A DNA stretch of 61,059 nt, counting the filler, from Stramenopiles sp. TOSAG23-6 (Eukaryota), in NCBI GenBank assembly GCA_900128565.1. It is 13 parts of 13 records of this genome, joined end to end, with 100 filler letters (N's around TTAATTAATTAA, not from the genome) between each part and the next. Parts side by side here need not be neighbours in the genome. Positions count along the whole stretch, not along the records: positions 1 to 4,634 come from LT637109.1; positions 4,735 to 9,361 come from LT637110.1; positions 9,462 to 14,083 come from LT637111.1; positions 14,184 to 18,800 come from LT637112.1; positions 18,901 to 23,513 come from LT637113.1; positions 23,614 to 28,224 come from LT637114.1; positions 28,325 to 32,932 come from LT637115.1; positions 33,033 to 37,627 come from LT637117.1; 5 more parts are not named here. One strand, 5' to 3'. The position numbers and the translations under genes are program-made. Positions 1 to 61,059 of the stretch are shown piece after piece (position 1 is the first letter of the stretch; each line of letters starts with the position of its first letter). The notes under the pieces were generated by a model. It saw only the letters and a list, made by a program, of their open reading frames with translations. It ran no database searches and was not told the origin of the DNA.

Positions 1-73
1 TTTTTTTGTTAGCAAAAAAATTGTTTATAAAAAAAAAAAAAAAAAAAAAAAAAATGAAAAAATGAAAACAAAC

Positions 74-533
74 CAACAGCCCGAGACCAAGCATTACTCA
101 ATATTATACCAATTGGTCCGCCCATTTCCTCCGATGGTACATTGTCGCTATCAACACGATTGTATTGAGGATATAAATTGTCACCAGAACTTTTTGGAAA
201 TACTGTGGGTAAAGTCGCATTTAGTTGGAGAGAGTCATGCTTACCCGTTGCTGTGTGTGAGAGTAAATCTCTGATTTGTTCCATTTCTTTTACAACAGCA
301 GCGTTTCGCATGTTTAACGAATGTCGTAATGCAATTACTTCACTCTCTAAACGTGCATGGCTCCACTGAGAAAGATCTTCAGCTTCCGACAATTCTGGTA
401 ATAACTCATCAGTTCGTTGATTTAGTTCACGACGCAAACTGACTTTTGTCGAATCAAATTCGTGCTGTGACTCATCATTAAATTCGTGATTAAATCCAGA
501 TGAACAAAGTCGTTCCAGTAATCCCCACAGCAT
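74..533 (-). CDS. Hypothetical protein, first exon (coiled-coil-like), followed by a family-like intron running off the window start
   Basis: ATG at 533, open frame until GTTTGTTTTC donor-like site at 73, then poly-T and TTTTGCTAAC. Confidence 0.55.
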
Positions 534-914
534 TTTTTTTTAACCAGATATACTTCGAGTTCAAAATACTCCGAATTAATAAGGTAGTAGTATTTGTCAT
601 TCTATAAGGAAAGACACAAATGAGAAAGCGCTCATTTGTGTCTTTAAGAGCGACAGGTTTGTTTCTCAAAAATAAAATAAAAAAAAAGAAAATTTGAGAT
701 TTCTTTTCACTCTGGGGACAGTCTCTCTACGGATGGATATAGCTATACAACTATTTTCCAAGTAAATTATTTTTTAACTGTAATAGTAATCTTCTCTTGA
801 TTCAATTATTGCTCCAAGTATATATATATATATTGGGTGAGTCCATTTTGTATTTGTGTATAATAGAGTAAAATTTTATAGACAGAAATCTACTATAAAA
901 TAAAGTGTTTGGTT

Positions 915-1905
915 ATGAGTAATGCAGGTAGTGGACGCTGTAGCCCAGTTCCTGAAGAGAGTGTTGCACATGAACTTGGCCAGTTGCTCTTGAAACTCCA
1001 ACGTTCATTTATTTCGCATGTACCATCTAAATTACAACTACGGAATACAACTTTGTCATGGGATGCAGATGCCAATATCGAGACAATTCTTCAAAAAGCT
1101 GCGTCTCTTTTAACTCCATTTCTTGATGTTTCTTTCCCTGCGTTATCGTCTGCAGTCAACGAAACCATTTCAACGCGTTCGAATACTGATTCAGAAAAAA
1201 ATCTAGCACCAAATCTGAACGAACCATTGGTAACACAGCCAGGTGATATTATACTTGTTCGGTCTCTTGGTCCAATATCACAATTAACTCGGTGGGTAGT
1301 CCGTCAGGAGTATGACCATGCCGCAGTAGTTGTAGGTCGTGAAAAAGTTATTCATGTGAGCCCTCCTCGTATTAAACTTGTATCAACACGTCAACTTCTC
1401 TTAGAACGTTCTGGGTATATTGTATTCCGCCCTAAATTAGCTCCGGAATCAATAAAACGTTTTGTACATAGAATGAAACGCCTTGAAGGAGAACCGTACA
1501 ATCTCGGACGTGCTGCAATGTTTATGTGTAGACTTGCAGTTCAGCATAACTTTGGCCTTCTACCGATGGAAAAGATGCGTCCAGATACGTCAATGTATCC
1601 AAAAGATATACAAAAGAATAATAATTTTAGTCGAAGAAGAATGGAAAATATAAAAGAGAAACATTCAAATAGTTCTGGTGGTGACACTCAACACACTCAA
1701 TTAAATAGTACTCAACCTGATATTTCAAATAGTTCTGGTGGTGGCACTCAACACACTCAATTAAATAGTACTCAACCTGACATTACTAGTGGATCTATTA
1801 GTAATAGCCATTTGAATAATAATGATGACTTAATTAAAAATAGTGGATCATATTTTTATGAGTGGAAGGGGCATCCATTTCGCAGTGAAGGTGTACGTTT
1901 TCATA

Positions 1906-1939
<34 letters not shown>

Positions 1940-2624
1940 GGATTTTTTTTTAAATATTTTGTACATTACATATTAGTCCTGAAGGTATTATTTGTACCGA
2001 TATGATACTTCGAACATTAGAACAGTTATCTCCAGAATTTGCAAGTGCCATCAGTTCTCAAATATTACGCTCAAAATTAGACTATATTGTACATGGGGCA
2101 GCATCACCATCCGATGTAATCACTTTGAGTAAAAAATATCCTGAATTATTGAAGCGAATAGATTCAAAAGTTTCTTCTACTGTAAACACTGAAATGATGT
2201 ATGTTTTATTTTTTTTTTTACAAAAAAATCGAATTTTTTTTTATAGTAAATTTTGTACCTAACAATTTTTTTTAGATTTCTTTGAAATATTTTTCCAAAA
2301 TACATGATGACTTCAAAAATGCCACAAAATGTCACATTGAAAAAGTTAAAACTTGGAGGTTATTTAGTATTATTTTTATTATTAACGAAACGATTGCAGA
2401 AATTAGCAAAGCATGGTTTATCTTTACTCTTTCGATGGACATTTACTGTTGTAACTATGTTGTACGCCAAACCTCTTTTGAAAGATTTTTTAGAAGGTGG
2501 TGAGGTAGATTTTAGTGTTCTAGTACAAAATTGTCAGACTTTGTTAATGAGGACGACAAAATTTGTTATTCATTTACTGAAAGATCAGTACCCCAAAGTT
2601 GCTATGATAAATTCGAGGATATAA
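915..2624 (+). CDS. Permuted papain-like NlpC/P60 (YiiX/YebB-like) protein; exons ~915-1892, 1972-2198, 2306-2624
   Basis: PGDIILVRS...YDHAAVVVG...GEPYN with downstream ICTD Cys; three ORFs join in frame after intron removal. Confidence 0.6.
1663..1782 (+). repeat. Two-copy 60-nt coding tandem repeat (SNSSGGxTQHTQLNSTQPDI)
   Basis: Direct comparison of 1663-1722 with 1723-1782. Confidence 0.9.
1893..1971 (+). other. Degenerate family intron GT...AT, phase 0 (a canonical GT-AG alternative 1891-1984 also keeps frame)
   Basis: GTACGTTTTC donor, AAATATTTTGTACATTACAT end; GGT|ATT in frame. Confidence 0.55.
2199..2305 (+). mobile_element. GT-AT introner-like intron, phase 2
   Basis: AT|GTATGTTTT...GTACCTAAC...AAAATACAT|G; the internal TTTAG at 2275 would give an in-frame TGA. 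Confidence 0.85.
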
Positions 2625-2646
2625 TTGTTATAAATAAATCATAGTT

Positions 2647-3432
2647 TTACACTAATATAAAATGCGTGTATAGCACACATATTACATAGCAAAAAAATAC
2701 AGGTACTATACAAAGCTTTCCGAAAATTTGTACAGGTTTAATAAATCTTTTACCTAATCCAAATTTAAGTGTGGCTTTCGGCCAACCTTGATACAGATGC
2801 CATGACAGAACAGCTACGACAACAATATAAAATGAGGCTGTTATTTTATCACTCAATACCTCTACCTGTAATTTATATAAGTCTCTAATATTAACAACCT
2901 TAGTTCCCCCAGTTGAAGTAGTTACATATTCCTTCCCAAATTTAAACTGATAGAGATGTATTGGGATGAAAGCCAAAAGCACTACCCCGGAAAGAAAAAG
3001 TCCAACTAATTTGAGCCACTGAAAGGATGCCTGAGGATATAATATATATTTTCGCTTGTACTGGTACGTTAGTCTCAAACCAGCGACTACGTGTATGACA
3101 CAACCCAGTAATAAATACAGCTCAATATACTTGAGGATATAGAGGGAATTGAGTACGTGGCCATATTCATTGAATGCCACAGATCCTTTTAAAATCGCCA
3201 TATTTCCTGCAGCATGAACTACAATAAAACAAAGTAAAAATACCGACGACCGCAACACGGCTTCCCGCGCATTGAAGCAAATTACGCTCTTGAACAGTAT
3301 AGTTAAGATAACTTTCAACGTTGTGAACAACACCAAAGGAAAAGAGGGGTTGCTGAAGTCTTTAACTTCTTTACAAGGTTTATCAATGATTTTCTTCTCC
3401 TCTCGATTTGTCTGACGAGTACTCATCACCAT
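2647..3432 (-). CDS. Bacterial-type succinate dehydrogenase/fumarate reductase cytochrome b (b558 family) subunit
   Basis: Hydrophobic helices with His ligands: FIVVHAAGN..AFNEYGH, IHVVAG, FIPIHLYQF, SWHLYQG. Confidence 0.7.
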   Translation of the reverse strand: MVMSTRQTNREEKKIIDKPCKEVKDFSNPSFPLVLFTTLKVILTILFKSVICFNAREAVLRSSVFLLCFIVVHAAGNMAILKGSVAFNEYGHVLNSLYILKYIELYLLLGCVIHVVAGLRLTYQYKRKYILYPQASFQWLKLVGLFLSGVVLLAFIPIHLYQFKFGKEYVTTSTGGTKVVNIRDLYKLQVEVLSDKITASFYIVVVAVLSWHLYQGWPKATLKFGLGKRFIKPVQIFGKLCIVPVFFCYVICVLYTHFILV

Positions 3433-3600
3433 GATGACTTCTACAAGAAAAATATAGTTTATTGGAGAGAAAACTTAATAGGCAATCCGCGCGAGGTCTA
3501 GACTCTTTAAATTACAAGAATGTTTGAGTAAGACTCATGAGTCATGACAGACAGAGACAGACGCGCATTCGCATTCTGACTATCTAGTTCCAAATAGCGC

Positions 3601-3613
3601 TAGGGTTAGGGTT
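3601..3613 (+). repeat. Short telomere-type TTAGGG tract (telo-box-like) between divergent genes
   Basis: TAGGGTTAGGGTT. Confidence 0.65.
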
Positions 3614-3772
3614 TAAAATTCAAACATCATGATTTTCGAGATTTTTCTCGCATTTTTCTCTGAACGACGACATTGTATCTCTCTAATTCAATGAATCATT
3701 TCTTCTTCAGTCCTCTGCGTACAAATTGATTGATTTGCTTTTTGCGGTCAGTGAGACTCTTACCTCTTGGCG

Positions 3773-4634
3773 ATGGCATTTTCTTTGAGCCAACATGTTG
3801 AAAAATCTGCCGCAACTAATCTCGATGAAGCGCTTGAAAATCTACTATATGAAGTAGATTGTCAAGTGTGCGGCAATCCAATGGTTGATCCTTATTCTCT
3901 TGACTGTCAGCATAGTTTTTGTTACTTATGTATTACAGCTGAATTGAAAAATTGCTCTGAGTGTCCAACATGCGGTTTACCCGCTCGACCAGGCGAACTC
4001 CGACCTAACCATAGTATTAAAAATATATCTGTGAGTCTACAGAAACTTGTCCAGGCACATCAGGACGTAATTGCTGCTAAAGCACAAGTAGATACTTTTG
4101 ATACGGACGAAAGTAAGTTGACCACAGAAAGACTTTCGATAAGAGATTCTTACAATGAACATAATGTTGATATATTTGGTAGTGACACATCTACTTTAAA
4201 ACTTTGTCCGCCAAACGATACTATCAGTACCTCTGCTACTACTCCAACTGTAGATAAGTCAAATAACAAAACGAGCTTCTCAAAGCATTCATCATCAAAA
4301 ACGACAAACAGTCAAGTATCACCATCACAGTTCAGCTTTACATCTATCAGTAAGGCATCAACAGCTCCAAAGTATATAGAAACAACTCCTCATCTAAAAA
4401 ATAGAACTAACCCTATTGAACAACAATTCACTTTTGGTCAAATGAACTCTTCAATGATGTCTACAGCAAGTACTCCACCGACACAAAAAGTAAATCATGT
4501 GGGTAAACAATTTGTTGAATCTACCCTTTCCAAAGAATCTTCGTCTTTAATACACGAGATACCAGGTATTTTTGGAAATGATGCTTCGCAAGATATTTTT
4601 GGTGACAAGTTATCTCAAGAAAGAATGGAAGAAA
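3773..4634 (+). CDS. N-terminal C3HC4 RING protein (BARD1/BRCA1-like), truncated by contig end
   Basis: CQVC..DPYSLDCQHSFCYLCI..CPTCGLPARPGELRPNHSIKNI. Confidence 0.7.
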
Positions 4635-4734
4635 NNNNNNNNNNNNNNNNNNNNNNNNNNNNNNNNNNNNNNNNNNNNTTAATTAATTAANNNNNNNNNN
4701 NNNNNNNNNNNNNNNNNNNNNNNNNNNNNNNNNN
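4635..4734. other. Artificial contig spacer N-TTAATTAATTAA-N; also at ~9362, 14084, 18801, 23514, 28225, 32933, 37628, 42319, 47010, 51700, 56380
   Basis: Identical ~100-nt spacer with stops in all six frames every ~4.7 kb. Confidence 0.97.
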
Positions 4735-4766
4735 TGATCGCAATGAAACATTGACTAGAGAACAAT

Positions 4767-7453
4767 TCTTTTGGAAAACAGCAGTTCCAAAGAATTAATA
4801 TTAATATGTTGCATCGTCAACTTGATCGTGATTCACTAAGTGGCATTGGCATCGCTGGACAAGCTAGTCATGGTAGGTCTCCGGAAGAAATTGAAGCTAT
4901 GCGTCAACGTCGTGTACGTTCAGCTCTTGAAAGTGCTATTTTGTGGAACAAACAAGTCAAGCATATTGCAGCACATGCTCATGTTCTAGAAGCATGGAAG
5001 CAAGTACGTTTTCATCATGAATTTCAGATTTATTTTATTTTTTTGTACGAAATTTTGTACCTAACGACTTTTTTTTAAATATTTTTTCACAATACATGTA
5101 ATTAGTGTTGCTTTTCTCCAAGCTTTGACGGCACTACGTGAAGTTGTACGAGAAGGCGATCAAGAAGTTCTTCTTGCGCGACTCGTCATGTCGACACTCA
5201 CAAAACTTCAAGAGCATCCAAACTCTCCAATGACTTTATCTGAGCCTCTGGCTGACACTGTACTCATGCTCATGTGTAAGTTACGTGAGCAGTGTAAAAG
5301 TATGACATTATCAGTTTTACAATGTAGTCAACTTTTACGAAATATTCTACAATGTTTAGTGCGTGATGGTTCTGGAGGGCGCGGTGGTCTTTCTGGTACT
5401 ACACAACAAATGAGATGTTCACTTTATACATCATTATTGTTATATCTGCAATACACTCGGGATGCCCCCAACTACGATACAGATATAGAAATAGAGGGAG
5501 CTGAATTTGATGAAGCTACTTCCGGCGGTTTCACTTTAGATGCAAGTATGAATGTTCTACTTCAACAACATCATCATCGACATGCGTCTTCATCTACTGC
5601 ATTAGAACAACAAGCTATAAAAAGACGCCGTCAGCTTCTTCACTCAAACGTTCAAGTTTTAAGTGAGGTCGGTGAAGCTTTGGCCCAAACTCTTGTTAAA
5701 GATTCCTCTGAAGGCCCCCCCTGTTTGGCGTGCATTAGCATTATCTACATTAGGTGCCGCATTGGCGTATGACCGCGATGCGCGATGGCTACGCTTCATT
5801 CGAGAAAGTGGACATTTACAACGTCTTTTGGTTGCATTACGTGAAATGCCGATTACAATTGTTTTTCCATCAAAAGTTGCGACTATAGCAGAACAAACAC
5901 AGGCAGCTGGCACAATGGCTATATACGAAAGTGCTATGTCGTTATTTGTACGTCTGGCACAATCTCGTCTTGGGGCAGCAGCATTAGTGGATTATGGAGC
6001 AGTTGATGCTATTATTACATGTGCCGCATTACAACATCTCCCTCTCGAATTTGCAGATACAATGGATATCACTGTGTCACGTGATATGAATAGTGATGAG
6101 GGAGTATTGACAGTTACACCAATGCAATCTTTTCATCGTGTGTTGGTACCAGCACTACAATTAGTTTTGAGTCTATCCGTGTCAGTGCCGAAGGACCACC
6201 ATCCTATGAAGCTTCACCTTCTCACTCTTATCAAACAACGCCGAAAGTTATTTGCAGTAGTGCTTCGACAAGCTGCTTCCTCATGGGATAGACATCAAGC
6301 TGCAGCGGCAGCGTCAATGCGTTCTCAAATTTCAACACATGGTGCATCGATAGATAATAACAGAAATACAATAAATCATAATGGAAACATAGCAAGTCAG
6401 GTTGCAGCAGCTACCGCAATAGAAGCTGGTGAAATGGAACAATTAAATCAACTTCAACTTGTAACGGCCATTCTTTCCCAAGCAACAATCGACCCGCAAC
6501 TATTTAATCAGAATCTCGAACATGATGCGGAAAAACTGCGAAAACTTGTCCTTCGTGTAATGTGTAGATTTGTATCTGTTCCTGGTATATTTAAAGGAGC
6601 TGCAGTAAATGAAATTCATCCCATATATACAAATAATGGAAGTATGAATTTAGATCACGAATCTCCGCTTGGTATTCCTTCTGTAGGAGGTCTTGACAGT
6701 CCTCTTCCACCTAAAGCACAATTACGATATTTATCTCAAATTACAGTTCTTCGAAATTGTCTTTCTTTTTGCCGTAGACAATGTATTAATTTTGATCGCA
6801 ATGAAACATTGACTAGAGAACAATTATTTTCGCCACCTGACCGTTTGTTCAGCCTGTCTGCTGCGGTGAAGAATGACTTAAATGCTGATCGAATTGGGAG
6901 TAGTAGTTTTTTTAGTGGGATGGATTCCGTAAATGATGCAGGGCGTGGGAATGTTGCAAGTGAAATTTCAAAAATGGTTCGCCCTGATACGAAAGCGCAT
7001 CTTGATGTCACGTCTCTGGATGTAGTAGTTGATTGTATTAATAGGTGCGCTCTCAGAATTTATGATATCGAGAGGTATCAGAATGAAACACAGCCTGCTG
7101 ATTCTGATGATGTTCCTGATGTGCCTCGCCAGAATAATATTGGCATTTCTTACATGTCAACTGCGACTGGTGCAGGTCGTTTTGATGCACCCTTATCTGA
7201 TGGATCACATGCAAACACCGAACCACAAATGCTTTATTTTATTCTAGAAAGTGCTTTAGTTTTGGTTCACACGCACTTGATGTTGTTCGCCCAGGATGAC
7301 GATTTTGCAAGATATCGAGCTGGGTTACCTCATTTTGTCGAAGGGGTGACCTCTAATGTGACCGTTCTTGCGGCAGCTACCCCTCATTCATTTTTGAGAA
7401 GTATTTGTCATCGTCTTCATGAACTACCCCAAAATATTAAACATGCGACATGA
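4767..7453 (+). CDS. NUP205: Nucleoporin Nup205/Nup192-like, C-terminal part; intron 5004-5097; apparent 1-nt frameshift at C7 run 5715-5721
   Basis: AWKQ|VISVAF, TQQMRCSLYTSLLLYLQ, IYESAMSLFVRLAQSRLGAAALV, ILESALVLVHTHL resemble Nup205. Confidence 0.75.
5004..5097 (+). mobile_element. GT-AT introner-like intron, phase 0
   Basis: CAA|GTACGTTTT...CACAATACAT|GTA; downstream AGs at 5105 and 5122 are out of phase. Confidence 0.85.
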
Positions 7454-7647
7454 TTTTTGGAAGACGAAATTAGGTACGAAAAAATGGTAGAGTTGTAAGT
7501 ATTTTTGAATAAAAGAGTACTCATAAAACTCATAAAATTATAATTAATTGTAAATTTACTTTTTTTTTTATCTCTACAGGTTGCAGTATGGAAATTTGGT
7601 GCAATATCATGCAAATAGAGCAGCTGCATTATCTATCTGTTCAACTA

Positions 7648-8142
7648 CTAAGTGAGCTTTGAAGAAACCTTTTCTTTTAATGCTATTGCTGAAAGAAATG
7701 TCTGTGATTCTAGATACCTAATAAGCTTAGGGGAAGCAAAGTCGAGTGCTTTAGGGTTGTTTTCGACAGCAGCAAGTACAACACTAGGATCATTCTTCAA
7801 AGTCTCGGAAGCAAATTGCAATGAACACCCATCACGTTGTACAGCAGCCAATACAATCTTACGATTATTTTTCAACTCAGATGATGCTACTTCTAGACTG
7901 TTGCCATTTAACTTTACAGCTGCCAACACAATTGTGAAATTACTAGTCCTCTCCGGTGTAAGACGTAGGTACTCTTCCACTTTTTCTGCATAATTCATTC
8001 TATCTTGAAATTCCTGACTCAACAAATGCATAGCAGATGTAGTCTGTAAGCATGTATAAATCCCTAATATTACTAATGAGAAAGTACATAATACTTTCAT
8101 CGTCTCTGAATATTCGGTGCTATGAATGCAATACAAAAACAA
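7648..8142 (-). CDS. DUF4116-like repeat protein with signal-peptide-like N-terminus
   Basis: Repeated IVLAAVxxNGxSLxxASxxLKN units. Confidence 0.7.
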   Translation of the reverse strand: MFLYCIHSTEYSETMKVLCTFSLVILGIYTCLQTTSAMHLLSQEFQDRMNYAEKVEEYLRLTPERTSNFTIVLAAVKLNGNSLEVASSELKNNRKIVLAAVQRDGCSLQFASETLKNDPSVVLAAVENNPKALDFASPKLIRYLESQTFLSAIALKEKVSSKLT

Positions 8143-8260
8143 TAATTTAGAGTAAAAAAACAGCAGAATAGCCCGATCTAGCTAGGAGTTTACTCGCAAG
8201 CAAGTAAAGTAAAAGGACTGACTGTCTTTGTACCACGTGTGACTGACATGCTGACGTAAG

Positions 8261-8298
8261 CCCTAACTATACCCTAACCCTAACCCTAACGCTAAACC
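8261..8298 (+). repeat. Telomere-type CCCTAA tract, intergenic
   Basis: CCCTAACTATACCCTAACCCTAACCCTAACGCTAAACC. Confidence 0.75.
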
Positions 8299-8637
8299 AA
8301 ATAAATCCAAAATCGAATGAAAACGATTTCACATCACATGGATCACGTGTACCGTGTCACAATGCGTACAACACTAATTCTGTGCTTGCAAATTTACTAT
8401 GTATACTACGTCGTAAAAACAAACACGGAGAAAAAACTAAGACTATTAGTAGTAGAAGAAAAAATAAATTCATTTGTAAAATATGCACTTAACACACAAT
8501 TTATTAATCTCAAAAAAGTAAAAATTTGTTCAATGGGTACAAGACTAGATTTTGGTTTTGACCCGAGTTTTTTTGAGATTTGCTCAAATGCAATTTGTCG
8601 CAATTTGTATCGCATTATGTAACCATACTCAAACATA

Positions 8638-9361
8638 TCACACAGTTTTTATTTCTTCTGCTTCTGAAATAACTGACGATTTAAGTAATTCCGCAATGTC
8701 CAAAGCTCCATGCGCCACAGCTAACCTATACGCATTGTAATTTAAACCATTCACATAATCAATATTTGCACCCGCATCAATCAGCATTCGAGCAACATTA
8801 ATATTTTGATCGACTATCGAGTACATTAGTGCGGTATAAGCATTTGTATTAATCTCCACACTATCGATATTTGCTCCAGCATCAATAAGTAGTTTCACGA
8901 TAGCTTCATGACCCCTATATGCAGCCTCCATTAATGCAGTTTCTTCGAAATCATGAGGACTCATATAATCAAGATTTTCATTGCGTAAACCAGCATCAAG
9001 CAGTACTCGAACACGCTCAACATTTCCTTTTTTTGCAGCCCGTGACATTGCCTGTTTCAGTTTAATCATTGCATTTTCACCCACATGTTGAATATGTGCA
9101 CCTTCATCAACAAGAAGTTTTACGATACCTCGATGATCATTTATTGCGGCAAAATACAACGCAGTGTCATTGACATCTACTTTAGCAGCGATGAGTTTTT
9201 GAACGACTTCTACATGACCATACTTTGAAGCAACAGTCAATGGGGTATCTCCTTCTTTATTAGCCTGATTGACATCAGCACCTGCATTAATAAGTAGTTG
9301 AACTACTCCAACACAACCTTTACCAGCAGCAAAATACAATGCTTTTTCCTTTTTGGTCTTT
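8638..9361 (-). CDS. Ankyrin repeat protein, 5'-truncated
   Basis: GDTPLTVASKYGHVEVVQKLI, ETALMEAAYRGHEAIVKLLIDAGAN. Confidence 0.9.
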
Positions 9362-10174
9362 NNNNNNNNNNNNNNNNNNNNNNNNNNNNNNNNNNNNNNN
9401 NNNNNTTAATTAATTAANNNNNNNNNNNNNNNNNNNNNNNNNNNNNNNNNNNNNNNNNNNNATGGATTTGTCAAGTATATGATGGGAAATCGGAAAATCA
9501 GGGAAATTAGATTTGCATTATCTGAGATGTAAAGATATCTGAAGATAATGAAATTATTTTATTGATACAAAGTGTAACAGTCATTCAGCCTAAATTTTGC
9601 AGTTACTGGATGGGCTCAGTGACGGTTTCACTATCTAGGAAGAAGTGGGTACCGGGTAAACCATTTATTTTTATGGTAATATTTTGGAAAGTCTTTTGTA
9701 ATCAATAATAGTTTGGGAATTGTACTGGAAATGGAGACGTTGGCACAATTGAAGACAATTGTTTAACGTGGAGGAGAGCTAGATTGAGTAACACGAAATC
9801 TGGACTTATGAACGAATGTTCGTGATGATTGATCGGCCGGTCATATTAAATGAATGGCAGATTGTTCACTCTCTTCGATACCGTTTGTGGTTATATAGTT
9901 AAGATAAGAGTAATAAGGTTATAAGTGTTTGGTTGTTGGCTTAGGGGTATTTAGAATATAATTCTAAATACATTATACAATCAAATAAAGTAGAATAGTT
10001 AATTGGTAAACTGTTTGATTCAGGGTTAAAGTTATATTGATCAAATAGTTATATTACAAACATATCGTTGTGCACGAAATCCGTCACTGCAAATCAAGCT
10101 GAAAACTATTTACTACGAAATTTCGTATACAATTAATTCAGTGTCAACGGCAGTCTTTTGTTAGGTAGTGACTA

Positions 10175-11923
10175 ATGAGTAGTACGTCTCTTATAAGTCG
10201 CAGAATTCCGATAAAAAGACAAAACCTTTTATTTGTTTTGGAAGTAGATTACCCGATGAATTCTACAAAACAAATGACAACAGTCACACGGGGCAGTGGT
10301 TGTCCCGTTGCACTTAATGCACTGAAAAGTTCTAAAGATAGAGAGATCAGACGTGCTCGTAAAATGCGTGTCCTACTAGTTTTCTGTAGTCCAAAAATCC
10401 CAGGTGGTGGAGCAGGTCTTCGATTGCAGAGTGAAGAACGTGCTATTAGAAAAGTATTCGCCCGAGCTCCACTTCGAGATAAATTTGAGCTCGATGTATT
10501 ACCAAGTGCTACGATTGATGACCTCTCAGAAGCTCTTCTTGCGAAAGATTATGATATTGTGCACTTTTCTGGTCACGCTGATATACTACTTCATGTAAGG
10601 CAACATATTGTCCAGCGATTTCGCAATAACTATGGTCCAATGGCTGATGAGGTATTACGTTCAGCAGATAGCACTACTAGAGATGCTATTGGCCACGCAG
10701 CATTGCATGTAACGCGTGGATTAGAAAAATCGGTTTCAGAAAAGGCCGTTGGAGTTGGAGGTACAATAAGAAAAGTAAGTGATCTAAAAAAAGGTGAAAA
10801 TGTTTGTGAAAATGTTTGTGCAACTTGCGCAGCGAAAACACAAACTGAAGATATTGTAATAAAGAATAACTTTCTAGCTCTCAAGTCAGCAGTAGAAAAT
10901 GTAGTTGAAGTAGATACGGATTCGGATGGTTTGAATGAAGCNCTTAATATTTCGCTTAATTTTTCAGATCTTATATCTCANGGAGCAGGTTCTATCGCTT
11001 TTGAAGACAATGATGGTAAACCACATTTCGTGAATGCAAAGGCTTTTGCAGATTTACTTTCTGCATATGCACCACCTGTTAGTGTGGTCATATTAAATGC
11101 GTGTGGTTCAAGTATAGCTGGTAGTATTATATCAGAATATCTACCATTTACAATATGTACATCTGGAAATTTAAAAGACAAAGATGCTGTTACCTGGTCC
11201 ACTGGCTTTTATAGTGCATTGGGTGCTGGCCATAGTGTAGAACATGCTTATTCAGAAGGAAGTAGACGAATTGCATTGCATGAACCGGTCAAGCAATACC
11301 CTAACACGAGAAATGTTTCTGTGAATTCTGAGAGTAGTCACCATCAGTCTAATCAATCCATTAGTCAATCTCAACGATCTCATAGTAACCCTAACCCTAA
11401 TCAATCTAACCCTAATCAATCTCATAGTACTAGTAGTTTTAGTAAAGACGAATCTTCTTCAAGCAATATGACTGGCGCAACAGAAAGTAAAGGAAGTAGA
11501 AGAGAAGTGAATATTCATACGAAAACAACTACAGATAGAAGAAGTCGTACACATAACCCTAACCCTAGGGTTAACCCTAGTTTTGTAGGTAATTTNGTAG
11601 GTAATAGTGGAGATAGTTCATCGACACTTCTTTTGCGAAATGAAAAATTAGTTGCAAAACGTAGAGAAAATGGTATTTTCCTAGGTGTACAAGAAGAAGT
11701 AAAATATCTCCGTGAACAAAATGGTCAGATGAAAAATGTTTTACAAGCAGGTTTGAAACATTTTGCAAAACAACATGAAGAGATTAANAGTCTTCGTAAN
11801 GCTTGTTACATTCGAAATGCCACAGAATTAGTTCAAAACCATATGAATAAGAAAATTAAAAATGTTGAGGACGAAAATGATAAAGTCTGTAGTGAATTAT
11901 CAATGTATGTATCTTCCATATAA
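10175..11923 (+). CDS. CHAT (caspase-HetF-like) domain protein with C-terminal coiled coil
   Basis: LRLQSEERAI, ATIDDL..YDIVHFSGH, VVILNACGS His/Cys motifs. Confidence 0.75.
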   Translation: MSSTSLISRRIPIKRQNLLFVLEVDYPMNSTKQMTTVTRGSGCPVALNALKSSKDREIRRARKMRVLLVFCSPKIPGGGAGLRLQSEERAIRKVFARAPLRDKFELDVLPSATIDDLSEALLAKDYDIVHFSGHADILLHVRQHIVQRFRNNYGPMADEVLRSADSTTRDAIGHAALHVTRGLEKSVSEKAVGVGGTIRKVSDLKKGENVCENVCATCAAKTQTEDIVIKNNFLALKSAVENVVEVDTDSDGLNEXLNISLNFSDLISXGAGSIAFEDNDGKPHFVNAKAFADLLSAYAPPVSVVILNACGSSIAGSIISEYLPFTICTSGNLKDKDAVTWSTGFYSALGAGHSVEHAYSEGSRRIALHEPVKQYPNTRNVSVNSESSHHQSNQSISQSQRSHSNPNPNQSNPNQSHSTSSFSKDESSSSNMTGATESKGSRREVNIHTKTTTDRRSRTHNPNPRVNPSFVGNXVGNSGDSSSTLLLRNEKLVAKRRENGIFLGVQEEVKYLREQNGQMKNVLQAGLKHFAKQHEEIXSLRXACYIRNATELVQNHMNKKIKNVEDENDKVCSELSMYVSSI

Positions 11924-12090
11924 ATCGTTGGTAGTGTATTTGTTTATATACCTTACTTATAAAAATATATGTTTTTTAATATGAATTCTTATGTGTTTTG
12001 TTTATTTACATGGTTACTGTTTTTATTTCTTTATCTCGATTTTATATATTTATAATACTCAATAAATNAACATTGCAATATCTATTTTGT

Positions 12091-12170
12091 TTTTAACAAT
12101 TGACTAAAATATCATCTATAAAATAAATTGTTTGAACAATTGACTAAAATATCATCTATAAAATAAATTT
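12091..12170. repeat. 40-nt tandem duplication overlapping the HslU stop codon
   Basis: AACAATTGACTAAAATATCATCTATAAAATAAATT occurs twice. Confidence 0.85.
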
Positions 12171-13968
12171 AGTTAGGTCCATCTTTGTCAACATGGAGCC
12201 AAGTTTTTCATCCACATCTTTGGNAGTAATTGTTACAGTTGAATCAGGCTTCATGTCCGAAGCGTCAAAAGATATATCATCCATCATTCTCTCCATGACN
12301 GTATGAAGACGCCGAGCACCAATATTTTCGACTTGAGTATTCATCTCTGCTGCAACATGCGCAATTCTTTGNATTGCTTCATCCTCAAAGACAAGTTTTA
12401 CACCATCTGTTTCAAGTAAAGCAATTTGTTGACGAATCATATTCACTTCTGGTTCAGTAAGTATACGTAAAAGATCTTTTTCTTTCAGACCATTCAATTC
12501 NACACGAATNGGAAGACGTCCCTGTAACTCTGGTAAAAGATCAGCGGGNTTACAATGATGGAAAGCACCAGATGCGATAAATAATATGTAATCTGTATTT
12601 ATGTTACCATGTTTGGTATTGATAGTGGAACCTTCAATTAAAGGCAACAAATCACGTTGCACGCCTTCATCAGANGCATCACCTGAATTACGACTACCCT
12701 CCGCATTGCAAATTTTATCTATCTCATCGATGAAAACGATACCATTTTGTTCTACTAGTTTTATTGCATCTGCAGTTAAATCACTATCGTCCAATATTTT
12801 TTCGATTTCATAATTTTCCAAAGATTTCCGAGCATCTGGAACCAACATTTTTTTTGTCTTCATTGTAGGTGTCGGTGGACTTCCAGCATTTCCACGACCT
12901 TGNAGCTTACTAATTAAATCAGCAATAGGAACTGCGCTAATACCATTTGCATCGCCACCACCAGCCATCAACGTCTGGTTGCCTGGAGGGGTAACAGGAA
13001 TCTCAACTTCGACTGCAATTTTATCGAGTTCTTTACTATGATACATTTTAAGCCACTTTTGCATATCATCTGGNTCTTCTGAACCAACTANCTGTTGAAT
13101 AATTTGGTTTGCTACTTTATCCTGAACCATAGGTAAAAGAGCTTCCCGTTTTAGCTTTCGCATTAAAGTAATGTATTGTAAAAAAAAAGTCAAATTTCAA
13201 ATTCATTAGTCATAACAAAAATTACAAAAAAATTGTCTAGAAAAAAATCTAAAATTACAAAACAANTTGTCTAAAAAAAAATCTAAACTTCTTAATAAAA
13301 ACATACATGCCCTGTTCCACAAGGTCTCGAATGATCATATCCACGTCACGACCGTGAAAACCAACTTCAGTGAATTTCGTTGCTTCGACTTTTAGAAAAG
13401 GTGCATTAGCAATCTTACTCAATCTCCGTGCTACTTCAGTTTTTCCACAACCAGTTGGGCCAATCATGAGAATATTACGTGGCATTACTTCCTTTTGGAG
13501 TTCNTCGGGAAGTTGCTGACGCCGCCAGCGATTTCTCATGGCAACTGCCACAGCTCGCTTTGCGTCAGACTGTCCTACAATATGCCTCTCGAGTTCAGTG
13601 ACAATTTCGCTAGGTTTCATATTTTTCAGTTCTACAACTTTTGACATGACTGCTTTAACAGTTATTTCACTGTTATCTTCAACTAGACCAGACACTAAAG
13701 GATCCTTTTTTTTACTGCCCGAAGTGTCCCCATTCGTCGTGTCTGTAGAACTGGGGCCAGTTGATAAAGATTGTATACCTTGACGTGAAAACACAGCTGA
13801 GTGATTTCTTAAAATGGGTGTACCCGCCAAGATGCCATCAGACGCAGGAGAGCGAGCAGATGTATGTAATGAACGAATACAAATAGGAATAGTTCCTGTA
13901 GACCATTGCGTAGACCGCTTACCAAAGCTAGATAGAATACATCGAGCTGTTGCACCAGCAGAACTCAT
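12156..13968 (-). CDS. hslU: ATP-dependent protease ATPase HslU/ClpY (organellar); exons 13968-13307, 13170-12156
   Basis: [57 protein letters not shown]; transit-peptide-like N-terminus. Confidence 0.95.
13171..13306 (-). other. Diverged GT-AT intron, phase 2
   Basis: GGC AT|GTATGTTTT...TACAATACAT|T ACT gives RDLVEQGITLMR; branch-like TGACTAAT. Confidence 0.85.
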
Positions 13969-14183
13969 ATTCTAGAAGAACAGCTAATGTATTTTATATA
14001 TTGGAAGTCGAGCTGATGATCCCTTTTTGTGTGCCTCTTTTTTGGAAAGTTTTTTGACGCGAGTTTTCCGAGTTTTCCGGAATNNNNNNNNNNNNNNNNN
14101 NNNNNNNNNNNNNNNNNNNNNNNNNNNTTAATTAATTAANNNNNNNNNNNNNNNNNNNNNNNNNNNNNNNNNNNNNNNNNNNN

Positions 14184-14300
14184 ATGTATTTTGGAAAAAT
14201 ATTTCAAAAAAAAACTAAAAAAAATTGTTAGGTACAAAATTTTTATAAAAAACCAAAAAAAAAAAAATCGATTTTTTGTAAAAAATAAAATAAAACATAC
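14184..14300 (-). mobile_element. GT-AT introner-like intron at contig end
   Basis: Full consensus; interrupts ThrRS just after LQRV, at the Tyr codon of the LQR(I/V)YG motif. Confidence 0.8.
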
Positions 14301-15405
14301 AAACCCTTTGTAGTAAAATATCTGAATTATCAATGACAACATTTTTTTTTTTCATACCTAATTTTGTACTATTTTTTGTATTTTCTGTATTTTTTGTATT
14401 TTTTGTATTTTTTGTATTTTTTTTTTCTGTAGGTGTTGTAGGTTCTCGCCAATGAGAACCTGCACAACGATTTAACTGAAAAGCACCAATTTTTTTTGTA
14501 TGAGGAATATGAGGTCCTCTACATAAATCAATAAATCGACCATTTCGATACGCTGTTATGACATCACCTTTAGGAATAGCATTGATTAATTGTATTTTAA
14601 ATGGATTATCAGAAAATAATAATAGAGCTTCCTCTCTTGTTATTTCTAACCGAAAAAAATTTTGTTTTTCACTTGTAATTGATTTTACAATTTTTTCAAT
14701 TTCTTCAAAATTTTCATCACTAACTGTTGAACCATTTTTTGTATTAAATTCATAAAAAAAACCACCTGTACCATCTACTTCATATGTAGACGAGTCAACT
14801 AAAGGTGGTCCATGGGTTAGGTGAACACTTCCATCAGGAAAAAGTGTCTCAATGGCTTGTCCTAAACAATGCGAAGCCGAATGCCAAAATGTAGCTTGGC
14901 CTTCTTTTGAATCAAAGTTCAATAATTCAACTTGGAGAGGTTTCGAGTCACCGTCACCATCATCATTGTCTATTGATATTGGTACTGATAGATCCTGTAA
15001 TTTTCCATTCACTCTAGCAACTAAAGCACTGCCAATTTTATTACCTAATAATGAAGAAACAGAGTCGAAACCAGCGACACCTTTGTATATCTTTTCTGAG
15101 TTATTTAACTGTATTGACACTGTCCTATCTTTATTAGTATTATTACAAGATATATCATGAACATTACGCGATTTCATGATATCATCCCATACTGAAATAC
15201 GAGTGTCAATAACTGACCTTGAAGAAGAAGAAGAAGAAGAAGTGTCTGTGCTCATGGAACACTTACCCCCGGGTTGAATGGAGGGCGACGACGTACGTGA
15301 AATATATACGGACGAAGAGCCATGGAACAACTTCTTTCCACGAATAGAAGGTGATGCTATCCAATGAGATATCATTGGTGTGCGTAATCTACAAAGGCAT
15401 GACAT
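14301..15405 (-). CDS. TARS: Threonyl-tRNA synthetase N-terminal part (TGS and editing domain), probably organellar
   Basis: FWHSASHCLGQA, GFFYEF, FIDLCRGPHIPHT, LLQRV. Confidence 0.9.
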
Positions 15406-15721
15406 GTTTCGGTACGAAGTTTTCAAAAAATGTAATACATTCGTAATGTACTTTACTGACTGAAAGCTCGAGGTTTGTCCTGGCACCACGTGTTGAACTT
15501 GATGATGATGTTTTCGTGTTTTTCGTTTGACCTCGACGACCTCTTGTGTGATTTTCGTTTTTCGTGTAGTAAGGTCAGATGATATATCATATATGATATA
15601 GGCCAGATTGTATTGGATAGCAAATTTCTTCAATTTATTTAAGCTAATATTATTTTCATATTAGCGAGATTTCTATTCAAATGAATCGAATTTTTTAGTT
15701 CCTTATTATTCCATTGTTCCC

Positions 15722-16132
15722 ATGCCTTCTCATGGTAAAGTGTATGCAATTTCAGAAATAGTTGGTTCCTCATCAACGGGTGCTCCGGTAGTTGAGTGCG
15801 GTGCATCCGTACGTACATCTGGTAAAGTCACTAAATATGATGCACGTCTAGATGAAGTAACTATTGAGAGTGACGTCTATCTTACAGATAAAACCCATAG
15901 TGTAGATAAGGTATTTTGTCTAGTCGTGGATACGTCACTAGTGAGTGGTGGAACAATACCTTTTGCGATTGGGTCAAAGTTAGAATTTATTGGGGAAATT
16001 CAGACGAAAAAGAACTCGAAAGAACGTATTTTAGTATCAAGGACAGTCCAAAATATCGACCAGCGAGATGATGATCTCTTTTACAAAGCTCTAAAAATCA
16101 AACGCAGATATTTGAAAACACTGGGACTGTAG
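15722..16132 (+). CDS. TEN1: CST complex subunit TEN1-like OB-fold protein
   Basis: GASVRTSGKVTKYD..LVVDTSLV..GSKLEFIGEI..SRTVQNID..LFYKAL pattern and size match TEN1. Confidence 0.7.
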   Translation: MPSHGKVYAISEIVGSSSTGAPVVECGASVRTSGKVTKYDARLDEVTIESDVYLTDKTHSVDKVFCLVVDTSLVSGGTIPFAIGSKLEFIGEIQTKKNSKERILVSRTVQNIDQRDDDLFYKALKIKRRYLKTLGL

Positions 16133-16444
16133 CAGTATAGCTACGTATTATTTGTTAAATATAAAATATTTTGAAAAAGTAACTCTGTTGAAAATCGTCG
16201 AAAATAGAAACAAAAAACAAAAAACAAATTGTGATCATTATTTTATTCTCAAACGTTTTCTTTGCTTAGTCAATTCTTTATTCTTTTTCCATCAAAATTT
16301 TGATGATTGTATCAAGTTTTTAATGTATATAAACATCACTAAAACACCTTGGAGTATTTCCATACAAAATATAACTTTCGGTAAGTCAAACACGTACACC
16401 CAAGTGCTAAGGTCTGTACAACATTATTTAGCGTTATGGGTTCA

Positions 16445-18114
16445 TTATAAGTTCAGCCGCAGATTACAATGATTAAGATTTTGACATAACTTTTGAAGAT
16501 TATGGAATAATAACCTTTTTGCTAATTTGTCATAATGGCATGAATACTTTTCATGTGTGACTATATTTAGATCAACTAACAATAAAACACGCATTTCTCC
16601 ATCATCATCAAGATTTTGAAGTAATTGCTTCACTGCTTCGCCGTTAAGCATCCTCGTATCCTGTTTATTCACAGACAGTAAATATAGTCCGTGTAAACGT
16701 GAACCAATATTGTTGTCATCAATGTATAATCGAACAATGTTTCCGCCCGTGCACCTAGATGTTATTCCCAACAAGTGTATTCCATCTGGAAGAGGTTCTA
16801 ACGAAAACTTCATACCACTAATTCGCCCTTGAGGAAGCATCACACGTATGAAGCCACTATCCTTTATGTTTGCTTTAAGCTCCATTAATGCAAGATCAGT
16901 ATCTACATGAAGTTCAATTTTAATACTATCATCAAAATTGAATTTTTTACTTTGTTTCATTGAGTTGGAATATCGCTCATGTTTACTAACTTTTTTGGAA
17001 CATTCACTTGGTAGGATTTTGGTTGCAATTCCAGTTTTCGTTAGTCTTCTCCCCAACGATTGTGTAATCCTGTTACAATTATTTTCTTTTACTTCAAAAA
17101 TATCGTTTCTATTTTTTTTTTTAGGAATAATTGGGTTATAATCCGAAGCTAGTTGGGTAAGGGCGTCAGTTAGAATACTTATGCATTTTGTATTTGTTTG
17201 AAAAATCGGGGATTCCACATGTGACACATGTGTATTTTTTGGCTTTAGTGTTGGAGTTGCTACTGAAGCTTGGACAATTTTTTTATCAGTAGTTTCTGAA
17301 GAATGAAAACTCGATGTTTTATCTTTTGTTTCTTCGTCGATACTTTTGCACATCTTTTGTAAATCAACTTCAACCTTTGGGCTGTTTGAATCGGATGGCG
17401 ATTTTTCTACTAATGGAGGTAATGGTGGAGGAGGTGGTGGGATATCATCTAACCAGGAATCGTCCTCATCACTTTGTGAAATCTTAATTTCTTCTGGAGC
17501 ATGGCCGTCCATAATTGCAAAAAGACAACTCATTCCGCGCAATTCAAAAAACGAATCATTTTTTTTACTTTCCGCGTTTTTCATATGCCTATCAGTGTCT
17601 ATTTGACTTGATTTTATCACTTGTTTACTCATGTGGACGGGTTTATTTTCCGCACTTATTTTAATATTTGTGAGTGTTTTACGAGCTGAAACTACTGACT
17701 TTGCTATACTTTCTATCTGAGACCGTTTTTTTTTTTTTTTCTGTTGATGTATCTTCATATTAAAATTCTTTACAAATTGCATTCCTGAGTGCGAAGAACA
17801 TCTTTGAGTTACACAACCCAAAAGACTAACAGCAGTACTCACATCAAGCTTAATATCAGCATCTTGCATGAGATCAAAAATTTCATCCGTACGCTCTAGC
17901 AAAGCGTTGCTACAACACATTCTCAAAATGGCAACAACTTTTATAGGACAACGAAGGATCAGACGAATTTTTGCATTTGGAGGTGCAATGGATATTTCAT
18001 TATTATCATTAAGATTCAGAACCCGATCGGAATTAGAAATCTGTATTTTGTAAAAATATTTCAAACATTTTCAGAAATTTGTTAGGTACAACATTTTCAT
18101 TTTTTTTTTACACG

Positions 18115-18151
<37 letters not shown>

Positions 18152-18654
18152 GAGTTAGGTACAACATTTTCTAGTAAAAACAAATTACTTCTTTCAAATC
18201 GTGTAAAAGTTTCCAAACACCTGCGATGTTAGGTTTTGCGTTACCCGCTCCACAATAACGTGTAATCGATGCATTGATGCGTTTTACATCATTATTTACA
18301 TTTTCTTGTACACGTGACAAACCTGCCATGGCTTTTTGTTCCGCCTTTTCCGCTGGTGTTAACTTTTTTTTTTTTGCTGTTTTTTTATTTTTTTTAGTGT
18401 TTTTAGAATTTTTACTTTTTCCATTGTTCTGATTATTTGATATTGTATTTGACTCAACTTCCTCAATATCCATTTTATCAGGCTCTACACCAGCAAACGC
18501 AAGCATTCGAGCGGTAGCAGCCATTTTAGAGAGATGTTTTGTACGACCATACCCTAGAGCATACATTGAATCATATTCACAAGTTGTCACGAAATCTCCA
18601 TCGCGCCCCGAAGGTTTATCAAAATCTCGATCTGTTGTTCTAGATGTTTTGTAC
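16445..18654 (-). CDS. Hypothetical protein, 5'-truncated; exons 18654-18189, 18040-16445; PPR-like helical segment, Pro-rich tract
   Basis: Two ORFs join in phase 0 across intron 18041-18188. Confidence 0.55.
18041..18188 (-). mobile_element. Family intron with AG acceptor (GT-AG), two TACCTAAC modules
   Basis: GAA|GTAATTTG...AAATATTTTTACAAAATACAG|ATT, phase 0. Confidence 0.75.
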
Positions 18655-18800
18655 ATGTATTGTGGAAAAATATTTCAAATTGTTTTTCGTTAGGTACAAA
18701 ATTTTTATAAAAAAAAAAATCGATTTTTGTGTAAAAAAGAAAATGAAATATTTCAAAAAAAAATTCTAAAAAATTTGTTAGGTACAAAATTTCGTACGAA
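18655..18800 (-). mobile_element. 3' part of a GT-AT family intron with duplicated branch module
   Basis: ...CCACAATACAT|G; GTACCTAAC twice. Confidence 0.75.
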
Positions 18801-19026
18801 NNNNNNNNNNNNNNNNNNNNNNNNNNNNNNNNNNNNNNNNNNNNTTAATTAATTAANNNNNNNNNNNNNNNNNNNNNNNNNNNNNNNNNNNNNNNNNNNN
18901 AAAAGTAATAAATCTCAAATTGAAATGAATGATGAAAACGTACTAACAAAAAAAAATCGTTTTTGTTTAGGTACAAAATTTTGTATGAAAAAAATTATAA
19001 ATTTGAAATGAATGATGAAAACGTAC

Positions 19027-19699
19027 ATGAATCTTCGCCTCTTCTCTGCAGGGTTTCCATTACTACATCTGCTAACCCTGGAGCATCCATATATGAATAC
19101 GAGTATTCATTTTGTTCGCATGGTTTTCTTTTCATGAATAAACAATGAAAACTAGCAAGTAGCATAGAAAAAATGTCATAAAATGTTTTTTTATCTTTGG
19201 CCTTGATGATATATCGGAACCAGCTTCTTTTAGTGCTCAAGTTACCTTTAGTTCTTAAAAGTTTCAGTAATTTTCGATTAGAAATAACTCCAAAATGTTT
19301 TTTATATAATCCTAGAGATTCGCAAAGTTTAATGCATAAGACAATTCCTGTTGTAGCTAATGGGTAAAATGTTGATCCGTCAGTTTTTGTTGAAGCCTCA
19401 GAAATATCCTGAAGCATTCTCTCACATCCATGAGTATAGCTTGATGCAAAATACACTAGGCATTCTAATCCTAAAATTCCTCCAGCTCGAAGATCTGTTA
19501 AGGGATCTTTCCCCTGGAAACCTATTTGTTTCCACTTCTCACTTTCTTCTTCAAAGTCATGAAGCGGAAGCAGCACACGCCAATAACTTCGTAAAAGTCT
19601 CATGTGCCGGTCATTGCTTTTATCAAAATCTGTTTTACAAGCAATATGTAGCATATGAATCCCTTCCCCTTGATTTTCGTTACACGGCAAATTACCCAT
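19027..19699 (-). CDS. ELMO/CED-12 domain (ELMOD-like) protein, first exon; family donor at 19026
   Basis: WKQIGFQGKDPLTDLRAGGILGLECLVYF, YPLATTGI. Confidence 0.85.
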
Positions 19700-20016
19700 T
19701 TAAACGAACTATAACTAACTATTGTATCTTTGAGGTTTTGAGGTTCAAAGATACTGAACTCCTACTATATGTGACAGAGAAAGTTTGCCAGTCAGAAAAT
19801 TTTCTGACACCCCCGGTCCCAAAAACGACTCAGATTTCGTGGGGTGCAAAAACAGTCAAAAAACATCGTCCGGTTTCCGGTCGCAACGAACTTCGAAGTT
19901 CAACCGCAACGAACGTCACACACGATACTTATACAATTAATAACAGAGGACTTGGTCAAACAACGAGAAAACAAGCAAATACTCATCCTCGAGTGAATTT
20001 TAGAGTTGATTAGCTA

Positions 20017-20547
20017 ATGGCTGTTGTTGGCCGCAAGGGCATTGGTATCCCAACGCTTATTTTACATGAAACTGAGAATCATACTGTAACAGTTGAGCTA
20101 AAAAATGGAAATACATATCAAGGTTTCCTAGCGGAAACAGAGGACAACTGGAATATGCTTATTACAAATGTTGAATTGACACGAGCAGACGGACGTCAAT
20201 CAAAACTTCATACAGCGTATATTCGTGGCGATCAAGTTTGTTTTATAGCTTTACCTCCAATGCTACAGAACGCGCCGATGTTTAAACGTGTTCTAGATTT
20301 TAGGAATGGAAAACCTCCCCCAAAGGGCGATGGCCTATCGTGTAAAAAAGAGAGATTAGCAGAAAAGAGAGTAACTGATCTTACCAGATTTACAAAAGCT
20401 GGTGAATACGGAACTAGAGCTGTATCTAAAATTGTATGTATGAACTGCCGTAAAACTGGTCATTATGCGAGGGAGTGTCCAGTCTGTCTGCATTGCGGCA
20501 AGAATGGGCATTTGAAAAAGGACTGTCCGTTGTTACAGCGATTTTAA
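20017..20547 (+). CDS. SNRPD3: SmD3-like snRNP protein with two C-terminal CCHC zinc knuckles
   Basis: IGIPTLILHE..VTVELKNGNTYQG..EDNWN..YIRG..LPPMLQNAPMFK; CMNCRKTGHYAREC, CLHCGKNGHLKKDC. Confidence 0.85.
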   Translation: MAVVGRKGIGIPTLILHETENHTVTVELKNGNTYQGFLAETEDNWNMLITNVELTRADGRQSKLHTAYIRGDQVCFIALPPMLQNAPMFKRVLDFRNGKPPPKGDGLSCKKERLAEKRVTDLTRFTKAGEYGTRAVSKIVCMNCRKTGHYARECPVCLHCGKNGHLKKDCPLLQRF

Positions 20548-20692
20548 TTTTATTAAAAGATTTACAATCATTAAAGATGTATAAACGTATGTATGTGTGA
20601 GATTTTTATCATATATTTTTGAGCAGCAAATGTTTGAATATTATTATATTTCATATTTTGCTTCCAACTTGTGTCAATTGATCTGATGATTG

Positions 20693-20710
20693 TAGGGTTA
20701 GGGTTAGGGT
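20693..20710 (+). repeat. TTAGGG tract upstream of EMC1
   Basis: TAGGGTTAGGGTTAGGGT. Confidence 0.75.
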
Positions 20711-20832
20711 ATTTGCTATTTTTTTCTTCGCAAGTCTCTAATCAATGTTCTATTTAGACTCAAAGCGCACGCAACTTGCGTAATATTTATTTAGACCCAA
20801 AGCAAATAGATATCGATTTGACACAGACTTAA

Positions 20833-23431
20833 GTGGAAAAAATGAATTGTATTTCATATCCAGCAAAGTTGATGTCCATGTCTAAATTATTCGTAGTTGT
20901 GGTAGTGTCTCTACTAATATTGAATCCGGTATTTGCTTTGTTCGAAGATGAAGTTGGTGTGGTTGACTGGGTACGACAAGGTATTGGTGCCGTACGTTCA
21001 ACTATATTTCGGGGAAAGTACACGTATGTTTCTACTGAATCTGGTGTCGTTGCCAAATTGGTAACTTCGAGTGGTGAAATTCAATGGAGGCAAGTACTTC
21101 CACGAAATGAACGTGTTGAAGTATTGCAGTATAGTAAATATGGTGTACTTACTGTGACAAAACAGAAGATGGTTCGTCTTTTTGACCGAAAGACTGGAAA
21201 TCTCAAATGGGACAGCTCTTTTACGAATTCTGCCGAGCAGCAGAATGATCCGAAGGATATATTGAGTCGTTTACACTCGTCCTCTTACATGGAAGGTGAG
21301 TGGATAAGCGACTTTGATGGTGACAATATCGAAGACATTTTAATACTCTGCGATTCTCAACTTGTAGCTTTTTCAGGTGCAACGGGTGATCTTATTTGGG
21401 AATACAAAGCCAAAAATGGTATTATACTCCAAACTATGAATGTCGAATACTCTGTGATTCATGTAGCTGGTATGAGAGCACCAGACGATAAGCTTACGTC
21501 TAACCTTTTTATAGCAAACATTAACTTTGCTAATGGAGAGGTCGTCGAGAGTCACGAACAATTTGAAGCTAGGGTTCCTGGCTGCCATCTTGCATGGATA
21601 CACTCGAAAGAATATGGTGCTGCTCTTGCCTTCTTGGGATATGAAGCTAAAGCAATATCTATTTATATGTTTGCTTCTGGTAGTTTTAGTCATGAAACAT
21701 TTCGTGTCATTGGCCTCTCAGATGACTTTTCCTCTACAAATAGTCAATTGTCATTAAAACCATTACATGGAACTCGACGTAGACAAAATACGATGCTTCA
21801 ATTGAGTAATGACACGTCCGGTGATGTGTCGATTTTGAGTGCTAAATTTAGTAAAGATGGAAGTAAAATTGTGTATGAAATAATTGATTTTTCTGTCAAT
21901 AGAGAAGAAGAAAATTCAACTGTGTACACCGCAGTATCTCCTTCTTCAAAAATTGAATCGTATGTTGCGTCGATGCGTACAACAAAAAAAGGTTTAGTTA
22001 CACAAATCATTGATTCAAAAGGGAAACAAACGAAAAGAAAAATCGACATTTTGCCAAAGTTAAACTCAGAAACACATGGCACTCAAATCAAAACATTTTT
22101 TTTCAGAAATATTTCATATGATACATTTGAAGTTCTCGTCGTCCTTGAGGATTTGTCGACTGTCTTATTTAGCATTGAATACAATACGCCTAAAATTTCG
22201 TGGATCAGAGAAGAAGCAATTGCTACTGGGTATAAGCTTCTTGATGGTGATATCGCTAATACTACGTTAAATGATAATGTTGTTTGGGCAATACCTGACA
22301 CAACTCACGAGCATAATGCCTCCGGTCATCGTTCTCAAGATCCTTACCATATGACGTTTGCGATGAGATTGTTTGATCAAATGGAAAGAATTATTCATTA
22401 TGTTGAGAACACTTTAGCTCATTTAAAGACCAATATTAAATTGGTATCTATGATGCGATCGTGGGACCCAATGACGTTTTCTTCTGAATTTGACATTCTT
22501 TCAAAAAATACTTTTCATCACAGGAACAACTCCATATCTGGATATGAATCTAGTTTATTTGGGTTCGATCGATTACTTCTATTACTGACCACCCCTGGGA
22601 AAATATTTGCTATACATGTACGTTTTTATTATGAATTTTTTTTCGTACGAAATTTTGTACCTAAGATTTTTTTTAAATTTTTATTATGAATTTTTTATCT
22701 ATAATTTATTTTTCATACGAAATTTTGTAACTAAATTTTTTTTTTTCAATTTCGAATTTTTTTTTTCACAATGCATGGTGTTGATGGATCGATTGTTTGG
22801 TCAACTTACATTCCTGGGGCGACTAAAGTATTTGTGGACAATCAAGCAGAATTGGTGTTTGTTGTAAGTAAACAATCTAATTCGTACGAAATATCTGTAC
22901 TTAGTATGATTTCTGGTGCCAAAGAAAGTCATCATACGTTACCTAAAGATATCAAACAAATTTTGCCTTATAAGAACGTGAAGAATATTTCTAAAAGTGT
23001 GGAGCATCTTCCATTTATGTTTCTGATTGTTGATAAAGATAATAATGTAGCTTTATTTACGCATGATGCTTCAAAGGTAGATATGATACGAGATGTCATC
23101 AAGGATAACTATTCAGTGACATTTTATCAGCAACTCAATATTGAAAATGGGACTTTAAAAGGGTTTAACATGTATGTCTTATTTTTTTTTTCAATTTTGA
23201 AGTTTTTTTCATACGAAATTTTGTACCTAACGCCTTTTTTTTTTTTGAAATATTTTTTCACAATATATTCGCCCTGTTTCCAAAAGTGACAAAAAGAAGA
23301 GTAATAAAAGTAAAACCAATATCTCCTTTGATTATAAAGGACAAGAAATATGGTCGTTACATACAAAATATGATTGGCCTGATGAATCAAAAAATATATC
23401 GAAACTTGAATTAAATTCAAACGAGATTCAT
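20833..23431 (+). CDS. EMC1: ER membrane protein complex subunit 1, partial; exons to 22617, 22777-23171, 23269-23431
   Basis: ALFEDEVGVVDW, SGEIQWRQVL, WIREEA, FGFDRLLLLLTTPGKIFAIH|GVDGSIVW. Confidence 0.85.
22618..22776 (+). mobile_element. GT-AT intron, phase 0, internally duplicated
   Basis: CAT|GTACGTTTT...CACAATGCAT|GGT. Confidence 0.85.
23172..23268 (+). mobile_element. GT-AT intron, phase 2
   Basis: AT|GTATGTC...CACAATATAT|T; opens a stop-free exon to the next donor at 23432. Confidence 0.85.
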
Positions 23432-23680
23432 GTATGTTTTATTGTTTTTCAAATTCGATTTTTTTCGTACGAAATTTTGTACCTAACAAATTTAAGTTTT
23501 TTTTTTTTGAAATNNNNNNNNNNNNNNNNNNNNNNNNNNNNNNNNNNNNNNNNNNNNTTAATTAATTAANNNNNNNNNNNNNNNNNNNNNNNNNNNNNNN
23601 NNNNNNNNNNNNNGAAATTTGTTAGGTACAAAATTTCGTACGAAAAAAAAATAAATTTGAAATTCATACTGAAAACGTAC

Positions 23681-24574
23681 TAGACGGGCCACTTTTTTCA
23701 AATGTCGAATTGTTCTAAGTCTTTTATGTTCAATTTCACGCTGGCGGTTCAAACTTCCCATATGCTTCTGTTTCATTTTCATACGTTCAAATATTGTTTT
23801 CTTCATATTTTCTTCTATATCGCGTGCTTTTTGACGCCGATTTTCTCGCATTTCTTTGCCACGTTTTTGCATAATTTTCTTTTCAGCTCCATCTCTGGCT
23901 TTTGCTTTCTTGTAATTTTCGACGCGAATCTCCCGTTCTTTAATCTTACGCAAAATTAAATCTTTCTGGCCCTTTTCTTTTTTTTCTCGTTCCATATTGG
24001 TGAGCTTTAACTTTCTAGAGTTCATTTTCCCCCTGCGAACCATACTATCCACCATGGCTGTCTTTTTCTGAGCAATCTCGTGATGTTTGTTTTTTAGAGC
24101 TTCAAGACGAGCCCCAAATTTACGTCGAAGTTTTAGAATACCTTTATTTTCTGTATCAACTACTCTTTCATATTTCGAACGATTCGTTCGCAACTTTTGA
24201 AATTTGTCTTTTTCTTTTTGAAGTTGTTCGTTGAGTGAGTTTAGAAGACCGTGCTTTGAAGCAAGATCAGATTCAGACTTCAGACCTAATAAAACTCCTG
24301 CCTCCTCTTCTTTAGCGAGAACTAACGATAGCATTGCTAATCGCCTTTCCTCAAAAGCCATGAAACGTAAACGAGTTGTTTCCGCATCGAGTTCAATCGT
24401 ACTATTCTGTTCGCGGCGGAAGTGAGCAAGGCGGCGTGGGACTAACTTTTTGATATCCACTCCACAGCGTCTACATGATTCCTGAAATACTGGTGACGAT
24501 AACTTTTTTTTTAATAATGGACCATCATGTGCTAACACTCGAGCTTCCTCTGTGATGCGCTGGTTTGAAATCAT
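23681..24574 (-). CDS. Basic coiled-coil protein, first exon; family donor at 23680
   Basis: Long K/R/E-rich ORF ending at CTA|GTACGTTTT. Confidence 0.6.
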
Positions 24575-24788
24575 GTCTCAATGATATTCAAAATACACAA
24601 AAATGAATCTATTATATCAGTTTTTTTACCTTTCCATATTGTAAATCTTTTTGAGTGACTGCGACTAGCAAAAACGAAACTGTCAAAATTAATAAAGTGA
24701 ACCGGGTACTAAAAGTATCATGAATACTTCTACATCTCAACGAAAAATATTAATATTATTACACTTTCTTTATTATCAATGATTTTAT

Positions 24789-27700
24789 CTACCAAAATAA
24801 GTGTTCAAAATCAAATGGATCATCTTCTCGCGTTTTCTCTTTGGCTTGAGGAATCGATGCTTGGCATAATACATCAAATTCAGCGAATGGGTCGTCATTT
24901 TTTTCATGGATCTCATTTTTGAAATTTTTCTTCAGTTTTTTTTTCTGACAGTTTTGTTCATTTGGAGAATTTGATGAAAATACGTCAAAAGGATCTTCTG
25001 AATTTGTAATTTTTGTTTGGGTTGGTGGCGAGGAACCCCAACCGACTGGCAAAAAAACATCATGTTTTTTATTTTGTATCGAGATAGCATTCGTTTTACT
25101 CAAATGAAGAGAGACATTGTTCTTTGAATTAAAATCATTACGATTTGTCTTGTTCGTCGACATTTCCTGAATTTTTGATATCAAAGATTCATCCAGATTT
25201 TCTGTATTGGTCAAATGAAATTCACCAGCAAACCCTAAATGCATGCTATATGAAATGAGACTACCATCTTGTAAATGAACTAATATGCAACGATCATCGC
25301 GCGACGCTGACAGAAGTGTTATTGGGATATCGGATGCATTTTCTATTACTCGATGTTCTTGTAATGTATTGCAAAAAAATATTTCAAAAAAATTCCAAAA
25401 TTTGTTAGGTACAAAGTTTTCAAAAAAAAAATTAAATGTGAAATTCATGATGAAAACATACATGTATGTGCCCAGAGGACTCTAATTTTGTGTAATGTTG
25501 AAGTGATAACGAAGCGTTTGTCATTTGAAATTAATAGTTGAGGAATACAAAATTCACTAACATCAATTTGTGCATACGCTTGTGAATAATACCCATTAAC
25601 AGAAAAAAGGGATAATTTACTGCCACGTAAAACTAAAAGTTTTCCGTCACTTAAAAATTCTAAAGCACGCACAGAATAGCTTCTTCTACTTCCATCGATA
25701 GTCATAGTATCGTTACAAGAGGCAGCAGTCAAAACTTTGAGGAATGAAGGTGGATAGATTTGATGAATTACACAAACGCCAGTGATATCTCCTGAAGCAA
25801 TTAAACCAACATCGTCATTGATGGACACACAGGAGATTGAAGCTTCATGTCCATACAAAATTTCTGGATAATTAGCCCCAGTCTTTCTATTCTCCTTCGT
25901 ATACTGTGAAATTCCAGCAAATATGACATCATCGCTACCGGTTACTCTTGATGATCCAGTATCCGAAGTTAATAGCTCACGAGGGCCAAATTCATCACTT
26001 AATGTATTCACCTTCCATAATCCTAGCGTACCATCTTTAGATCCGACGACTACCCATTTATCTAGTTCACTTAAACATATTGCTGTAGTTATACTATGTA
26101 GACCATCAACTCGTTGTAAAATATTTCCAGATTTAGCACCATAGGTACAAAGACTAACATCCGAATGTCCAGAACTTATTACAACTCTACCACGATTTCT
26201 ACTTTTTCCTAAAAGAGCAATGCCAGGGCGCGAGGAACCGGAAATCATCGATTGTGCTAGTGCAGTATGAGGTATGACAGTTACAGGAGAACTAGCAGGG
26301 GTAATTTGGACTGGAAAATCATTGCCACAATATCTATATAATATTCCATCACCATGCATATCAACTACAAAAAATGCACCATTTCCACTTTGATTTCCTG
26401 GTCGAGATGGAGGTGGTTTGTCACACCAAATTATTGCGACTGCTGGTCTACTCAAAGAAGCAATATTTTTCTTTTCTACATAAGATTTCGACATTGTCTT
26501 TGATTTTTCCACTGCAACAGGAAAATTACTTTGCATAGTTTCTTGGTGAGACATGTTTTTTGGAAAAATATTTCAAAAAAAATCTAAAAAAAAATGTTAG
26601 GTACAACATTTCGTACGAAAAAAATAAATTTGAAATTGAAAAAAAATAAAACATACATTCGCCGTGGATGTTTCTTTTGAAATAATTGTGATGGAGTTTG
26701 ACCAAATGAAGCAATTTGAGTTTCCATGGCTTGGCGCATCACAGGATCCGAAATCTGACGGAAATCAACATTTCCTTCATATGTCAAATGATAAAACAGA
26801 TTATTAGCTTTAACAGCCTCCGCGCCTGTCTGTTTGTATCCAAATATAAGATCAATCCAATGATGAAGTCGACTTGATACGTGATCACTTTCGAGTGCTA
26901 ATCGATTTAGACGTATAAATTCCTCGGCTGACGAAGCCCATGGAGGTAAAATAACATCATCAACAGGTAGACCATCTTGACGTGTACCAAATTGTAGTGA
27001 GTTACTATTCATTAAAAATTGAGGAATAGAAAACCACTCTGGTGTCAGTTCTTTGACATCACTTGGACTTTGTAAACAATTATTCCAAGTATTCTTAATA
27101 CTATAAAATAACCTATCGGGAATGTCAAATTTTCCTCCTTGCATTGATAACCCATAGGATGTATATGGTTCGATACGTAATAAATAATAAAGAACAGTTC
27201 CAACAGACGAATAATGAGATCCATACATAAATGGTGGTATCTCAGCATCATTTAATGATTCAAATCGCTCTAAAATATGACTCAAGCGCTCAGGATTTAA
27301 CGCTCCAATAGGTTTACTCAGATCTCTATACGTTTTTGGGTCTTCAAAATCTAAAGACTCCGAAGTATAATCTGAAATTACCCATGGCATAATTGGATAT
27401 TGCGTTAAATCATGATATGTCCTTCCAGCAGCATCATTTAAATGCATTAAATACTCCAAATTAGAAATTTTCCTCTGCTGCCATAAGTCAGTCCAATTAT
27501 ATGCAGATACTAAGTGCTCTGGGGTATAAAATTGAGAAGAACCAACATCACGTGCCATTAGCGGGGGTTTTAATTTAGAGATGATTTGAAAGCATTTCAA
27601 AGAAGAAGTGTCATCATGCAAATTAAGAAATATAGATGTACCATCATCAAAAAATATTTCAATAGCCGTCCTCTGAAGGAGATACCGACGATTTCTAATA

Positions 27701-28121
27701 CATTTCACTGAACGTACTGGCCATGTTTTAGTTTCTACAGGTGCAACATCCGAAGTGTCCGTCTTGAGAGCACGTAATCCATGAAATACTAAACATTCTC
27801 TAAATATTCGAAATTCACCCTCAACCACTTTAAATGGGGATATCATATCCGCGACAAGAACGATAATTACTTTATTTGTGTTGTTCCACAAATGTGATTT
27901 TTGTTTCATTCGTTGAGGTGTGTTTGTATTCGCTTCCCTATGCTTTAAAAATCTCTCTAATTCTTTGAAATCTTTCCATTTTGCAGTTGCTTTACCAGTA
28001 GTAGAATTAGACAGTGTTGGGTCTGTTGTAGTAAATAGTCTATCTCCTACACTAATGACTGTTACGCCGCGCTTTTTCAATTCTGCAGATCGAGGAGATA
28101 ACTGTTTCGTCACAGATCGAA
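24789..28121 (-). CDS. BEACH-WD40 protein (neurobeachin/LRBA family), C-terminal part; exons 28121-26657, 26552-25462, 25363-24789
   Basis: RRYLLQRTAIEIFF, WQQRKISNLEYLMHLN..GRTYHDLTQYPIMPW, YGSHYSS, WIDLIFGYKQ, FGQTPSQLF; WD40 repeats. Confidence 0.93.
25364..25461 (-). mobile_element. GT-AT intron, phase 1
   Basis: ACA T|GTATGTTTT...GCAATACAT|TA gives WAHTLQEHR. Confidence 0.85.
26553..26656 (-). mobile_element. GT-AT intron, phase 2
   Basis: CGA AT|GTATG...CCAAAAAACAT|G gives HPRRMSHQ. Confidence 0.85.
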
Positions 28122-28324
28122 ATGTATTTTGGAAAAATATTTCAAAAAAAAAAAAAAAAAATCGTTAGGAACAAAATTTCGTACGAAAAAAAAAATCGAT
28201 TTTTTTTTTAAAAAAAAAAAAAAANNNNNNNNNNNNNNNNNNNNNNNNNNNNNNNNNNNNNNNNNNNNTTAATTAATTAANNNNNNNNNNNNNNNNNNNN
28301 NNNNNNNNNNNNNNNNNNNNNNNN

Positions 28325-29630
28325 AAAAAGTCACCAAAAAAACACATACATATATATGACGGATCATACTGTAATCCATTGATAACACACAATCCTTGTA
28401 TTTGTGATGAATCTCTCGTATCGCTAGGTAAAGATCATATTGCTATATTTTTACCACCATTGTACGTTTTCGAAATTGAATTCCAATTTTTTTTTCGTAC
28501 TACATTCCGTACCTAACAAATTTTTCCACCAAAAACAATATTTTTTCGTAATACATGTATGTTTTATTTTTTTTTTTAACAAAAATATCGAATTTATTTT
28601 TCATACGAAATTTTGTACCTAACAATTTTTTTTTTTTTTGAAATATTTTTTCGTAATACATGGTTTACGTGTGGAAGATATCTCGAGGTGATCCGGAATT
28701 TTGTCGTATACAAATGTCGAATGATTCCTCCGATGTTGAAATAGATTCTTCAATTGAGCTGAATGATACAATGGATAGTAATATAACGTCTTGTTCAGTT
28801 AGTAGTGTACTTTCAAGTGATGCGACTGCTAGTAATAGTGATTCTATCATAAAAGTAGAGGATGGAGAATGGACATGTGCATTAGTTCAGACTCCGAAAA
28901 ATCGCGTGATATTCCGAAATTGTTTTATAAATAGTAGTGTTCATGGCGAGTTATTAATGATACTAGATACTTTGGGTTTTGCCTGTTTTTGGGGTATGAC
29001 AAATATAGATAGGAATGGAAATATCATGACAAGACCAACCCTTTCAGAAGTTGACGTGAACAAATGTGGTTGTTTCGCAGTGCAAATCATACCGAGTGAT
29101 GTTGTAGATCGTTATTCATCCACTTTGCAACTTTCAAGATGTACTTGTGCATCGAAAGTTTGTATGTTTTCATCATGAATTTTAAATTTATTTTTTTCCT
29201 AAGAAATTTTTTGTACCTGACAAATTAAAAATTGAAAATATTTTTTCACAATACTTGTATTTCATGGTTTGATGAATCGAAAAGCTCTTTATTCATAAGT
29301 TGTATACAAATTTCGAATGATGAAAATGAAAATGAAAAGGTTGTGGTCCAAGAACCCATTTGTGTAAAGTTGCCTATTGTAGGAAGACCTGTGTTAGTCA
29401 AAGGTATTACATGTCGGAAATGTTGTCATAATCGTCTTTTAGACTCTAGCCATGAAATGTCGCTTCTTTTATTAGTACCTTCATATATGAGTGGTAAAAA
29501 TTCAGAACAGCCAGTGTGGTGGGCTGCGTGCTTTGATTATGATGATGAAAGTTCTACAATTTTGAAAAATATTTCTCCTCCTTTTGAGGGGGAATCTATT
29601 ATGAAAATGGGAAAACGATTGTTTTCGTGA
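28325..29630 (+). CDS. Hypothetical protein, 5'-truncated; exons 28325-28461, 28662-29161, 29257-29630
   Basis: Continuous frame after removing family introns (IFLPPL|VYVWK; SKV|CISWF). Confidence 0.6.
28462..28661 (+). mobile_element. Two abutting GT-AT introns (28462-28556, 28557-28661) with no exon between them
   Basis: ...CGTAATACAT|GTATGTTTT...; each unit has its own donor, TACCTAAC and acceptor motif. Confidence 0.8.
29162..29256 (+). mobile_element. Family intron ending in TT (equivalent by sliding to GT-AT 29166-29260)
   Basis: T|GTATGTTTT...CACAATACTT|GT, phase 1; TTGTAT repeated at both ends. Confidence 0.75.
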
Positions 29631-29836
29631 TGAAATACAATATTGTTTTTTACAATTTCATAGTATTTTCATACAAAAAATAAATAATTGCATGTACTAA
29701 AACATAAAATATCTAACGTTTTTTTATTGCTTATAGTTTTCGCAATATATATATCCTTGCTTTTTTTCGTCATAAATAAATAAATATAAATGGATTCTTT
29801 GATTGATTGATCATTGGAATGCTCTCAATGAAATTA

Positions 29837-30823
29837 TTAAATAGCAATCACATCGACAAATTCGTCCGTCGCTTCTTCAGAAATATTAAACCCAGCAAGT
29901 CCTGACAAACTACCACTGATGTGCCCACCACCCAGCCAAATACCACCATAAAAGTTTGGATCCCGCTTGCGTGGGGATCCACCACCTTTGGTAGGATCTG
30001 AATTTTCAGTTGTCCTAGCATCCTCCTCAAGAAATGTTAACGTTTCGCCAACAATCTTTATTGCCTCTTTTGGATTCATCGTGAGTAGCTGATTATTTAA
30101 AGTCTTGCTGTGTAACACCGAAGAAGTTCCCGTTTCAGCTGGTAATAAGCACAATCCACCCTCCATACGGAATAAATCGTTCATTGTATTCATAAAAGTC
30201 TCTCGAGTATGCGAATCAAAATCCGAATTTACGTCAGTGTTCAACGCGGAGCCATCAATAGTTTTGTTATTCGATTCGTCGTACTGCGAAAAAGTGTGCG
30301 TAAAAGTTGGAATAAAATCTAATTTTAGATTTTTTCTTTTACTTTTACTTTTTTTTTCCTCGATACGTGGTTGTACATTGCCCGTCGAAATTTTGAACGC
30401 ATCTACGCATTCTTTACATTTCTTAAACATTATCCCATGTTTGCAATCTTCTTTGCATAACTTGCAGTAGCGCCCATTCTGGCGCTTTCCGTGACAGCAT
30501 AGATAAGGGCCGTATTTTCTTCCTCCACATGGAATACACTTTGATTGCTGACGATTGTGTATACATTTTTTACGCTCGTACTTTTTACCACCGCAAGGTA
30601 CACATTTATGCTTTGCACGTCCATGTTTCTTACATAAACCTTTACCACCACACTTGATGCAATAGTATCCTCGAGAAGATTTTCCGTGTGGACATTTTTT
30701 AGATTTTGTCGGAATCTTTTGTCGCTTTATTGGTCTCATAACACTTGAAATTTGCTCAAGATTTACTAGACGGTCTAGAACTGTGTCTTCTGCATCGCGT
30801 TTAAGGCTGTTTAGGTGTTGCAT
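29837..30823 (-). CDS. Cys/His-rich zinc-ribbon repeat protein (CxHG..CxxCGG repeats)
   Basis: CPHGK..CIKCGG, CIHNRQQSKCIPCGG, CKHGIMFKKCKEC. Confidence 0.65.
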   Translation of the reverse strand: MQHLNSLKRDAEDTVLDRLVNLEQISSVMRPIKRQKIPTKSKKCPHGKSSRGYYCIKCGGKGLCKKHGRAKHKCVPCGGKKYERKKCIHNRQQSKCIPCGGRKYGPYLCCHGKRQNGRYCKLCKEDCKHGIMFKKCKECVDAFKISTGNVQPRIEEKKSKSKRKNLKLDFIPTFTHTFSQYDESNNKTIDGSALNTDVNSDFDSHTRETFMNTMNDLFRMEGGLCLLPAETGTSSVLHSKTLNNQLLTMNPKEAIKIVGETLTFLEEDARTTENSDPTKGGGSPRKRDPNFYGGIWLGGGHISGSLSGLAGFNISEEATDEFVDVIAI

Positions 30824-31256
30824 TGTTCAGAGATAATAATTATAATTGATATGGATATGATTAACGAGGATATGATTAACTAGGATACTTTTTGTTAGAA
30901 AGTAAGATACGTTTGATTACCGCTCAGATCTTGATCGGAGAAACAGCAATCGGATACTTTCAAGAATTCGACTTTCTTCCTTTTTTATCTCCGTCGATCC
31001 AGCAGGTATAAAAATTCGTAATAAAAAATAGTAAGGATTTCGTGTAAGTCTGCGATTCACAGAAAAGACGAAACGTATTCTTTGTTTTTTTTTCTTCTTG
31101 TTACCTGGCGCACAAAATTTCACATCTGGACAGACCTGTTTTTCCAACCAAACGCAAAATAAATAAAATATATCAAATCAAATCAACACGCGATGTGTGA
31201 CACTAAAAAATTGTAAAACATTGTCGTCGTCTTTTACATTGGTACAGTCATCTAAA

Positions 31257-32880
31257 ATGGCATCCAATGATGGAAATTATCGTGCGAAATATGAAAATCC
31301 ACTGGTCCATCGGTATGCTTCTGCTGAGATGAGTGCTGTATGGTCTCCTGCAAAAAAATTTGGTACTTGGCGAGAGTTGTGGCTTGCGCTTGCACGTGCT
31401 GAACAAGAGTTGGGCTTAGATATTACCGACGAACAGATTCAAGAGTTGGAGTCCAACATGACCAACATAAACTACAAAGTTGCCGAAGGATACGAAAAAA
31501 AATTTAGACATGATGTAATGAGCCATGTTCATGCATGGGGTGATCAATGTCCCAAAGCAAAATCAATTATCCATCTCGGTGCTACGTCCTGTTACGTCTG
31601 CGACAATAGTGAAGTGATCATGCTAAGAGACGGTATGAAACTATTATGTCGTCGTCTATTAAAATTTTGCAAAGTGTTAGGGGATTTTGCCGAGCGTCAC
31701 AAAGCACTACCCACACTTGGATTTACGCACTACCAACCTGCACAATTGGTTACTGTGGGGAAGCGTGCTGTATTATGGCTCCAAGATTTTCTCATGGATT
31801 TTGAAGAGTTAGACCGGCGAACAAAAAATCTTCCCATGCGCGGAGTTAAAGGCACTACAGGGACACAAGCAAGTTTCTTGGCATTATTTGACGGTGATCA
31901 TAATAAAGTAAAATCATTGGGGTCGCGTGTTGCAGAATTGATGGGATTTGAACGAGTCATTCCAGTCTCAGGTCAAACATATACACGAAAAATAGACTTT
32001 CAGATTCTCAGTATATTGAGTGGTATTGCACAATCGGCGCATAAAATGGCAATTGACATTCGTCTTTTAATGAATTTAAAGGAGGTTGACGAGCCTTTTG
32101 AAAAGAATCAAATTGGCTCCAGTGCCATGTACGTTTTCATCATTTATTTCAGTTCCAAAGTTTTCAATGATTTCAAAGCAAAAGTTTTTTGTACCTATTT
32201 TTTGTACCTAACGAACTTTTGATGTAGCATTTCTTTTCACAATATATGGCATATAAACGAAATCCAATGCGATCTGAGAGAGTATGTTCTTTAGCAAGGT
32301 ATGTCATTTCACTGACAGCAAGTGCAGCGAATACGCATGCACAGCAATGGTTTGAAAGATCTCTGGATGACTCGGCTATTCGTCGTATTAATCTCCCAGA
32401 AGCATTTCTTGCGACTGTATGTTTTCATCATGAATTTCAAATTTATTTTTTTTTCCTACGAAATTTCGTACCTAATCTTTTTTTTTTTTTTTGAGTGTTG
32501 CGACTCTATATTTTCGTCTTTTCAATTCCAAACGAATTATCCAAATTTATATTGTACCCTAAAGATTTGTTTTACTAAAAAAATATTTTTTCACAGAATA
32601 TGATGTCCTTTTACGTATTATGGAAAATGTACGTTTTATATGAATTTCTAATTTAATTTGTTTTTTTCGTACGAAATTTCGTACCTAACAAATTTAAAAA
32701 AAAATTTTGAAATATTTTTTCACAATACATGTCATTTCTGGTTTAGTTGTTTGGCCACAAGTGTATATTTTCATCATTCATTTCATTATCAATTTCAATT
32801 TTCTAATCCAATGTTTCTGTACCTAACGAAGTTCAAATTTGATATATTTTTTCACTATACATGATTCATAAACACATCAT
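31257..32880 (+). CDS. ADSL: Adenylosuccinate lyase, 3'-truncated; exons 31257-32128, 32248-32416, 32602-32628, 32731-32762, 32863-32880
   Basis: [52 protein letters not shown] signature. Confidence 0.97.
32129..32247 (+). mobile_element. GT-AT intron, phase 2, inside the SSAMxYKRNP signature
   Basis: GCC AT|GTACG...CACAATATAT|G GCA. Confidence 0.92.
32417..32601 (+). mobile_element. GT-AT intron, phase 0
   Basis: ACT|GTATG...CACAGAATAT|GAT; the CAG at 32596 is out of phase. Confidence 0.88.
32629..32730 (+). mobile_element. GT-AT intron, phase 0
   Basis: AAT|GTACG...CACAATACAT|GTC. Confidence 0.9.
32763..32862 (+). mobile_element. GT-AT intron, phase 2
   Basis: GT|GTATATTTTC...CACTATACAT|G ATT. 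Confidence 0.85.
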
Positions 32881-33032
32881 GTATGTTTTATTTTTTTTTC
32901 AAATTCGATTTTTTTTCGTACGAAATTTTGTANNNNNNNNNNNNNNNNNNNNNNNNNNNNNNNNNNNNNNNNNNNNTTAATTAATTAANNNNNNNNNNNN
33001 NNNNNNNNNNNNNNNNNNNNNNNNNNNNNNNN

Positions 33033-33084
<52 letters not shown>

Positions 33085-33169
33085 CATTTTTTTTTTTTTT
33101 TTTTTTTTTTACGAAAAAAAAAAAAATTGTACCTAACAAATTTAAGTGAAATATTTTTCCAAAATACAG

Positions 33170-35500
33170 TCACTAGATTCTTTAGGTAAACGATGGAAAT
33201 ATAGTCTTGCATATGATCAAAATAACTTTTACTTTTGGTTATTTGGTGGACAACGAATTTGGCATGTATGTTTTTTTTTTATGAATTTATTTTAGTTTTT
33301 TTTTCGTAGTAAATGTTGTACCTAACAATTTTTTTTTTGGTAAAAAAATTTTGAAATATTTTTCCACAATACATGGTTTTGCAAAGGCATCTCAAGCATC
33401 AAATGATTGGGACATTACTGATGCAGACAATTTCCCAAAAGGCGGTTTTTTAGATGATTTATGGCAGTTTACACTACAAGAAAAATTTCATTATGTTTTA
33501 AAAATTCAATATTTACAAAAATCGCGTTTTTTAATGGCTGAATTTGATACTGAAAAAGCAACACATGTTGCGGATAAATCGAATCAATTTGCACATTTTA
33601 AATTTACAGTTGTACCCGGTTCAAAAATTACAAAAAAAGGAAATTTGGAAATTAAAATTTATCAAATTCAAAATACATTTACTCAGGAATATCTTATTTC
33701 TGAAGAGGATGATGATGGAAATTATGTATTAAAAACGACACAAAATCAAGCCAATCCTAAAACTCATTTTCAGGTTGAAAAAAGACAAAGAAATTATTAC
33801 ACTTTACGCATTGATAATACGGATGAATTAGTATCTAGTTATGCAGATGGTTTCAATAGTACTCATGTACGTTTTAGTTTTTTTTTACAAAAAAAACAAA
33901 AAAACATTTCGTACGAAATTTTGTACCTAACAAAATATTTTAGATTTTTTTTTTGAAATATTTTTCCAAAATACATTTTCGTGACGTTCCAATTCAATTT
34001 GTTGACTCAACTATTGGAGAAGATATTGTGAATGATTATAGTGTTTTATTTCAAATTGAAGCCTATGTAGAATTTAATCTAGTTGAAAAGAAAGCAAAAA
34101 AATCATGTTTTCAAAATCCTGGAGACGAGTGTACGTTTTCAATTTCGAATTTCAAATTTTTTTTTGTTTTTTTTTTCATACGATATTTTGTACCTAACAA
34201 TTTTTTTTTGATTTTTTTTTTCACAAAACATGGTCGCAAAGGAGAGATGTAAAGTGTAAAGAAATTTGGCCGCCTGGTAGAGCTGGTCATGAAATGGTCT
34301 TATACAACTCAGGCTTATATATGTATGTTTTTTTTTTGGATAATTTTTTTTTTAACCGGTAAAAAAAAAATCGATTTTTTTTTTTTTTTTTTTCGTACGA
34401 AATTTTGTACCTAACATTTTTTTTTTAGAAAAATTTTGAAATATTTTTCCAAAATACATGTTTGGAGGGTATAGAGTCAATTTTCCATATCCTTATTCGA
34501 CTTCATCTGGTGCTGGAATATCAACTGCCGGAATACAAGGTGAAGAAGGATACAGTGCATCTCCAAATACTCCAACATTTTTAGATGATTTTTGGGCTTT
34601 TAATACCACAACTGGATTTTGGGCCACAATTCAACCATGTATGTTTTATTTATTTTTTTTTTTTACCGAAAAAAAAAATCGAAAATTCTTTTTCATAGTA
34701 AATTTTGTACCTAACAAATTTGAGTTTTTTTTTCAAATATTTTTCCAAAATACATATAGTCCACGAAATCCTGGACCGCGTATGGGATATAACATGGTTG
34801 TTGCAGGTAATACACTCTTTATGTTTGGTGGTTATAAATCAAATGTATTTAATAATGAAGTTTGGATGTTTAACGTTACATCAAATATTTGGACTGAAAA
34901 AGAAACATTTGTCCATGTATGTTTTAGTTTTTTGAAAATTTGATTTTTTTTTTTTTTTTTTTTTCATAGGAAATTTCGTACCTAAAAAAATTTTTTTTTT
35001 TTTTTTGAAACTAAAAAAAAAAAAATTTTGAAATATTTTNNNNNNNNNNNNNNNNNNNNNNNNNNNNNNNNNNNNNNNNNNNNNNNNNNNNNNNNNNNNN
35101 NNNNNNNNNNNNNNNNNNNNNNNNNNNNNNNNNNNNNNNNNNNNNNNNNNNNNNNNNNNNNNNNNNNNTTTTTATTTTTTTTTTTTTTTTTTTTTTTGTT
35201 TTTTTTTTAATTTTTTTTTTCGTACGAAATTTTGTACCTAACAATTTTTTTTTTTTACTAACCAAAAAAAAAAAAAAAATTTTGAAATATTTTTTCACAA
35301 TACATGTACGTTACGAGTCTTGTATAACAGACAAACTTCCACCATTAGAAACAGATGACACAGGAATCATTGTATATCCAGATATATTCCCTTGGTGTGT
35401 CGCAGAACCTGTATCATCATCCATTCCTCCACTTTTTGCAGGATCTTGGGGATATTGCAACTGTGCGAATTGTAAGGAATGGGATACTCGTGGTGTGTAT
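33170..35500 (+). CDS. Kelch-repeat protein, partial; exons 33170-33265, 33375-33866, 33977-34130, 34232-34322, 34460-34638, 34756-34916, (gap) 35306-35500
   Basis: Spliced product gives RWKYSL..LFGG, WPPGRAGHEMV..LYM|FGGY, PGPRMGYNMV..LFMFGGY..NEVW. Confidence 0.8.
33266..34755 (+). mobile_element. Five GT-AT introns: 33266-33374, 33867-33976, 34131-34231, 34323-34459, 34639-34755 (plus AG acceptor at 33169 and donor at 34917)
   Basis: Each matches the consensus and each removal keeps the kelch frame. Confidence 0.88.
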
Positions 35501-35509
35501 GTACGTTTT

Positions 35510-35542
<33 letters not shown>

Positions 35543-35725
35543 TTTTTTTTTTTAAAAAAATTTTTTACCCTAAAAAAAAAAAAAAAAACAATTGAAGTTC
35601 CAAAATGTTTTTTTTTTTCCCTACATGATGATTTCAATTTTTTTTTTTTTTTTTTTTTTTTTTCGTACACAATTTCATACCTAACAAAACCAAATCAATG
35701 TTTGAAATATTCTCCTATACTATAT

Positions 35726-37567
35726 GTAAACATAACGAAAGAGTTCTACAACATAAGTGTGTTAAATGTCCTATAGGCTCAACACGAAAAGCAGGTGATA
35801 ATCCAACAGGTCAAAATACAAAATGTAAAAACGTTATATGTAAACAAAGAGAACATGTGATTAATCATGAATGTAAAAAGTGCAAAGAAGGATGTATGTT
35901 TTATTTATTTTTTTACAAAAAAATCGAATTTTTTTTTTTTATAAAAATTTTGTACCTAACGAGTTTTTTCTTGAAATATTTTTCCAAAATACATGGGGTA
36001 GACCACTTGGTGATAAAGCGGTTGGTCCTGATACGTTTTGTTCCAAATTAAAATTTTGTAATTTAGATATGTATGCTATACAAAATTTTGAATTCGATGA
36101 TAATGATTCTCAAAATAGTGAAATAATTGAGACTTCATTTATTAAATATACACATTATGCTAAAGGTACAGAGGATGGTGGTTCAATTTGTGTAAAATGT
36201 CCAAGACCAGATAAATCAGCAAAAAATGCTATTGTTACATGTACAACTGAATTTGATTCTAGAGTCTCTCAATGTCAACCTGGTCATTATATTGAAGGTG
36301 GTATTGAAGCTGATGCGTCGAATGATTCAAACAAGAATAAAAATGATTTGCATTTAGGTGCTCCAGATGTTTGTTGGCCTTGTACACCTCCATCTGTATC
36401 CTCTGATGTTTGTCAAGAAGATGAATATGTATGTTTTATTTTTTTTTTTTACAAAAAAATCGAGTTTTTTTTTATAGTAAATTTTGTACCTAACGTTTTT
36501 TTTTTCAATTTCGAATTTATTTTTCCAAAATACATTTACCTCACTGCTCTGGAAAGGAACGCATGGATGTTGGATGCTTACCATGTCCATCTATTTCACA
36601 TGCGACACGTGTCAGTTGCTCAGGCAAACCTCCAAAACATTTTAATCAAAGGAAATCAAATACTATGTCTACAATGAATGTAATCCTATCTTCATGGGTT
36701 ATTACTTGTGCAAAAAACTATCATAAATCTCAAGATGTATCAAAATGTATCAAAAATGAAACGATGAGTAGTGTAACTAATGATTCTATGGATGCAGCTA
36801 TCATTGTAAATGACTCCAATACAAAAATATCAGACAAAAATACAAAAATATCAGACAAAAATACTGGGCAGAATACTACACAGGGTATGGATACTGAAAA
36901 TTCATTTGTTGATCTACAAAGTGAAGCATGTATATTTTATTTTTTTTCAATTTCGAATTTATTTTTCGTACGAAATTTTGTACCTAACAAAAAACATTTT
37001 GAAATATTTTTCTAAAATACATTCACAAATGTTTTTGTTGAGCAACAAAGTGAAGCATTTGTAAATATTTCTAGACGTTGGGAAATTGGGTATGAAAATA
37101 TTAAAAAGTTAAGTGGCGATGAAGAAAATATTGTACGTTTTCAAAATTGAATTTTTTTTTTGAAATTATTTTTTCATACGAAATTTTGTACCTAACAAAA
37201 AAACAAAAAAACAAAAAACAAATATTTTTTCACAAAACATCTTAAACTTGATGATTCTTTTTTCAGCATGAAACAAACGATTGAAGAAGCTGCAGATTTA
37301 CATAGAACATCAATGGAAAGAATTGTAGAATTAGAACAAATAATATTGAAAAAACAAATACATGTAAATGAAGAGAATTCGTGTGATGCTATGCAAAAAG
37401 GACCGACATTGTTCCCACAATTCATAAATTCATTTTTGAATAAAGAGACAAAAGATTTTATAAATGAAACTCCATTAAGTGTTTTAGCGGTTGCTATTGG
37501 AGTTGGTTTCAATGTAGCTTGGTCAATGACGAGTCTCTTATCTCTTGTCATGAAATCTTTCTGGTGA
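35726..37567 (+). CDS. Cys-rich (CxxC repeat) protein with C-terminal hydrophobic segment; exons 35726-35893, 35995-36428, 36536-36929, 37023-37132, 37241-37567
   Basis: Continuous frame to TGA at 37567 after removing four GT-AT introns. Confidence 0.7.
35894..37240 (+). mobile_element. Four GT-AT introns: 35894-35994, 36429-36535, 36930-37022, 37133-37240
   Basis: Consensus ends; phases 1, 0, 1, 0 all match the flanking ORFs. Confidence 0.88.
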
Positions 37568-37727
37568 GTATTTTGTTAAAAGAGGATGAAAAATAAATTA
37601 AATTTAAATTTTTTTTTTTTTTTTTTTNNNNNNNNNNNNNNNNNNNNNNNNNNNNNNNNNNNNNNNNNNNNTTAATTAATTAANNNNNNNNNNNNNNNNN
37701 NNNNNNNNNNNNNNNNNNNNNNNNNNN

Positions 37728-38092
37728 AAACTTGACTTTTGAAGGATGCACTCATCAGACTTTGTGACTAACTCTATTACCTTTGTAATAGCCTCAATAC
37801 TATCTTCGGATTGCTTAGCTTCAATACAGTTAAGTAACATTACGCGAACATTGTTCGTTTTCCTCACTTGTTGTTCTTTCCACTCGATACATTGTGATTT
37901 ACAAAGAAAGTTTGGTACAAGGTTCGTGTGAGCCAACACTTCATTAGTTAAAGGCGAAGTATTTTTTGTATTAAAGTGTTGCAAAATTGCTGCTCGTTCA
38001 TACGTGTGACCATCCGCAGCAACTACTGGATCTTTAAATAATTCACACGTTATAGGACAAATTAAAATTTTTGGTACATCATCATGTGGCAT
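37728..38092 (-). CDS. U-box domain protein, 3'-truncated
   Basis: ICPITCELFKDPVVAADGHTYERAAI..TSPLTNE..LVPN. Confidence 0.9.
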
Positions 38093-38397
38093 TGTCTTTA
38101 CGATATTATATAATATGGGGAGAGACACAATTAATAGGCCTAAAGTAAATTTGGTGTTCTCAAAAATTCTTCTTCGTGTCATCGATGATGTCTTTGGACA
38201 TCAAAATTTTGTTGCAGCCTGCACTGCCCTGCAGGCTGCAGGCTGCAGCCTGCCGGCCCACAGAAGTCTAAATGCCCTTTTTTTTTCCACCGCAAAACTT
38301 AGAGCCAAAATTAACTTACTGACGTCTACATTTGGTCCACTAAATACGGAGATTTCTTTCTATTTGTGAGTCTTCTACAATCCTTTTCTTCTTCTAG

Positions 38398-39393
38398 ATG
38401 GATAGTATGTGTGATATCGACCTTGAAGAGTTTCATGATGCTGTAGAGCAAACTGAGTGGCCATTAGTTGGTTCATATTGTCGAATATTATCCGCAACAA
38501 AAAAGGGAACATCAAAGCACGCGTTAATCCTTTATATTGATAATGTTTCAGGTACAGTTGATTGTGAAATCACATCTACAGGTGTAGAAATAGTAGTACC
38601 TATATCAAGTGTAACTCGACTAGAAGAATTTGAAGGAAAAACTGGTGAATTAGCGTTGACTGCAGTTTCTCCTGTAGTAGCAAAAACACAAGGTAACACT
38701 CTATTTAAACTTCGTGACTATACAATGGCTTTACAATACTATGCACATGGTCTTAGACTTTTACAAGAATCATCAAGAGTGTCTGTTGGTGCAACTGTTT
38801 TAATCTCAAGAGAAAATCGTCTTTTACGTGTAGATGTGACTGACGTCAATGAGTCCTCTGAAGGTAATAAAACAATAGATATAGTATATACAAACAAAGA
38901 TGGTGTTGAAATAGATGATGTGATTAGTATACATGGCATATTAGAAATTATTCCTAAAAATTTAGATATGAAAAAAGTTCAAAGTGCTTGTCACTTAAAC
39001 ACTGCAAAGTGTTTATTACAACTATTATCAAATTCTCTTCATGGCGATGGTGGGAAAAAAGCACGAAAAGCACAATGGCATTGTTGTTTTGCAATTGCTA
39101 TTGCAGGAGACGATCCAGTTGATACAGTCATGGTTGATAAATCTAGATCTTTACGAGCAAGATGTAAATTAGCACTAGGTAAAGTTAATTCAGCTACTAG
39201 AGATGCACTTGTTGCTGATGGACAAAATTCTCAAAATTTCATTGATGAGAGTAAAAGTAGAACTTTAGGTAATAAAAATATATACAAAGCTATTGCAAAG
39301 AAGAAAAAACAGAAACATAAAGCTGATAAAAAACTTCGTAAAGCCATTGGAGAATGGGTTCAAGAAGCACTTCCAAGTGATGTAAAAAAATAA
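38398..39393 (+). CDS. TPR-like protein
   Basis: KTQGNTLFKLRDYTMALQYY, ACHLNTAKCLL. Confidence 0.65.
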   Translation: MDSMCDIDLEEFHDAVEQTEWPLVGSYCRILSATKKGTSKHALILYIDNVSGTVDCEITSTGVEIVVPISSVTRLEEFEGKTGELALTAVSPVVAKTQGNTLFKLRDYTMALQYYAHGLRLLQESSRVSVGATVLISRENRLLRVDVTDVNESSEGNKTIDIVYTNKDGVEIDDVISIHGILEIIPKNLDMKKVQSACHLNTAKCLLQLLSNSLHGDGGKKARKAQWHCCFAIAIAGDDPVDTVMVDKSRSLRARCKLALGKVNSATRDALVADGQNSQNFIDESKSRTLGNKNIYKAIAKKKKQKHKADKKLRKAIGEWVQEALPSDVKK

Positions 39394-39685
39394 AATTTAA
39401 ATTTAAAGAAATATTTTTTGGTGAAATTTGGAACAAACCTGTATTTCATCGTCTTTCCGGCGATTTTCATCGTCTTTCCGGCGATATACCTAAGATCATT
39501 TCTTTGTTTCTGTTAGATCTACTAATATCTCTCGTTGTTTTAGTTGTTTGTTTGATTTTCAACAATCTTAGACAGTTTTTTGTTTGTTTATTTGTGTATA
39601 CAACAATCAATTGCATTTAAAGATAAAAAATAATTACAAACAAAAACAAAGTAATTCAGGGTAATTCAAGTAATTCATATACAAA

Positions 39686-41017
39686 ATGAGTTATAATATT
39701 GACGTAATCTCTCAGGAAGATCCATTATTATACCGTCGTTTAGAAGCTTCGACAGAGTGGCGTCTAGAGGAAGCATTTAACATGTATTCTGATGGTTATG
39801 ATCCTAATGGTAAAAATATAGTTCAATGTGCTTTCCTTTTTGATATTTTGTATCAAGTATTTGAAAAAGATTCACTTCCAGATAGGAAAACATCAGTTGG
39901 AAAAGAAATATACAATGACGTCATTTTTAATGCTTTACGACAATCACGTTTTCCTCAACAAGTGGATAGAAGAGCAATAAAACCATTGACAATGACAAAT
40001 ACATTAAAATGTTTGGGCTATTTAACAGTTGATGATGTCATTGATATAGTAGATGAACTTTTTATTATTGTTACGGACAGACAGTGTACTGAATATACTT
40101 GTTTTCCTCGTGAAAAACGTACTATTTCGTGTTTTCATGAAAAAAATAGTAAATGTGCACAATATTTATACATTTTCATAAATCCAGTCGAAATGTTGGT
40201 CATACTACATAGACAACAGTTGTATGCAACGGATGCAGCTGTCATGCATAATATAAAAAGTAAAAAATGTGAAACAAAAAAAAATATTGAAAAACAAAAT
40301 GAAGAAATTGAAATTTCCAAAAAAGTAAAAAAGTCCTTTAGTACTTGGAGTTATTTACGGCAGAGAAATATATTTGGCGAGATAAAATTTCCAGATAATG
40401 GTTATTCGTATACAATGATTTGTTGGTGGTTTCTATTTACACTTGTACTGTTGTCACTAATTATTGGTTTATTTAGTGTTTTTTATTTTTCAGTGAGTGT
40501 AAAATCCGTAAAATCCATTTTAAATTTATTTTCTCGAGAAAAAACCAAATGTACAATAATAGATACATATTTAATGTGTATGATTATCGCAACAGGGTTA
40601 TATGTATTACTTTGTTGTATATGGTTACCGATGAAATTGGTTCGAATGGGTGGGTGGTGGTGTTGTAGACTTCTTCATAGACAGTTTTGTATGACAAATG
40701 TAATTGGTAAAATTAGTTTTTTTGCGACTTTTATTTCGTGTATTTTTTATGCATTGATTGTCTTTTCATCAATAAGTATGATATTTGCAATTCAATATTT
40801 TGAATATTTTAAAAACTGTGATGTATCTACTCTACAAGTCGCTAATGCATTATCACAATATTTCGTGATTTTCTGGTTACTCTGTGTACTCTTTGGTTTA
40901 CTTTTGACGTTTATACAAATAAGAAAAAGAAGATGTACTGGACTTTGTGAGATTATGTTTGATGAAGGTAACCCTAATGAAAATGTTGATTATACTTACA
41001 AATTGGCAAGACGATGA
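39686..41017 (+). CDS. Hypothetical multi-pass membrane protein
   Basis: 443-aa ORF with about four hydrophobic segments in the C-terminal half. Confidence 0.65.
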   Translation: MSYNIDVISQEDPLLYRRLEASTEWRLEEAFNMYSDGYDPNGKNIVQCAFLFDILYQVFEKDSLPDRKTSVGKEIYNDVIFNALRQSRFPQQVDRRAIKPLTMTNTLKCLGYLTVDDVIDIVDELFIIVTDRQCTEYTCFPREKRTISCFHEKNSKCAQYLYIFINPVEMLVILHRQQLYATDAAVMHNIKSKKCETKKNIEKQNEEIEISKKVKKSFSTWSYLRQRNIFGEIKFPDNGYSYTMICWWFLFTLVLLSLIIGLFSVFYFSVSVKSVKSILNLFSREKTKCTIIDTYLMCMIIATGLYVLLCCIWLPMKLVRMGGWWCCRLLHRQFCMTNVIGKISFFATFISCIFYALIVFSSISMIFAIQYFEYFKNCDVSTLQVANALSQYFVIFWLLCVLFGLLLTFIQIRKRRCTGLCEIMFDEGNPNENVDYTYKLARR

Positions 41018-41185
41018 TTTTCTCTTTTTCTCTTATACAATATAAAAAATCTGTACTGATTAAGTTTTCAATGAATATATATGTTTTGGGTACTACTAAC
41101 ACTATCACTAATACTAATAATAATAAGAGGGAACACGCTTTGATTTTTAAAAATGTAAAATTTATTTTTTTTTCAAGATCCTGAC

Positions 41186-41827
41186 TCAAGTTTTTTTGAG
41201 TTTTTTTAGTACTTCTCTCTCATAACTAAGATCATAATGACAACTTTTTGTCATTACATCTGCAGTATCCAATACAGAATCCAATTCTTCAGCATAAAGT
41301 TGACCTGCTGCAGTAGCACCACTTTGTTGTAGTCGATTACATCGAACCTCGCAAAACACGGCATTTTGGTACTCAATATCAGAATTATCTACAGTGTCTT
41401 CGATTCCCATACTAAGTAATTTACGACCTGATTCACTAATTGAACGCCTATGAGAAGAACTTAGTGATGGATATAACGAAGGTGTTTCGGGATTCACCAC
41501 TGGTGCTTGCTTTGGGTCAACTTTTTTAGGACCATCCCTGGCCTCTGTCAACGCTTTCTTCCAAGCTGTAAAATTTTGCAAGTTTTCAGTCCGGAAAATG
41601 ACATTATTACCCTTAAAACTTACACTAAACGCAAATTGATCGACATCTGGCTTATGACTGAATACACCATACTGCATTTTAAAGCTTGCCTTTATCTCTG
41701 TAGTTGAACTATCCGCATACGTCAACACACGCTTTTCCTTGTCTAACGAAAACCAACGCTTTTTCCAACTACGCCACCAATCACTCTGCTTCTCACACCA
41801 TCCCTGGACATGAGTCGAAGACTCCAT
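41186..41827 (-). CDS. PH domain protein
   Basis: QGWCEKQSDWWRSWKKRWFSL..LTY..WKKAL. Confidence 0.85.
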   Translation of the reverse strand: MESSTHVQGWCEKQSDWWRSWKKRWFSLDKEKRVLTYADSSTTEIKASFKMQYGVFSHKPDVDQFAFSVSFKGNNVIFRTENLQNFTAWKKALTEARDGPKKVDPKQAPVVNPETPSLYPSLSSSHRRSISESGRKLLSMGIEDTVDNSDIEYQNAVFCEVRCNRLQQSGATAAGQLYAEELDSVLDTADVMTKSCHYDLSYEREVLKKLKKT

Positions 41828-42039
41828 TTCTGATTATCTGATTCTATAAATCTTATTGATAGAACTAGAACATGTGTCTAGTCGTAATGGGTAGCGATTT
41901 CAGAAATCCCAATATACTTTTTGCTGCGTGTAGCGTATTAACACAAGTTTCAAACCGAAGTTCTCAAAAAAGCATTTTTTTTTGTGGAACGAACCTGTCG
42001 ACTCAGGCATTATATCACAAAAAAAAAATTAAATTATAT

Positions 42040-42135
42040 TTTCATTACATTTTATTTTACATTACATTTTATTTTACATTTTATTTTACATTTTGTTTTA
42101 CATTTTATTTTACATTTTATTTCACATTACATTTT
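42040..42135 (+). repeat. Low-complexity (TTTTACATTTTA)n tandem repeat
   Basis: Visible ~12-nt periodicity. Confidence 0.8.
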
Positions 42136-42473
42136 GTCTCAAAAAAAATGAAAAACTTTTATTTTTTATACAATCTTATACCCAATATAGCTCTAGGGCG
42201 AACCCCTTGGAATAAGTACTATAACAATATACGTCATAGTTTTCACTCTGTATCAAGTTATGCTATTGCATTTGCTACAGTTGCCGGTTTTTTTCAAAGT
42301 TTCGTTGTGAGTTTTTTCNNNNNNNNNNNNNNNNNNNNNNNNNNNNNNNNNNNNNNNNNNNNTTAATTAATTAANNNNNNNNNNNNNNNNNNNNNNNNNN
42401 NNNNNNNNNNNNNNNNNNAATTTTGTACCTAACAAATTTTAGTTTTTTTTTGAAATATTTTTCCAAAATACAT

Positions 42474-42990
42474 ACCTGATGATGTATTGAGAATCCTTGG
42501 CTTATCTACCAGTAGTAAAGATAAAAATGTATCAAATGATGGTACCCCTAACCCTAACCCTAATAGTACAGAATTTGAAGAATTGGATTATATTCTTATT
42601 AGTGATTGTTTATATATTACAATTAGAGACTCATTACAAGAGGATTTCGTGTCAACGCTTGTAAATCTTTGTACTTTAAATACGACTGTCATTATGACAA
42701 CGAAAATTCGTCTCCAGCAAGAATATGATGTGTTGGATTCACTCGCACAATGTACGTTTTCATCATACATTTAAAAGAATATTTTCATAAGAAATTTTGT
42801 ACCTAACGATTTTTTTTCAATATTTTTTTACAAAACATACTTTGATATTGAAACTGTTTCTCAAAGTGAATTAGACTTTCATGATTTAGATGACTTTGAT
42901 TCAGATGGTAGTGATGATGATGAAAGTAATTTATTTGCAATGTTTCAAGAAATTCCAGAAATTCACTTTGTTATTATGAAACGAAAATAA
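42474..42990 (+). CDS. METTL21/Methyltransf_16-like methyltransferase, C-terminal exons 42474-42751, 42839-42990
   Basis: DYILISDCLY motif; GT-AT intron 42752-42838 gives AQ|YFDIE and a stop at 42990. Confidence 0.7.
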
Positions 42991-43203
42991 ATTTAAAAAA
43001 AAAATGCCGATTTCATTTTCTAAAAGTTTTTCGTGTTTTTTTTTGTCAGTTATAAGAACGTTCCTTTTTATCAAGATACACACACGACGACGACGTACAC
43101 CAAACCACCGAATATCTTTATCATCGTCAAGCAAACCGAATCAACTTATCGTTTTAGATTTGAGATATTTACTTCGAATTAAATCTTACACCGGAGATTA
43201 ATA

Positions 43204-43638
43204 ATGTCAGGAAGTGATTTGAGTACAGCGCAGAAAACTGAATACAAGAAAGCTTTTGATGCTCTATCCAACAATGGGACAATGCCAGCAAAAAAAATAA
43301 GTGTAGCTATCCGTCAACTGGGGTTTTCTATAACACAAGAGGAAATGACATCTTTTTTTGAGGCAGTTGAAGGTGGTGTCACAGGTACTGTAGATGAAGC
43401 AAAGTTTTATGATGTTATGGCAATGAAGTTAGCGTCTTCCGTTAATAAAGATCGAGTATTGGCTGCGTTTAAAGGATTTGATCCAGATAGTGACTCAATG
43501 GACAAGGCTCGGTTTGTGAATATTATGACAAAAATGGGTGCCAAGCTTTCAGAGACTGAAATAGCGGAACTTTTGAAAGAGGTTGAGGAAGGTGGTAAAA
43601 TTAATTTCAAAAAGTTAGTTGACACTGTTATGGATTAA
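43204..43638 (+). CDS. Calmodulin-like EF-hand protein
   Basis: EYKKAFD..IRQLG..AFKGFD..MGAKLSETEIAELLKEV..GKINF. Confidence 0.85.
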   Translation: MSGSDLSTAQKTEYKKAFDALSNNGTMPAKKISVAIRQLGFSITQEEMTSFFEAVEGGVTGTVDEAKFYDVMAMKLASSVNKDRVLAAFKGFDPDSDSMDKARFVNIMTKMGAKLSETEIAELLKEVEEGGKINFKKLVDTVMD

Positions 43639-43869
43639 GGTAATTGTTTTGTGTGTAGATTATTTTTTCAGCAGATAAAACAACTATGAAAAACAGAAAA
43701 ATTAAAAAATGTATTTTTAATACCAATTGAATGACTAGTACAATTTCATACATCAAGAAATTTTATTTACATAGAGCTCACTGATAATACGCTAAGGTTG
43801 GATTGGCGCATACAAAGCTATATACTCCATCTAGTTCTTTTTGATAGCAAAAGGTTAGGGTTAGGTTAA

Positions 43870-45114
43870 CTAGTTCTTTTTCGTGTCTTTTTTTGCATCC
43901 ACTCCAGGTTTTTCTTCACCCTCATCTTTTTTACCATCTTTTGTATCCTTCTTTTTTAATTTATTCTTCTTGGTCTCATCATTTCCATCATCATATGGAT
44001 TCACTCCATACTTCAGCTTGTTATTGACGGAATCATGTAACGCCGTAATACTACGAAGTAAAGCAGCAATATAGATGACGAGGTGAGTGTCATTTGTTTT
44101 AACAAATAAAGCACGAAGAATCTTTTCTCTGCATAGATTAGGAATAAGATTTAGGATATTTTGAATATTGTAGACAATTTGGTTATTCACTTGCAACTCT
44201 TTCTTTTCAACACGCTCTAAATACGTTGCCATTTCTGCCAATCTTGCCTTCAGACCTCGAAGTGCTGTAATTTTGTGTTTGATTTGTCCAGCTAGAGTAG
44301 ACACTGAAACATCATTCACATCACGAAGCAAATGTTCAACGCCAACTTCTTCCGTTTCATGGGCTTCAATACGGGATGGTAAATGTTTAAATATACGTCG
44401 AGATGCTTTCCCATTTACTTGAACTTCTTCCTCTAATTTGTAGGCTTTTACTGGAATCCCTTCATCTCCTCGTTCAGCACGAACATCAATTATTGTGAAG
44501 ATAGGATTTTTGCAATGTCGTTTTCCAAATATATCAGCAATCTCTAGATCCGCAGGTCTAATATGTGGTCCTGTACTGTAGAAACCAACGACGAGCTCCT
44601 TTGCTAGAATATTTGATAGAAACAAAAGAAATGAAGATTATTAGTAAAAAATATATACATAGTAATATAAGAATATCACAGTATGTGATATATATATGTT
44701 TCAATATATATATATGGTTATGGTTCAAAATAAAGGGTTGCATGGAGAGAAAAAAATGATTACTCCAGCAGGTTTGGTCAAAAAAAAGAGTGTGAACGTA
44801 CCATTAATGCGACGAAACATGCCAGCCATTTCATCCAAATAGTTGTGGTCTAAAAACCAAATATTACCATCTCTTTTATCTTCTTCAAACGGTACAGCGA
44901 AACTGTTCGTTACATCAATCTCATTGCCGCGACGCTCACCCAAGAGGACACCAACGACACGTCTATTACGGGTGTCCTTCGCTACGCGATTATAATGATC
45001 TACAGTGCTCAACAATACCAACGGATGAATTGTTACAGTCTTATCTTTCTTAACCACATCAAAGGCAGGCGGTGTTGCGTCTGTGTTATTCGCAATATCA
45101 GGAGACGCTGTCAT
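43870..45114 (-). CDS. PSMD7: 26S proteasome subunit Rpn8; exons 45114-44802, 44603-43870
   Basis: [59 protein letters not shown]. Confidence 0.96.
44604..44801 (-). other. Ordinary GT-AG spliceosomal intron, not of the repeat family
   Basis: G|GTACGT...TACTAAT...TTCTAG|CA, phase 1. Confidence 0.9.
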
Positions 45115-45378
45115 GGAGAAGGAAATTAGACGTAAAAGTCCTTTACTCAGGCTCAACTATGTTGTGCGAAATATTATCAAACACTTCAATTCGATTCGAG
45201 AGAACATTGATGAGTTTTTTTTNGGAAAGCAGGTTTGTCGCGTCGGACAGACTTTTTTTTCGCGAAGTAGTCAAGTGCAAAAAGTGCTGCATACACACTC
45301 GTGATTTTAACGACATTATTTGCAAGGCGTATAAACATTACGATAGGAGTCTGATAAACAAACCTAGTGGTCCTATTT

Positions 45379-46419
45379 ATGGTAATGATATCATGTACAG
45401 CACTTAGATTTCTCTCGCGAAATCCGCCTAGATATAATTTGGGGTTTTGCCGTCGTAGTCGTTCATGTATTGCGAGCCATAGCTTTGCCTTCTCAACAAG
45501 TTTTCACACACCGGAAGCCCGCCATTTAAACCAACTGCGTACTGGAATATTTTCCCAATCAAAGGAGAAAACTTCCAAAATACATTTATTTTCAAAGAAA
45601 TACATACATGCAAAACACTTTTCGACAAGTGTTGATATAGAGAATGAAACTAATTCAGCACCTTCACTACAAAGTGACGACTGGATTGAGTGGGAAAAGC
45701 GCACGTTGGAGATTAAAGGTAAAGAACGCACATATTACTATCATCCAGATACCCGGCAAACAATATGGTCCCATCCTTCTGAAGGATTAGTAGTGGCTAG
45801 TGGCTTTAAGCGATTCTGCGCTGGATTATTAGATTTGACTGCTTCTTTAGGCTGTGGTACAGCAGTTGGTTTTCAAATGGCTTGGGAGCTTGAACAACTA
45901 GAATTGGCGCAGTTAGCACTAGTAGTATGCATGTCAACGTTTTTCGTTTTGCGTGATGGCATTTGGGAAGCCGGTACTCGATCTTTTGGGAAGCGAGTCA
46001 TGTGTTTAGAAATTGTTCAAGTTGACGGGCAACTTCCTGCTCGTTATCAATGTCTTATGAGGAATGCAATTTTTCCAGCTTGTCCTGCTTTAGTGGAAGC
46101 AGCTCAAAACCCAGTCGGTAAATTATTATGGGCTGCATTCTGTGTTGACTTTTCCCGTATTTTTTCTTCGCAAGGAAGACGTATCGGTGATCTTTCATTC
46201 GGTACAATTGTTGTAGAACAGTTACCAGAGCGTAATATTCGTCTAGATTATTTAAAAGCACAGAGACAGAAAGCGCAATTTACTCGTGAAACTGGTGAAG
46301 CTTGGATTCCACAAATTGGAAAGTTATCACCAAAGATTATTCCTACTGTATCTTTCAAAGAGTATATACAGCAGTTGAAGAATAGATTACTAAAAAAAAA
46401 AAAAAGTGGGAAAGATTAG
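45379..46419 (+). CDS. RDD-family membrane protein with WW-like domain and organellar-type presequence
   Basis: W..YYYHPDTRQTIWSHP; KRFCAGLLD, SFGKRVMCLEIV, GRRIGDLSFGTIVV. Confidence 0.75.
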   Translation: MVMISCTALRFLSRNPPRYNLGFCRRSRSCIASHSFAFSTSFHTPEARHLNQLRTGIFSQSKEKTSKIHLFSKKYIHAKHFSTSVDIENETNSAPSLQSDDWIEWEKRTLEIKGKERTYYYHPDTRQTIWSHPSEGLVVASGFKRFCAGLLDLTASLGCGTAVGFQMAWELEQLELAQLALVVCMSTFFVLRDGIWEAGTRSFGKRVMCLEIVQVDGQLPARYQCLMRNAIFPACPALVEAAQNPVGKLLWAAFCVDFSRIFSSQGRRIGDLSFGTIVVEQLPERNIRLDYLKAQRQKAQFTRETGEAWIPQIGKLSPKIIPTVSFKEYIQQLKNRLLKKKKSGKD

Positions 46420-46476
46420 CAAAATAGAAAGGATTAGATAATTTTGCTTTTGCAAACTGTTTTAAATGAAATAACG

Positions 46477-46581
46477 TTCCTAATGAATTATAGTAGTATT
46501 TTTCATTATATATCAACATTATTTGTATTTTCCTAATGAATTATAGTATTTTTCATTATATATCAACATTATTTTTATTTT
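46477..46581. repeat. ~52-nt intergenic tandem duplication
   Basis: TTCCTAATGAATTATAGT..ATTTTTCATTATATATCAACATTATTT occurs twice. Confidence 0.85.
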
Positions 46582-46617
46582 GAAAACCTTTTAAAAATAA
46601 GGAAGAAAATAGTAGTA

Positions 46618-46955
46618 CTAACTCCATCTAGGATCACCCACCAAACCTCCTCCACTAGATGACCTAAATCTAGCATTATTTGAATTTATCCGTGTATCGC
46701 TGTTGTGTCTTCCAGGTCTACTATATGAGCCGGGTGAACTATTCGGTGTATTACTGCCCGATTGAGAATTATTACTACTAGTTCTATTACTCACTACACC
46801 CAACGTACTCATGTCGGTACCTTTTTCAAATTCCCCTAAAATAGATTTTACACCTAAGTCTGAGTCTGGTGAATTGGTTGCATCATTCTCAGTCATTGAC
46901 ATATAAATACTCTGTAACATGACTGAGTAAGCACGAGATCTTTTGAAGCGTGTAT
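46618..46955 (-). CDS. Last exon of an unknown gene, after a family acceptor at 46956
   Basis: AAAATACAT| then open frame to stop. Confidence 0.55.
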
Positions 46956-47161
46956 ATGTATTTTGGAAAAATATTTCAAAAAAAAATCGTTAGGTACAAA
47001 ATTTCGTACNNNNNNNNNNNNNNNNNNNNNNNNNNNNNNNNNNNNNNNNNNNNTTAATTAATTAANNNNNNNNNNNNNNNNNNNNNNNNNNNNNNNNNNN
47101 NNNNNNNNNACGAAATTTTGTACCTAACGATTTTTTTTTGAAATATTTTTCCAAAATACAT

Positions 47162-49508
47162 GGATCGTGTAGAGGCAGCTAAAAAAAAACAACGAAAAAA
47201 AAAACAATTACTTCTCGCAGAAGAAGCAAGACTTGCCGCAGAAGCAAGAATTCGCATCGCGAAGGCTACCGAAGAAGCTGCTACAAGAAATGCTCTCAAA
47301 ATTAATGATAATGAAGGCGATGGAGAAAGTTCAGAAAATAGTGATTATGATATTTATGGTAGAAAAATTGAAGACAACACGGCAAATGATGCATTAAATT
47401 CAAATGAACCTCGTCAATCACACAGTGCTGGGGGTGGTATTGCAGGTTCTCGTAAGCGACAGAAAGCTCAAACTGCAGTTGAATTTTTAGAGGAATCTTC
47501 TAATGCATGGGAGTCGAACGAACCAGTTGCTGCACCGCGTCGACAAAGTAGTCAAAGAAATAAACAGAATTTTAGCTCGCGAAAGAACAGAAAACATCAC
47601 AATAATAGACGACCTCCACGAATGCGTGACCGTTCTCGCAAACATAAGCGAAGGACCTCATCACAAGTTAAAAGTAATAAAGCGTATGGTGCAGCTCCTA
47701 CCCATGATGCTATGGTAAAGAAAATGTTAAGTCTCAAATTGAATGCACCCCGTAGAAAACCATTAAAGAAGAAATCTAGGAGAAAGAAAAAGACTAAAAC
47801 AATGAAAGGTGGTGCTTTGGATTCTAAGAAGCAGACAGTAGTACTTGGTCCCTCAAGTTTGCACAATAAAGATAAATATGATAAGAATGGTCAAGAGACC
47901 GAAATCTTTCAGAAAAGCAGTATTCGTCCGCGTGATAAAACTATTGACAATGATACACACATAATAAGTGGGATTGCTGGTCTATCAGCCCAACCATTGA
48001 AAAAGGATTGGGTTCGTGTTAGTGTAGCAGATAATACTTTAGAAAATGAAATTCATCGTAGTGTAGCAGATAATACTCCAGAAAGTGAATTTAATAATAT
48101 ATTACAAATGAATCTGTTACAAATGGCCGGACTTGGTAGTCAAACAAATCTCGAAGAAGTAGAACTGAAAAGGCATGACTCCGACAGCACCAACTTTCTA
48201 TTGAACGATCCAAAATTTAAGAGATTATCAGAGAAGAGGGCAATTTCAAGTCGGGCACAAACTGCAATGACAACAAATTCTGGTGTTTTGCGAGTATTGT
48301 ATGCTGATGCTGAAGCTAATATATCAGATGATGGAAATCTTTCTGAGTCGTGTGATTCAATAAATCAACAAATTTCTCGACGAGCAGCAGCAGCAAGTGC
48401 AAAGCGCAAACAAGCAAAACATCAAAAGTCCAAAGTTAAACCTTCAAACAAAATGTCACCAGTGGCGTATGATTTACGCATGACACGAGGAAATGGTGTG
48501 CCTACAGTACCTCATGTTCTCGATACATCAGAAGCACTAAAAGCAGTTGCACTGGCCCGAGAAAATGGAGTTCAAGGTTTAGGTAATATAAGTCCAGTAC
48601 GGGCCACAGCGGCAAGTAATAGTGCATGGCGACGTAAGCAACAACGAGAAAATTCACCACGAGCAAAATCAATATCCCCTAGGGTTCGTTCATCATTATT
48701 GAGGCATCAAGTGAATCTGGAGCATACTCCAAATATAATTCTCAAAAGTTCTGGGAAAGCATCTGCACGACCTCGAGAAGATTTATCACAAAACGAATAT
48801 GATGTTGTAGACTTTAAAGAGAGACCACCTCATGAGATTGGAAGTGATGGTTTTGCTGCACAATTACGTAAAGTAGCAAACAACAGTCACAAGTATGCGG
48901 AGCATCATTCAATAGATAATAGCATCGATAATGACACATTGAATGATTCATTTGAACACTCCAATGATATGTTGATGGACTTGGCGTTTACTGCATCAGA
49001 TGGAAGAGCAATTACAAGACATGCTCAAGGCAATCAAAAGAATGATCCAATACAACAAGATGAACAAACTGATGATCAAAATGAACAAAATAATCAAAGT
49101 AATGATCAAAGTAATGATCAAAGTAATGATCAAACTGATGAACAAAGTTCAGGTCGGCTTCTAGATTTAATGTTTGCAAGTAATGCTGATAGAGAAATGA
49201 CTAGATATTCAAGCATTTCAGCTTTATCTTATCAATCCAACGAAGACAATACACTTAATTGGCGCGGTGTTGCTGAGACAAAAGCAAAAGAGAAACGAGT
49301 TGATCCTGAGGATGGACAATATTATACAAGGGATGAATTTTTACAGGAATATGGAACCCAAGAAGGGAGTAAGCGCTGGGAGAATTCAAGGCATACTGAA
49401 TTGAGAATTGATCCGAATGATGGTAGACCATATGATAAAAGTTCATTTATAAAAGAATACGGGAATGAAGAGGAATGGAACAGAGCACAACCACTTCACG
49501 TAGTTTGA
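47162..49508 (+). CDS. Last exon of a large low-complexity protein with two C-terminal R(V/I)DPxDGxxY..F..EYG..W repeats
   Basis: Family acceptor at 47161; 780-codon open frame. Confidence 0.7.
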
Positions 49509-49583
49509 GTAAACAACATTTATTTATATTACTGATGCGGCTTTCATGAAACAACAATTAAATAAAACTAACTAAAAATGTAT

Positions 49584-49901
49584 CTATACCGCCTGAGAAA
49601 GTCTTTCGGCCTCTTTTGCAAGTTTTTCATATTCAGTAGTCATTTCATTCATATTACTGTTCAAAACAGACAACTTTTTATCAGTGTCAGTCAACACCGT
49701 TTGCTTTGACTTCTTATCAGTAGTCCCTTTGACCACAAAATGGTCGCGTTCTATTTGCTGTATCAATTGATCATTTTTCTCAAGCAATTTTTCACTATTT
49801 TTAAAGTGTTCCGCAAGTCGAGGGGAAGCTTTTTCAACCAGAGAAAGTAAATTAACCACCTCATCTTTACTGAAGCTAATATCATCTTTTGACGAGGACA
49901 T
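49584..49901 (-). CDS. Small coiled-coil hypothetical protein
   Basis: 105-aa ATG ORF with heptad character. Confidence 0.55.
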   Translation of the reverse strand: MSSSKDDISFSKDEVVNLLSLVEKASPRLAEHFKNSEKLLEKNDQLIQQIERDHFVVKGTTDKKSKQTVLTDTDKKLSVLNSNMNEMTTEYEKLAKEAERLSQAV

Positions 49902-50156
49902 TTTCTAGCGTTTACTCTGATATAATACTAAATATTAAGGGGTCCTGTTGATAGATGTAAAGAAATAGAAAGTTAAAACTTTTGTAATACAGTTGAACAG
50001 GATTTTGCGTGCATAGTACGGACCGAGGTAGACGCAAACTTTACAAATTCTTTGTTGGCCAAGGTGCTTGTTCATGATGATTGTGTCAAAATCGAAATGC
50101 GATTTGAGATTTTGAGATTTTAACAACACCAAGCCAACACAGTTTTTTTCTTATTA

Positions 50157-50170
50157 TTAGGGTTAGGGTT
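50157..50170 (+). repeat. TTAGGG tract between divergent genes
   Basis: TTAGGGTTAGGGTT. Confidence 0.65.
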
Positions 50171-50277
50171 CAAGATCTGCATTTGATTCAATGATTCTCT
50201 CGATCTTCTTTCAAAAGTACGCTGGGGGAAGCAATGCTTGTTAAAAAATGATGTTGTAACTTAACTAAAGTGGCCCT

Positions 50278-51610
50278 ATGAATCGTTCATGGCACAAACG
50301 AAACATAGGTATTCGTAACCGGCCTCAACGTCGTTTCCAACTTCTATTGTCGCGTGCAAAAATAATAGGTTTTCATCAGGAGCACAAAAATGATGGCTCA
50401 CCTGTAACTACTAGATACGTTATTGATGTTGTGATAGTAAAGTCGTCTAAACATAACGTGACACGCATTACAACGTTAATTAAGACTGAGAATGATATTT
50501 CTGAACTTGAAACATCTTTTGTACGTTTCCATAGTCTCACACCTTCACCAGTATTCAATAGATCTTGCTCTATTTTAGGGCCAAATGTGGACAAAATGAC
50601 AGAGCGTGTTCAACATCTCAATAGGTGGTTTAAATATATCATTACAAACTCAAAATTGAATTCATCGGCTGTGTTCAAGAATTTCTTTTTGACGGGTAAC
50701 ACTTCGTATTTGCAACGAAGCATTCCCTCCAATTCTACCTTTCCTTCGCTATCTCCGTTTTTTACAGGTTTTTTCCACGCCTTGAGCTTACCACTACATT
50801 TATCATCCAAGACACTGAAAATTAGATTGCCATACGTTTCAGCGAAAAATATTGATCTTGTTCTAGAGGTATCAAAAGGTTCATCCGTCAAATCATATCG
50901 AGATAATGAAGTTGTGCATAATATAATAAGCTGGGCTAACCTTCAGTGGACAAAATGCGAAGAATTTGACATTTCAATAAACCACCCAAATACTACTGAA
51001 AATACACTACCAAAAAAAGAAATCGTGGACATTCTCCTCCAAGGTTTAAGTAATAGAATTTGTAGTGTTATTCGTCCTACACTCTGGTTCAAATGCTCAG
51101 GAGCTTATCAACTTGCGGTAGATGCTGGAGCTGATGAAAATGTAATCATAACTTCTTCATCGACTTCAATGATGTATGTTTTATCTTTTTTTTTTAACAA
51201 AAAATCGATTTGTTTTTTAGTACGAAATTTTGTACCTAACAAATTTTAATTTTTTTTTTGAAATATTTTTCCGAAATACATATACCAAAGGTATTGGCAA
51301 CAGTCAAAAATTACGGATAAAGTAATGCATCAAATTAAGCTCGATTTAAAAAGATCTGGCCTTGTTACTCCAAATAGTATGAAATCTCTAGAAAGAATAC
51401 TTGTCGCTTTTGTATCACGAAATAAAGGAATTTCATATGTCCAAGGTATGAATTTTCTCGCGGCAACCTGCCTCCTTGCTGGTCTGCCAGAAGAACAAAC
51501 ATTTTGGGTCCTTTGCCAAATTATAGAGCAACGACAGTTACAGTATTATGCAAAGGAGTTAGAAGGGTTATATATTGATATATTTGTAGTTTCAATTCTC
51601 CTTCGAACGT
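50278..51610 (+). CDS. PX-like plus TBC (Rab-GAP) protein, partial; exons 50278-51173, 51282-51610
   Basis: QIKLDLKRS, GISYVQGMNFLAA, EEQTFW; GT-AT intron 51174-51281 keeps frame. Confidence 0.85.
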
Positions 51611-51799
51611 GTACGTTTTATTTTTTTCAATTTTTTTATCTAATTTTTTTTTCGTACGAAATTTCGTACCTAACAAATTTTACAAAAAAAAATATTTTTN
51701 NNNNNNNNNNNNNNNNNNNNNNNNNNNNNNNNNNNNNNNNNNNTTAATTAATTAANNNNNNNNNNNNNNNNNNNNNNNNNNNNNNNNNNNNNNNNNNNN

Positions 51800-52333
51800 T
51801 TGAAATGGGTAAGAAGTCAAAATCCACCTTGTCCGTGGGATGAATGGACGTGTTCTTGTGCAGCTGAACATGGTCACTTAGAATTATTGAAATGGGTAAG
51901 AAGGCAAAATCCACCTTGTCCGTGGAATAAATATACAAATATTCTGGCAGCTAAAAATGGTCATTTGGAAGTGTTGAAATGGGTAAGAAGTCAAAATCCA
52001 CCTTGTCCTTGGACTGAATATACGTGTCAGGATGCAGCTGAATATGGTCACTTGGAAGTATTAAAATGGGTAAGAAGTCAAAATCCACCTTGTCCATGGA
52101 ATACACGTACATGTCGTCATGCAGCTAAAAATGGTCAATTAGAAGTATTGAAATGGATAAGAAGTCAAAATCCACCTTGTCCTTGGGATGAAAATACTTG
52201 TAAATGGGCAGCTTATAATGGTCATTTAGATGTATTGAAATGGTTGAGAGAAATGGGGGCTCCAGAGTATTCAGAGAATGATTCAGTTTTGTATGAATTT
52301 TCATCAGATTCATCTTTTGAAGAAGATTACTAA
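51800..52333 (+). CDS. Ankyrin-like 26-aa tandem repeat protein (LKWVRSQNPPCPW...), 5'-truncated
   Basis: Near-identical 78-nt repeats, AAxxGHLEVLKW. Confidence 0.85.
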   Translation: MKWVRSQNPPCPWDEWTCSCAAEHGHLELLKWVRRQNPPCPWNKYTNILAAKNGHLEVLKWVRSQNPPCPWTEYTCQDAAEYGHLEVLKWVRSQNPPCPWNTRTCRHAAKNGQLEVLKWIRSQNPPCPWDENTCKWAAYNGHLDVLKWLREMGAPEYSENDSVLYEFSSDSSFEEDY

Positions 52334-52566
52334 AATCAAATTCATTTCAAATTAAGGCTATATTTTAAAATAATGAGACAAAAAGATGTATTTTGTAAAT
52401 TATAAAATAGTAGTATTTTTATCATTTTCTTGTTTTTTCGTGTAGGAAGTTTTTCGGTTAATTCCAAATAAAATAAATTTATTTTTCTTGTGTACAGAAT
52501 AATAATAAATGGTGGAAAGCATCAAAATACATATAAAACAAATACAATAAAATTTTAAACTATTTT

Positions 52567-55500
52567 TTATTTGGTTATAGTCACATTAATCAATGCGACA
52601 ACTGTCTTTTCCCCTCCAGTACCATGATTACCTCGGTCACTAACTTGAACTTTGATAACATCGATACCTCCTGAAACACAACCGTCTCCATTCCAACATA
52701 TATATTTGAGATTATATAGTGCATAATTAATATCATCTAAAGAACCAATAAATTCCATGCTCTGGTCAAAAACACCATCTCCAACTTCAAACTTCAGTCC
52801 TTCAACTGAGCTAAGGGTAATACGACCACCATTACCAACACCGTCGACACCGCTGCTAGTGGTTGTCACTGTAGCAATGAGAACGCGCGGAGATCGCTCC
52901 GCACGATCATTTACGTCTACATCATCAACAACTATACCACGAATACTAAGTTCGACCTCAGCCTTTGTTGAATATGATCCTGGTCCTGGGCCGCGCTCCC
53001 CGTGTATTCCAGTTGGCAGGGATATCTGTGGTGCATCATTGACAGCTTCAATCCAAATATCTATATAATCACTTTGGACTACATAAGTATCATTAACTGC
53101 AATATGAAGCATATCTTCGCCTGATTGATCCAACTTCCCTGTATAACTAACTGCTTGCAGTGCATTGTTTATATCTTGAAGCTTAGCTTCAAATTGCATT
53201 GAACTCTCGCCTTGTCCCCCACTCAGGAATGTAATATCTTTGGTTTGGCCCAGAGATATTTCTCCCTTACCACACCATAAATCAACCAACATAAGTTTGT
53301 CACCTATATCACTATCTTTGATTGTGAAACTCTGCATACGTCTGTCATTGTTAGGCCATGATGATGGTATATCCAAATCTTCTGCTCGTTTAATCACAGC
53401 GTTTGCTGAATAGACCAAAGCGCCACCAAACCCAAACAACGATGGTGGATTAATTAGTTCCATCTTAGGATCAACGTCAAAGTCTTCAAACGTATGATCG
53501 AATGCGCGTTTCGTTCCAATTGTCGTACCATCACTTAGCCAAAGTTCTGAGCCACCTGTGCCTGTTGGGTGTGTCAAAGGGTCAGTACTTCTTCGAGCAG
53601 AGAAAACTAAGCGTTTCGGTAAATTTGCGTTATTTTTCTGACCCCTATTTCGAAATCCTGCGCCCGACATTGGATCAAATACTGTGAGTAAAGATGGCGT
53701 TGAGCTGGAAATACCAGGTGATATATCTTTTAGAAGTATAGTTCCATTAGTTGTGCCGTCGGAACGCCATAACTCACGTCCGTGTATACCATCATCAGCC
53801 TGAAAATACAAGGATCCTTCAAATACTGTAAGAAAAGATGGGTCTGATCCTGTAGCACCAACATTGATATCTTTTACAAGCGTTGGTGTAGGAATTGCAC
53901 TTCTTGGACCAGAAATAACTGATTCTGAAGGGTATGTCCATTTTCTTAGTTCTGCTCCATTTACTGGATCATTCGCTGTAAAGAAGAGTGTTTCAACTCC
54001 TGAGATATCCATAATTGTCAAATGACGAGGAAAGGAGCTTTCAGTGCCAGGCCATATGTCTGAAATAAGTTCAGTACCTCTACCCGTATCATTTGTAATA
54101 ATCTCTCCATCAATTGTTTTTGTACTCGTGTGCAACTGGCCATCGGATATCCATAACTCAGTTCCCTTCATTCCATCATTTGCGGCAAAGAGCAGACGAG
54201 GACCATCAGATGTGTTCAACATGACCAAATACTCGGGATTTGATCCAACCCCACCCAATCGAATATCCTCTATCAGCACTGTATTTTCCCTAGTACCATC
54301 CGAGCGCCAAAGCTCAGATCCATGAGCAAATGTTTTTGCCGAAAAATATAAGTGTCCTCCCATTACAGTGAGAAAAGAAGGATCTGAGCTATTTTCTCCT
54401 GGATACAAATCAATAACACGTCTTGTACCATCCCAAGTTCCATCGGTTTCCCATAGTTCTACGCCTTTTTGTTCGTTTCCAAGTAAACAAACAATGCCAG
54501 CGAATTGTGTTGTCGTAGGATCATCATAAATTACTTTTCGTACTTCACTTTGTCCTGCATGTTTGAAAGATCCTGTTTTATTTGAGTCTTTAAAACGAAA
54601 ATACTTGCGGTCGGCTGTAGTTAAGGCACCAGGTCGGTTTCCCGCGATATCTTTTTCTCCTACAGTTCCCCAAGAATATTCTTTCCACCCACATCTACTC
54701 CAATAAACATATGGTACAGTGTCATGGTATGGTGTACCAACTGTTGCGCCAGCATTCTCGCGTGGAAGTTGTACACCTGGACCACTTCGCATTCCTTCTT
54801 CATCGCTTGAAGTTGTACGAAATCGTGCATCTGCCTCGGCAGTTGTTGCCCAGTGGTATCCTAGAGGACAATCATATGAGCGATCAGGATCCCATGTTGT
54901 TGAAGCAGACACGGCATACCAAACATCTGAATGAGAATCACTTTTACGCCAACCATTACACTCATCTGAATCAACTGTTTTTGATAAAGGAGAGTTAGAT
55001 GTCGGGGAGTTTCCTCTGCCAATCATCCAAGTAGTATCAACCCCTTGTCCAGAGTAATACAACTTATTATTAAATGGTGTGATAAACTTTGGGTTCGCAC
55101 TTTCGGGACCAGGGTAAGAATCTTTCACTAATTCTGTTCCATCTTTAGTGCCATCCGAACGCCACAACTCCCTGCCATGAATACCATCATCTGCTGAAAA
55201 ATATAGTCTACCCGCTTCGTTCGTTGCACGAACGTCAATCGAGCTGGATGCGTCATACTGTACAAACCACGAAGGGGATGATGATGGATTGAATGGATTT
55301 ATATCGCTGACCATTCTCTGTCTCCAGTCTACACCAAGATCTCCTAAGTCTGTCACACCTTTTTCTTGAAGTGCTTGCATTGCCTTTAGTGCATCAATAC
55401 GTTGTGTCGTTTTACTTTCTCCAGCCGGTAATGTTTGTAATCTTTCATCATCGGCGGCATCATCTAGTTCAATAGCAGTTTGCTTTGCATTGTTTGCTCT

Positions 55501-56379
55501 GTCTAATGCAACACCATCGCGCATACTATAAACATTGTCATACATGCCAATAGTCACCGTATCGTGAACAGGACGAAGAATCTCTGACCACCACAATTCA
55601 TAACCTGTTTGCATTGTCGAAGCATGTTTTGTCTTTTGTGGTTCATAGAATGTTCCTATGATTCGGAACGTCCCCTCTTCGTGAATATATTGAGTTTTAG
55701 TACCATCCTCATTCGTTGGGACATCAATAGTTGGGGGATCATTTGTAGGGTGTATGGTAATAGGAACACTCTGAGAATCTGACAGTATGCCGCCAATTCC
55801 AGAATGCCCATTATCACTAACTGATATATGAATCATGTCATCTCCACTCCAATTAGAAGGTCCCTGATACACAATATTACTAGCTAGTGTTGTGTTCACG
55901 GCATTTCCATGACCTTTAAATCGCACTAAACGATCTTTTTTGCCACTGCCTACCAGATATACAAGCCCTACTACATCATTATCAAATAAACTTATTGTAC
56001 CAACATCCGCAGATATTGTTACAGTAAGCTCATGGGGGTCAAAAAGATCTACATCGCGTACGCCAAAACCAGGCATAGGTAATGGTGTATCTTCGTTGAC
56101 ATAATTACGTTGAGCTGAAATTATTTTGTAAGATAGTCCATCGCCAACTAAATTATTTGCATCTCTATCGTTGGCACGTACATCTCCAGGGACATCGAGA
56201 ACAGGGGCATCATTTACCGAATCAACGTGTATGTATACAGTACACTTATTAACTATAGGATCCGATGAGACATTCTTACTTGAATTGTAGTAGTGATTAT
56301 CGTGATCCTTGTCTCCTCCATTTCCATCATGTACTGTAAATGTGATACGCTCGAGACCGTTTTCTTCGCTATTCCAATT
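52567..56379 (-). CDS. Large ELWxxDGT-repeat protein with cadherin/Ig-like domains, 5'-truncated, no intron in 3.8 kb
   Basis: Multiple GRELWRSDGT motifs; VNDAP, VSDxGxxG. Confidence 0.85.
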   Translation of the reverse strand, partial: NWNSEENGLERITFTVHDGNGGDKDHDNHYYNSSKNVSSDPIVNKCTVYIHVDSVNDAPVLDVPGDVRANDRDANNLVGDGLSYKIISAQRNYVNEDTPLPMPGFGVRDVDLFDPHELTVTISADVGTISLFDNDVVGLVYLVGSGKKDRLVRFKGHGNAVNTTLASNIVYQGPSNWSGDDMIHISVSDNGHSGIGGILSDSQSVPITIHPTNDPPTIDVPTNEDGTKTQYIHEEGTFRIIGTFYEPQKTKHASTMQTGYELWWSEILRPVHDTVTIGMYDNVYSMRDGVALDRANNAKQTAIELDDAADDERLQTLPAGESKTTQRIDALKAMQALQEKGVTDLGDLGVDWRQRMVSDINPFNPSSSPSWFVQYDASSSIDVRATNEAGRLYFSADDGIHGRELWRSDGTKDGTELVKDSYPGPESANPKFITPFNNKLYYSGQGVDTTWMIGRGNSPTSNSPLSKTVDSDECNGWRKSDSHSDVWYAVSASTTWDPDRSYDCPLGYHWATTAEADARFRTTSSDEEGMRSGPGVQLPRENAGATVGTPYHDTVPYVYWSRCGWKEYSWGTVGEKDIAGNRPGALTTADRKYFRFKDSNKTGSFKHAGQSEVRKVIYDDPTTTQFAGIVCLLGNEQKGVELWETDGTWDGTRRVIDLYPGENSSDPSFLTVMGGHLYFSAKTFAHGSELWRSDGTRENTVLIEDIRLGGVGSNPEYLVMLNTSDGPRLLFAANDGMKGTELWISDGQLHTSTKTIDGEIITNDTGRGTELISDIWPGTESSFPRHLTIMDISGVETLFFTANDPVNGAELRKWTYPSESVISGPRSAIPTPTLVKDINVGATGSDPSFLTVFEGSLYFQADDGIHGRELWRSDGTTNGTILLKDISPGISSSTPSLLTVFDPMSGAGFRNRGQKNNANLPKRLVFSARRSTDPLTHPTGTGGSELWLSDGTTIGTKRAFDHTFEDFDVDPKMELINPPSLFGFGGALVYSANAVIKRAEDLDIPSSWPNNDRRMQSFTIKDSDIGDKLMLVDLWCGKGEISLGQTKDITFLSGGQGESSMQFEAKLQDINNALQAVSYTGKLDQSGEDMLHIAVNDTYVVQSDYIDIWIEAVNDAPQISLPTGIHGERGPGPGSYSTKAEVELSIRGIVVDDVDVNDRAERSPRVLIATVTTTSSGVDGVGNGGRITLSSVEGLKFEVGDGVFDQSMEFIGSLDDINYALYNLKYICWNGDGCVSGGIDVIKVQVSDRGNHGTGGEKTVVALINVTITK

Positions 56380-56546
56380 NNNNNNNNNNNNNNNNNNNNN
56401 NNNNNNNNNNNNNNNNNNNNNNNTTAATTAATTAANNNNNNNNNNNNNNNNNNNNNNNNNNNNNNNNNNNNNNNNNNNNCTTTGATTTTTTTTGTTAGGT
56501 ACGAAATTTCGTACGAAAACAAAATTAAATTAAAAAAAAAACCTAC

Positions 56547-57695
56547 GAATTAACGACTTGATTTCCAACAGAATTTCGACTCCAGACAACAATTCTAACC
56601 TCACCAGTTTGTCTTATTTTACCAGGTAAAGCTTGAATATTTCCATTATATGTAGTAATGGACGCACTATGAACTCGAATGACATCACCAATACTGAAAA
56701 TGTTTGGAAACAAAGTCGCGTTCTTTGCAAATACATTAATTTGGAGAGTTTTCGACGATTCTGAAACCGATTGAACTGAATTTAACGATTTATCAATAAT
56801 TTCAATATTCATACATAAATCTTTACCTCGTGTCGCTTTTGGGAAAGTCGCACTTACAACTATACCATAGAAATTTGCCATTCCTTTTTTAATTGATTGA
56901 TAGGAGTATCTGCAGTGTGAAAAAATGTCGAATTTGAAAACTTGTTAAATTTTTTTTTTTTTTTGCTTTTTTGTTTAGGTACAAAATTTGGTATGAAAAA
57001 AAATATAAATTTGAAATTCATAATGAAAACGTACACGTGTATACTGTTTCTTGTTTTTTTCCATTACGAGACGATGTCCGAGTACTTGTCCGACGGCGAT
57101 TCTGTGAATTTTTAGCATCAATATTTCCGGATATTGAAGCACTGATTGATGTATTTGCACAGTAAAGAGGTGGCAAATCCGTCCATGCACAGCCATCGTA
57201 AATAATTTGACTACTTTTATCTCCTTTAGCAGCTTTGCGTGGATGTTGAACTTGTACTACACAAGGATTTTCATGAGATGTCTTATCATGCAATTCTATG
57301 CGGCAGCCGAGACGTTGATGACTACTAGCCATTTTCAGTTTTTCCAAATCAGAAATATCAGAAATATTTGGATCCTTGGGAGGACACTTACACAACACTT
57401 TAACTCCCCTAGATAGAAAAATACGAACACGGTCATTTGGTTCTATATCTTTTGCACGATGAGCCCAACTATCCATGAAAATAACCTCAATTGAAGATGG
57501 TCGAGCTCGTTCGATTCCAGGTCCAGTGTCTAGAAGCTGAACCTTAAACGTACAACCATGTGGTTGACCAACCAAACTAGATTTTGGACAAGTCAATTTC
57601 CAACGACGTCGTATCGTACCTTGTACATAACATTGTTCAATATGAGTACCAGATCGTATATCTTGAACATCTTTCCGTTGGCAATATTTATGCAT
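56547..57695 (-). CDS. POT1: POT1/TEBP-alpha-like OB-fold telomere protein, partial; exons 57695-57035, ~56909-56547
   Basis: VYT|YTPINQLKK..NFYGIV..PKATRGKDLCMNIEIID..FPNIFSIGDVIRVH..YNG resembles POT1 OB1. Confidence 0.75.
56910..57034 (-). mobile_element. Family intron; acceptor AG at 56910 or AT at 56908
   Basis: T|GTACGTTTTC...TACCTAAAC...CACACTGCAG-AT. Confidence 0.75.
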
Positions 57696-58086
57696 ATTAT
57701 GGAGAAATCTCTTTCAATAAAAATAATGTCGATTATAAGAATATGATTTTGCCCTACATAACTATGCGACTATAGTACTTGGTATCAATTTAATATAAAT
57801 GCGTATCAAAATAGACTTTTGAATCAACGATGTTACAAATTGACTGACTCATACTACGAGCAGGTTTGCGCGCGCGCGAATCGATCCGTTAAAAAACAGA
57901 TCTAAAAAAATGTATCTTTGCAAAAAAGTACAGGTGTAAATAAAAGCAAGCCAGCCAGCTTTCCAGATACTTTTAAATATTCTATAAGCAATAGTGATTG
58001 TTTCACCAACAAACAGAGGGTTAACGAAATACGGTATACATACCGTAACACTGTAATAAAAAGGAGTACTTTCGAGATAGGTGAAA

Positions 58087-59733
58087 ATGATGCACGAGGA
58101 AAAATTAGATAGCTCTGGCACTGAAGAGTCGTTTGACGAACTTAAAGTTTCGAATAGTCCAGTGGCCTTCCAGCAAGAGTTAAGATTCCCACCAGAAGTT
58201 CCTAAATTAATGGGATCTTTCGATAAACTAAGAACGTGTGCAAATGATGATATGCAGACATGGGATAAACGTTATTTTCGAACAAATCGAGACAAAAGGA
58301 CTTTAGATTTTTACGCTCATGAACGAAATAAAGAAGATAAACTTGGAATGATTCCGTTAGACGACGTTCAAAGTATCTCTAGGATTGATAAAAAACATTT
58401 TGTTCTAAACTTAAGCATAACAATTGGTTCAGAAACCGAAGAAACAAGTCATCGGTGGTTGAGTAATCTCCAAGAATATTTTGAAAGAAGTGCAAAGTAT
58501 AACACACAACCAAAAATAAGAGCGACAGGATTAATATCAAGAAAATCATCGTATGCTGAATCTCCACGCCATACTCCTACTGACAATGAACCAAAGACAC
58601 CATTACCTAAAGGTCCAAGACGAAGAAGAAGTAAAAAGTTTTTGCCCAGAATGTTCCAAAAATCTACAAAAGGAACGGCAAAAGCAATGCGACGTCTTTC
58701 AGGGAAAATTATCGAAAAGTCAAACAAAATTGCGGCGAAAGCGGACCGATTGATCCAAAGTCATCCAAAATTGGAGAAAATGCGCAATGCTGTTAATGAC
58801 GCCGAAAATTCTGAAACTATGGAGAAATGGCGCTCTAAAACTGTTCGTGCATTTGCTGATCCCATTGATCACATCGGTGGAATTTCTTATGAAGAATTTC
58901 GAAGTTGGTATTTGAATACACAAGTTGATGTAGCAGATTTAGAAAATGTGACAGATGATAGAAGTTATGTTAAACGAGTTTTTGATAAATTTGACATTGA
59001 TGATTCAGGAACTTTGTGTAAACAAGAAGTTCGTTATCTTGCTAAATCTCTTGGATTAAAATTAACTTCAGGTTTTGGGCTCATTACATATAGGTTAGAT
59101 GACTGTTTCAAAGAGATGGACAAAGATAGTTCTGGAGAGATAGGCTTTGATGAGTTTGTTGAATGGTGGCAAAAGGAAAATCCTGATGAAGATATAAACT
59201 GGGATTTGGAAACAAGAATGAGATTTATGTTTGATACAGTAGATGTGGATAACTCAAATTCCTTAGATAAAATGGAAGTGAGGGCACTTTTGAAGAAGTT
59301 GGGTCGAAATCTATCGACGGCGTGGAAAGGTAAACATGCTTTGGATACTGCATATAATGAAATGGCAGCTTCCCGAAACGATAACGATATTTCTGAAAAT
59401 GTATCATATACATCAAAAGAAGAAAAGGAAACAAGCGAAGAAAATGAAATAGAAGACGGTGGAAGTGAGAATAAAGTAGATATACCATCCGTCACAACAC
59501 CTCCTCCTGCAAGTCCTAACGGTTCCAAAAGCTCTGAAGGTGTTCAAAGCTCTGAAGGTGTTCAAAGCTCTGAAGGTGTTCAAAACTCTGAAGGTGTTAA
59601 AAGTGTTAAAAGCTCTGAAAGTTTGGATAGTTTTTCGGTGGAAGAGCCGACCACTCCAAAAGCCCCAGAAATTCCAAAACAAATTGATAATACAACAAAA
59701 GATGAAAAATCTACTGTAGCGGGTGTAAATTAG
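58087..59733 (+). CDS. PH-like plus EF-hand protein with SSEGVQ repeats
   Basis: WDKRYF..LDFY; DIDDSGTL, DKDSSGEIGFDEF, DVDNSNSLDKME. Confidence 0.8.
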   Translation: MMHEEKLDSSGTEESFDELKVSNSPVAFQQELRFPPEVPKLMGSFDKLRTCANDDMQTWDKRYFRTNRDKRTLDFYAHERNKEDKLGMIPLDDVQSISRIDKKHFVLNLSITIGSETEETSHRWLSNLQEYFERSAKYNTQPKIRATGLISRKSSYAESPRHTPTDNEPKTPLPKGPRRRRSKKFLPRMFQKSTKGTAKAMRRLSGKIIEKSNKIAAKADRLIQSHPKLEKMRNAVNDAENSETMEKWRSKTVRAFADPIDHIGGISYEEFRSWYLNTQVDVADLENVTDDRSYVKRVFDKFDIDDSGTLCKQEVRYLAKSLGLKLTSGFGLITYRLDDCFKEMDKDSSGEIGFDEFVEWWQKENPDEDINWDLETRMRFMFDTVDVDNSNSLDKMEVRALLKKLGRNLSTAWKGKHALDTAYNEMAASRNDNDISENVSYTSKEEKETSEENEIEDGGSENKVDIPSVTTPPPASPNGSKSSEGVQSSEGVQSSEGVQNSEGVKSVKSSESLDSFSVEEPTTPKAPEIPKQIDNTTKDEKSTVAGVN

Positions 59734-59859
59734 GAAAACATTTTGTAGTATCCGAATCCGTTTTATACTATTTGCATTTAGTAGTAGTAGACATTATAAT
59801 TACAATTTCTAAATTATAAAAATAAGGATATTTTATTTTCTTGTACAATTATTATTAAG

Positions 59860-61059
59860 CTAATTTCCTTTCCCATTGAAATGAGTATTAATCCATTCTG
59901 GTTCACCTACTGTCTCCCACACCATGGACATCCCAGTTTCCGCATGTGGAAAAATATGACAATGTGCAAGAGTTGGACCTGGAAAATCACTAGCCATGAA
60001 ACGTATTGTCACATGTATTGAAAAAGAAATGTTTTACTTTAAAAATTTGTTAGGTATTTTTTTTAAGAAAAAAAAAAAAAAAAAAAAATCAAAAAAAAAT
60101 CAAAAAAAAAATCATGGAAGAAAACCTACACTACCAGACGTTGGAACACTGATTGTGTCCCGCCAGTCACCAACAATATAATCAAGACCTGCAGCTTCTT
60201 CACCACCCTGATGATCTATAGCAATAATTTGGAAATGGTGTACATGTAAATGAAAAGGATGATTTGTTGTAAGTTTTGTAGGTTTTGATAATTTCGATAA
60301 TTTCGTTTTTCTGTCATTTACAAAAGTCATATTTGACACAATTTTCCATTCTTCTACTGTATTTATTCTCACGGAACGAGATATTTCGTGTAATCCACCA
60401 TATTCCTTACCATTTATGCCATACCATTTATATTCATTCCCTGCACGTTTTACAGGCGAAGTTCCTTGACTCCATTCAAATATAAACTGTGGATTAATCT
60501 CATTCACAGATTCATCATCATTATTATTATTATTATTACTTTCACTAGTTAAATCGTACAACAAAGGCCCACCGCTTTCTTTTGTTCGTAACACAGTGGG
60601 AACTCTAAACTCATAATTATTTTTTTTTTGGTATTGTTTTTGTACTTGTTGATTTTTATTCCAAATAAAAACTGAATTCTTACTTGAATTTTCTTCATCA
60701 TGTCTCACTCGAAGAAGTAAAATGTAACCGTCAAAGACATCCGTGTCATGACCTAAATATTGATTCACAGATGTAGAAGGTTGGAAGGAACGTATCCAGA
60801 AATTTCCCGGTTTGTCACATTTCACTAATAAATCTGCACGACTTCCTGGGACAAGAAGAAATGTTTTCTTCCTGTCTAATTTTCTACTTTTTTTGAATAA
60901 AACTCCATCTCGTGCTATAACATACACTTCACATCCAATAGTATTATCATTATTATTATTTGAGGTTTCTTCATCAATGCCAATGTTTAAATAGTAATTA
61001 ATACCTGAACGAAGAATACGAAATCGATGCCATTCTCTTGGAAGCATTTCCATATTCGG
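59860..61059 (-). CDS. Multicopper oxidase C-terminal part; exons ..-60130, 60012-59860
   Basis: HPFHLHVHHF, WRDTISVP..|VTIRF..GPTLAHCHIFPHAETGM. Confidence 0.9.
60013..60129 (-). mobile_element. GT-AT intron, phase 0
   Basis: AGT|GTAGGTTTT...TACCTAAC...TCAATACAT|GTG; needed to reach the HCH copper motif. Confidence 0.88.

Follow-up and report, generated by a model that had tools for sequence, protein, structure and literature searches.

A family of introner-like elements with GT..AT ends in genes of Stramenopiles sp. TOSAG23-6

AG is the near-universal 3' end of introns, and an intron ending in AT departs from this norm. Some known introners borrow one of their splice sites from a target-site duplication, TG..CA ends are typical of many elements moved by transposases, and U12-type introns carry their branch site within about 10-26 nt of the 3' end. 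Tolerance of GT-AT ends by the U12 machinery is described in two sources (PMC1557818; a Physarum preprint). We have found no published description of an AT-ending intron family such as the one presented here, which comes from Stramenopiles sp. TOSAG23-6, an organism that we read as a MAST-3-like marine stramenopile with the elements in its nuclear genome. The window, that is, the whole stretch of DNA analysed (61,059 nucleotides), consists of 13 contigs of ~4.6 kb each, linked by N/TTAATTAATTAA spacers, and its stop-codon use is standard. The assembly is fragmented, with many single Ns in contig 3 and a frame change at a C7 run.

A profile HMM trained on 25 copies gave 45 matches in the window; this count includes a few composite introns twice and lacks two diverged copies, 1893-1971 and 13306-13171(-). 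This corresponds to a total of ~42-45 elements spread over 10-11 of the 13 contigs, in agreement with the about 45 copies of a preliminary description, whose family consensus also matches the profile and the copy alignment. The elements are ~90-140 nt long, very AT-rich and full of stop codons, with a median pairwise identity of 74% (range 50-92%), and conservation is concentrated in the donor, the branch region and the 3' tail, three blocks that contrast with a variable interior; the branch-like motif TTTTGTACCTAAC, allowing <=2 mismatches, occurs 49 times in the window vs 2.9 times expected from shuffles. Their hosts are unrelated genes (Nup205-like, HslU, EMC1, BEACH, ADSL, multicopper oxidase, POT1-like, ELMO), and every complete copy, like every partial one whose flank can be read, is on the sense strand of its host gene. 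The copies are as follows, with ^ marking an exon junction here and below.

1893..1971, plus, diverged intron, GTACGT..TTACAT, phase 0; AT end in frame, TAG at 1976 out of phase
2199..2305, plus, element (intron), GTATGT..ATACAT, phase 2; profile, frame, offset control
5004..5097, plus, element in Nup205-like gene, GTACGT..ATACAT, phase 0; sole complete copy with A at exon -1
13171..13306, minus, diverged element in HslU, GTATGT..ATACAT; exons adjoin on 7mhb_A
14184..14300, minus, complete element at contig end, ends ATACAT; profile match
18655..18800, minus, composite 3' part of element(s), contig-cut, ends ATACAT; profile match
18901..19026, minus, 5' part of element(s) in ELMO-domain gene, contig-cut; profile match
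22618..22776, plus, composite element in EMC1 gene, GTACGT..ATGCAT, phase 0; frame, offset control
23172..23268, plus, element in EMC1 gene, GTATGT..ATATAT, phase 2; frame, offset control
23432..23513, plus, 5' part of element, contig-cut; profile match
23614..23680, minus, 5' part of element in BEACH gene, contig-cut; profile match
25364..25461, minus, element in BEACH/WD40 gene, GTATGT..ATACAT, phase 1; public model P0212 ignores the donor and runs through
26553..26656, minus, element in BEACH gene, GTATGT..AAACAT, phase 2; frame, offset control
28122..28224, minus, 3' part of element, contig-cut, ends ATACAT; profile match
28462..28661, plus, two head-to-tail elements with no exon between (28462-28556 and 28557-28661), jointly phase 2
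32129..32247, plus, ADSL intron 1, GTACGT..ATATAT, splits GSSAM^AYKRNP; homology, independent DNA contig
32417..32601, plus, ADSL intron 2, GTATGT..GAATAT, CAG at 32596 out of phase; homology
32629..32730, plus, ADSL intron 3, GTACGT..ATACAT; homology
32763..32862, plus, ADSL intron 4, GTATAT..ATACAT; homology
32881..32932, plus, 5' part of ADSL intron 5, contig-cut
33101..33169, plus, 3' part of element at contig start, ends ATACAG; profile match
33266..33374, plus, element, phase 0, ends ATACAT; frame, offset control
33867..33976, plus, element, phase 0, ends ATACAT; frame, offset control
34131..34231, plus, element, phase 1, ends AAACAT; frame, offset control
34323..34459, plus, element, phase 2, ends ATACAT; offset control a tie
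34639..34755, plus, element, phase 1, ends ATACAT; frame, offset control
34917..35039, plus, 5' part of element before N gap; profile match
35169..35305, plus, 3' part of element after N gap, ends ATACAT; profile match
35894..35994, plus, element, phase 1, ends ATACAT; frame, offset control
36429..36535, plus, element, phase 0, ends ATACAT; frame, offset control
36930..37022, plus, element, phase 1, ends ATACAT; frame, offset control
37133..37240, plus, element, phase 0, ends AAACAT; frame, offset control
42419..42473, plus, 3' part of element at contig start, ends ATACAT; profile match
42752..42838, plus, element, phase 1, ends AAACAT; frame, offset control
46956..47009, minus, 3' part of element at contig end, ends ATACAT; profile match
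47110..47161, plus, 3' part of element at contig start, ends ATACAT; profile match
51174..51281, plus, element, phase 2, ends ATACAT; frame, offset control
51611..51699, plus, 5' part of element, contig-cut; profile match
56480..56546, minus, 5' part of element, GTAGGT, past POT1-like exon, contig-cut; profile match
60013..60129, minus, element in multicopper oxidase gene, GTAGGT..ATACAT, phase 0; exons adjoin on Cu-oxidase_2

All 36 visible 5' ends begin with G1, T2 and A3 (GTATGT in 17, GTACGT in 15, GTATAT and GTAGGT in 2 each), and TTT follows the donor GTATGT/GTACGT. At the 3' side, 32 of the 35 visible ends are AT, two AG and one TT, and AT also terminates 13306-13171 and 14300-14184, both outside this tally. 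For the branch-site-like motif TACCTAAC the median distance to the 3' end is 41 nt, and the elements carry a T-rich tract and a conserved tail ..TTTTYCAMAATACAT. As had been proposed, donor and CTAAC motif resemble signals of the major (U2) type, and one conventional GT-AG intron of the window, 44801-44604(-), has an identical donor. This intron and the exceptional members of the family are listed separately.

44604..44801, minus, GT-AG intron outside the family, for comparison, GTACGTTC..TACTAAT..TCTAG, in Rpn8-like JAB/MPN gene
18041..18188, minus, family member with canonical termini, GTAATT..ATACAG, in-frame CAG; profile match
29162..29256, plus, element ending TT, GT..ATACTT, phase 1; frame and offset control
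35501..35725, plus, long diverged copy with ambiguous 3' end, homologous AT at 35725 out of frame
56908..57034, minus, element ending ..CTGCAGAT, AT two bases past CAG in frame; basis frame only

Three copies break the simple AT rule of the preliminary description, namely 29162 (TT), 18188-18041 (AG) and 35501, for which the in-frame ends are 35718 (AT, 7 nt before the homologous end) and 35724 (TA, 1 nt before it). In the element at 56908-57034, a cut after the CAG at 56910 would break the frame of the 226-codon ORF upstream. The two exons flanking the conventional intron match positions 4-81 and 85-110 of the JAB profile, and the presence of such an ordinary GT-AG intron in the same window indicates that the AT acceptor is a feature of the family and not of all introns. 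The idea of a routinely used YAT acceptor would apply to this one family, in which frame and homology call for GT..AT.

In 24 of 27 introns the frame joined by the exact GT..AT cut was longer than with offsets of +1 or +2 bases (P ~3e-9), with phases 0, 1 and 2 all present in the family, bearing out the earlier claim of frame restoration in every phase. The three misses are short-exon cases, two in ADSL, where homology settles them, and the tie at 34323. ADSL (adenylosuccinate lyase) carries five insertions, and at four junctions its spliced translation aligns without gaps to P0002 (an 82% identical relative), P0004, P0007 and P0019. The exons of HslU adjoin on PDB chain 7mhb_A, the upstream one reaching ~residue 106 and the downstream one starting at 108, and those of the multicopper oxidase adjoin on the Pfam profile Cu-oxidase_2 (24-99 and 101-133). 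At the level of sequence, frame and homology together show that exactly GT..AT has to be removed.

The same length could also be removed with the cut shifted leftwards by one base (T^GTA..ACA^T, giving TG..CA termini), and a mobile unit could equally be TGTA..TACA, with the ends of a transposase-moved element. Exon position -1 is T in 33/36 copies and the last intron base is T in 33/35, so that the register is ambiguous by one base in every complete copy except one and mRNA sequence alone cannot separate the two cuts. However, G1, T2 and A3 are invariant, unlike the T before them, and the conventional intron also has ^GTAYGT as its donor. In the family member 18188-18041 a G replaces the homologous last T and the frame is kept with GT-AG ends, which places the cut after that position; we therefore regard the left-shifted cut as unlikely. 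A register shifted leftwards by two bases (AT^GTA..TAC^AT), as in AT-AC or minor-spliceosome introns, would give the same mRNA in the 22/36 copies whose upstream exon ends in AT, and the tolerance of GT-AT ends by U12 machinery would accommodate it. It is contradicted by ADSL junctions 2 and 4, which would read LAN^D and Q^MI vs the conserved LAT^D and (K/Q/N)V^I, while RTATCC is present in 0/36 donors and the branch-like motif lies beyond the U12-type range, making this reading extremely improbable. Public models assume canonical GT-AG splicing at whichever usable AG lies closest, at the cost of a retained element fragment or of some missing codons, and P0212 takes the AG at 26529 for the BEACH intron 26553-26656. 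Many tails have a T-run and then AG 10-16 nt past the branch motif, and in 12/25 introns a stop-free AG in frame is available within -75..+30. The earlier view that nearby AGs are unusable thus holds in part: judged by frame and homology, they cannot replace the AT end in at least 13/25 introns, where such an AG is absent, and the individual cases named before behaved as described, the AG at 2275 being in phase and meeting a stop and those at 5105, 5122 and 32596 being out of phase. The last of these, a CAG 5 nt before the end of ADSL intron 2, would destroy the conserved LATDVLLR. In 13/31 tails an AG located past the branch motif but ahead of the 3' end would be passed over. Moreover, ADSL, HslU and multicopper oxidase become gap-free only with the AT cut, and P0003 and P0212 run through elements into stop codons, so they are best seen as output of a pipeline limited to canonical sites and not as transcript evidence. 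Canonical splicing of the family is very unlikely on these grounds.

Concerning removal at the RNA level, no contig of three metatranscriptome runs (X6, X7 and X12) crosses a junction, only exon pieces being present, and X6 record 15 (28778-29197) extends unspliced 36 nt into intron 29162; for this reason splicing is something that we infer. In these poly-A RNA runs the depth of element words exceeds that of exon words by a factor of thousands, and the DNA run is similar in this respect. Efficient splicing would not predict this, although depths summed over contigs measure it poorly, and no same-species spliced protein or contig was found in the databases searched. These observations would fit genes that are disrupted, elements skipped in translation or a non-spliceosomal removal. 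We give very little credence to this, since the insertions are ~100 nt stretches full of stop codons, every copy is in sense orientation, donor and branch motifs are conserved around a variable interior, and one essential gene, ADSL, keeps its exons in frame and conserved in spite of five of them. Excision from DNA, as for ciliate internal eliminated sequences, with expressed gene copies free of elements, would account for the precise removal and the short repeats at element boundaries. Nevertheless, an independent seawater DNA contig (X3 record 9, 30228-32444) holds the element-bearing form at 32129-32247, strict sense orientation and spliceosomal motifs would be unexpected, and stop-codon use is standard, so this is highly improbable. 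That contig is letter-identical at both element ends, which indicates that the final T there is not a miscall of the source assembly, a doubt raised beforehand. An artefact of chimeric amplification or a systematic G-to-T miscall, to which the fragmentation, the single Ns and the C7 frame change could lend some weight, has a next to negligible probability, given also the 56-80% of the contig's words present in seawater DNA runs of another study (X3-X5) and the same terminal T in 32/35 ends.

Overall, the elements probably represent one mobile, intron-generating ("introner") family with a major-type donor and an AT acceptor. The elements show neither a clear target-site duplication nor a long inverted repeat, so it is copy number and similarity that argue for their transposon nature. 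The pre-mRNA would be cut by the spliceosome at the GT of the element, the branch would form at CTAAC, and the second step would join the exons after the final AT rather than AG, cutting after the T and not before it and passing over AGs upstream or adjacent. A change in the splicing machinery, as the preliminary description implied, would be hypothetical, and the window contains no snRNA. The T at exon -1, together with G at exon +1 in 19/35 copies, suggests that insertion favours the site (C)AT^G, so the target rather than the element may contribute the last T of the intron, either directly or by duplication, which would be similar to the borrowing of a splice site by some known introners. 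The GT..AT ends are the signature of one repeated introner-like family, and not the general intron grammar of the organism.

The 13 contigs of the window, each of about 4.6 kb, are ordered by length, with N/TTAATTAATTAA spacers between them, and have a GC content of about 35%. Nuclear eukaryotic genes present there include Nup192/205, EMC1, BEACH with WD40, ELMO and an LSM protein, together with a JAB/MPN proteasome-lid-like protein, POT1, a multicopper oxidase, a mitochondrial-type HslU and adenylosuccinate lyase (ADSL, with elements at 32129-32932), whose best matches are stramenopiles. For a public coding sequence of the ADSL gene found here (P0003), the name given as its source points to MAST-3. 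The ADSL-bearing contig was also detected in seawater DNA and RNA runs from several studies. Further features of these contigs are the following:

1680-1800: within the coding part of the first gene, 60 nt are duplicated in tandem almost perfectly, with ..NSSGGDTQHTQLNSTQPDI.. occurring twice
about 5716-5722: seven consecutive C at which the Nup205-like frame is shifted, probably an assembly homopolymer error
9462-14083: contig with single N bases scattered throughout, unlike the other contigs; apparently either of lower quality or consensus-masked
20014-20544 (+): LSM-domain protein with CCHC zinc knuckles
56546-56905 (-): exon with a POT1-type telomere-binding OB-fold

The genes are interrupted by a family of repeated elements. 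A profile built from 25 copies gave 45 matches in the window, a figure that counts a few composite introns twice and leaves out two diverged copies. Every one of the 36 visible 5' ends reads GTA, and the 35 visible 3' ends comprise 32 AT, two AG and one TT, which confirms the repeated GT..AT elements reported in the preliminary description. The copies are 87-185 nt long, with a median pairwise identity of 74%, and fall into two subfamilies (GTATGTTTTATTTTT..CCAAAATACAT and GTACGTTTTCATCATGAATTTC..CACAATACAT) that share three conserved blocks, namely the donor, TTTCGTACGAAATTTTGTACCTAAC and the final ~25 nt; the branch-like motif occurs 49 times in the window against 2.9 expected. At least eight unrelated genes host the element, always in sense orientation relative to the gene. 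Most contig ends fall within a copy, so the repeat evidently breaks the assembly and its genomic copy number must be large. In its sequence features (similar copies, in unrelated genes, coextensive with introns and all sense) the family behaves like an introner.

Elements lie directly beside or inside other elements at 28462-28661, 22618-22776, 18655-18800 and 18901-19026. In one case two of them abut (28462-28556 and 28557-28661), leaving a zero-length exon at 28556/28557. Such abutting and nested arrangements fit repeated insertion at a preferred site, and the zero-length exon suggests that the junction which an element's end creates (CAT|G) is in turn favoured for insertion. Insertion sites have the consensus (C)AT|G, with C at exon position -3 in 17/36 copies, A at -2 in 23/36, T at -1 in 33/36 and G at exon position +1 in 19/35. 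The end of the upstream exon matches that of the intron over the last two nucleotides in 18 of 27 copies and over the last one in 26 of 27. The CAT on the intron side is nearly fixed and the copy on the exon side is variable, so a simple target-site duplication of two, three or four bases (AT, CAT or CATG) does not fit. The element ends show neither a clear target-site duplication nor a clear inverted repeat, GTA..TAC being the only inverted sequence. The pattern is compatible both with an element TGTA..TACA inserted before a T and with a one-base duplication, and under either model the last T of the intron would derive from the target. As to presence or absence in relatives, the ADSL of an 82% identical relative (P0002) is an uninterrupted 490-aa open reading frame on a 4.3-kb contig, which may be DNA or RNA; should it be genomic, each of the five ADSL elements would be a gain specific to the lineage.

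Reading frame and homology lend good support to the view that GT..AT is the segment to be removed. The exact cut gave the longest joined open frame in 24 of the 27 introns with both flanks readable when compared with cuts one or two bases further on (binomial P about 3e-9), these open-frame counts being coarse and sometimes running on through neighbouring T-rich introns; the three introns missed by this control have very short exons. Family introns are found in all three phases. Once four elements are taken out of ADSL, its translation aligns without gaps to P0002 and to three other homologues, with the junctions lying inside GSSAM|AYKRNP, EAFLAT|DVLLR, MEN|VISG and PQV|IHK. Likewise, on PDB chain 7mhb_A the HslU exons meet at about residues 106 and 108, and on the Pfam profile those of the multicopper oxidase meet at positions 99 and 101. 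In silico removal thus yields gap-free homology at six junctions which, together with the offset control, bears out the earlier statement that excision of GT..AT restores the frame.

The accompanying statement, that the nearby AG dinucleotides checked are out of phase or hit stops, does not extend to all introns. Within -75..+30 of the 3' end an in-phase, stop-free AG is absent from 13 of 25 introns, but it is present in the other 12. In ADSL intron 2 a textbook T-run is followed by CAG, 5 nt before the AT end and out of phase with the conserved protein. Another intron, 57034-56908(-), has CAG 2 nt before an in-frame AT, a placement that is frame-based. A cut at a fixed distance after the T-run would fit the TT-ending intron 29162, but fails at 57034 and at 35501, whose end is ambiguous.

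As to the exact register of the cut, with T at the end of the upstream exon in 33/36 copies, and AT in 22/36, mRNA alone often cannot separate GT..AT from TG..CA or AT..AC. The AT..AC register is ruled out at two ADSL junctions, where the upstream flanks are CT and GT and conserved T and V would become N and M. The one-base shift to TG..CA is indistinguishable from GT..AT by sequence, save, in principle, at 5004, where the exon has A at -1. We prefer GT..AT, because GTA never varies whereas the T before it does, because the donor GTACGT also starts a conventional intron in the window, and because one family member, 18188-18041(-), has its final T replaced by G and is in frame as GT-AG.

With the cut placed at GT..AT, the family donor is, by its sequence, of the major (U2) type. 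Compared with the major-type donor /GTRNGT, G is found at position 5 in 34/36 copies and T at position 6 in 36/36, beside the invariant GTA. ACCTRA is present in 31 of 33 copies, in agreement with the major-type branch motif CTRAY and its following pyrimidine tract, a likeness of motif only; the distance from TACCTAAC to the 3' end is 32-126 nt, with a median of 41. The departure from the major type is at the 3' end, where the terminal AG is nearly always replaced. An assignment to the minor type does not agree with these features. The minor (U12) donor /RTATCCTT is seen in 0/36 copies, position 5 being G or A and position 6 being T. U12-type branch sites lie within about 10-26 nt of the 3' end. 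Instead of the minor-type TCCTTRAC the motif here is TACCTAAC, and its median distance of 41 nt is too far.

Other types of intervening sequence account for the family no better. Hairpin-type introns, such as those of Amoebophrya and euglenids, would be expected to have ends of extended complementarity, but folding of ten copies gave z-scores between -2.75 and +1.57 and no helix longer than 4 bp (GUAU/AUAC), nor does the family alignment, inspected by eye, show position +4 and the 3' end changing in a compensatory way. Group II/III self-splicing introns, typified by a domain V/VI structure, begin with GUGYG and end with AY, ends that resemble the GUAYG..AU of the element; however, the elements are of ~100 nt and sit in nuclear genes, and the window holds no match to these introns, nor to an snRNA or any other Rfam family, at gathering score. 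Ciliate-type internal eliminated sequences are disfavoured by the uniform sense orientation and by the presence of the element in an independent environmental DNA contig. Outside the family we found one conventional intron, 44801-44604(-), with GTACGTTC..TACTAAT..TCTAG, in an Rpn8-like JAB/MPN gene, where GT-AG excision is confirmed by continuity of the JAB profile. Its TAG end shows that this organism also uses AG acceptors, so that AT is a mark of the element family.

The preliminary description had proposed a transcript check of splicing, and it was run here on assembled RNA contigs, comparing the contig 28325-32932 with contigs of three metatranscriptome runs from three studies and of one DNA run. 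Among the joints listed, in a listing swamped by repeat-induced joints, no RNA contig from the three metatranscriptomes bridges an element junction; the RNA contigs, of 48-420 nt, are exon pieces only, and uncovered parts of 28325-32932 carry no weight as evidence. One RNA contig (X6 record 15) passes, unspliced, from an exon into the TT-ending intron 29162, of which it covers 36 nt. Others hold exon-element junctions of other loci, seen as loose ends at 28555 and 32732. Words of the element are thousands-fold deeper than single-copy exon words in the RNA runs X6 and X7, and the DNA run X3 is much alike. Cover by RNA differs between genes: that at 29840-30826, which is intronless, is well covered and its neighbours are not, so the signal is real RNA and not just contaminating DNA. 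Deep element words in real RNA in turn point to unspliced or retained copies, which seem to be abundant in poly-A RNA.

Searches with ADSL and BEACH exons found no spliced product of this species in protein databases, nor did one with ADSL exon 1 in metagenome contigs. ADSL exon 1 matched 28 loci in metagenome contigs, the best being 65% identical, with no contig of the same species nor of the 82% relative, and among proteins it retrieved only an unspliced 100% match (P0001), a mis-modelled public coding sequence (P0003) and P0002. ADSL exon 2, searched against short proteins, had no match above 85%, and the 14 of 91 matches examined were exon fragments of other eukaryotes. For the first 110 residues of the BEACH exon, searched against longer proteins, only the public model P0212 was found. 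P0003 reads through the ADSL elements, whereas in P0212 the acceptor is a downstream AG at 26529, with the loss of eight codons, and the next donor is read through. This is the pattern of prediction confined to canonical sites, not that of models backed by transcripts.

Introner elements were reportedly treated by Huff et al. in 2016. The excerpts of later surveys that we draw on name Micromonas, Aureococcus, dinoflagellates, fungi and others as carriers (PMC12130899; bioRxiv 10.1101/2022.06.06.494994). Like those introners, the present family has many similar copies, coextensive with introns, in unrelated genes, favours genes in sense orientation and breaks assemblies. In some introner families one splice site is supplied by a target-site duplication, and according to the same excerpts the surveyed introners were retained only with accepted termini (5' GT/GC/GA/AT, 3' AG/AC) (PMC12130899; bioRxiv 10.1101/2022.06.06.494994), families with unfamiliar splice sites being discarded unless RNA-supported (PMC12130899). 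The present family differs from the introners so described in ending in AT and in having no clear target-site duplication or inverted repeat. The introner elements of Amoebophrya, as far as the consulted part of their description goes (PMC7789003), are also repeated, with non-canonical ends and short direct repeats across the exon/intron boundaries that make the cut ambiguous, but they show no consistent terminal dinucleotides and carry inverted repeats of 8-20 nt forming hairpins; here the termini are uniformly GT..AT, with canonical donor and branch motifs, and folding predicts no stable structure. We found no description of an AT-ending introner in the literature, the supplementary tables of two introner surveys, which might list the lineage, aside.

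Introns with the same terminal dinucleotides are known elsewhere but are rare. Excerpts of the relevant papers list, in human plus mouse, one conserved U2-type GT-AT case (DGCR2) and seven of U12 type (PMC1557818), and in Physarum, where about a thousand U12-type introns are non-canonical, GT-AT accounts for 17% of these (bioRxiv 10.1101/2020.10.12.336362). These show that a spliceosome can join after AT; however, as reported there they are singletons and most are U12-type, whereas the present family is repeated, not U12-type and the commonest intron type of the region. Another parallel is offered by Fritillaria and other tunicates, where non-GT/AG introns are lineage-wide and, in the portion of the study consulted, tied to mobile-element insertions and changed recognition factors (PMC13326754). 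There, both ends and most introns of the genome are affected (PMC13326754), while our family departs only in the last base and coexists with conventional GT-AG introns. In the parts of the MAST genome papers searched, intron termini are not discussed.

Taking donor, frames and homology together, the best explanation is probably that a major spliceosome accepting an AT acceptor splices these elements. The U2-like splicing to AT put forward earlier is therefore favoured by the U2-type donor and by the GT..AT frames and homology, but it does not extend to all introns, as the GT-AG intron 44801-44604(-) coexists with the family. With somewhat less assurance, we lean towards a wider claim: that in a free-living marine stramenopile the major spliceosome routinely finishes splicing after AU, not AG, probably at thousands of sites and even with a strong YAG 2-5 nt upstream, and that a proliferating introner spread this AU acceptor genome-wide, its last base coming from the insertion site. 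If true, the choice of the 3' splice site would be set by position or context and not by the AG dinucleotide, and second-step splicing factors would probably have co-adapted.

There is also a practical consequence. Standard gene predictors fail here, both comparable public models (P0003 and P0212) being mis-spliced or reading through elements, and since they are wrong at the elements, the proteomes of this uncultured lineage, and comparative analyses that include them, are likely corrupted wherever an element sits. Few signals in eukaryotic gene expression are as constant as the terminal AG. If AT ends the most frequent introns of a genome that also has GT-AG introns, that genome would be a natural experiment on second-step site choice, and it would extend the wholesale creation of introns by transposon-like introners to a non-canonical acceptor imposed by the element itself.

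Follow-up and report, generated by a model that had tools for sequence, protein, structure and literature searches.

A putative introner family with GT-AT ends in protein-coding genes of a marine stramenopile

The window analysed here is a stretch of 61,059 nucleotides from Stramenopiles sp. TOSAG23-6 (GCA_900128565.1), composed of 13 joined contigs. On one of these (18901-23513, LT637113.1), an EMC1-like gene is interrupted in phase 0 by an intron of 159 nt (22618-22776, + strand), the junctions of which read ...GCTATACAT|GTACGTTTTT...CACAATGCAT|GGTGTT. The span originally predicted for this element (22613-22781) contained the intron together with five superfluous exonic bases on each side. 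Retention of this copy would bring an in-frame stop at codon 23, and the spliced protein, GKIFAIH|GVDGSIVWSTYIP, aligned without gaps to the human sequence. No EMC1 homologue spanning the focal junction emerged from a region-limited protein search, and no relative with a solved structure was found for the exon downstream of the intron.

A profile established from 17 seeds (nhmmer) yielded 45 matches in the 13 contigs of the 61-kb window, which were merged into 40 loci of a repeat family with a unit of ~90-160 nt (Table 1). The core 14-mer, allowing up to three mismatches, was encountered 104 times, versus 22.9 +/- 6.1 times in shuffled sequences. All 40 loci of the window were oriented in sense to the flanking reading frame, none being antisense or located outside genes, and the genes harboring them included ADSL, the EMC1-like gene, a BEACH/WD40 gene, an AAA ATPase gene and a Nup192-like gene. 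Copies occurred at a density of ~1 per 1.5 kb of window, in which only one unrelated intron was found. Family signals consisted of a CTAAC branch motif (CCTAAC, ~35-50 nt from the end) and a T-rich tract, which was broken right before the acceptor by a conserved A-rich patch, CAAAATAC. The palindrome was central, ~35-50 nt from the 3' end. No Rfam family, snRNAs included, was matched across the window, and no signal was obtained for an RNA fold joining the intron ends (mean z -0.43, terminal pairing in 8 of 23 folds). Three public collections were scanned with the pattern GTTAGGTACAAAN{30,60}AAAACRTAC, which delivered 20 metagenome, five genome and four viral loci with one match each; the nhmmer profile recognized no family member among loci L001-L020, and loci L021-L029 were deemed chance matches from their bacterial or viral titles alone.

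Table 1. Positions of the focal intron, its parts, the other copies of the family and the control intron (coordinates of the whole window)
Positions	Strand	Feature	Remarks
22618..22776	+	focal intron, family copy	two cores, internal ~70-nt duplication, GT..AT
22616..22617	+	exonic AT just before donor	last two bases of CAT His codon
22618..22627	+	donor end GTACGTTTTT	first six bases same as in the host's unique canonical intron
22646..22665	+	first core TACGAAATTTTGTACCTAAG	palindrome and branch-like CTAA
22716..22734	+	second core TACGAAATTTTGTAACTAA	likely branch site of focal copy
22767..22776	+	3' end CACAATGCAT	terminal AT
1893..1971	+	complete copy	divergent interior, flank GT
2199..2305	+	complete copy	flank AT
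5004..5097	+	complete copy	flank AA, adjoins Nup192-like ORF
13171..13306	-	complete copy	different interior, same ends; in AAA ATPase gene (presumably HslU-like)
14184..14300	-	copy	3' end touching contig linker, flank TT
18041..18240	-	family-related intron	GTAATT...ACAG, AG end
18655..18800	-	composite copy, 3' part	contig-end cut
18901..19026	-	5' part	second 5' end nested at 18943, contig-end cut
23172..23268	+	complete copy	same EMC1-like gene as focal copy, ends ATATAT
23432..23513	+	5' part	contig-end cut
23614..23680	-	5' part	flank TA, contig-end cut
25364..25461	-	complete copy	BEACH/WD40 gene
26553..26656	-	complete copy	immediately past BEACH domain exon
28122..28224	-	3' part	contig-end cut
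28462..28661	+	two complete copies head to tail	28462-28556 and 28557-28661, last 20 nt identical
29162..29256	+	copy	flank TT, 3' end ACTT; GT..AT only with both cuts +4
32129..32247	+	ADSL intron 1	within SSAM|AYKRNP motif
32417..32601	+	ADSL intron 2	composite, flank CT (Thr codon), second copy of exon's last 8 nt inside
32629..32730	+	ADSL intron 3	
32763..32862	+	ADSL intron 4	flank GT (Val codon)
32881..32932	+	ADSL intron 5, 5' part	contig-end cut
33033..33169	+	3' part	ACAG end
33266..37240	+	single gene	12 further copies
33266-33374, 33867-33976, 34131-34231, 34323-34459, 34639-34755	+	copies in this gene	
34917-35039 with 35169-35305	+	in this gene	N gap between the two spans
35501-35725, 35894-35994, 36429-36535, 36930-37022, 37133-37240	+	copies in this gene, rest	
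42419..42473	+	3' part	contig start
42752..42838	+	complete copy	
46956..47009	-	3' part	contig end
47110..47161	+	3' part	contig start
51174..51281	+	complete copy	
51611..51699	+	5' part	flank GT, contig-end cut
56480..56545	-	5' part	donor GTAGGT, contig-end cut
56910..57034	-	complete copy	GCAG end (GT..AG)
44604..44801	-	control: unique canonical intron	GTACGT..TAG, Rpn8-like gene, outside family

Among the 28 complete copies, boundaries could be read as GT..AT in 27, as TG..CA in 21 and as AT..AC in 15. Retention would break the frame in 26 of 28 cases, with an in-frame stop in 21 and a length that is not a multiple of three in 19, and excision from GTAYGT to ...ACAT restored the reading frame. 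When copies were excised in silico, exactly one frame was open over 30 codons on each side in 20 of the 25 tested, the remaining five having another intron within 90 nt. The adenylosuccinate lyase (ADSL) gene, cut GT..AT at four copies, formed one ungapped block (residues 8-372, or starting at 3 or 10) with six out of seven stramenopile homologues, while the seventh displayed one single-residue gap distant from all junctions. The family, the positions and frames of its copies and the exact exon joins given by homology are direct observations. All four tested ADSL introns were lacking in P0002, a full-length ORF of 490 aa with 81.9% identity, so that, for this one gene, the intron positions are not shared with relatives. 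The host is a stramenopile, and the closest named protein bore a MAST-3-type label. Similar introns at unrelated sites in unrelated genes (40 loci) and a coding sequence restored by their precise removal (the ADSL block and the 20 of 25 open frames) characterize introners, and the predicted introner nature was borne out: judged from its sequences, this appears to be a repeated and recently gained introner family with GT-AT ends in a stramenopile.

For contig 18901-23513, no RNA contig from three metatranscriptome runs bridged 22618/22776 or 23172/23268, exon pieces being covered. We therefore infer that the copies are spliced, and also that the major spliceosome takes CAT for CAG. An independent DNA metagenome run contained the same element-bearing sequence for this contig. 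Its best-supported similarity boundaries included the upstream AT (23430 with 26 contigs, 19028 with 21 contigs), and similarity ended at the terminal AT of 23268 in 19 contigs. Summed word depth in this metagenome was in the thousands for elements versus ~6 for exons, ratios which do not equal copy numbers. The canonical control intron was preceded by G (-1) and terminated with TAG, and the exons around it aligned to chain 8amz_U up to residue 87 and from residue 89; judged from this one intron, T at -1 belongs to the family and is no general rule of the host.

Flank counts agreed with those given previously for complete GT-AT copies, AT preceding 19 of 27 and T 26 of 27 (formerly 18 and 25 out of 26). 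The 36 intact 5' ends were preceded by AT in 23 cases and by T in 33, with A at -2 in 24 and C at -3 in 18. The background frequency of AT before GTA was 10.8% of 1,812 sites, and enrichment was pronounced (binomial p 3e-14 for AT, 7e-11 for T). Near-invariance of the downstream AT was confirmed as well: 33 of 37 3' ends were AT, three AG and one TT; the first base past the intron was G in 19 of 36. In 25 of the 27 units, the last exonic bases mirrored those of the intron (T, AT or CAT); the mirrored length was 0 nt in two units, 1 nt in six, 2 nt in 11, 3 nt in seven and 6 nt in one. AT flanks were found in 16 of 20 copies of subfamily GTAT versus seven of 16 of subfamily GTAC (Fisher p 0.04). 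Copies with a non-AT flank were more diverged (mean identity 0.70 versus 0.74; p 0.03), and the commoner AT flanks of less diverged copies are as expected if an upstream duplicate drifts and decays, as had been proposed. The missing A had also been said to fall often on third codon positions; this holds for the four copies then named and for 29162, but no general trend was apparent, with five of 10 scorable non-A copies versus five of 19 phase-1 cases among AT-flanked copies (Fisher p 0.24, not significant).

The two ends are indeed complementary, though over a short stretch only (GTAT(G)TTTT facing AAAATAC). Anchored scores of at least 4 were obtained for 16 of 28 copies versus 3% of the control windows taken from interiors (n = 2,083); no copy reached 6. 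Terminal inverted repeats of MITEs and other TIR DNA transposons usually measure at least 10 nt; with inverted ends of only 4-8 nt, support for this designation was partial here. No outer target duplication beyond chance was detected, the longest common string averaging 3.15 versus 3.08 in shuffled pairings, and non-AT upstream flanks did not co-vary with the 3' end, except in the ambiguous TT/TT copy 29162. Two ADSL sites have their base at -2 set to C or G by conserved codons, Thr (ACT|) at intron 2 and Val (GT|G) at intron 4. Insertion at these sites hence did not require an AT target, nor can the 3' AT of either intron be a copied target. A strict duplication of 2 bp of AT fails at both sites, where at most T can be shared. 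Co-option of a duplicated AT as acceptor was accordingly retained in part: mirrored exon and intron ends are in its favor, but these two ADSL introns and the absent co-variation are not.

Taken together, the copies found in this marine stramenopile probably represent one small non-autonomous mobile element acting as a spliceosomal intron (introner). All bring their own donor GTAYGT, branch site, T-rich tract and unusual acceptor ACAT and sit in sense in a coding exon, and their removal from the transcript as GT...AT rejoins the exons exactly. New copies would most likely arise by DNA insertion at (c)(a)T|(g) sites; the one to three shared bases (T, AT, CAT) may correspond to a very short target duplication or to a target preference, and one copy of them would be spliced out with the element. 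Spread at the DNA level, and duplication as source of the shared bases, are what we infer from these ends. Further observations against this reading are a TAG that lies, in several copies, downstream of the branch site but before the terminal AT, and a 3' AT that persists even next to upstream flanks of GT, TT, CT or AA. Of the MITE-like origin originally proposed, the introner nature and the mirrored ends persist, but long inverted repeats and an outer duplication were not found, nor was a transposase among the 20 ORFs and exon translations scanned in the window. Tc1/mariner elements, which target and duplicate TA, were rejected since the flank is AT, TA being present in just two of 36 5' ends. 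Helitrons begin with 5' TC, terminate with 3' CTRR shortly preceded by a hairpin, and insert between A and T; they were likewise rejected, the ends being (T)GTAYG...ATAC(A) and the palindrome central, with only the A|T site compatible.

The uniformly sense and genic location of the 40 loci would fit an RNA-level route as well as selection. An excised intron could have been reverse-spliced into other transcripts, followed by reverse transcription and recombination, (c)aT|g then being a site preferred by the spliceosome and involving no duplication. Such a route would agree with elements exactly equal to a self-contained intron, with their weakly inverted ends, with the lack of an outer duplication and of a transposase in the window, and with a flank resembling the classical proto-splice consensus MAG|G in which T replaces G. 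We nevertheless consider it unlikely, as the head-to-tail abutment at 28556/28557 is hard to obtain by insertion into spliced mRNA but easy for a DNA element re-targeting its own ...CAT|G ends, as mirroring of the intron's last base by that of the exon is not predicted by reverse splicing, and as the A-rich patch would be odd as a pure splicing signal; a weak hint in the same direction comes from run X3, where 20 DNA contigs show head-to-tail joints with sides of less than 30 nt at 90% likeness. Insertion at the DNA level might also have proceeded between A and T without duplication (TGTA...TACA), for example by a Helitron-like rolling-circle or another non-DDE enzyme, the upstream AT reflecting a mere target preference. 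The TG..CA reading of 21 of the 28 complete copies and the missing outer duplication are compatible with this, and passages of PMC12130899 describe Helitron-type introners devoid of duplications; it is improbable all the same, given ends that are not TC...CTRR, a sole palindrome ~35-50 nt from the 3' end and not directly before it, 12 of 36 5' ends without A at -2, and no Rep/helicase among the scanned ORFs.

That the copies are no spliceosomal introns at all, resulting instead from somatic DNA elimination similar to that of ciliates, gene-breaking junk or assembly artefacts, might be suspected from the three metatranscriptome runs, in which no RNA contig covered the junctions of the one contig considered, and from short duplicated ends reminiscent of the TA-bounded internal eliminated sequences of ciliates. 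This is very improbable in view of the sense orientation throughout, of a donor identical to that of the canonical host intron accompanied by a branch motif and T tract, of the independent metagenome carrying the same element-bearing sequence, and of the essential conserved genes (ADSL, EMC1, the BEACH protein) that would all be broken. Hardly credible, finally, is a cut shifted two bases leftward, turning the copies into AT-AC introns processed by a spliceosome of the minor type or one tolerant of AT-AC. Copies with an AT flank would yield the identical mRNA, and 15 of the 28 complete copies allow this reading, which is impossible in the other 13. U12-type or AT-AC introns combine the donor ATATCCTT with a branch site located 10-26 nt before the end; the 5' end is here ATGTAYG, with donor GTAYGT, the branch-like motif lies ~35-50 nt from the end, and three family copies terminate with AG.

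No description of a GT-AT introner family was found in print, the closest systems being the introners of Fritillaria and Micromonas. Non-canonical transposon-derived introns are reported from two larvacean tunicates, Fritillaria borealis and F. pellucida (Henriet et al. 2019 as cited; bioRxiv 10.1101/2025.08.15.670264; PMC13326754; PMC11282704). According to these sources, 44% of introns in F. pellucida and 34% in F. borealis end with AT after an ordinary T-rich tract, and the commonest classes in F. borealis are AG-AC and AG-AT; passages of PMC11282704 add that an exonic TAC gives rise to a 3' AC in F. borealis, the acceptor thus stemming from the target duplication. A non-canonical acceptor obtained in this way is therefore not without precedent. 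As far as these excerpts go, the stramenopile family resembles them by its AT acceptor after a T tract (33 of 37 ends), by exonic bases mirroring the acceptor and by lineage-specific introns. It differs by its protist host, Fritillaria being an animal, by a canonical GTAYGT donor (GT-AT) in contrast to AG-AC and AG-AT in F. borealis, by the single family supplying nearly all introns seen, and by much weaker inverted ends; because host lineage and donor differ, it is an analogue of the Fritillaria introns and not a member of them. In Micromonas pusilla IE1 (primary source Huff et al. 2016), the acceptor is said, in a passage of PMC11282704, to be co-opted from a 3-nt target duplication adjacent to terminal inverted repeats. 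These introns, from a marine picoeukaryote, are likewise short and highly repeated, occur in unrelated genes and have an element-borne donor, but that passage gives them an AG acceptor and canonical sites, in contrast to the AT end, the one to three shared bases and the barely detectable inverted repeats of the present family.

Repeated non-canonical introns with direct repeats of 3-5 nt across exon/intron borders and inverted end repeats were also described in Amoebophrya; passages of PMC7789003 attribute to them hairpin-forming inverted repeats of 8-20 nt, terminal dinucleotides that are not fixed and a possible lack of U1, whereas the stramenopile family has fixed termini, a canonical donor and no fold signal. 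In excerpts of the pan-eukaryote surveys (PMC9860276, PMC12130899), introners are, as here, enriched in genes and in aquatic hosts, and one family may dominate a genome; their splice sites come from element, duplication or exon in varied combinations, and some families are devoid of duplications and inverted repeats. Contrary to the present case, the 3' sites in excerpts of the 2025 survey are AG and AC, families with unfamiliar sites having been dropped unless supported by RNA (PMC12130899). The main text of PMC9860276 contains neither 'stramenopile' nor 'MAST', and that of PMC12130899 does not contain 'stramenopile'.

We tentatively propose that, in this uncultured marine stramenopile lineage, one mobile element may have supplied almost all introns, in the order of thousands of copies, and that the major spliceosome may have adopted CAT, next to CAG, as principal acceptor. 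Genome-wide 3' AT splicing would then have arisen a second time, independently of the Fritillaria tunicates, with a normal GT donor and with the insertion itself creating the last base or bases of the acceptor. If true, it would offer an independent natural experiment on 3' splice-site change, in which the two intron ends can be studied apart because the donor stays canonical while the acceptor changes from G to T, and it would bear on the bulk gain of introns. Standard gene prediction misreads GT-AT copies: in the public gene model P0003, which evidently represents this same ADSL gene, forced GT-AG boundaries introduced eight extra residues into the conserved motif SSAM-AYKRNP, and the model reads on into the next ADSL intron. 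Protein catalogues of this lineage that rely on GT-AG boundaries therefore probably contain thousands of damaged sites.

The family of repeat introns with GT..AT ends, as described in the original prediction, was confirmed. An nhmmer profile built from 17 seeds gave 45 matches in the window, merging to 40 loci, and all 40 ran sense to the adjoining reading frames. In the orientation tally, the single 'opposite' assignment spanned a contig linker, and the four 'none' assignments lay among short exons of genes with known sense or beside a 146-aa ORF. The intron of the EMC1-like gene belonged to this family, whose consensus reads GTATGTTTT..TTTCAAATTCGAATTT..TTTTTCRTACGAAATTTTGTACCTAAC..T-run..TTTTGAAATATTTTTYCAMAATACAT, and displayed two cores (the central motif, a palindrome plus a branch-like CTAA) by internal duplication of ~70 nt. 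Of 37 intact 3' ends, 33 displayed AT, three AG and one TT, the last four bases being ACAT in 28. Among the 28 complete copies, 27 allowed a GT..AT cut, 21 a TG..CA cut and 15 an AT..AC cut, several cuts yielding one same mRNA because bases repeat at the borders; the sole copy lacking a GT..AT reading terminated in GCAG.

Retained copies would introduce an in-frame stop in 21 of the 28 complete copies; copy length was not a multiple of three in 19, and stop or frameshift together broke the frame in 26. In 20 of 25 tested copies, exactly one frame stayed open through 30 codons either side of the join after cutting at GT...AT; the remaining five had another intron at most 90 nt away. The N-terminus of the EMC1-like gene matched human EMC1 (E 1e-7) and its spliced join (GKIFAIH|GVDGSIVWSTYIP) was gap-free against the human EMC1 chain. 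No junction-crossing RNA was encountered in three metatranscriptome runs over contig 18901-23513, though exon pieces were covered. Summed word depth over the same contig in RNA runs X6, X7 and X12 (poly-A and other RNA libraries) reached hundreds to thousands on elements versus 2-5 on exons; this depth, which is not a measure of expression, could stem from unspliced RNA, excised introns or DNA carry-over. Globally, the sequences reveal an abundant, real GT-AT introner family within a stramenopile, its splicing being predicted from sequence.

The strongest sequence test of the cut positions was provided by the ADSL gene. After removal of the four introns listed below, the protein formed one ungapped block against six of seven stramenopile homologues; the seventh displayed one gap, a residue long, at position 188 and thus remote from every junction (residues 290.7, 347, 356 and 366.7). 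The first junction falls within the conserved SSAM|AYKRNP motif. Intron 2 is preceded by a Thr codon (ACT|), which four of the seven homologues, the closest one included, have in common with the window, and intron 4 splits a Val codon (GT|G) found in all eight aligned sequences. The last eight exon bases before intron 2 (TTGCGACT) recur within it, with a 3'-truncated family copy on one side and, on the other, a diverged copy with donor G changed to C. This arrangement, seen at no other copy, resembles a truncated insertion flanked by an 8-bp duplication.

Features of the window discussed in the text
Feature	Position	Strand	Description
EMC1-like intron	22618-22776		159 nt; ...ATACAT|GTACGTTTTT...CACAATGCAT|GGTGTT
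Abutting copies	28462-28556, 28557-28661		head to tail; identical ends 28537-28556 and 28642-28661
ADSL large exon	31257-32126		
ADSL cuts tested	32129-32247, 32417-32601, 32629-32730, 32763-32862		
Second TTGCGACT	within 32409-32510		in ADSL intron 2
Copies with internal TTTTAG	2270-2280, 33940-33950, 34420-34430	+	sequence reading
Copy with internal TTTTAG	26575-26585	-	sequence reading
Unique ordinary intron	44801 to 44604	-	198 nt; Rpn8-like gene; GTACGT...TACTAAT...TAG
Nup192-like frame overlap	5700-5730		run of seven C
AAA ATPase	13309-13971	-	
Tandem units (family D10)	51800-52249		four 87-nt units
Sm-fold-like/CCHC ORF	20014-20547		

The 36 intact 5' ends were preceded by AT in 23 cases and by T in 33; position -2 was A in 24 and position -3 was C in 18. 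AT preceded GTA at only 10.8% of 1,812 background sites (binomial p 3e-14 for AT, 7e-11 for T). The first exon base past the intron was G in 19 of 36. From these counts, the insertion site reads (c)(a)T|(g). The classical splice-site form is MAG|G; the family's site is, as read from the sequences, this form with T replacing G, and the intron end is CAT for CAG, so that exon end and intron end bear the same G to T change.

The leading model for the origin of the copies is DNA insertion, which would duplicate one to three bases of the target. Exon end and intron end mirrored each other in most of 27 units (identity over 1 nt in six, 2 nt in eleven, 3 nt in seven, 6 nt in one and 0 nt in two). 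AT flanked 16 of the 20 GTAT-type copies, versus 7 of the 16 of GTAC type (Fisher p 0.04), and mean identity was lower in non-AT copies (0.70 versus 0.74, p 0.03), a bias which fits decay of an upstream duplicate. Target duplication is also favored by the two copies head to tail at 28556/28557 and by the best-supported similarity limits in the independent DNA metagenome run X3, which take in the upstream AT and end at the terminal AT. However, the 3' AT was constant regardless of the upstream flank, no outer repeat above chance surrounded the copies, and the sole TT/TT copy (29162) was also readable as GT..AT shifted four bases on. Moreover, ADSL introns 2 and 4 display C or G at -2, set by the conserved Thr and Val codons; A at -2 is therefore not required there, and the AT there is the element's own. 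The proposed link between a missing A and the third codon position held in 5 of 10 scorable copies, which was not significant (phases from frame analysis, from ORF coordinates for 14300 and 51611, and from homologue alignment for 32763).

Complementarity of the family ends was short, RNA folding of the copies gave no signal, and a scan of 20 ORFs or exon translations from the window detected no transposase domain. No RNA family matched the window, and element-pattern scans of three public collections returned isolated single matches only. An A-rich patch (CAAAATAC) directly before the acceptor was conserved, though it breaks the T tract, a hint of some function besides splicing. On these results, DNA insertion was kept as leading model, with RNA-mediated spread of the intron family as a serious rival. 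The earlier view of a MITE-like introner with a duplicated AT co-opted as acceptor is partly supported: the mirrored ends and the AT-flank pattern favor it, whereas the lack of outer repeat, the lack of a transposase among the translations scanned and the short end complementarity do not. The abutting copies share their last 20 nt, including a CGTAAT variant unique within the window, which suggests gene conversion or local duplication. In several copies TTTTAG occurs ~10-15 nt past the branch motif and ~27-30 nt before AT; in copy 2199, cutting there would put a stop three codons past the join.

The unique intron of the Rpn8-like gene follows TG, not AT. Its exons align with chain 8amz_U up to residue 87 and from residue 89, the split codon providing residue 88, so normal GT-AG introns exist in this host, with the same donor as the family's.

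The window is AT-rich and composed of about 13 contigs of ~4.7 kb in falling size, joined by N44-TTAATTAATTAA-N44 linkers (first 4635-4734, then every ~4.7 kb); adjoining blocks therefore need not adjoin in the genome. Eight of the 13 contigs begin or terminate within the family, the expected effect of a very abundant repeat on short-read assembly. Matches of the ADSL large exon were stramenopile proteins throughout (oomycetes, diatoms, brown algae, labyrinthulids), the closest named one being a EukProt coding sequence labelled GSMAST32..., and seawater metagenomes contained up to 69% of sampled words from two contigs. For these reasons the host was called a MAST-3-like marine stramenopile. 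The AAA ATPase matched only generic AAA in Pfam; its sequence appears HslU-like, HslU being a protease subunit of bacterial type that is not known from animals or fungi. The family intron within this gene shows that it belongs to the eukaryote. The overlap of two long frames in the Nup192-like gene probably reflects one base misplaced during assembly or amplification rather than an intron. The tandem units (80-85% identity) lie within a reading frame, and the translation of the remaining ORF of the table looks, by eye, like an Sm-fold protein with two CCHC zinc knuckles after it.

In fritillariid tunicates, 3' AT is the commonest acceptor and non-canonical ends are transposon ends, according to the sections available (bioRxiv 10.1101/2025.08.15.670264; PMC13326754). 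A review, as excerpted, describes an exonic TAC as the source of a 3' AC in F. borealis and, for Micromonas, an AG acceptor that derives from the TSD (PMC11282704). Amoebophrya displays repeated non-canonical introns carrying direct and inverted repeats (excerpts of PMC7789003). Curation in a 2025 introner survey listed AG and AC as 3' sites and discarded families with unfamiliar sites unless RNA-supported (available portions of PMC12130899). GT-AT or GU-AU introns received passing mentions only in the main texts of the literature matches, whose supplements may hold intron statistics. In the portions available, introns appear in the methods only of a single-cell MAST genome paper (PMC5778133), and as size classes only for MAST single-cell genomes (bioRxiv 10.64898/2026.04.17.719054). 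Among the matches listed, the main texts of stramenopile, MAST and heterotrophic flagellate literature did not contain 'introner'.

P0003 is evidently a public model of the same ADSL gene, with 298 of 313 aligned residues identical to window 31257-32491. At intron 1 it displays eight extra residues inside the SSAM-AYKRNP motif, which, judged by the sequence, stem from forcing GT-AG onto an internal AG; past this intron it runs on into the translation of intron 2, and three real exon stretches are missing. The GT-AT family thus has a practical cost, this public gene model being wrong at introns 1 and 2.

Follow-up and report, generated by a model that had tools for sequence, protein, structure and literature searches.

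How can two complete introns come to lie end to end in a gene, with no exon between them, and how might the pair be removed? We addressed this question at a locus of Stramenopiles sp. TOSAG23-6, within a window of 61,059 nucleotides (the whole stretch of DNA analysed here). The window strings together unrelated contigs of ~4.7 kb in decreasing size, separated by linkers of the form N44-TTAATTAATTAA-N44 (4635-4734, 9362-9461, 14084-14183 and so on to 56380-56479), and the locus lies in the contig at 28325-32932. Adjoining contigs are not genomic neighbours, and many break within introns of the family described below. Long open reading frames under the standard code, together with Pfam matches to BEACH, EMC1, Nup192, ELMO and EF-hand, mark the source as a eukaryote. 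The closest named relatives of the adenylosuccinate lyase (ADSL) exon in the window are stramenopiles, and the EukProt label on a public coding sequence (P0004), whose exons are identical to those of the window ADSL, points to a MAST-3 assembly. The sequencing runs that contain the tandem-bearing contig are seawater samples. Elsewhere in the window, a run of C at 5700-5712 lies between two overlapping frames (5065-5772 and 5663-7453) that belong to a single Nup192-like gene and is probably a homopolymer sequencing error rather than an intron, and isolated Ns across 10942-13504, in a CHAT-like gene and HslU, suggest a low-quality consensus in that contig.

The two introns, A (28462-28556, 95 nt) and B (28557-28661, 105 nt), are complete members of one intron family on the plus strand with no base between them, which confirms the back-to-back arrangement reported in a first-pass annotation of this DNA. 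Unit A belongs to the GTACG subfamily, with the 5' end GTACGTTTT, a branch-like box GTACCTAACAA at 28509-28519 and the 3' end CGTAATACAT; unit B belongs to the GTATG subfamily, with the 5' end GTATGTTTT, the same branch-like box at 28615-28625 and the same 3' end. The annotation had also given each unit its own branch motif and a different interior, and both statements hold: overall identity between the units is 69%, and from the 5' end to the branch it is 66%. At their junction, ACAT/GTATG (28556-28557; a slash marks a cut), a 3' splice site abuts a 5' splice site across an exon of length zero. Judged by sequence, the arrangement ..ACAT/GTATGTTTT has the juxtaposed 3' and 5' sites that define a recursive splice site.

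The upstream exon (28394-28461) is an open frame whose last codons read IFLPP, followed by TT, and the downstream exon (28662-29161) continues with G, VYVWKISRG...ASKV and a final T, as delimited by the frame and by a contig at 28633-29158 from an independent DNA run. A further family intron follows at 29162-29265, carrying ACTT, a decayed form of the usual ACAT, and TTTCAT as its in-frame end, and the last exon (29266-29630) closes with a stop codon at 29628-29630. Excising 28462-28661 and 29162-29265 yields a single frame of 333 codons from the contig start, reading ..IFLPP/LVYVWK.., and excising A alone or B alone leads to a stop codon. A continuous frame is therefore obtained only with both units removed, as had been claimed, with the qualification that the argument depends on at most 45 open upstream codons, because an ATG at 28660-28662, straddling the end of B, offers an alternative start. 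The host gene had no homologue among proteins of 91-291 aa and contained no Pfam domain, and a single low-complexity match in 1.84 billion representatives was judged unrelated. Because the host gene is an orphan, it is the reading frame that argues for exon continuity at the tandem.

For independent evidence of the locus we aligned Logan contigs of one DNA run (X3, a separate 2024 sample of seawater DNA) and three RNA runs to the tandem contig. An X3 contig of depth 7.9 covers 28394-28577 with 0 differences; over that stretch it reads exon, the whole of A with its CGTAAT end, and B for 21 nt, and 163 nt lie left of the A/B junction. A second, of depth 6.5, covers 28633-29158 with 3 differences (99%) and contains the last 29 nt of B and the exon; neighbouring single-copy X3 contigs have depths of 6.5-9.7. 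A formal bridge needs 31 nt on both sides, and with 21 nt on the right the X3 support for the A/B junction is strong rather than formal. The check that the first-pass annotation had proposed, genomic DNA spanning both units, thus succeeded in part: the exon, A and the start of B stand in one contig, and the repeat-rich inside of B is spanned by no unique X3 contig. Near the left end of the locus, contigs from X3 (DNA) and X6 (an RNA library) match 28336-28400 and then run into different sequence, and another X3 contig matches from 28394 rightwards with different sequence leftwards, the two sets overlapping by 7 nt (CCTTGTA, 28394-28400). Either the window contig is a chimeric join at this point, or the sampled population carries an insertion that duplicated 7 nt. 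Positions 28325-28393 are open as well, but their contiguity with the exon is uncertain, and if they are not contiguous only 22 upstream codons are certain.

Two alternatives bear on whether the locus is what it appears to be. Two alleles or cells with different introns at one site might have been stitched in tandem during assembly, an idea to which the fragmentary contigs, so many of which end within family introns, and the 20-nt end common to A and B lend some colour. Independent seawater DNA, however, shows the exon, A and the start of B at a single-copy-like depth and, separately, the end of B with its exon, and we consider such an artefact highly improbable. The pair might also lie in a 5' untranslated region, or otherwise upstream of a true start at ATG 28660-28662, the upstream open frame then being due to chance. 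A 289-codon ORF does begin at that ATG, the contig divergence at 28394-28400 leaves those 22 upstream codons as the certain ones, and two minus-strand frames are likewise open upstream of A. Yet stops interrupt both other plus-strand frames over the 45 codons in which the required frame stays open (a rough estimate puts chance at ~0.04), ACATG is common at the ends of family introns, and A and B are both in sense orientation; this placement seems distinctly unlikely.

The family to which they belong has a consistent layout: a 5' GTAYGTTTT, a branch-like TACCTAAC 32-49 nt before the end and a 3' ...AATACAT, A and B both ending in TTTTTTCGTAATACAT. Allowing at most one mismatch, GTACCTAACAA occurs 37 times in the window, against a mean of 0.97 and a maximum of 4 in shuffled sequence, which makes A and B copies of a real repeat family. 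There are two main subfamilies, one beginning GTACG with ..TCATCATGAATTTCAAATTT.. in its interior (A) and one beginning GTATG with ..ATTTTTTTTTACAAAAAAATCGAA.. in its interior (B). Copies sit in ADSL, BEACH, EMC1-like, HslU and other genes, and those in the window are 69-93% identical to their nearest copy. In 30 of the 37 occurrences the motif has the same strand as the nearest long ORF, and 2 have no ORF nearby; the 5 scored as opposite comprise 3 pairings across contig linkers, 1 chance motif and 1 unresolved occurrence, leaving no clear antisense case. Introns with other interiors have the same GT and AT ends (1893-1971; the HslU intron at 13171-13306, minus strand). A perfect 12-nt palindrome, TTTCGTACGAAA, occurs in 13 places (for example, 32667-32678) and in many copies lies just 5' of the branch box; the GTACG within it matches the start of one subfamily, with which it pairs in the fold of unit A. 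In X3 the summed contig depth over the family core at 28479-28632 is ~6,000 times the single-copy depth, a figure that is not a copy number, and relative to exons the core depth is of the same order in poly(A) RNA runs as in X3 DNA. These depths hint that the family has thousands of copies and that intron sequence is frequent in RNA libraries.

An AG at the 3' end of introns is almost universal. The 3' ends of this family are AT in 27 of 29 copies and AG in 2. Cutting before GTAYG and after the terminal AT left 21 of the 22 curated copies in frame (evaluated over at most 150 nt on each side), the one miss being a copy whose flank overlapped a neighbouring intron; with the 3' cut shifted by 1 or by 2 nt, the frame was kept in 4 of 22. 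An AG occurs between the branch and the end in 9 of 25 introns, and its use would break the frame in 7 of these 9. Even AGs at least 10 nt from the branch, despite looking like textbook acceptors, are by frame unused in 5 of 7 introns. Of the 25 curated copies, 24 have a T immediately before the intron, so that cutting one base further left (TG..CA) would give the same mRNA; on motif conservation GT..AT alone fits all 25 copies, an argument of parsimony and not a proof. Copies ending in ACAG are found at 33169 (plus strand), where the following exon is in frame if cut there, and at ~18045 (minus strand). Many copies of the GTATG subfamily carry a T run and an AG ~13 nt past the branch, for example at 2266-2275, 33935-33944, 34412-34421 and 26590-26600 (minus strand). 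No clear GT-AG intron was noticed on incidental inspection of the window.

The ADSL gene (32129-32932, plus strand) provides a test case for these ends. It holds five family introns in ~260 coding bases, with exons of 27, 32 and 18 nt between them. Exon 1 aligns with residues 9-294 of human ADSL, and a full-length homologue of 490 aa (P0003) is 82% identical. Around the complete introns (32129-32247, 32417-32601, 32629-32730 and 32763-32862) all four junctions, SSAM/AYK, FLAT/DVLL, EN/V.SG and P.V/I, are colinear with P0003. GT-AG splicing of the first intron would add 8 residues to the catalytic signature loop; P0004 takes this GT-AG reading and then translates through the next intron. A GT-AG reading of the family is rejected on the frame and on the ADSL signature loop. 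An AT-AC reading, with both cuts 2 nt to the left, would change T to N and V to M, relative to P0003, at two of the four ADSL junctions and is impossible in the 14 of 35 copies whose 5' flank is not AT. A comparison of the HslU junction with solved structures gave no match. On frame and colinearity, the family introns are best described as GT...AT, not GT...AG.

The signals otherwise resemble those of U2-type introns, with a 5' GTRNGT and a CTAAC-type branch box before a T-rich tract, but with AT in place of the 3' AG. U12-type introns have a 5' RTATCCTT and a branch TCCTTAAC 10-15 nt from the end; the family's GTAYGTTTT and its branch box 32-49 nt from the end reject that identity. An Rfam search of the window returned 0 matches and hence no snRNA. 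Seven folds gave z-scores of -2.75 to +0.84 with no consistent terminal helix that would make an end-to-end hairpin, and by eye the family ends pair over ~9 nt at most, imperfectly. Pfam searches detected neither a transposase nor a reverse transcriptase in 26 window ORFs. A metagenome scan with a loose pattern (11-mer, gap, ACAT) selected 120 loci, and nhmmer (E <= 1e-3) identified a family copy in none of them (0/120); viral contigs scanned for the family gave 0 matches, and literature searches with its motif strings returned primers only.

Where does the family insert? Of 35 5' ends, 31 are immediately preceded by T, 21 by AT, 13 by CAT and 3 by ATACAT; two of these last three, at 22618 and 25461 (minus strand), are ordinary exons and the third is B. 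Downstream, G follows the family 3' end in 15 of 29 copies, and GTA or more follows it in three copies besides A, with GTACGTT after 35305. Flanks showed no target-site duplication, own and cross matches numbering 45 and 44.5 (p = 0.50). The flank counts and the absence of a copy-specific duplication put the preferred site at about (C)AT/G. A resident copy ending in CAT and followed by G recreates this target, so each copy's own 3' junction is a target in turn. CATG occurs 246 times in the window, including 14 resident 3' junctions; for 13 insertions behind CAT, a rough expectation is ~0.8 at a resident junction, and one intact tandem is observed. On this rough count the tandem is what the habits of the family predict and not an excess.

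Other introns in the window are also built of more than one unit. On the minus strand, a fused two-unit intron without internal sites lies at 18800-18655, and at 19026-18944/18943 (to 18901) a 3'-truncated unit directly precedes another that shares its first 24 nt. On the plus strand, multi-unit introns lie at 22618-~22790, at 32417-32601 (185 nt with two branch-like boxes, in ADSL), at 35501-35718 (218 nt) and, spanning a gap, at 34917-35305. The multi-unit introns without usable internal splice sites look like decayed tandems. Arrays are probably under-counted, because so many contigs break within family introns. The zero-length exon between A and B is the end of a series that includes the 27-, 32- and 18-nt exons of ADSL.

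The two units of the intact pair differ in age. B is 92% identical to its nearest copy, at 51174-51281 (94% up to the branch), and falls within the youngest cluster; A, whose nearest copy is 76% identical, is among the more diverged copies. A was therefore probably the earlier of the two, an order that rests on nearest-neighbour identity among 23 copies. The ages, together with the (C)AT/G preference and the frequency of AT before the family's 5' ends, agree with the proposal of the first-pass annotation that a second copy inserted into the AT/G made by the first. One feature calls for more. The last 20 nt of A (28537-28556) and of B (28642-28661) are identical and contain CGTAAT, whereas CACAAT or CAAAAT occupies this place in other copies; an exact match to TTTCGTAATACATG occurs in the window only at 28544 and 28649, and over the last 20 nt the other 21 copies have at most 0.9 identity to A and to B, compared with 1.0 between A and B. 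Simple independent insertion leaves this private 20-nt end unexplained and an extra step is needed; the shared end points to conversion or to homology-guided insertion.

We favour, with a probability of roughly 60%, the explanation that an introner copy, B, inserted at the AT/G 3' junction of an older A, so creating the zero-length exon, and that the end became shared afterwards or in the process. In such a model an introner-type family would insert without detectable target-site duplication, mainly at (C)AT/G, and each resident copy, with its CAT end followed by G in about half of cases, would regenerate that target where its own 3' end meets the exon. A, the older unit, would have been resident first, and the young B would have landed exactly at A's 3' junction, leaving an exon of length zero. 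B's last 20 nt would then have been copied from A, or provided by A in a homology-guided insertion, B being copied in from a primer or crossover within A's homologous end. Of these elements, the anatomy, the family, its GT..AT ends, the target preference and the relative ages are seen in the data, and the order of insertion, removal by splicing and its route are inferred.

Two further alternatives concern how the pair arose and how it is removed. Local recombination, conversion or duplication, rather than a new insertion, could have made the tandem, for example if a B-type copy integrated through the 3' end of A. The 20 terminal nt common to both units, with a CGTAAT present in no other window copy, would suit such an event, as would the partial tandem duplications at 19026-18944/18943 and 22618-~22790. 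The interiors, however, are 66% alike, B is so similar to 51174-51281 over its interior up to the branch that it must have come from elsewhere, and the two identical ends are not what a simple crossover would produce, since its two hybrid ends would differ; we regard this origin as rather unlikely and retain insertion of B at the junction of A. As to removal, 28662 might be joined directly to 28461 through the branch of B, with the internal ACAT/GTATG unused and the pair acting as a single composite intron of 200 nt. The multi-unit introns at 18800-18655, 32417-32601 and 35501-35718, without usable internal sites, must go in one piece, and the frame over 32417-32601 is supported by ADSL colinearity. 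Unlike in those decayed arrays, both internal sites of A and B are intact and match the consensus, and they should compete where introns of 100 nt are the units. Obligatory one-piece removal is a sizeable possibility, though less likely than not.

The pair would accommodate either course. If A were removed first, the product ..CCATT/GTATG would present a normal 5' context, T at -1 being the family norm; if B were removed first, ..ACAT/GG would present a normal 3' context; and one step from the 5' site of A to the 3' site of B would remove an intron whose 200 nt are within the range seen in the window. All three predicted routes would give an identical mRNA, and both units keep full signals. 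In the RNA runs, depth on the exons flanking the tandem is 0-3, and among the joints listed, at depth <=3, no RNA contig joins 28461^28662, 28461^28557 or 28556^28662. An RNA-library contig at 28778-29197 extends 36 nt into the next intron and is unspliced RNA or DNA, and other RNA-library contigs hold unspliced intron-exon pieces, either pre-mRNA or DNA.

Beyond the confirmed tandem, the main result is a self-spreading introner family with GT..AT ends in a stramenopile. A broader proposal, which we offer tentatively and consider doubtful as a whole, is that in a MAST-3-type stramenopile YAT is the regular 3' site of nearly all introns, all of them derived from one CAT/G-homing element, and that recursive splicing at AT/GT resolves arrays that later decay into composites. 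If introns here do end in AT as a rule, with GTAYGT and CTAAC, they would be a natural experiment on the choice of 3' site in the second step of splicing, and the AG-reading factors would be predicted to have changed. Gene prediction built on GT-AG ends fails on such introns, as P0004 illustrates by reading through introns and adding 8 residues to the ADSL loop. Gene counts and claims of gene loss for genomes with introns of this kind may need another look. A paper on MAST-3 single-cell assemblies gives only ~2,700-3,300 genes in 19-21 Mb, with pseudogenes inferred, to which there may be a connection. The A/B pair itself marks the limit of intron crowding, offers a substrate for asking whether a spliceosome that recognizes short introns as units can handle two without an exon, and supports the idea of a mobile intron that targets its own splice junction.

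Searches of the open literature, which leaves subscription journals mostly outside, turned up neither such introns in MAST-3 or any other stramenopile nor an intact pair of abutting introners. Introners in Micromonas, Aureococcus, fungi, dinoflagellates and other groups are, in the available text of two papers, many near-identical short introns in sense orientation in unrelated genes, with their own splice signals and precise removal, and certain families also lack target-site duplications or inverted ends (PMC9860276, PMC12130899); the same available text contains no description of intact head-to-tail pairs. The family here likewise consists of mobile sense-strand copies whose predicted removal restores the frame (37 motifs; 21/22 frames), but its ends are GT...AT instead of GY...AG, no copy-specific duplication was found, its ends pair weakly and no transposase or reverse transcriptase was seen in the window. 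Of the transposon hallmarks, neither a target-site duplication nor terminal inverted repeats nor an autonomous partner was found in the window. Floods of transposon-derived non-canonical introns are described, in the text available to us, for Fritillaria borealis (AG-AC and AG-AT), for the hairpin introners of Amoebophrya and for Polarella (PMC11282704, PMC7789003). Those cases share with ours a lineage-specific flood of mobile introns and a spliceosome that would accept non-AG ends, whereas the introns here keep a canonical, conserved GTAYGT and a yeast-like branch box with T for G as the last base, and have neither an 8-20-nt inverted repeat joining their ends nor a 3-5-nt direct repeat.

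GT-AT introns themselves have a precedent in Physarum, where, according to the available part of a preprint, U12-type introns underwent a mass gain and GT-AT introns make up 17% of 1,014 non-canonical U12-type introns and a transposon origin is proposed (bioRxiv 10.1101/2020.10.12.336362). The present introns begin with GTAYGTTTT and not RTATCYTT, their branch lies 32-49 nt and not 9-12 nt from the end, and GT-AT is the rule rather than the exception. Recursive splicing in Drosophila and vertebrates, as outlined in the available text, involves a zero-length exon and a regenerated 5' site at AG/GT in very long introns (PMC8605326, PMC5126111); here, as far as the genomic sequence tells, two complete mobile units of ~100 nt meet at AT/GT. 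Another parallel in layout is that of the [D1,2] stwintrons of Hypoxylaceae, in which, in the portions available, one intervening sequence contains two introns that are sequence-similar copies and are removed consecutively (PMC8469720, PMC9024468, PMC12403724). There a signal of the outer intron is interrupted by the inner one, which fixes the order of removal, whereas in the A/B pair both units are complete and could be removed in any order or in one step.
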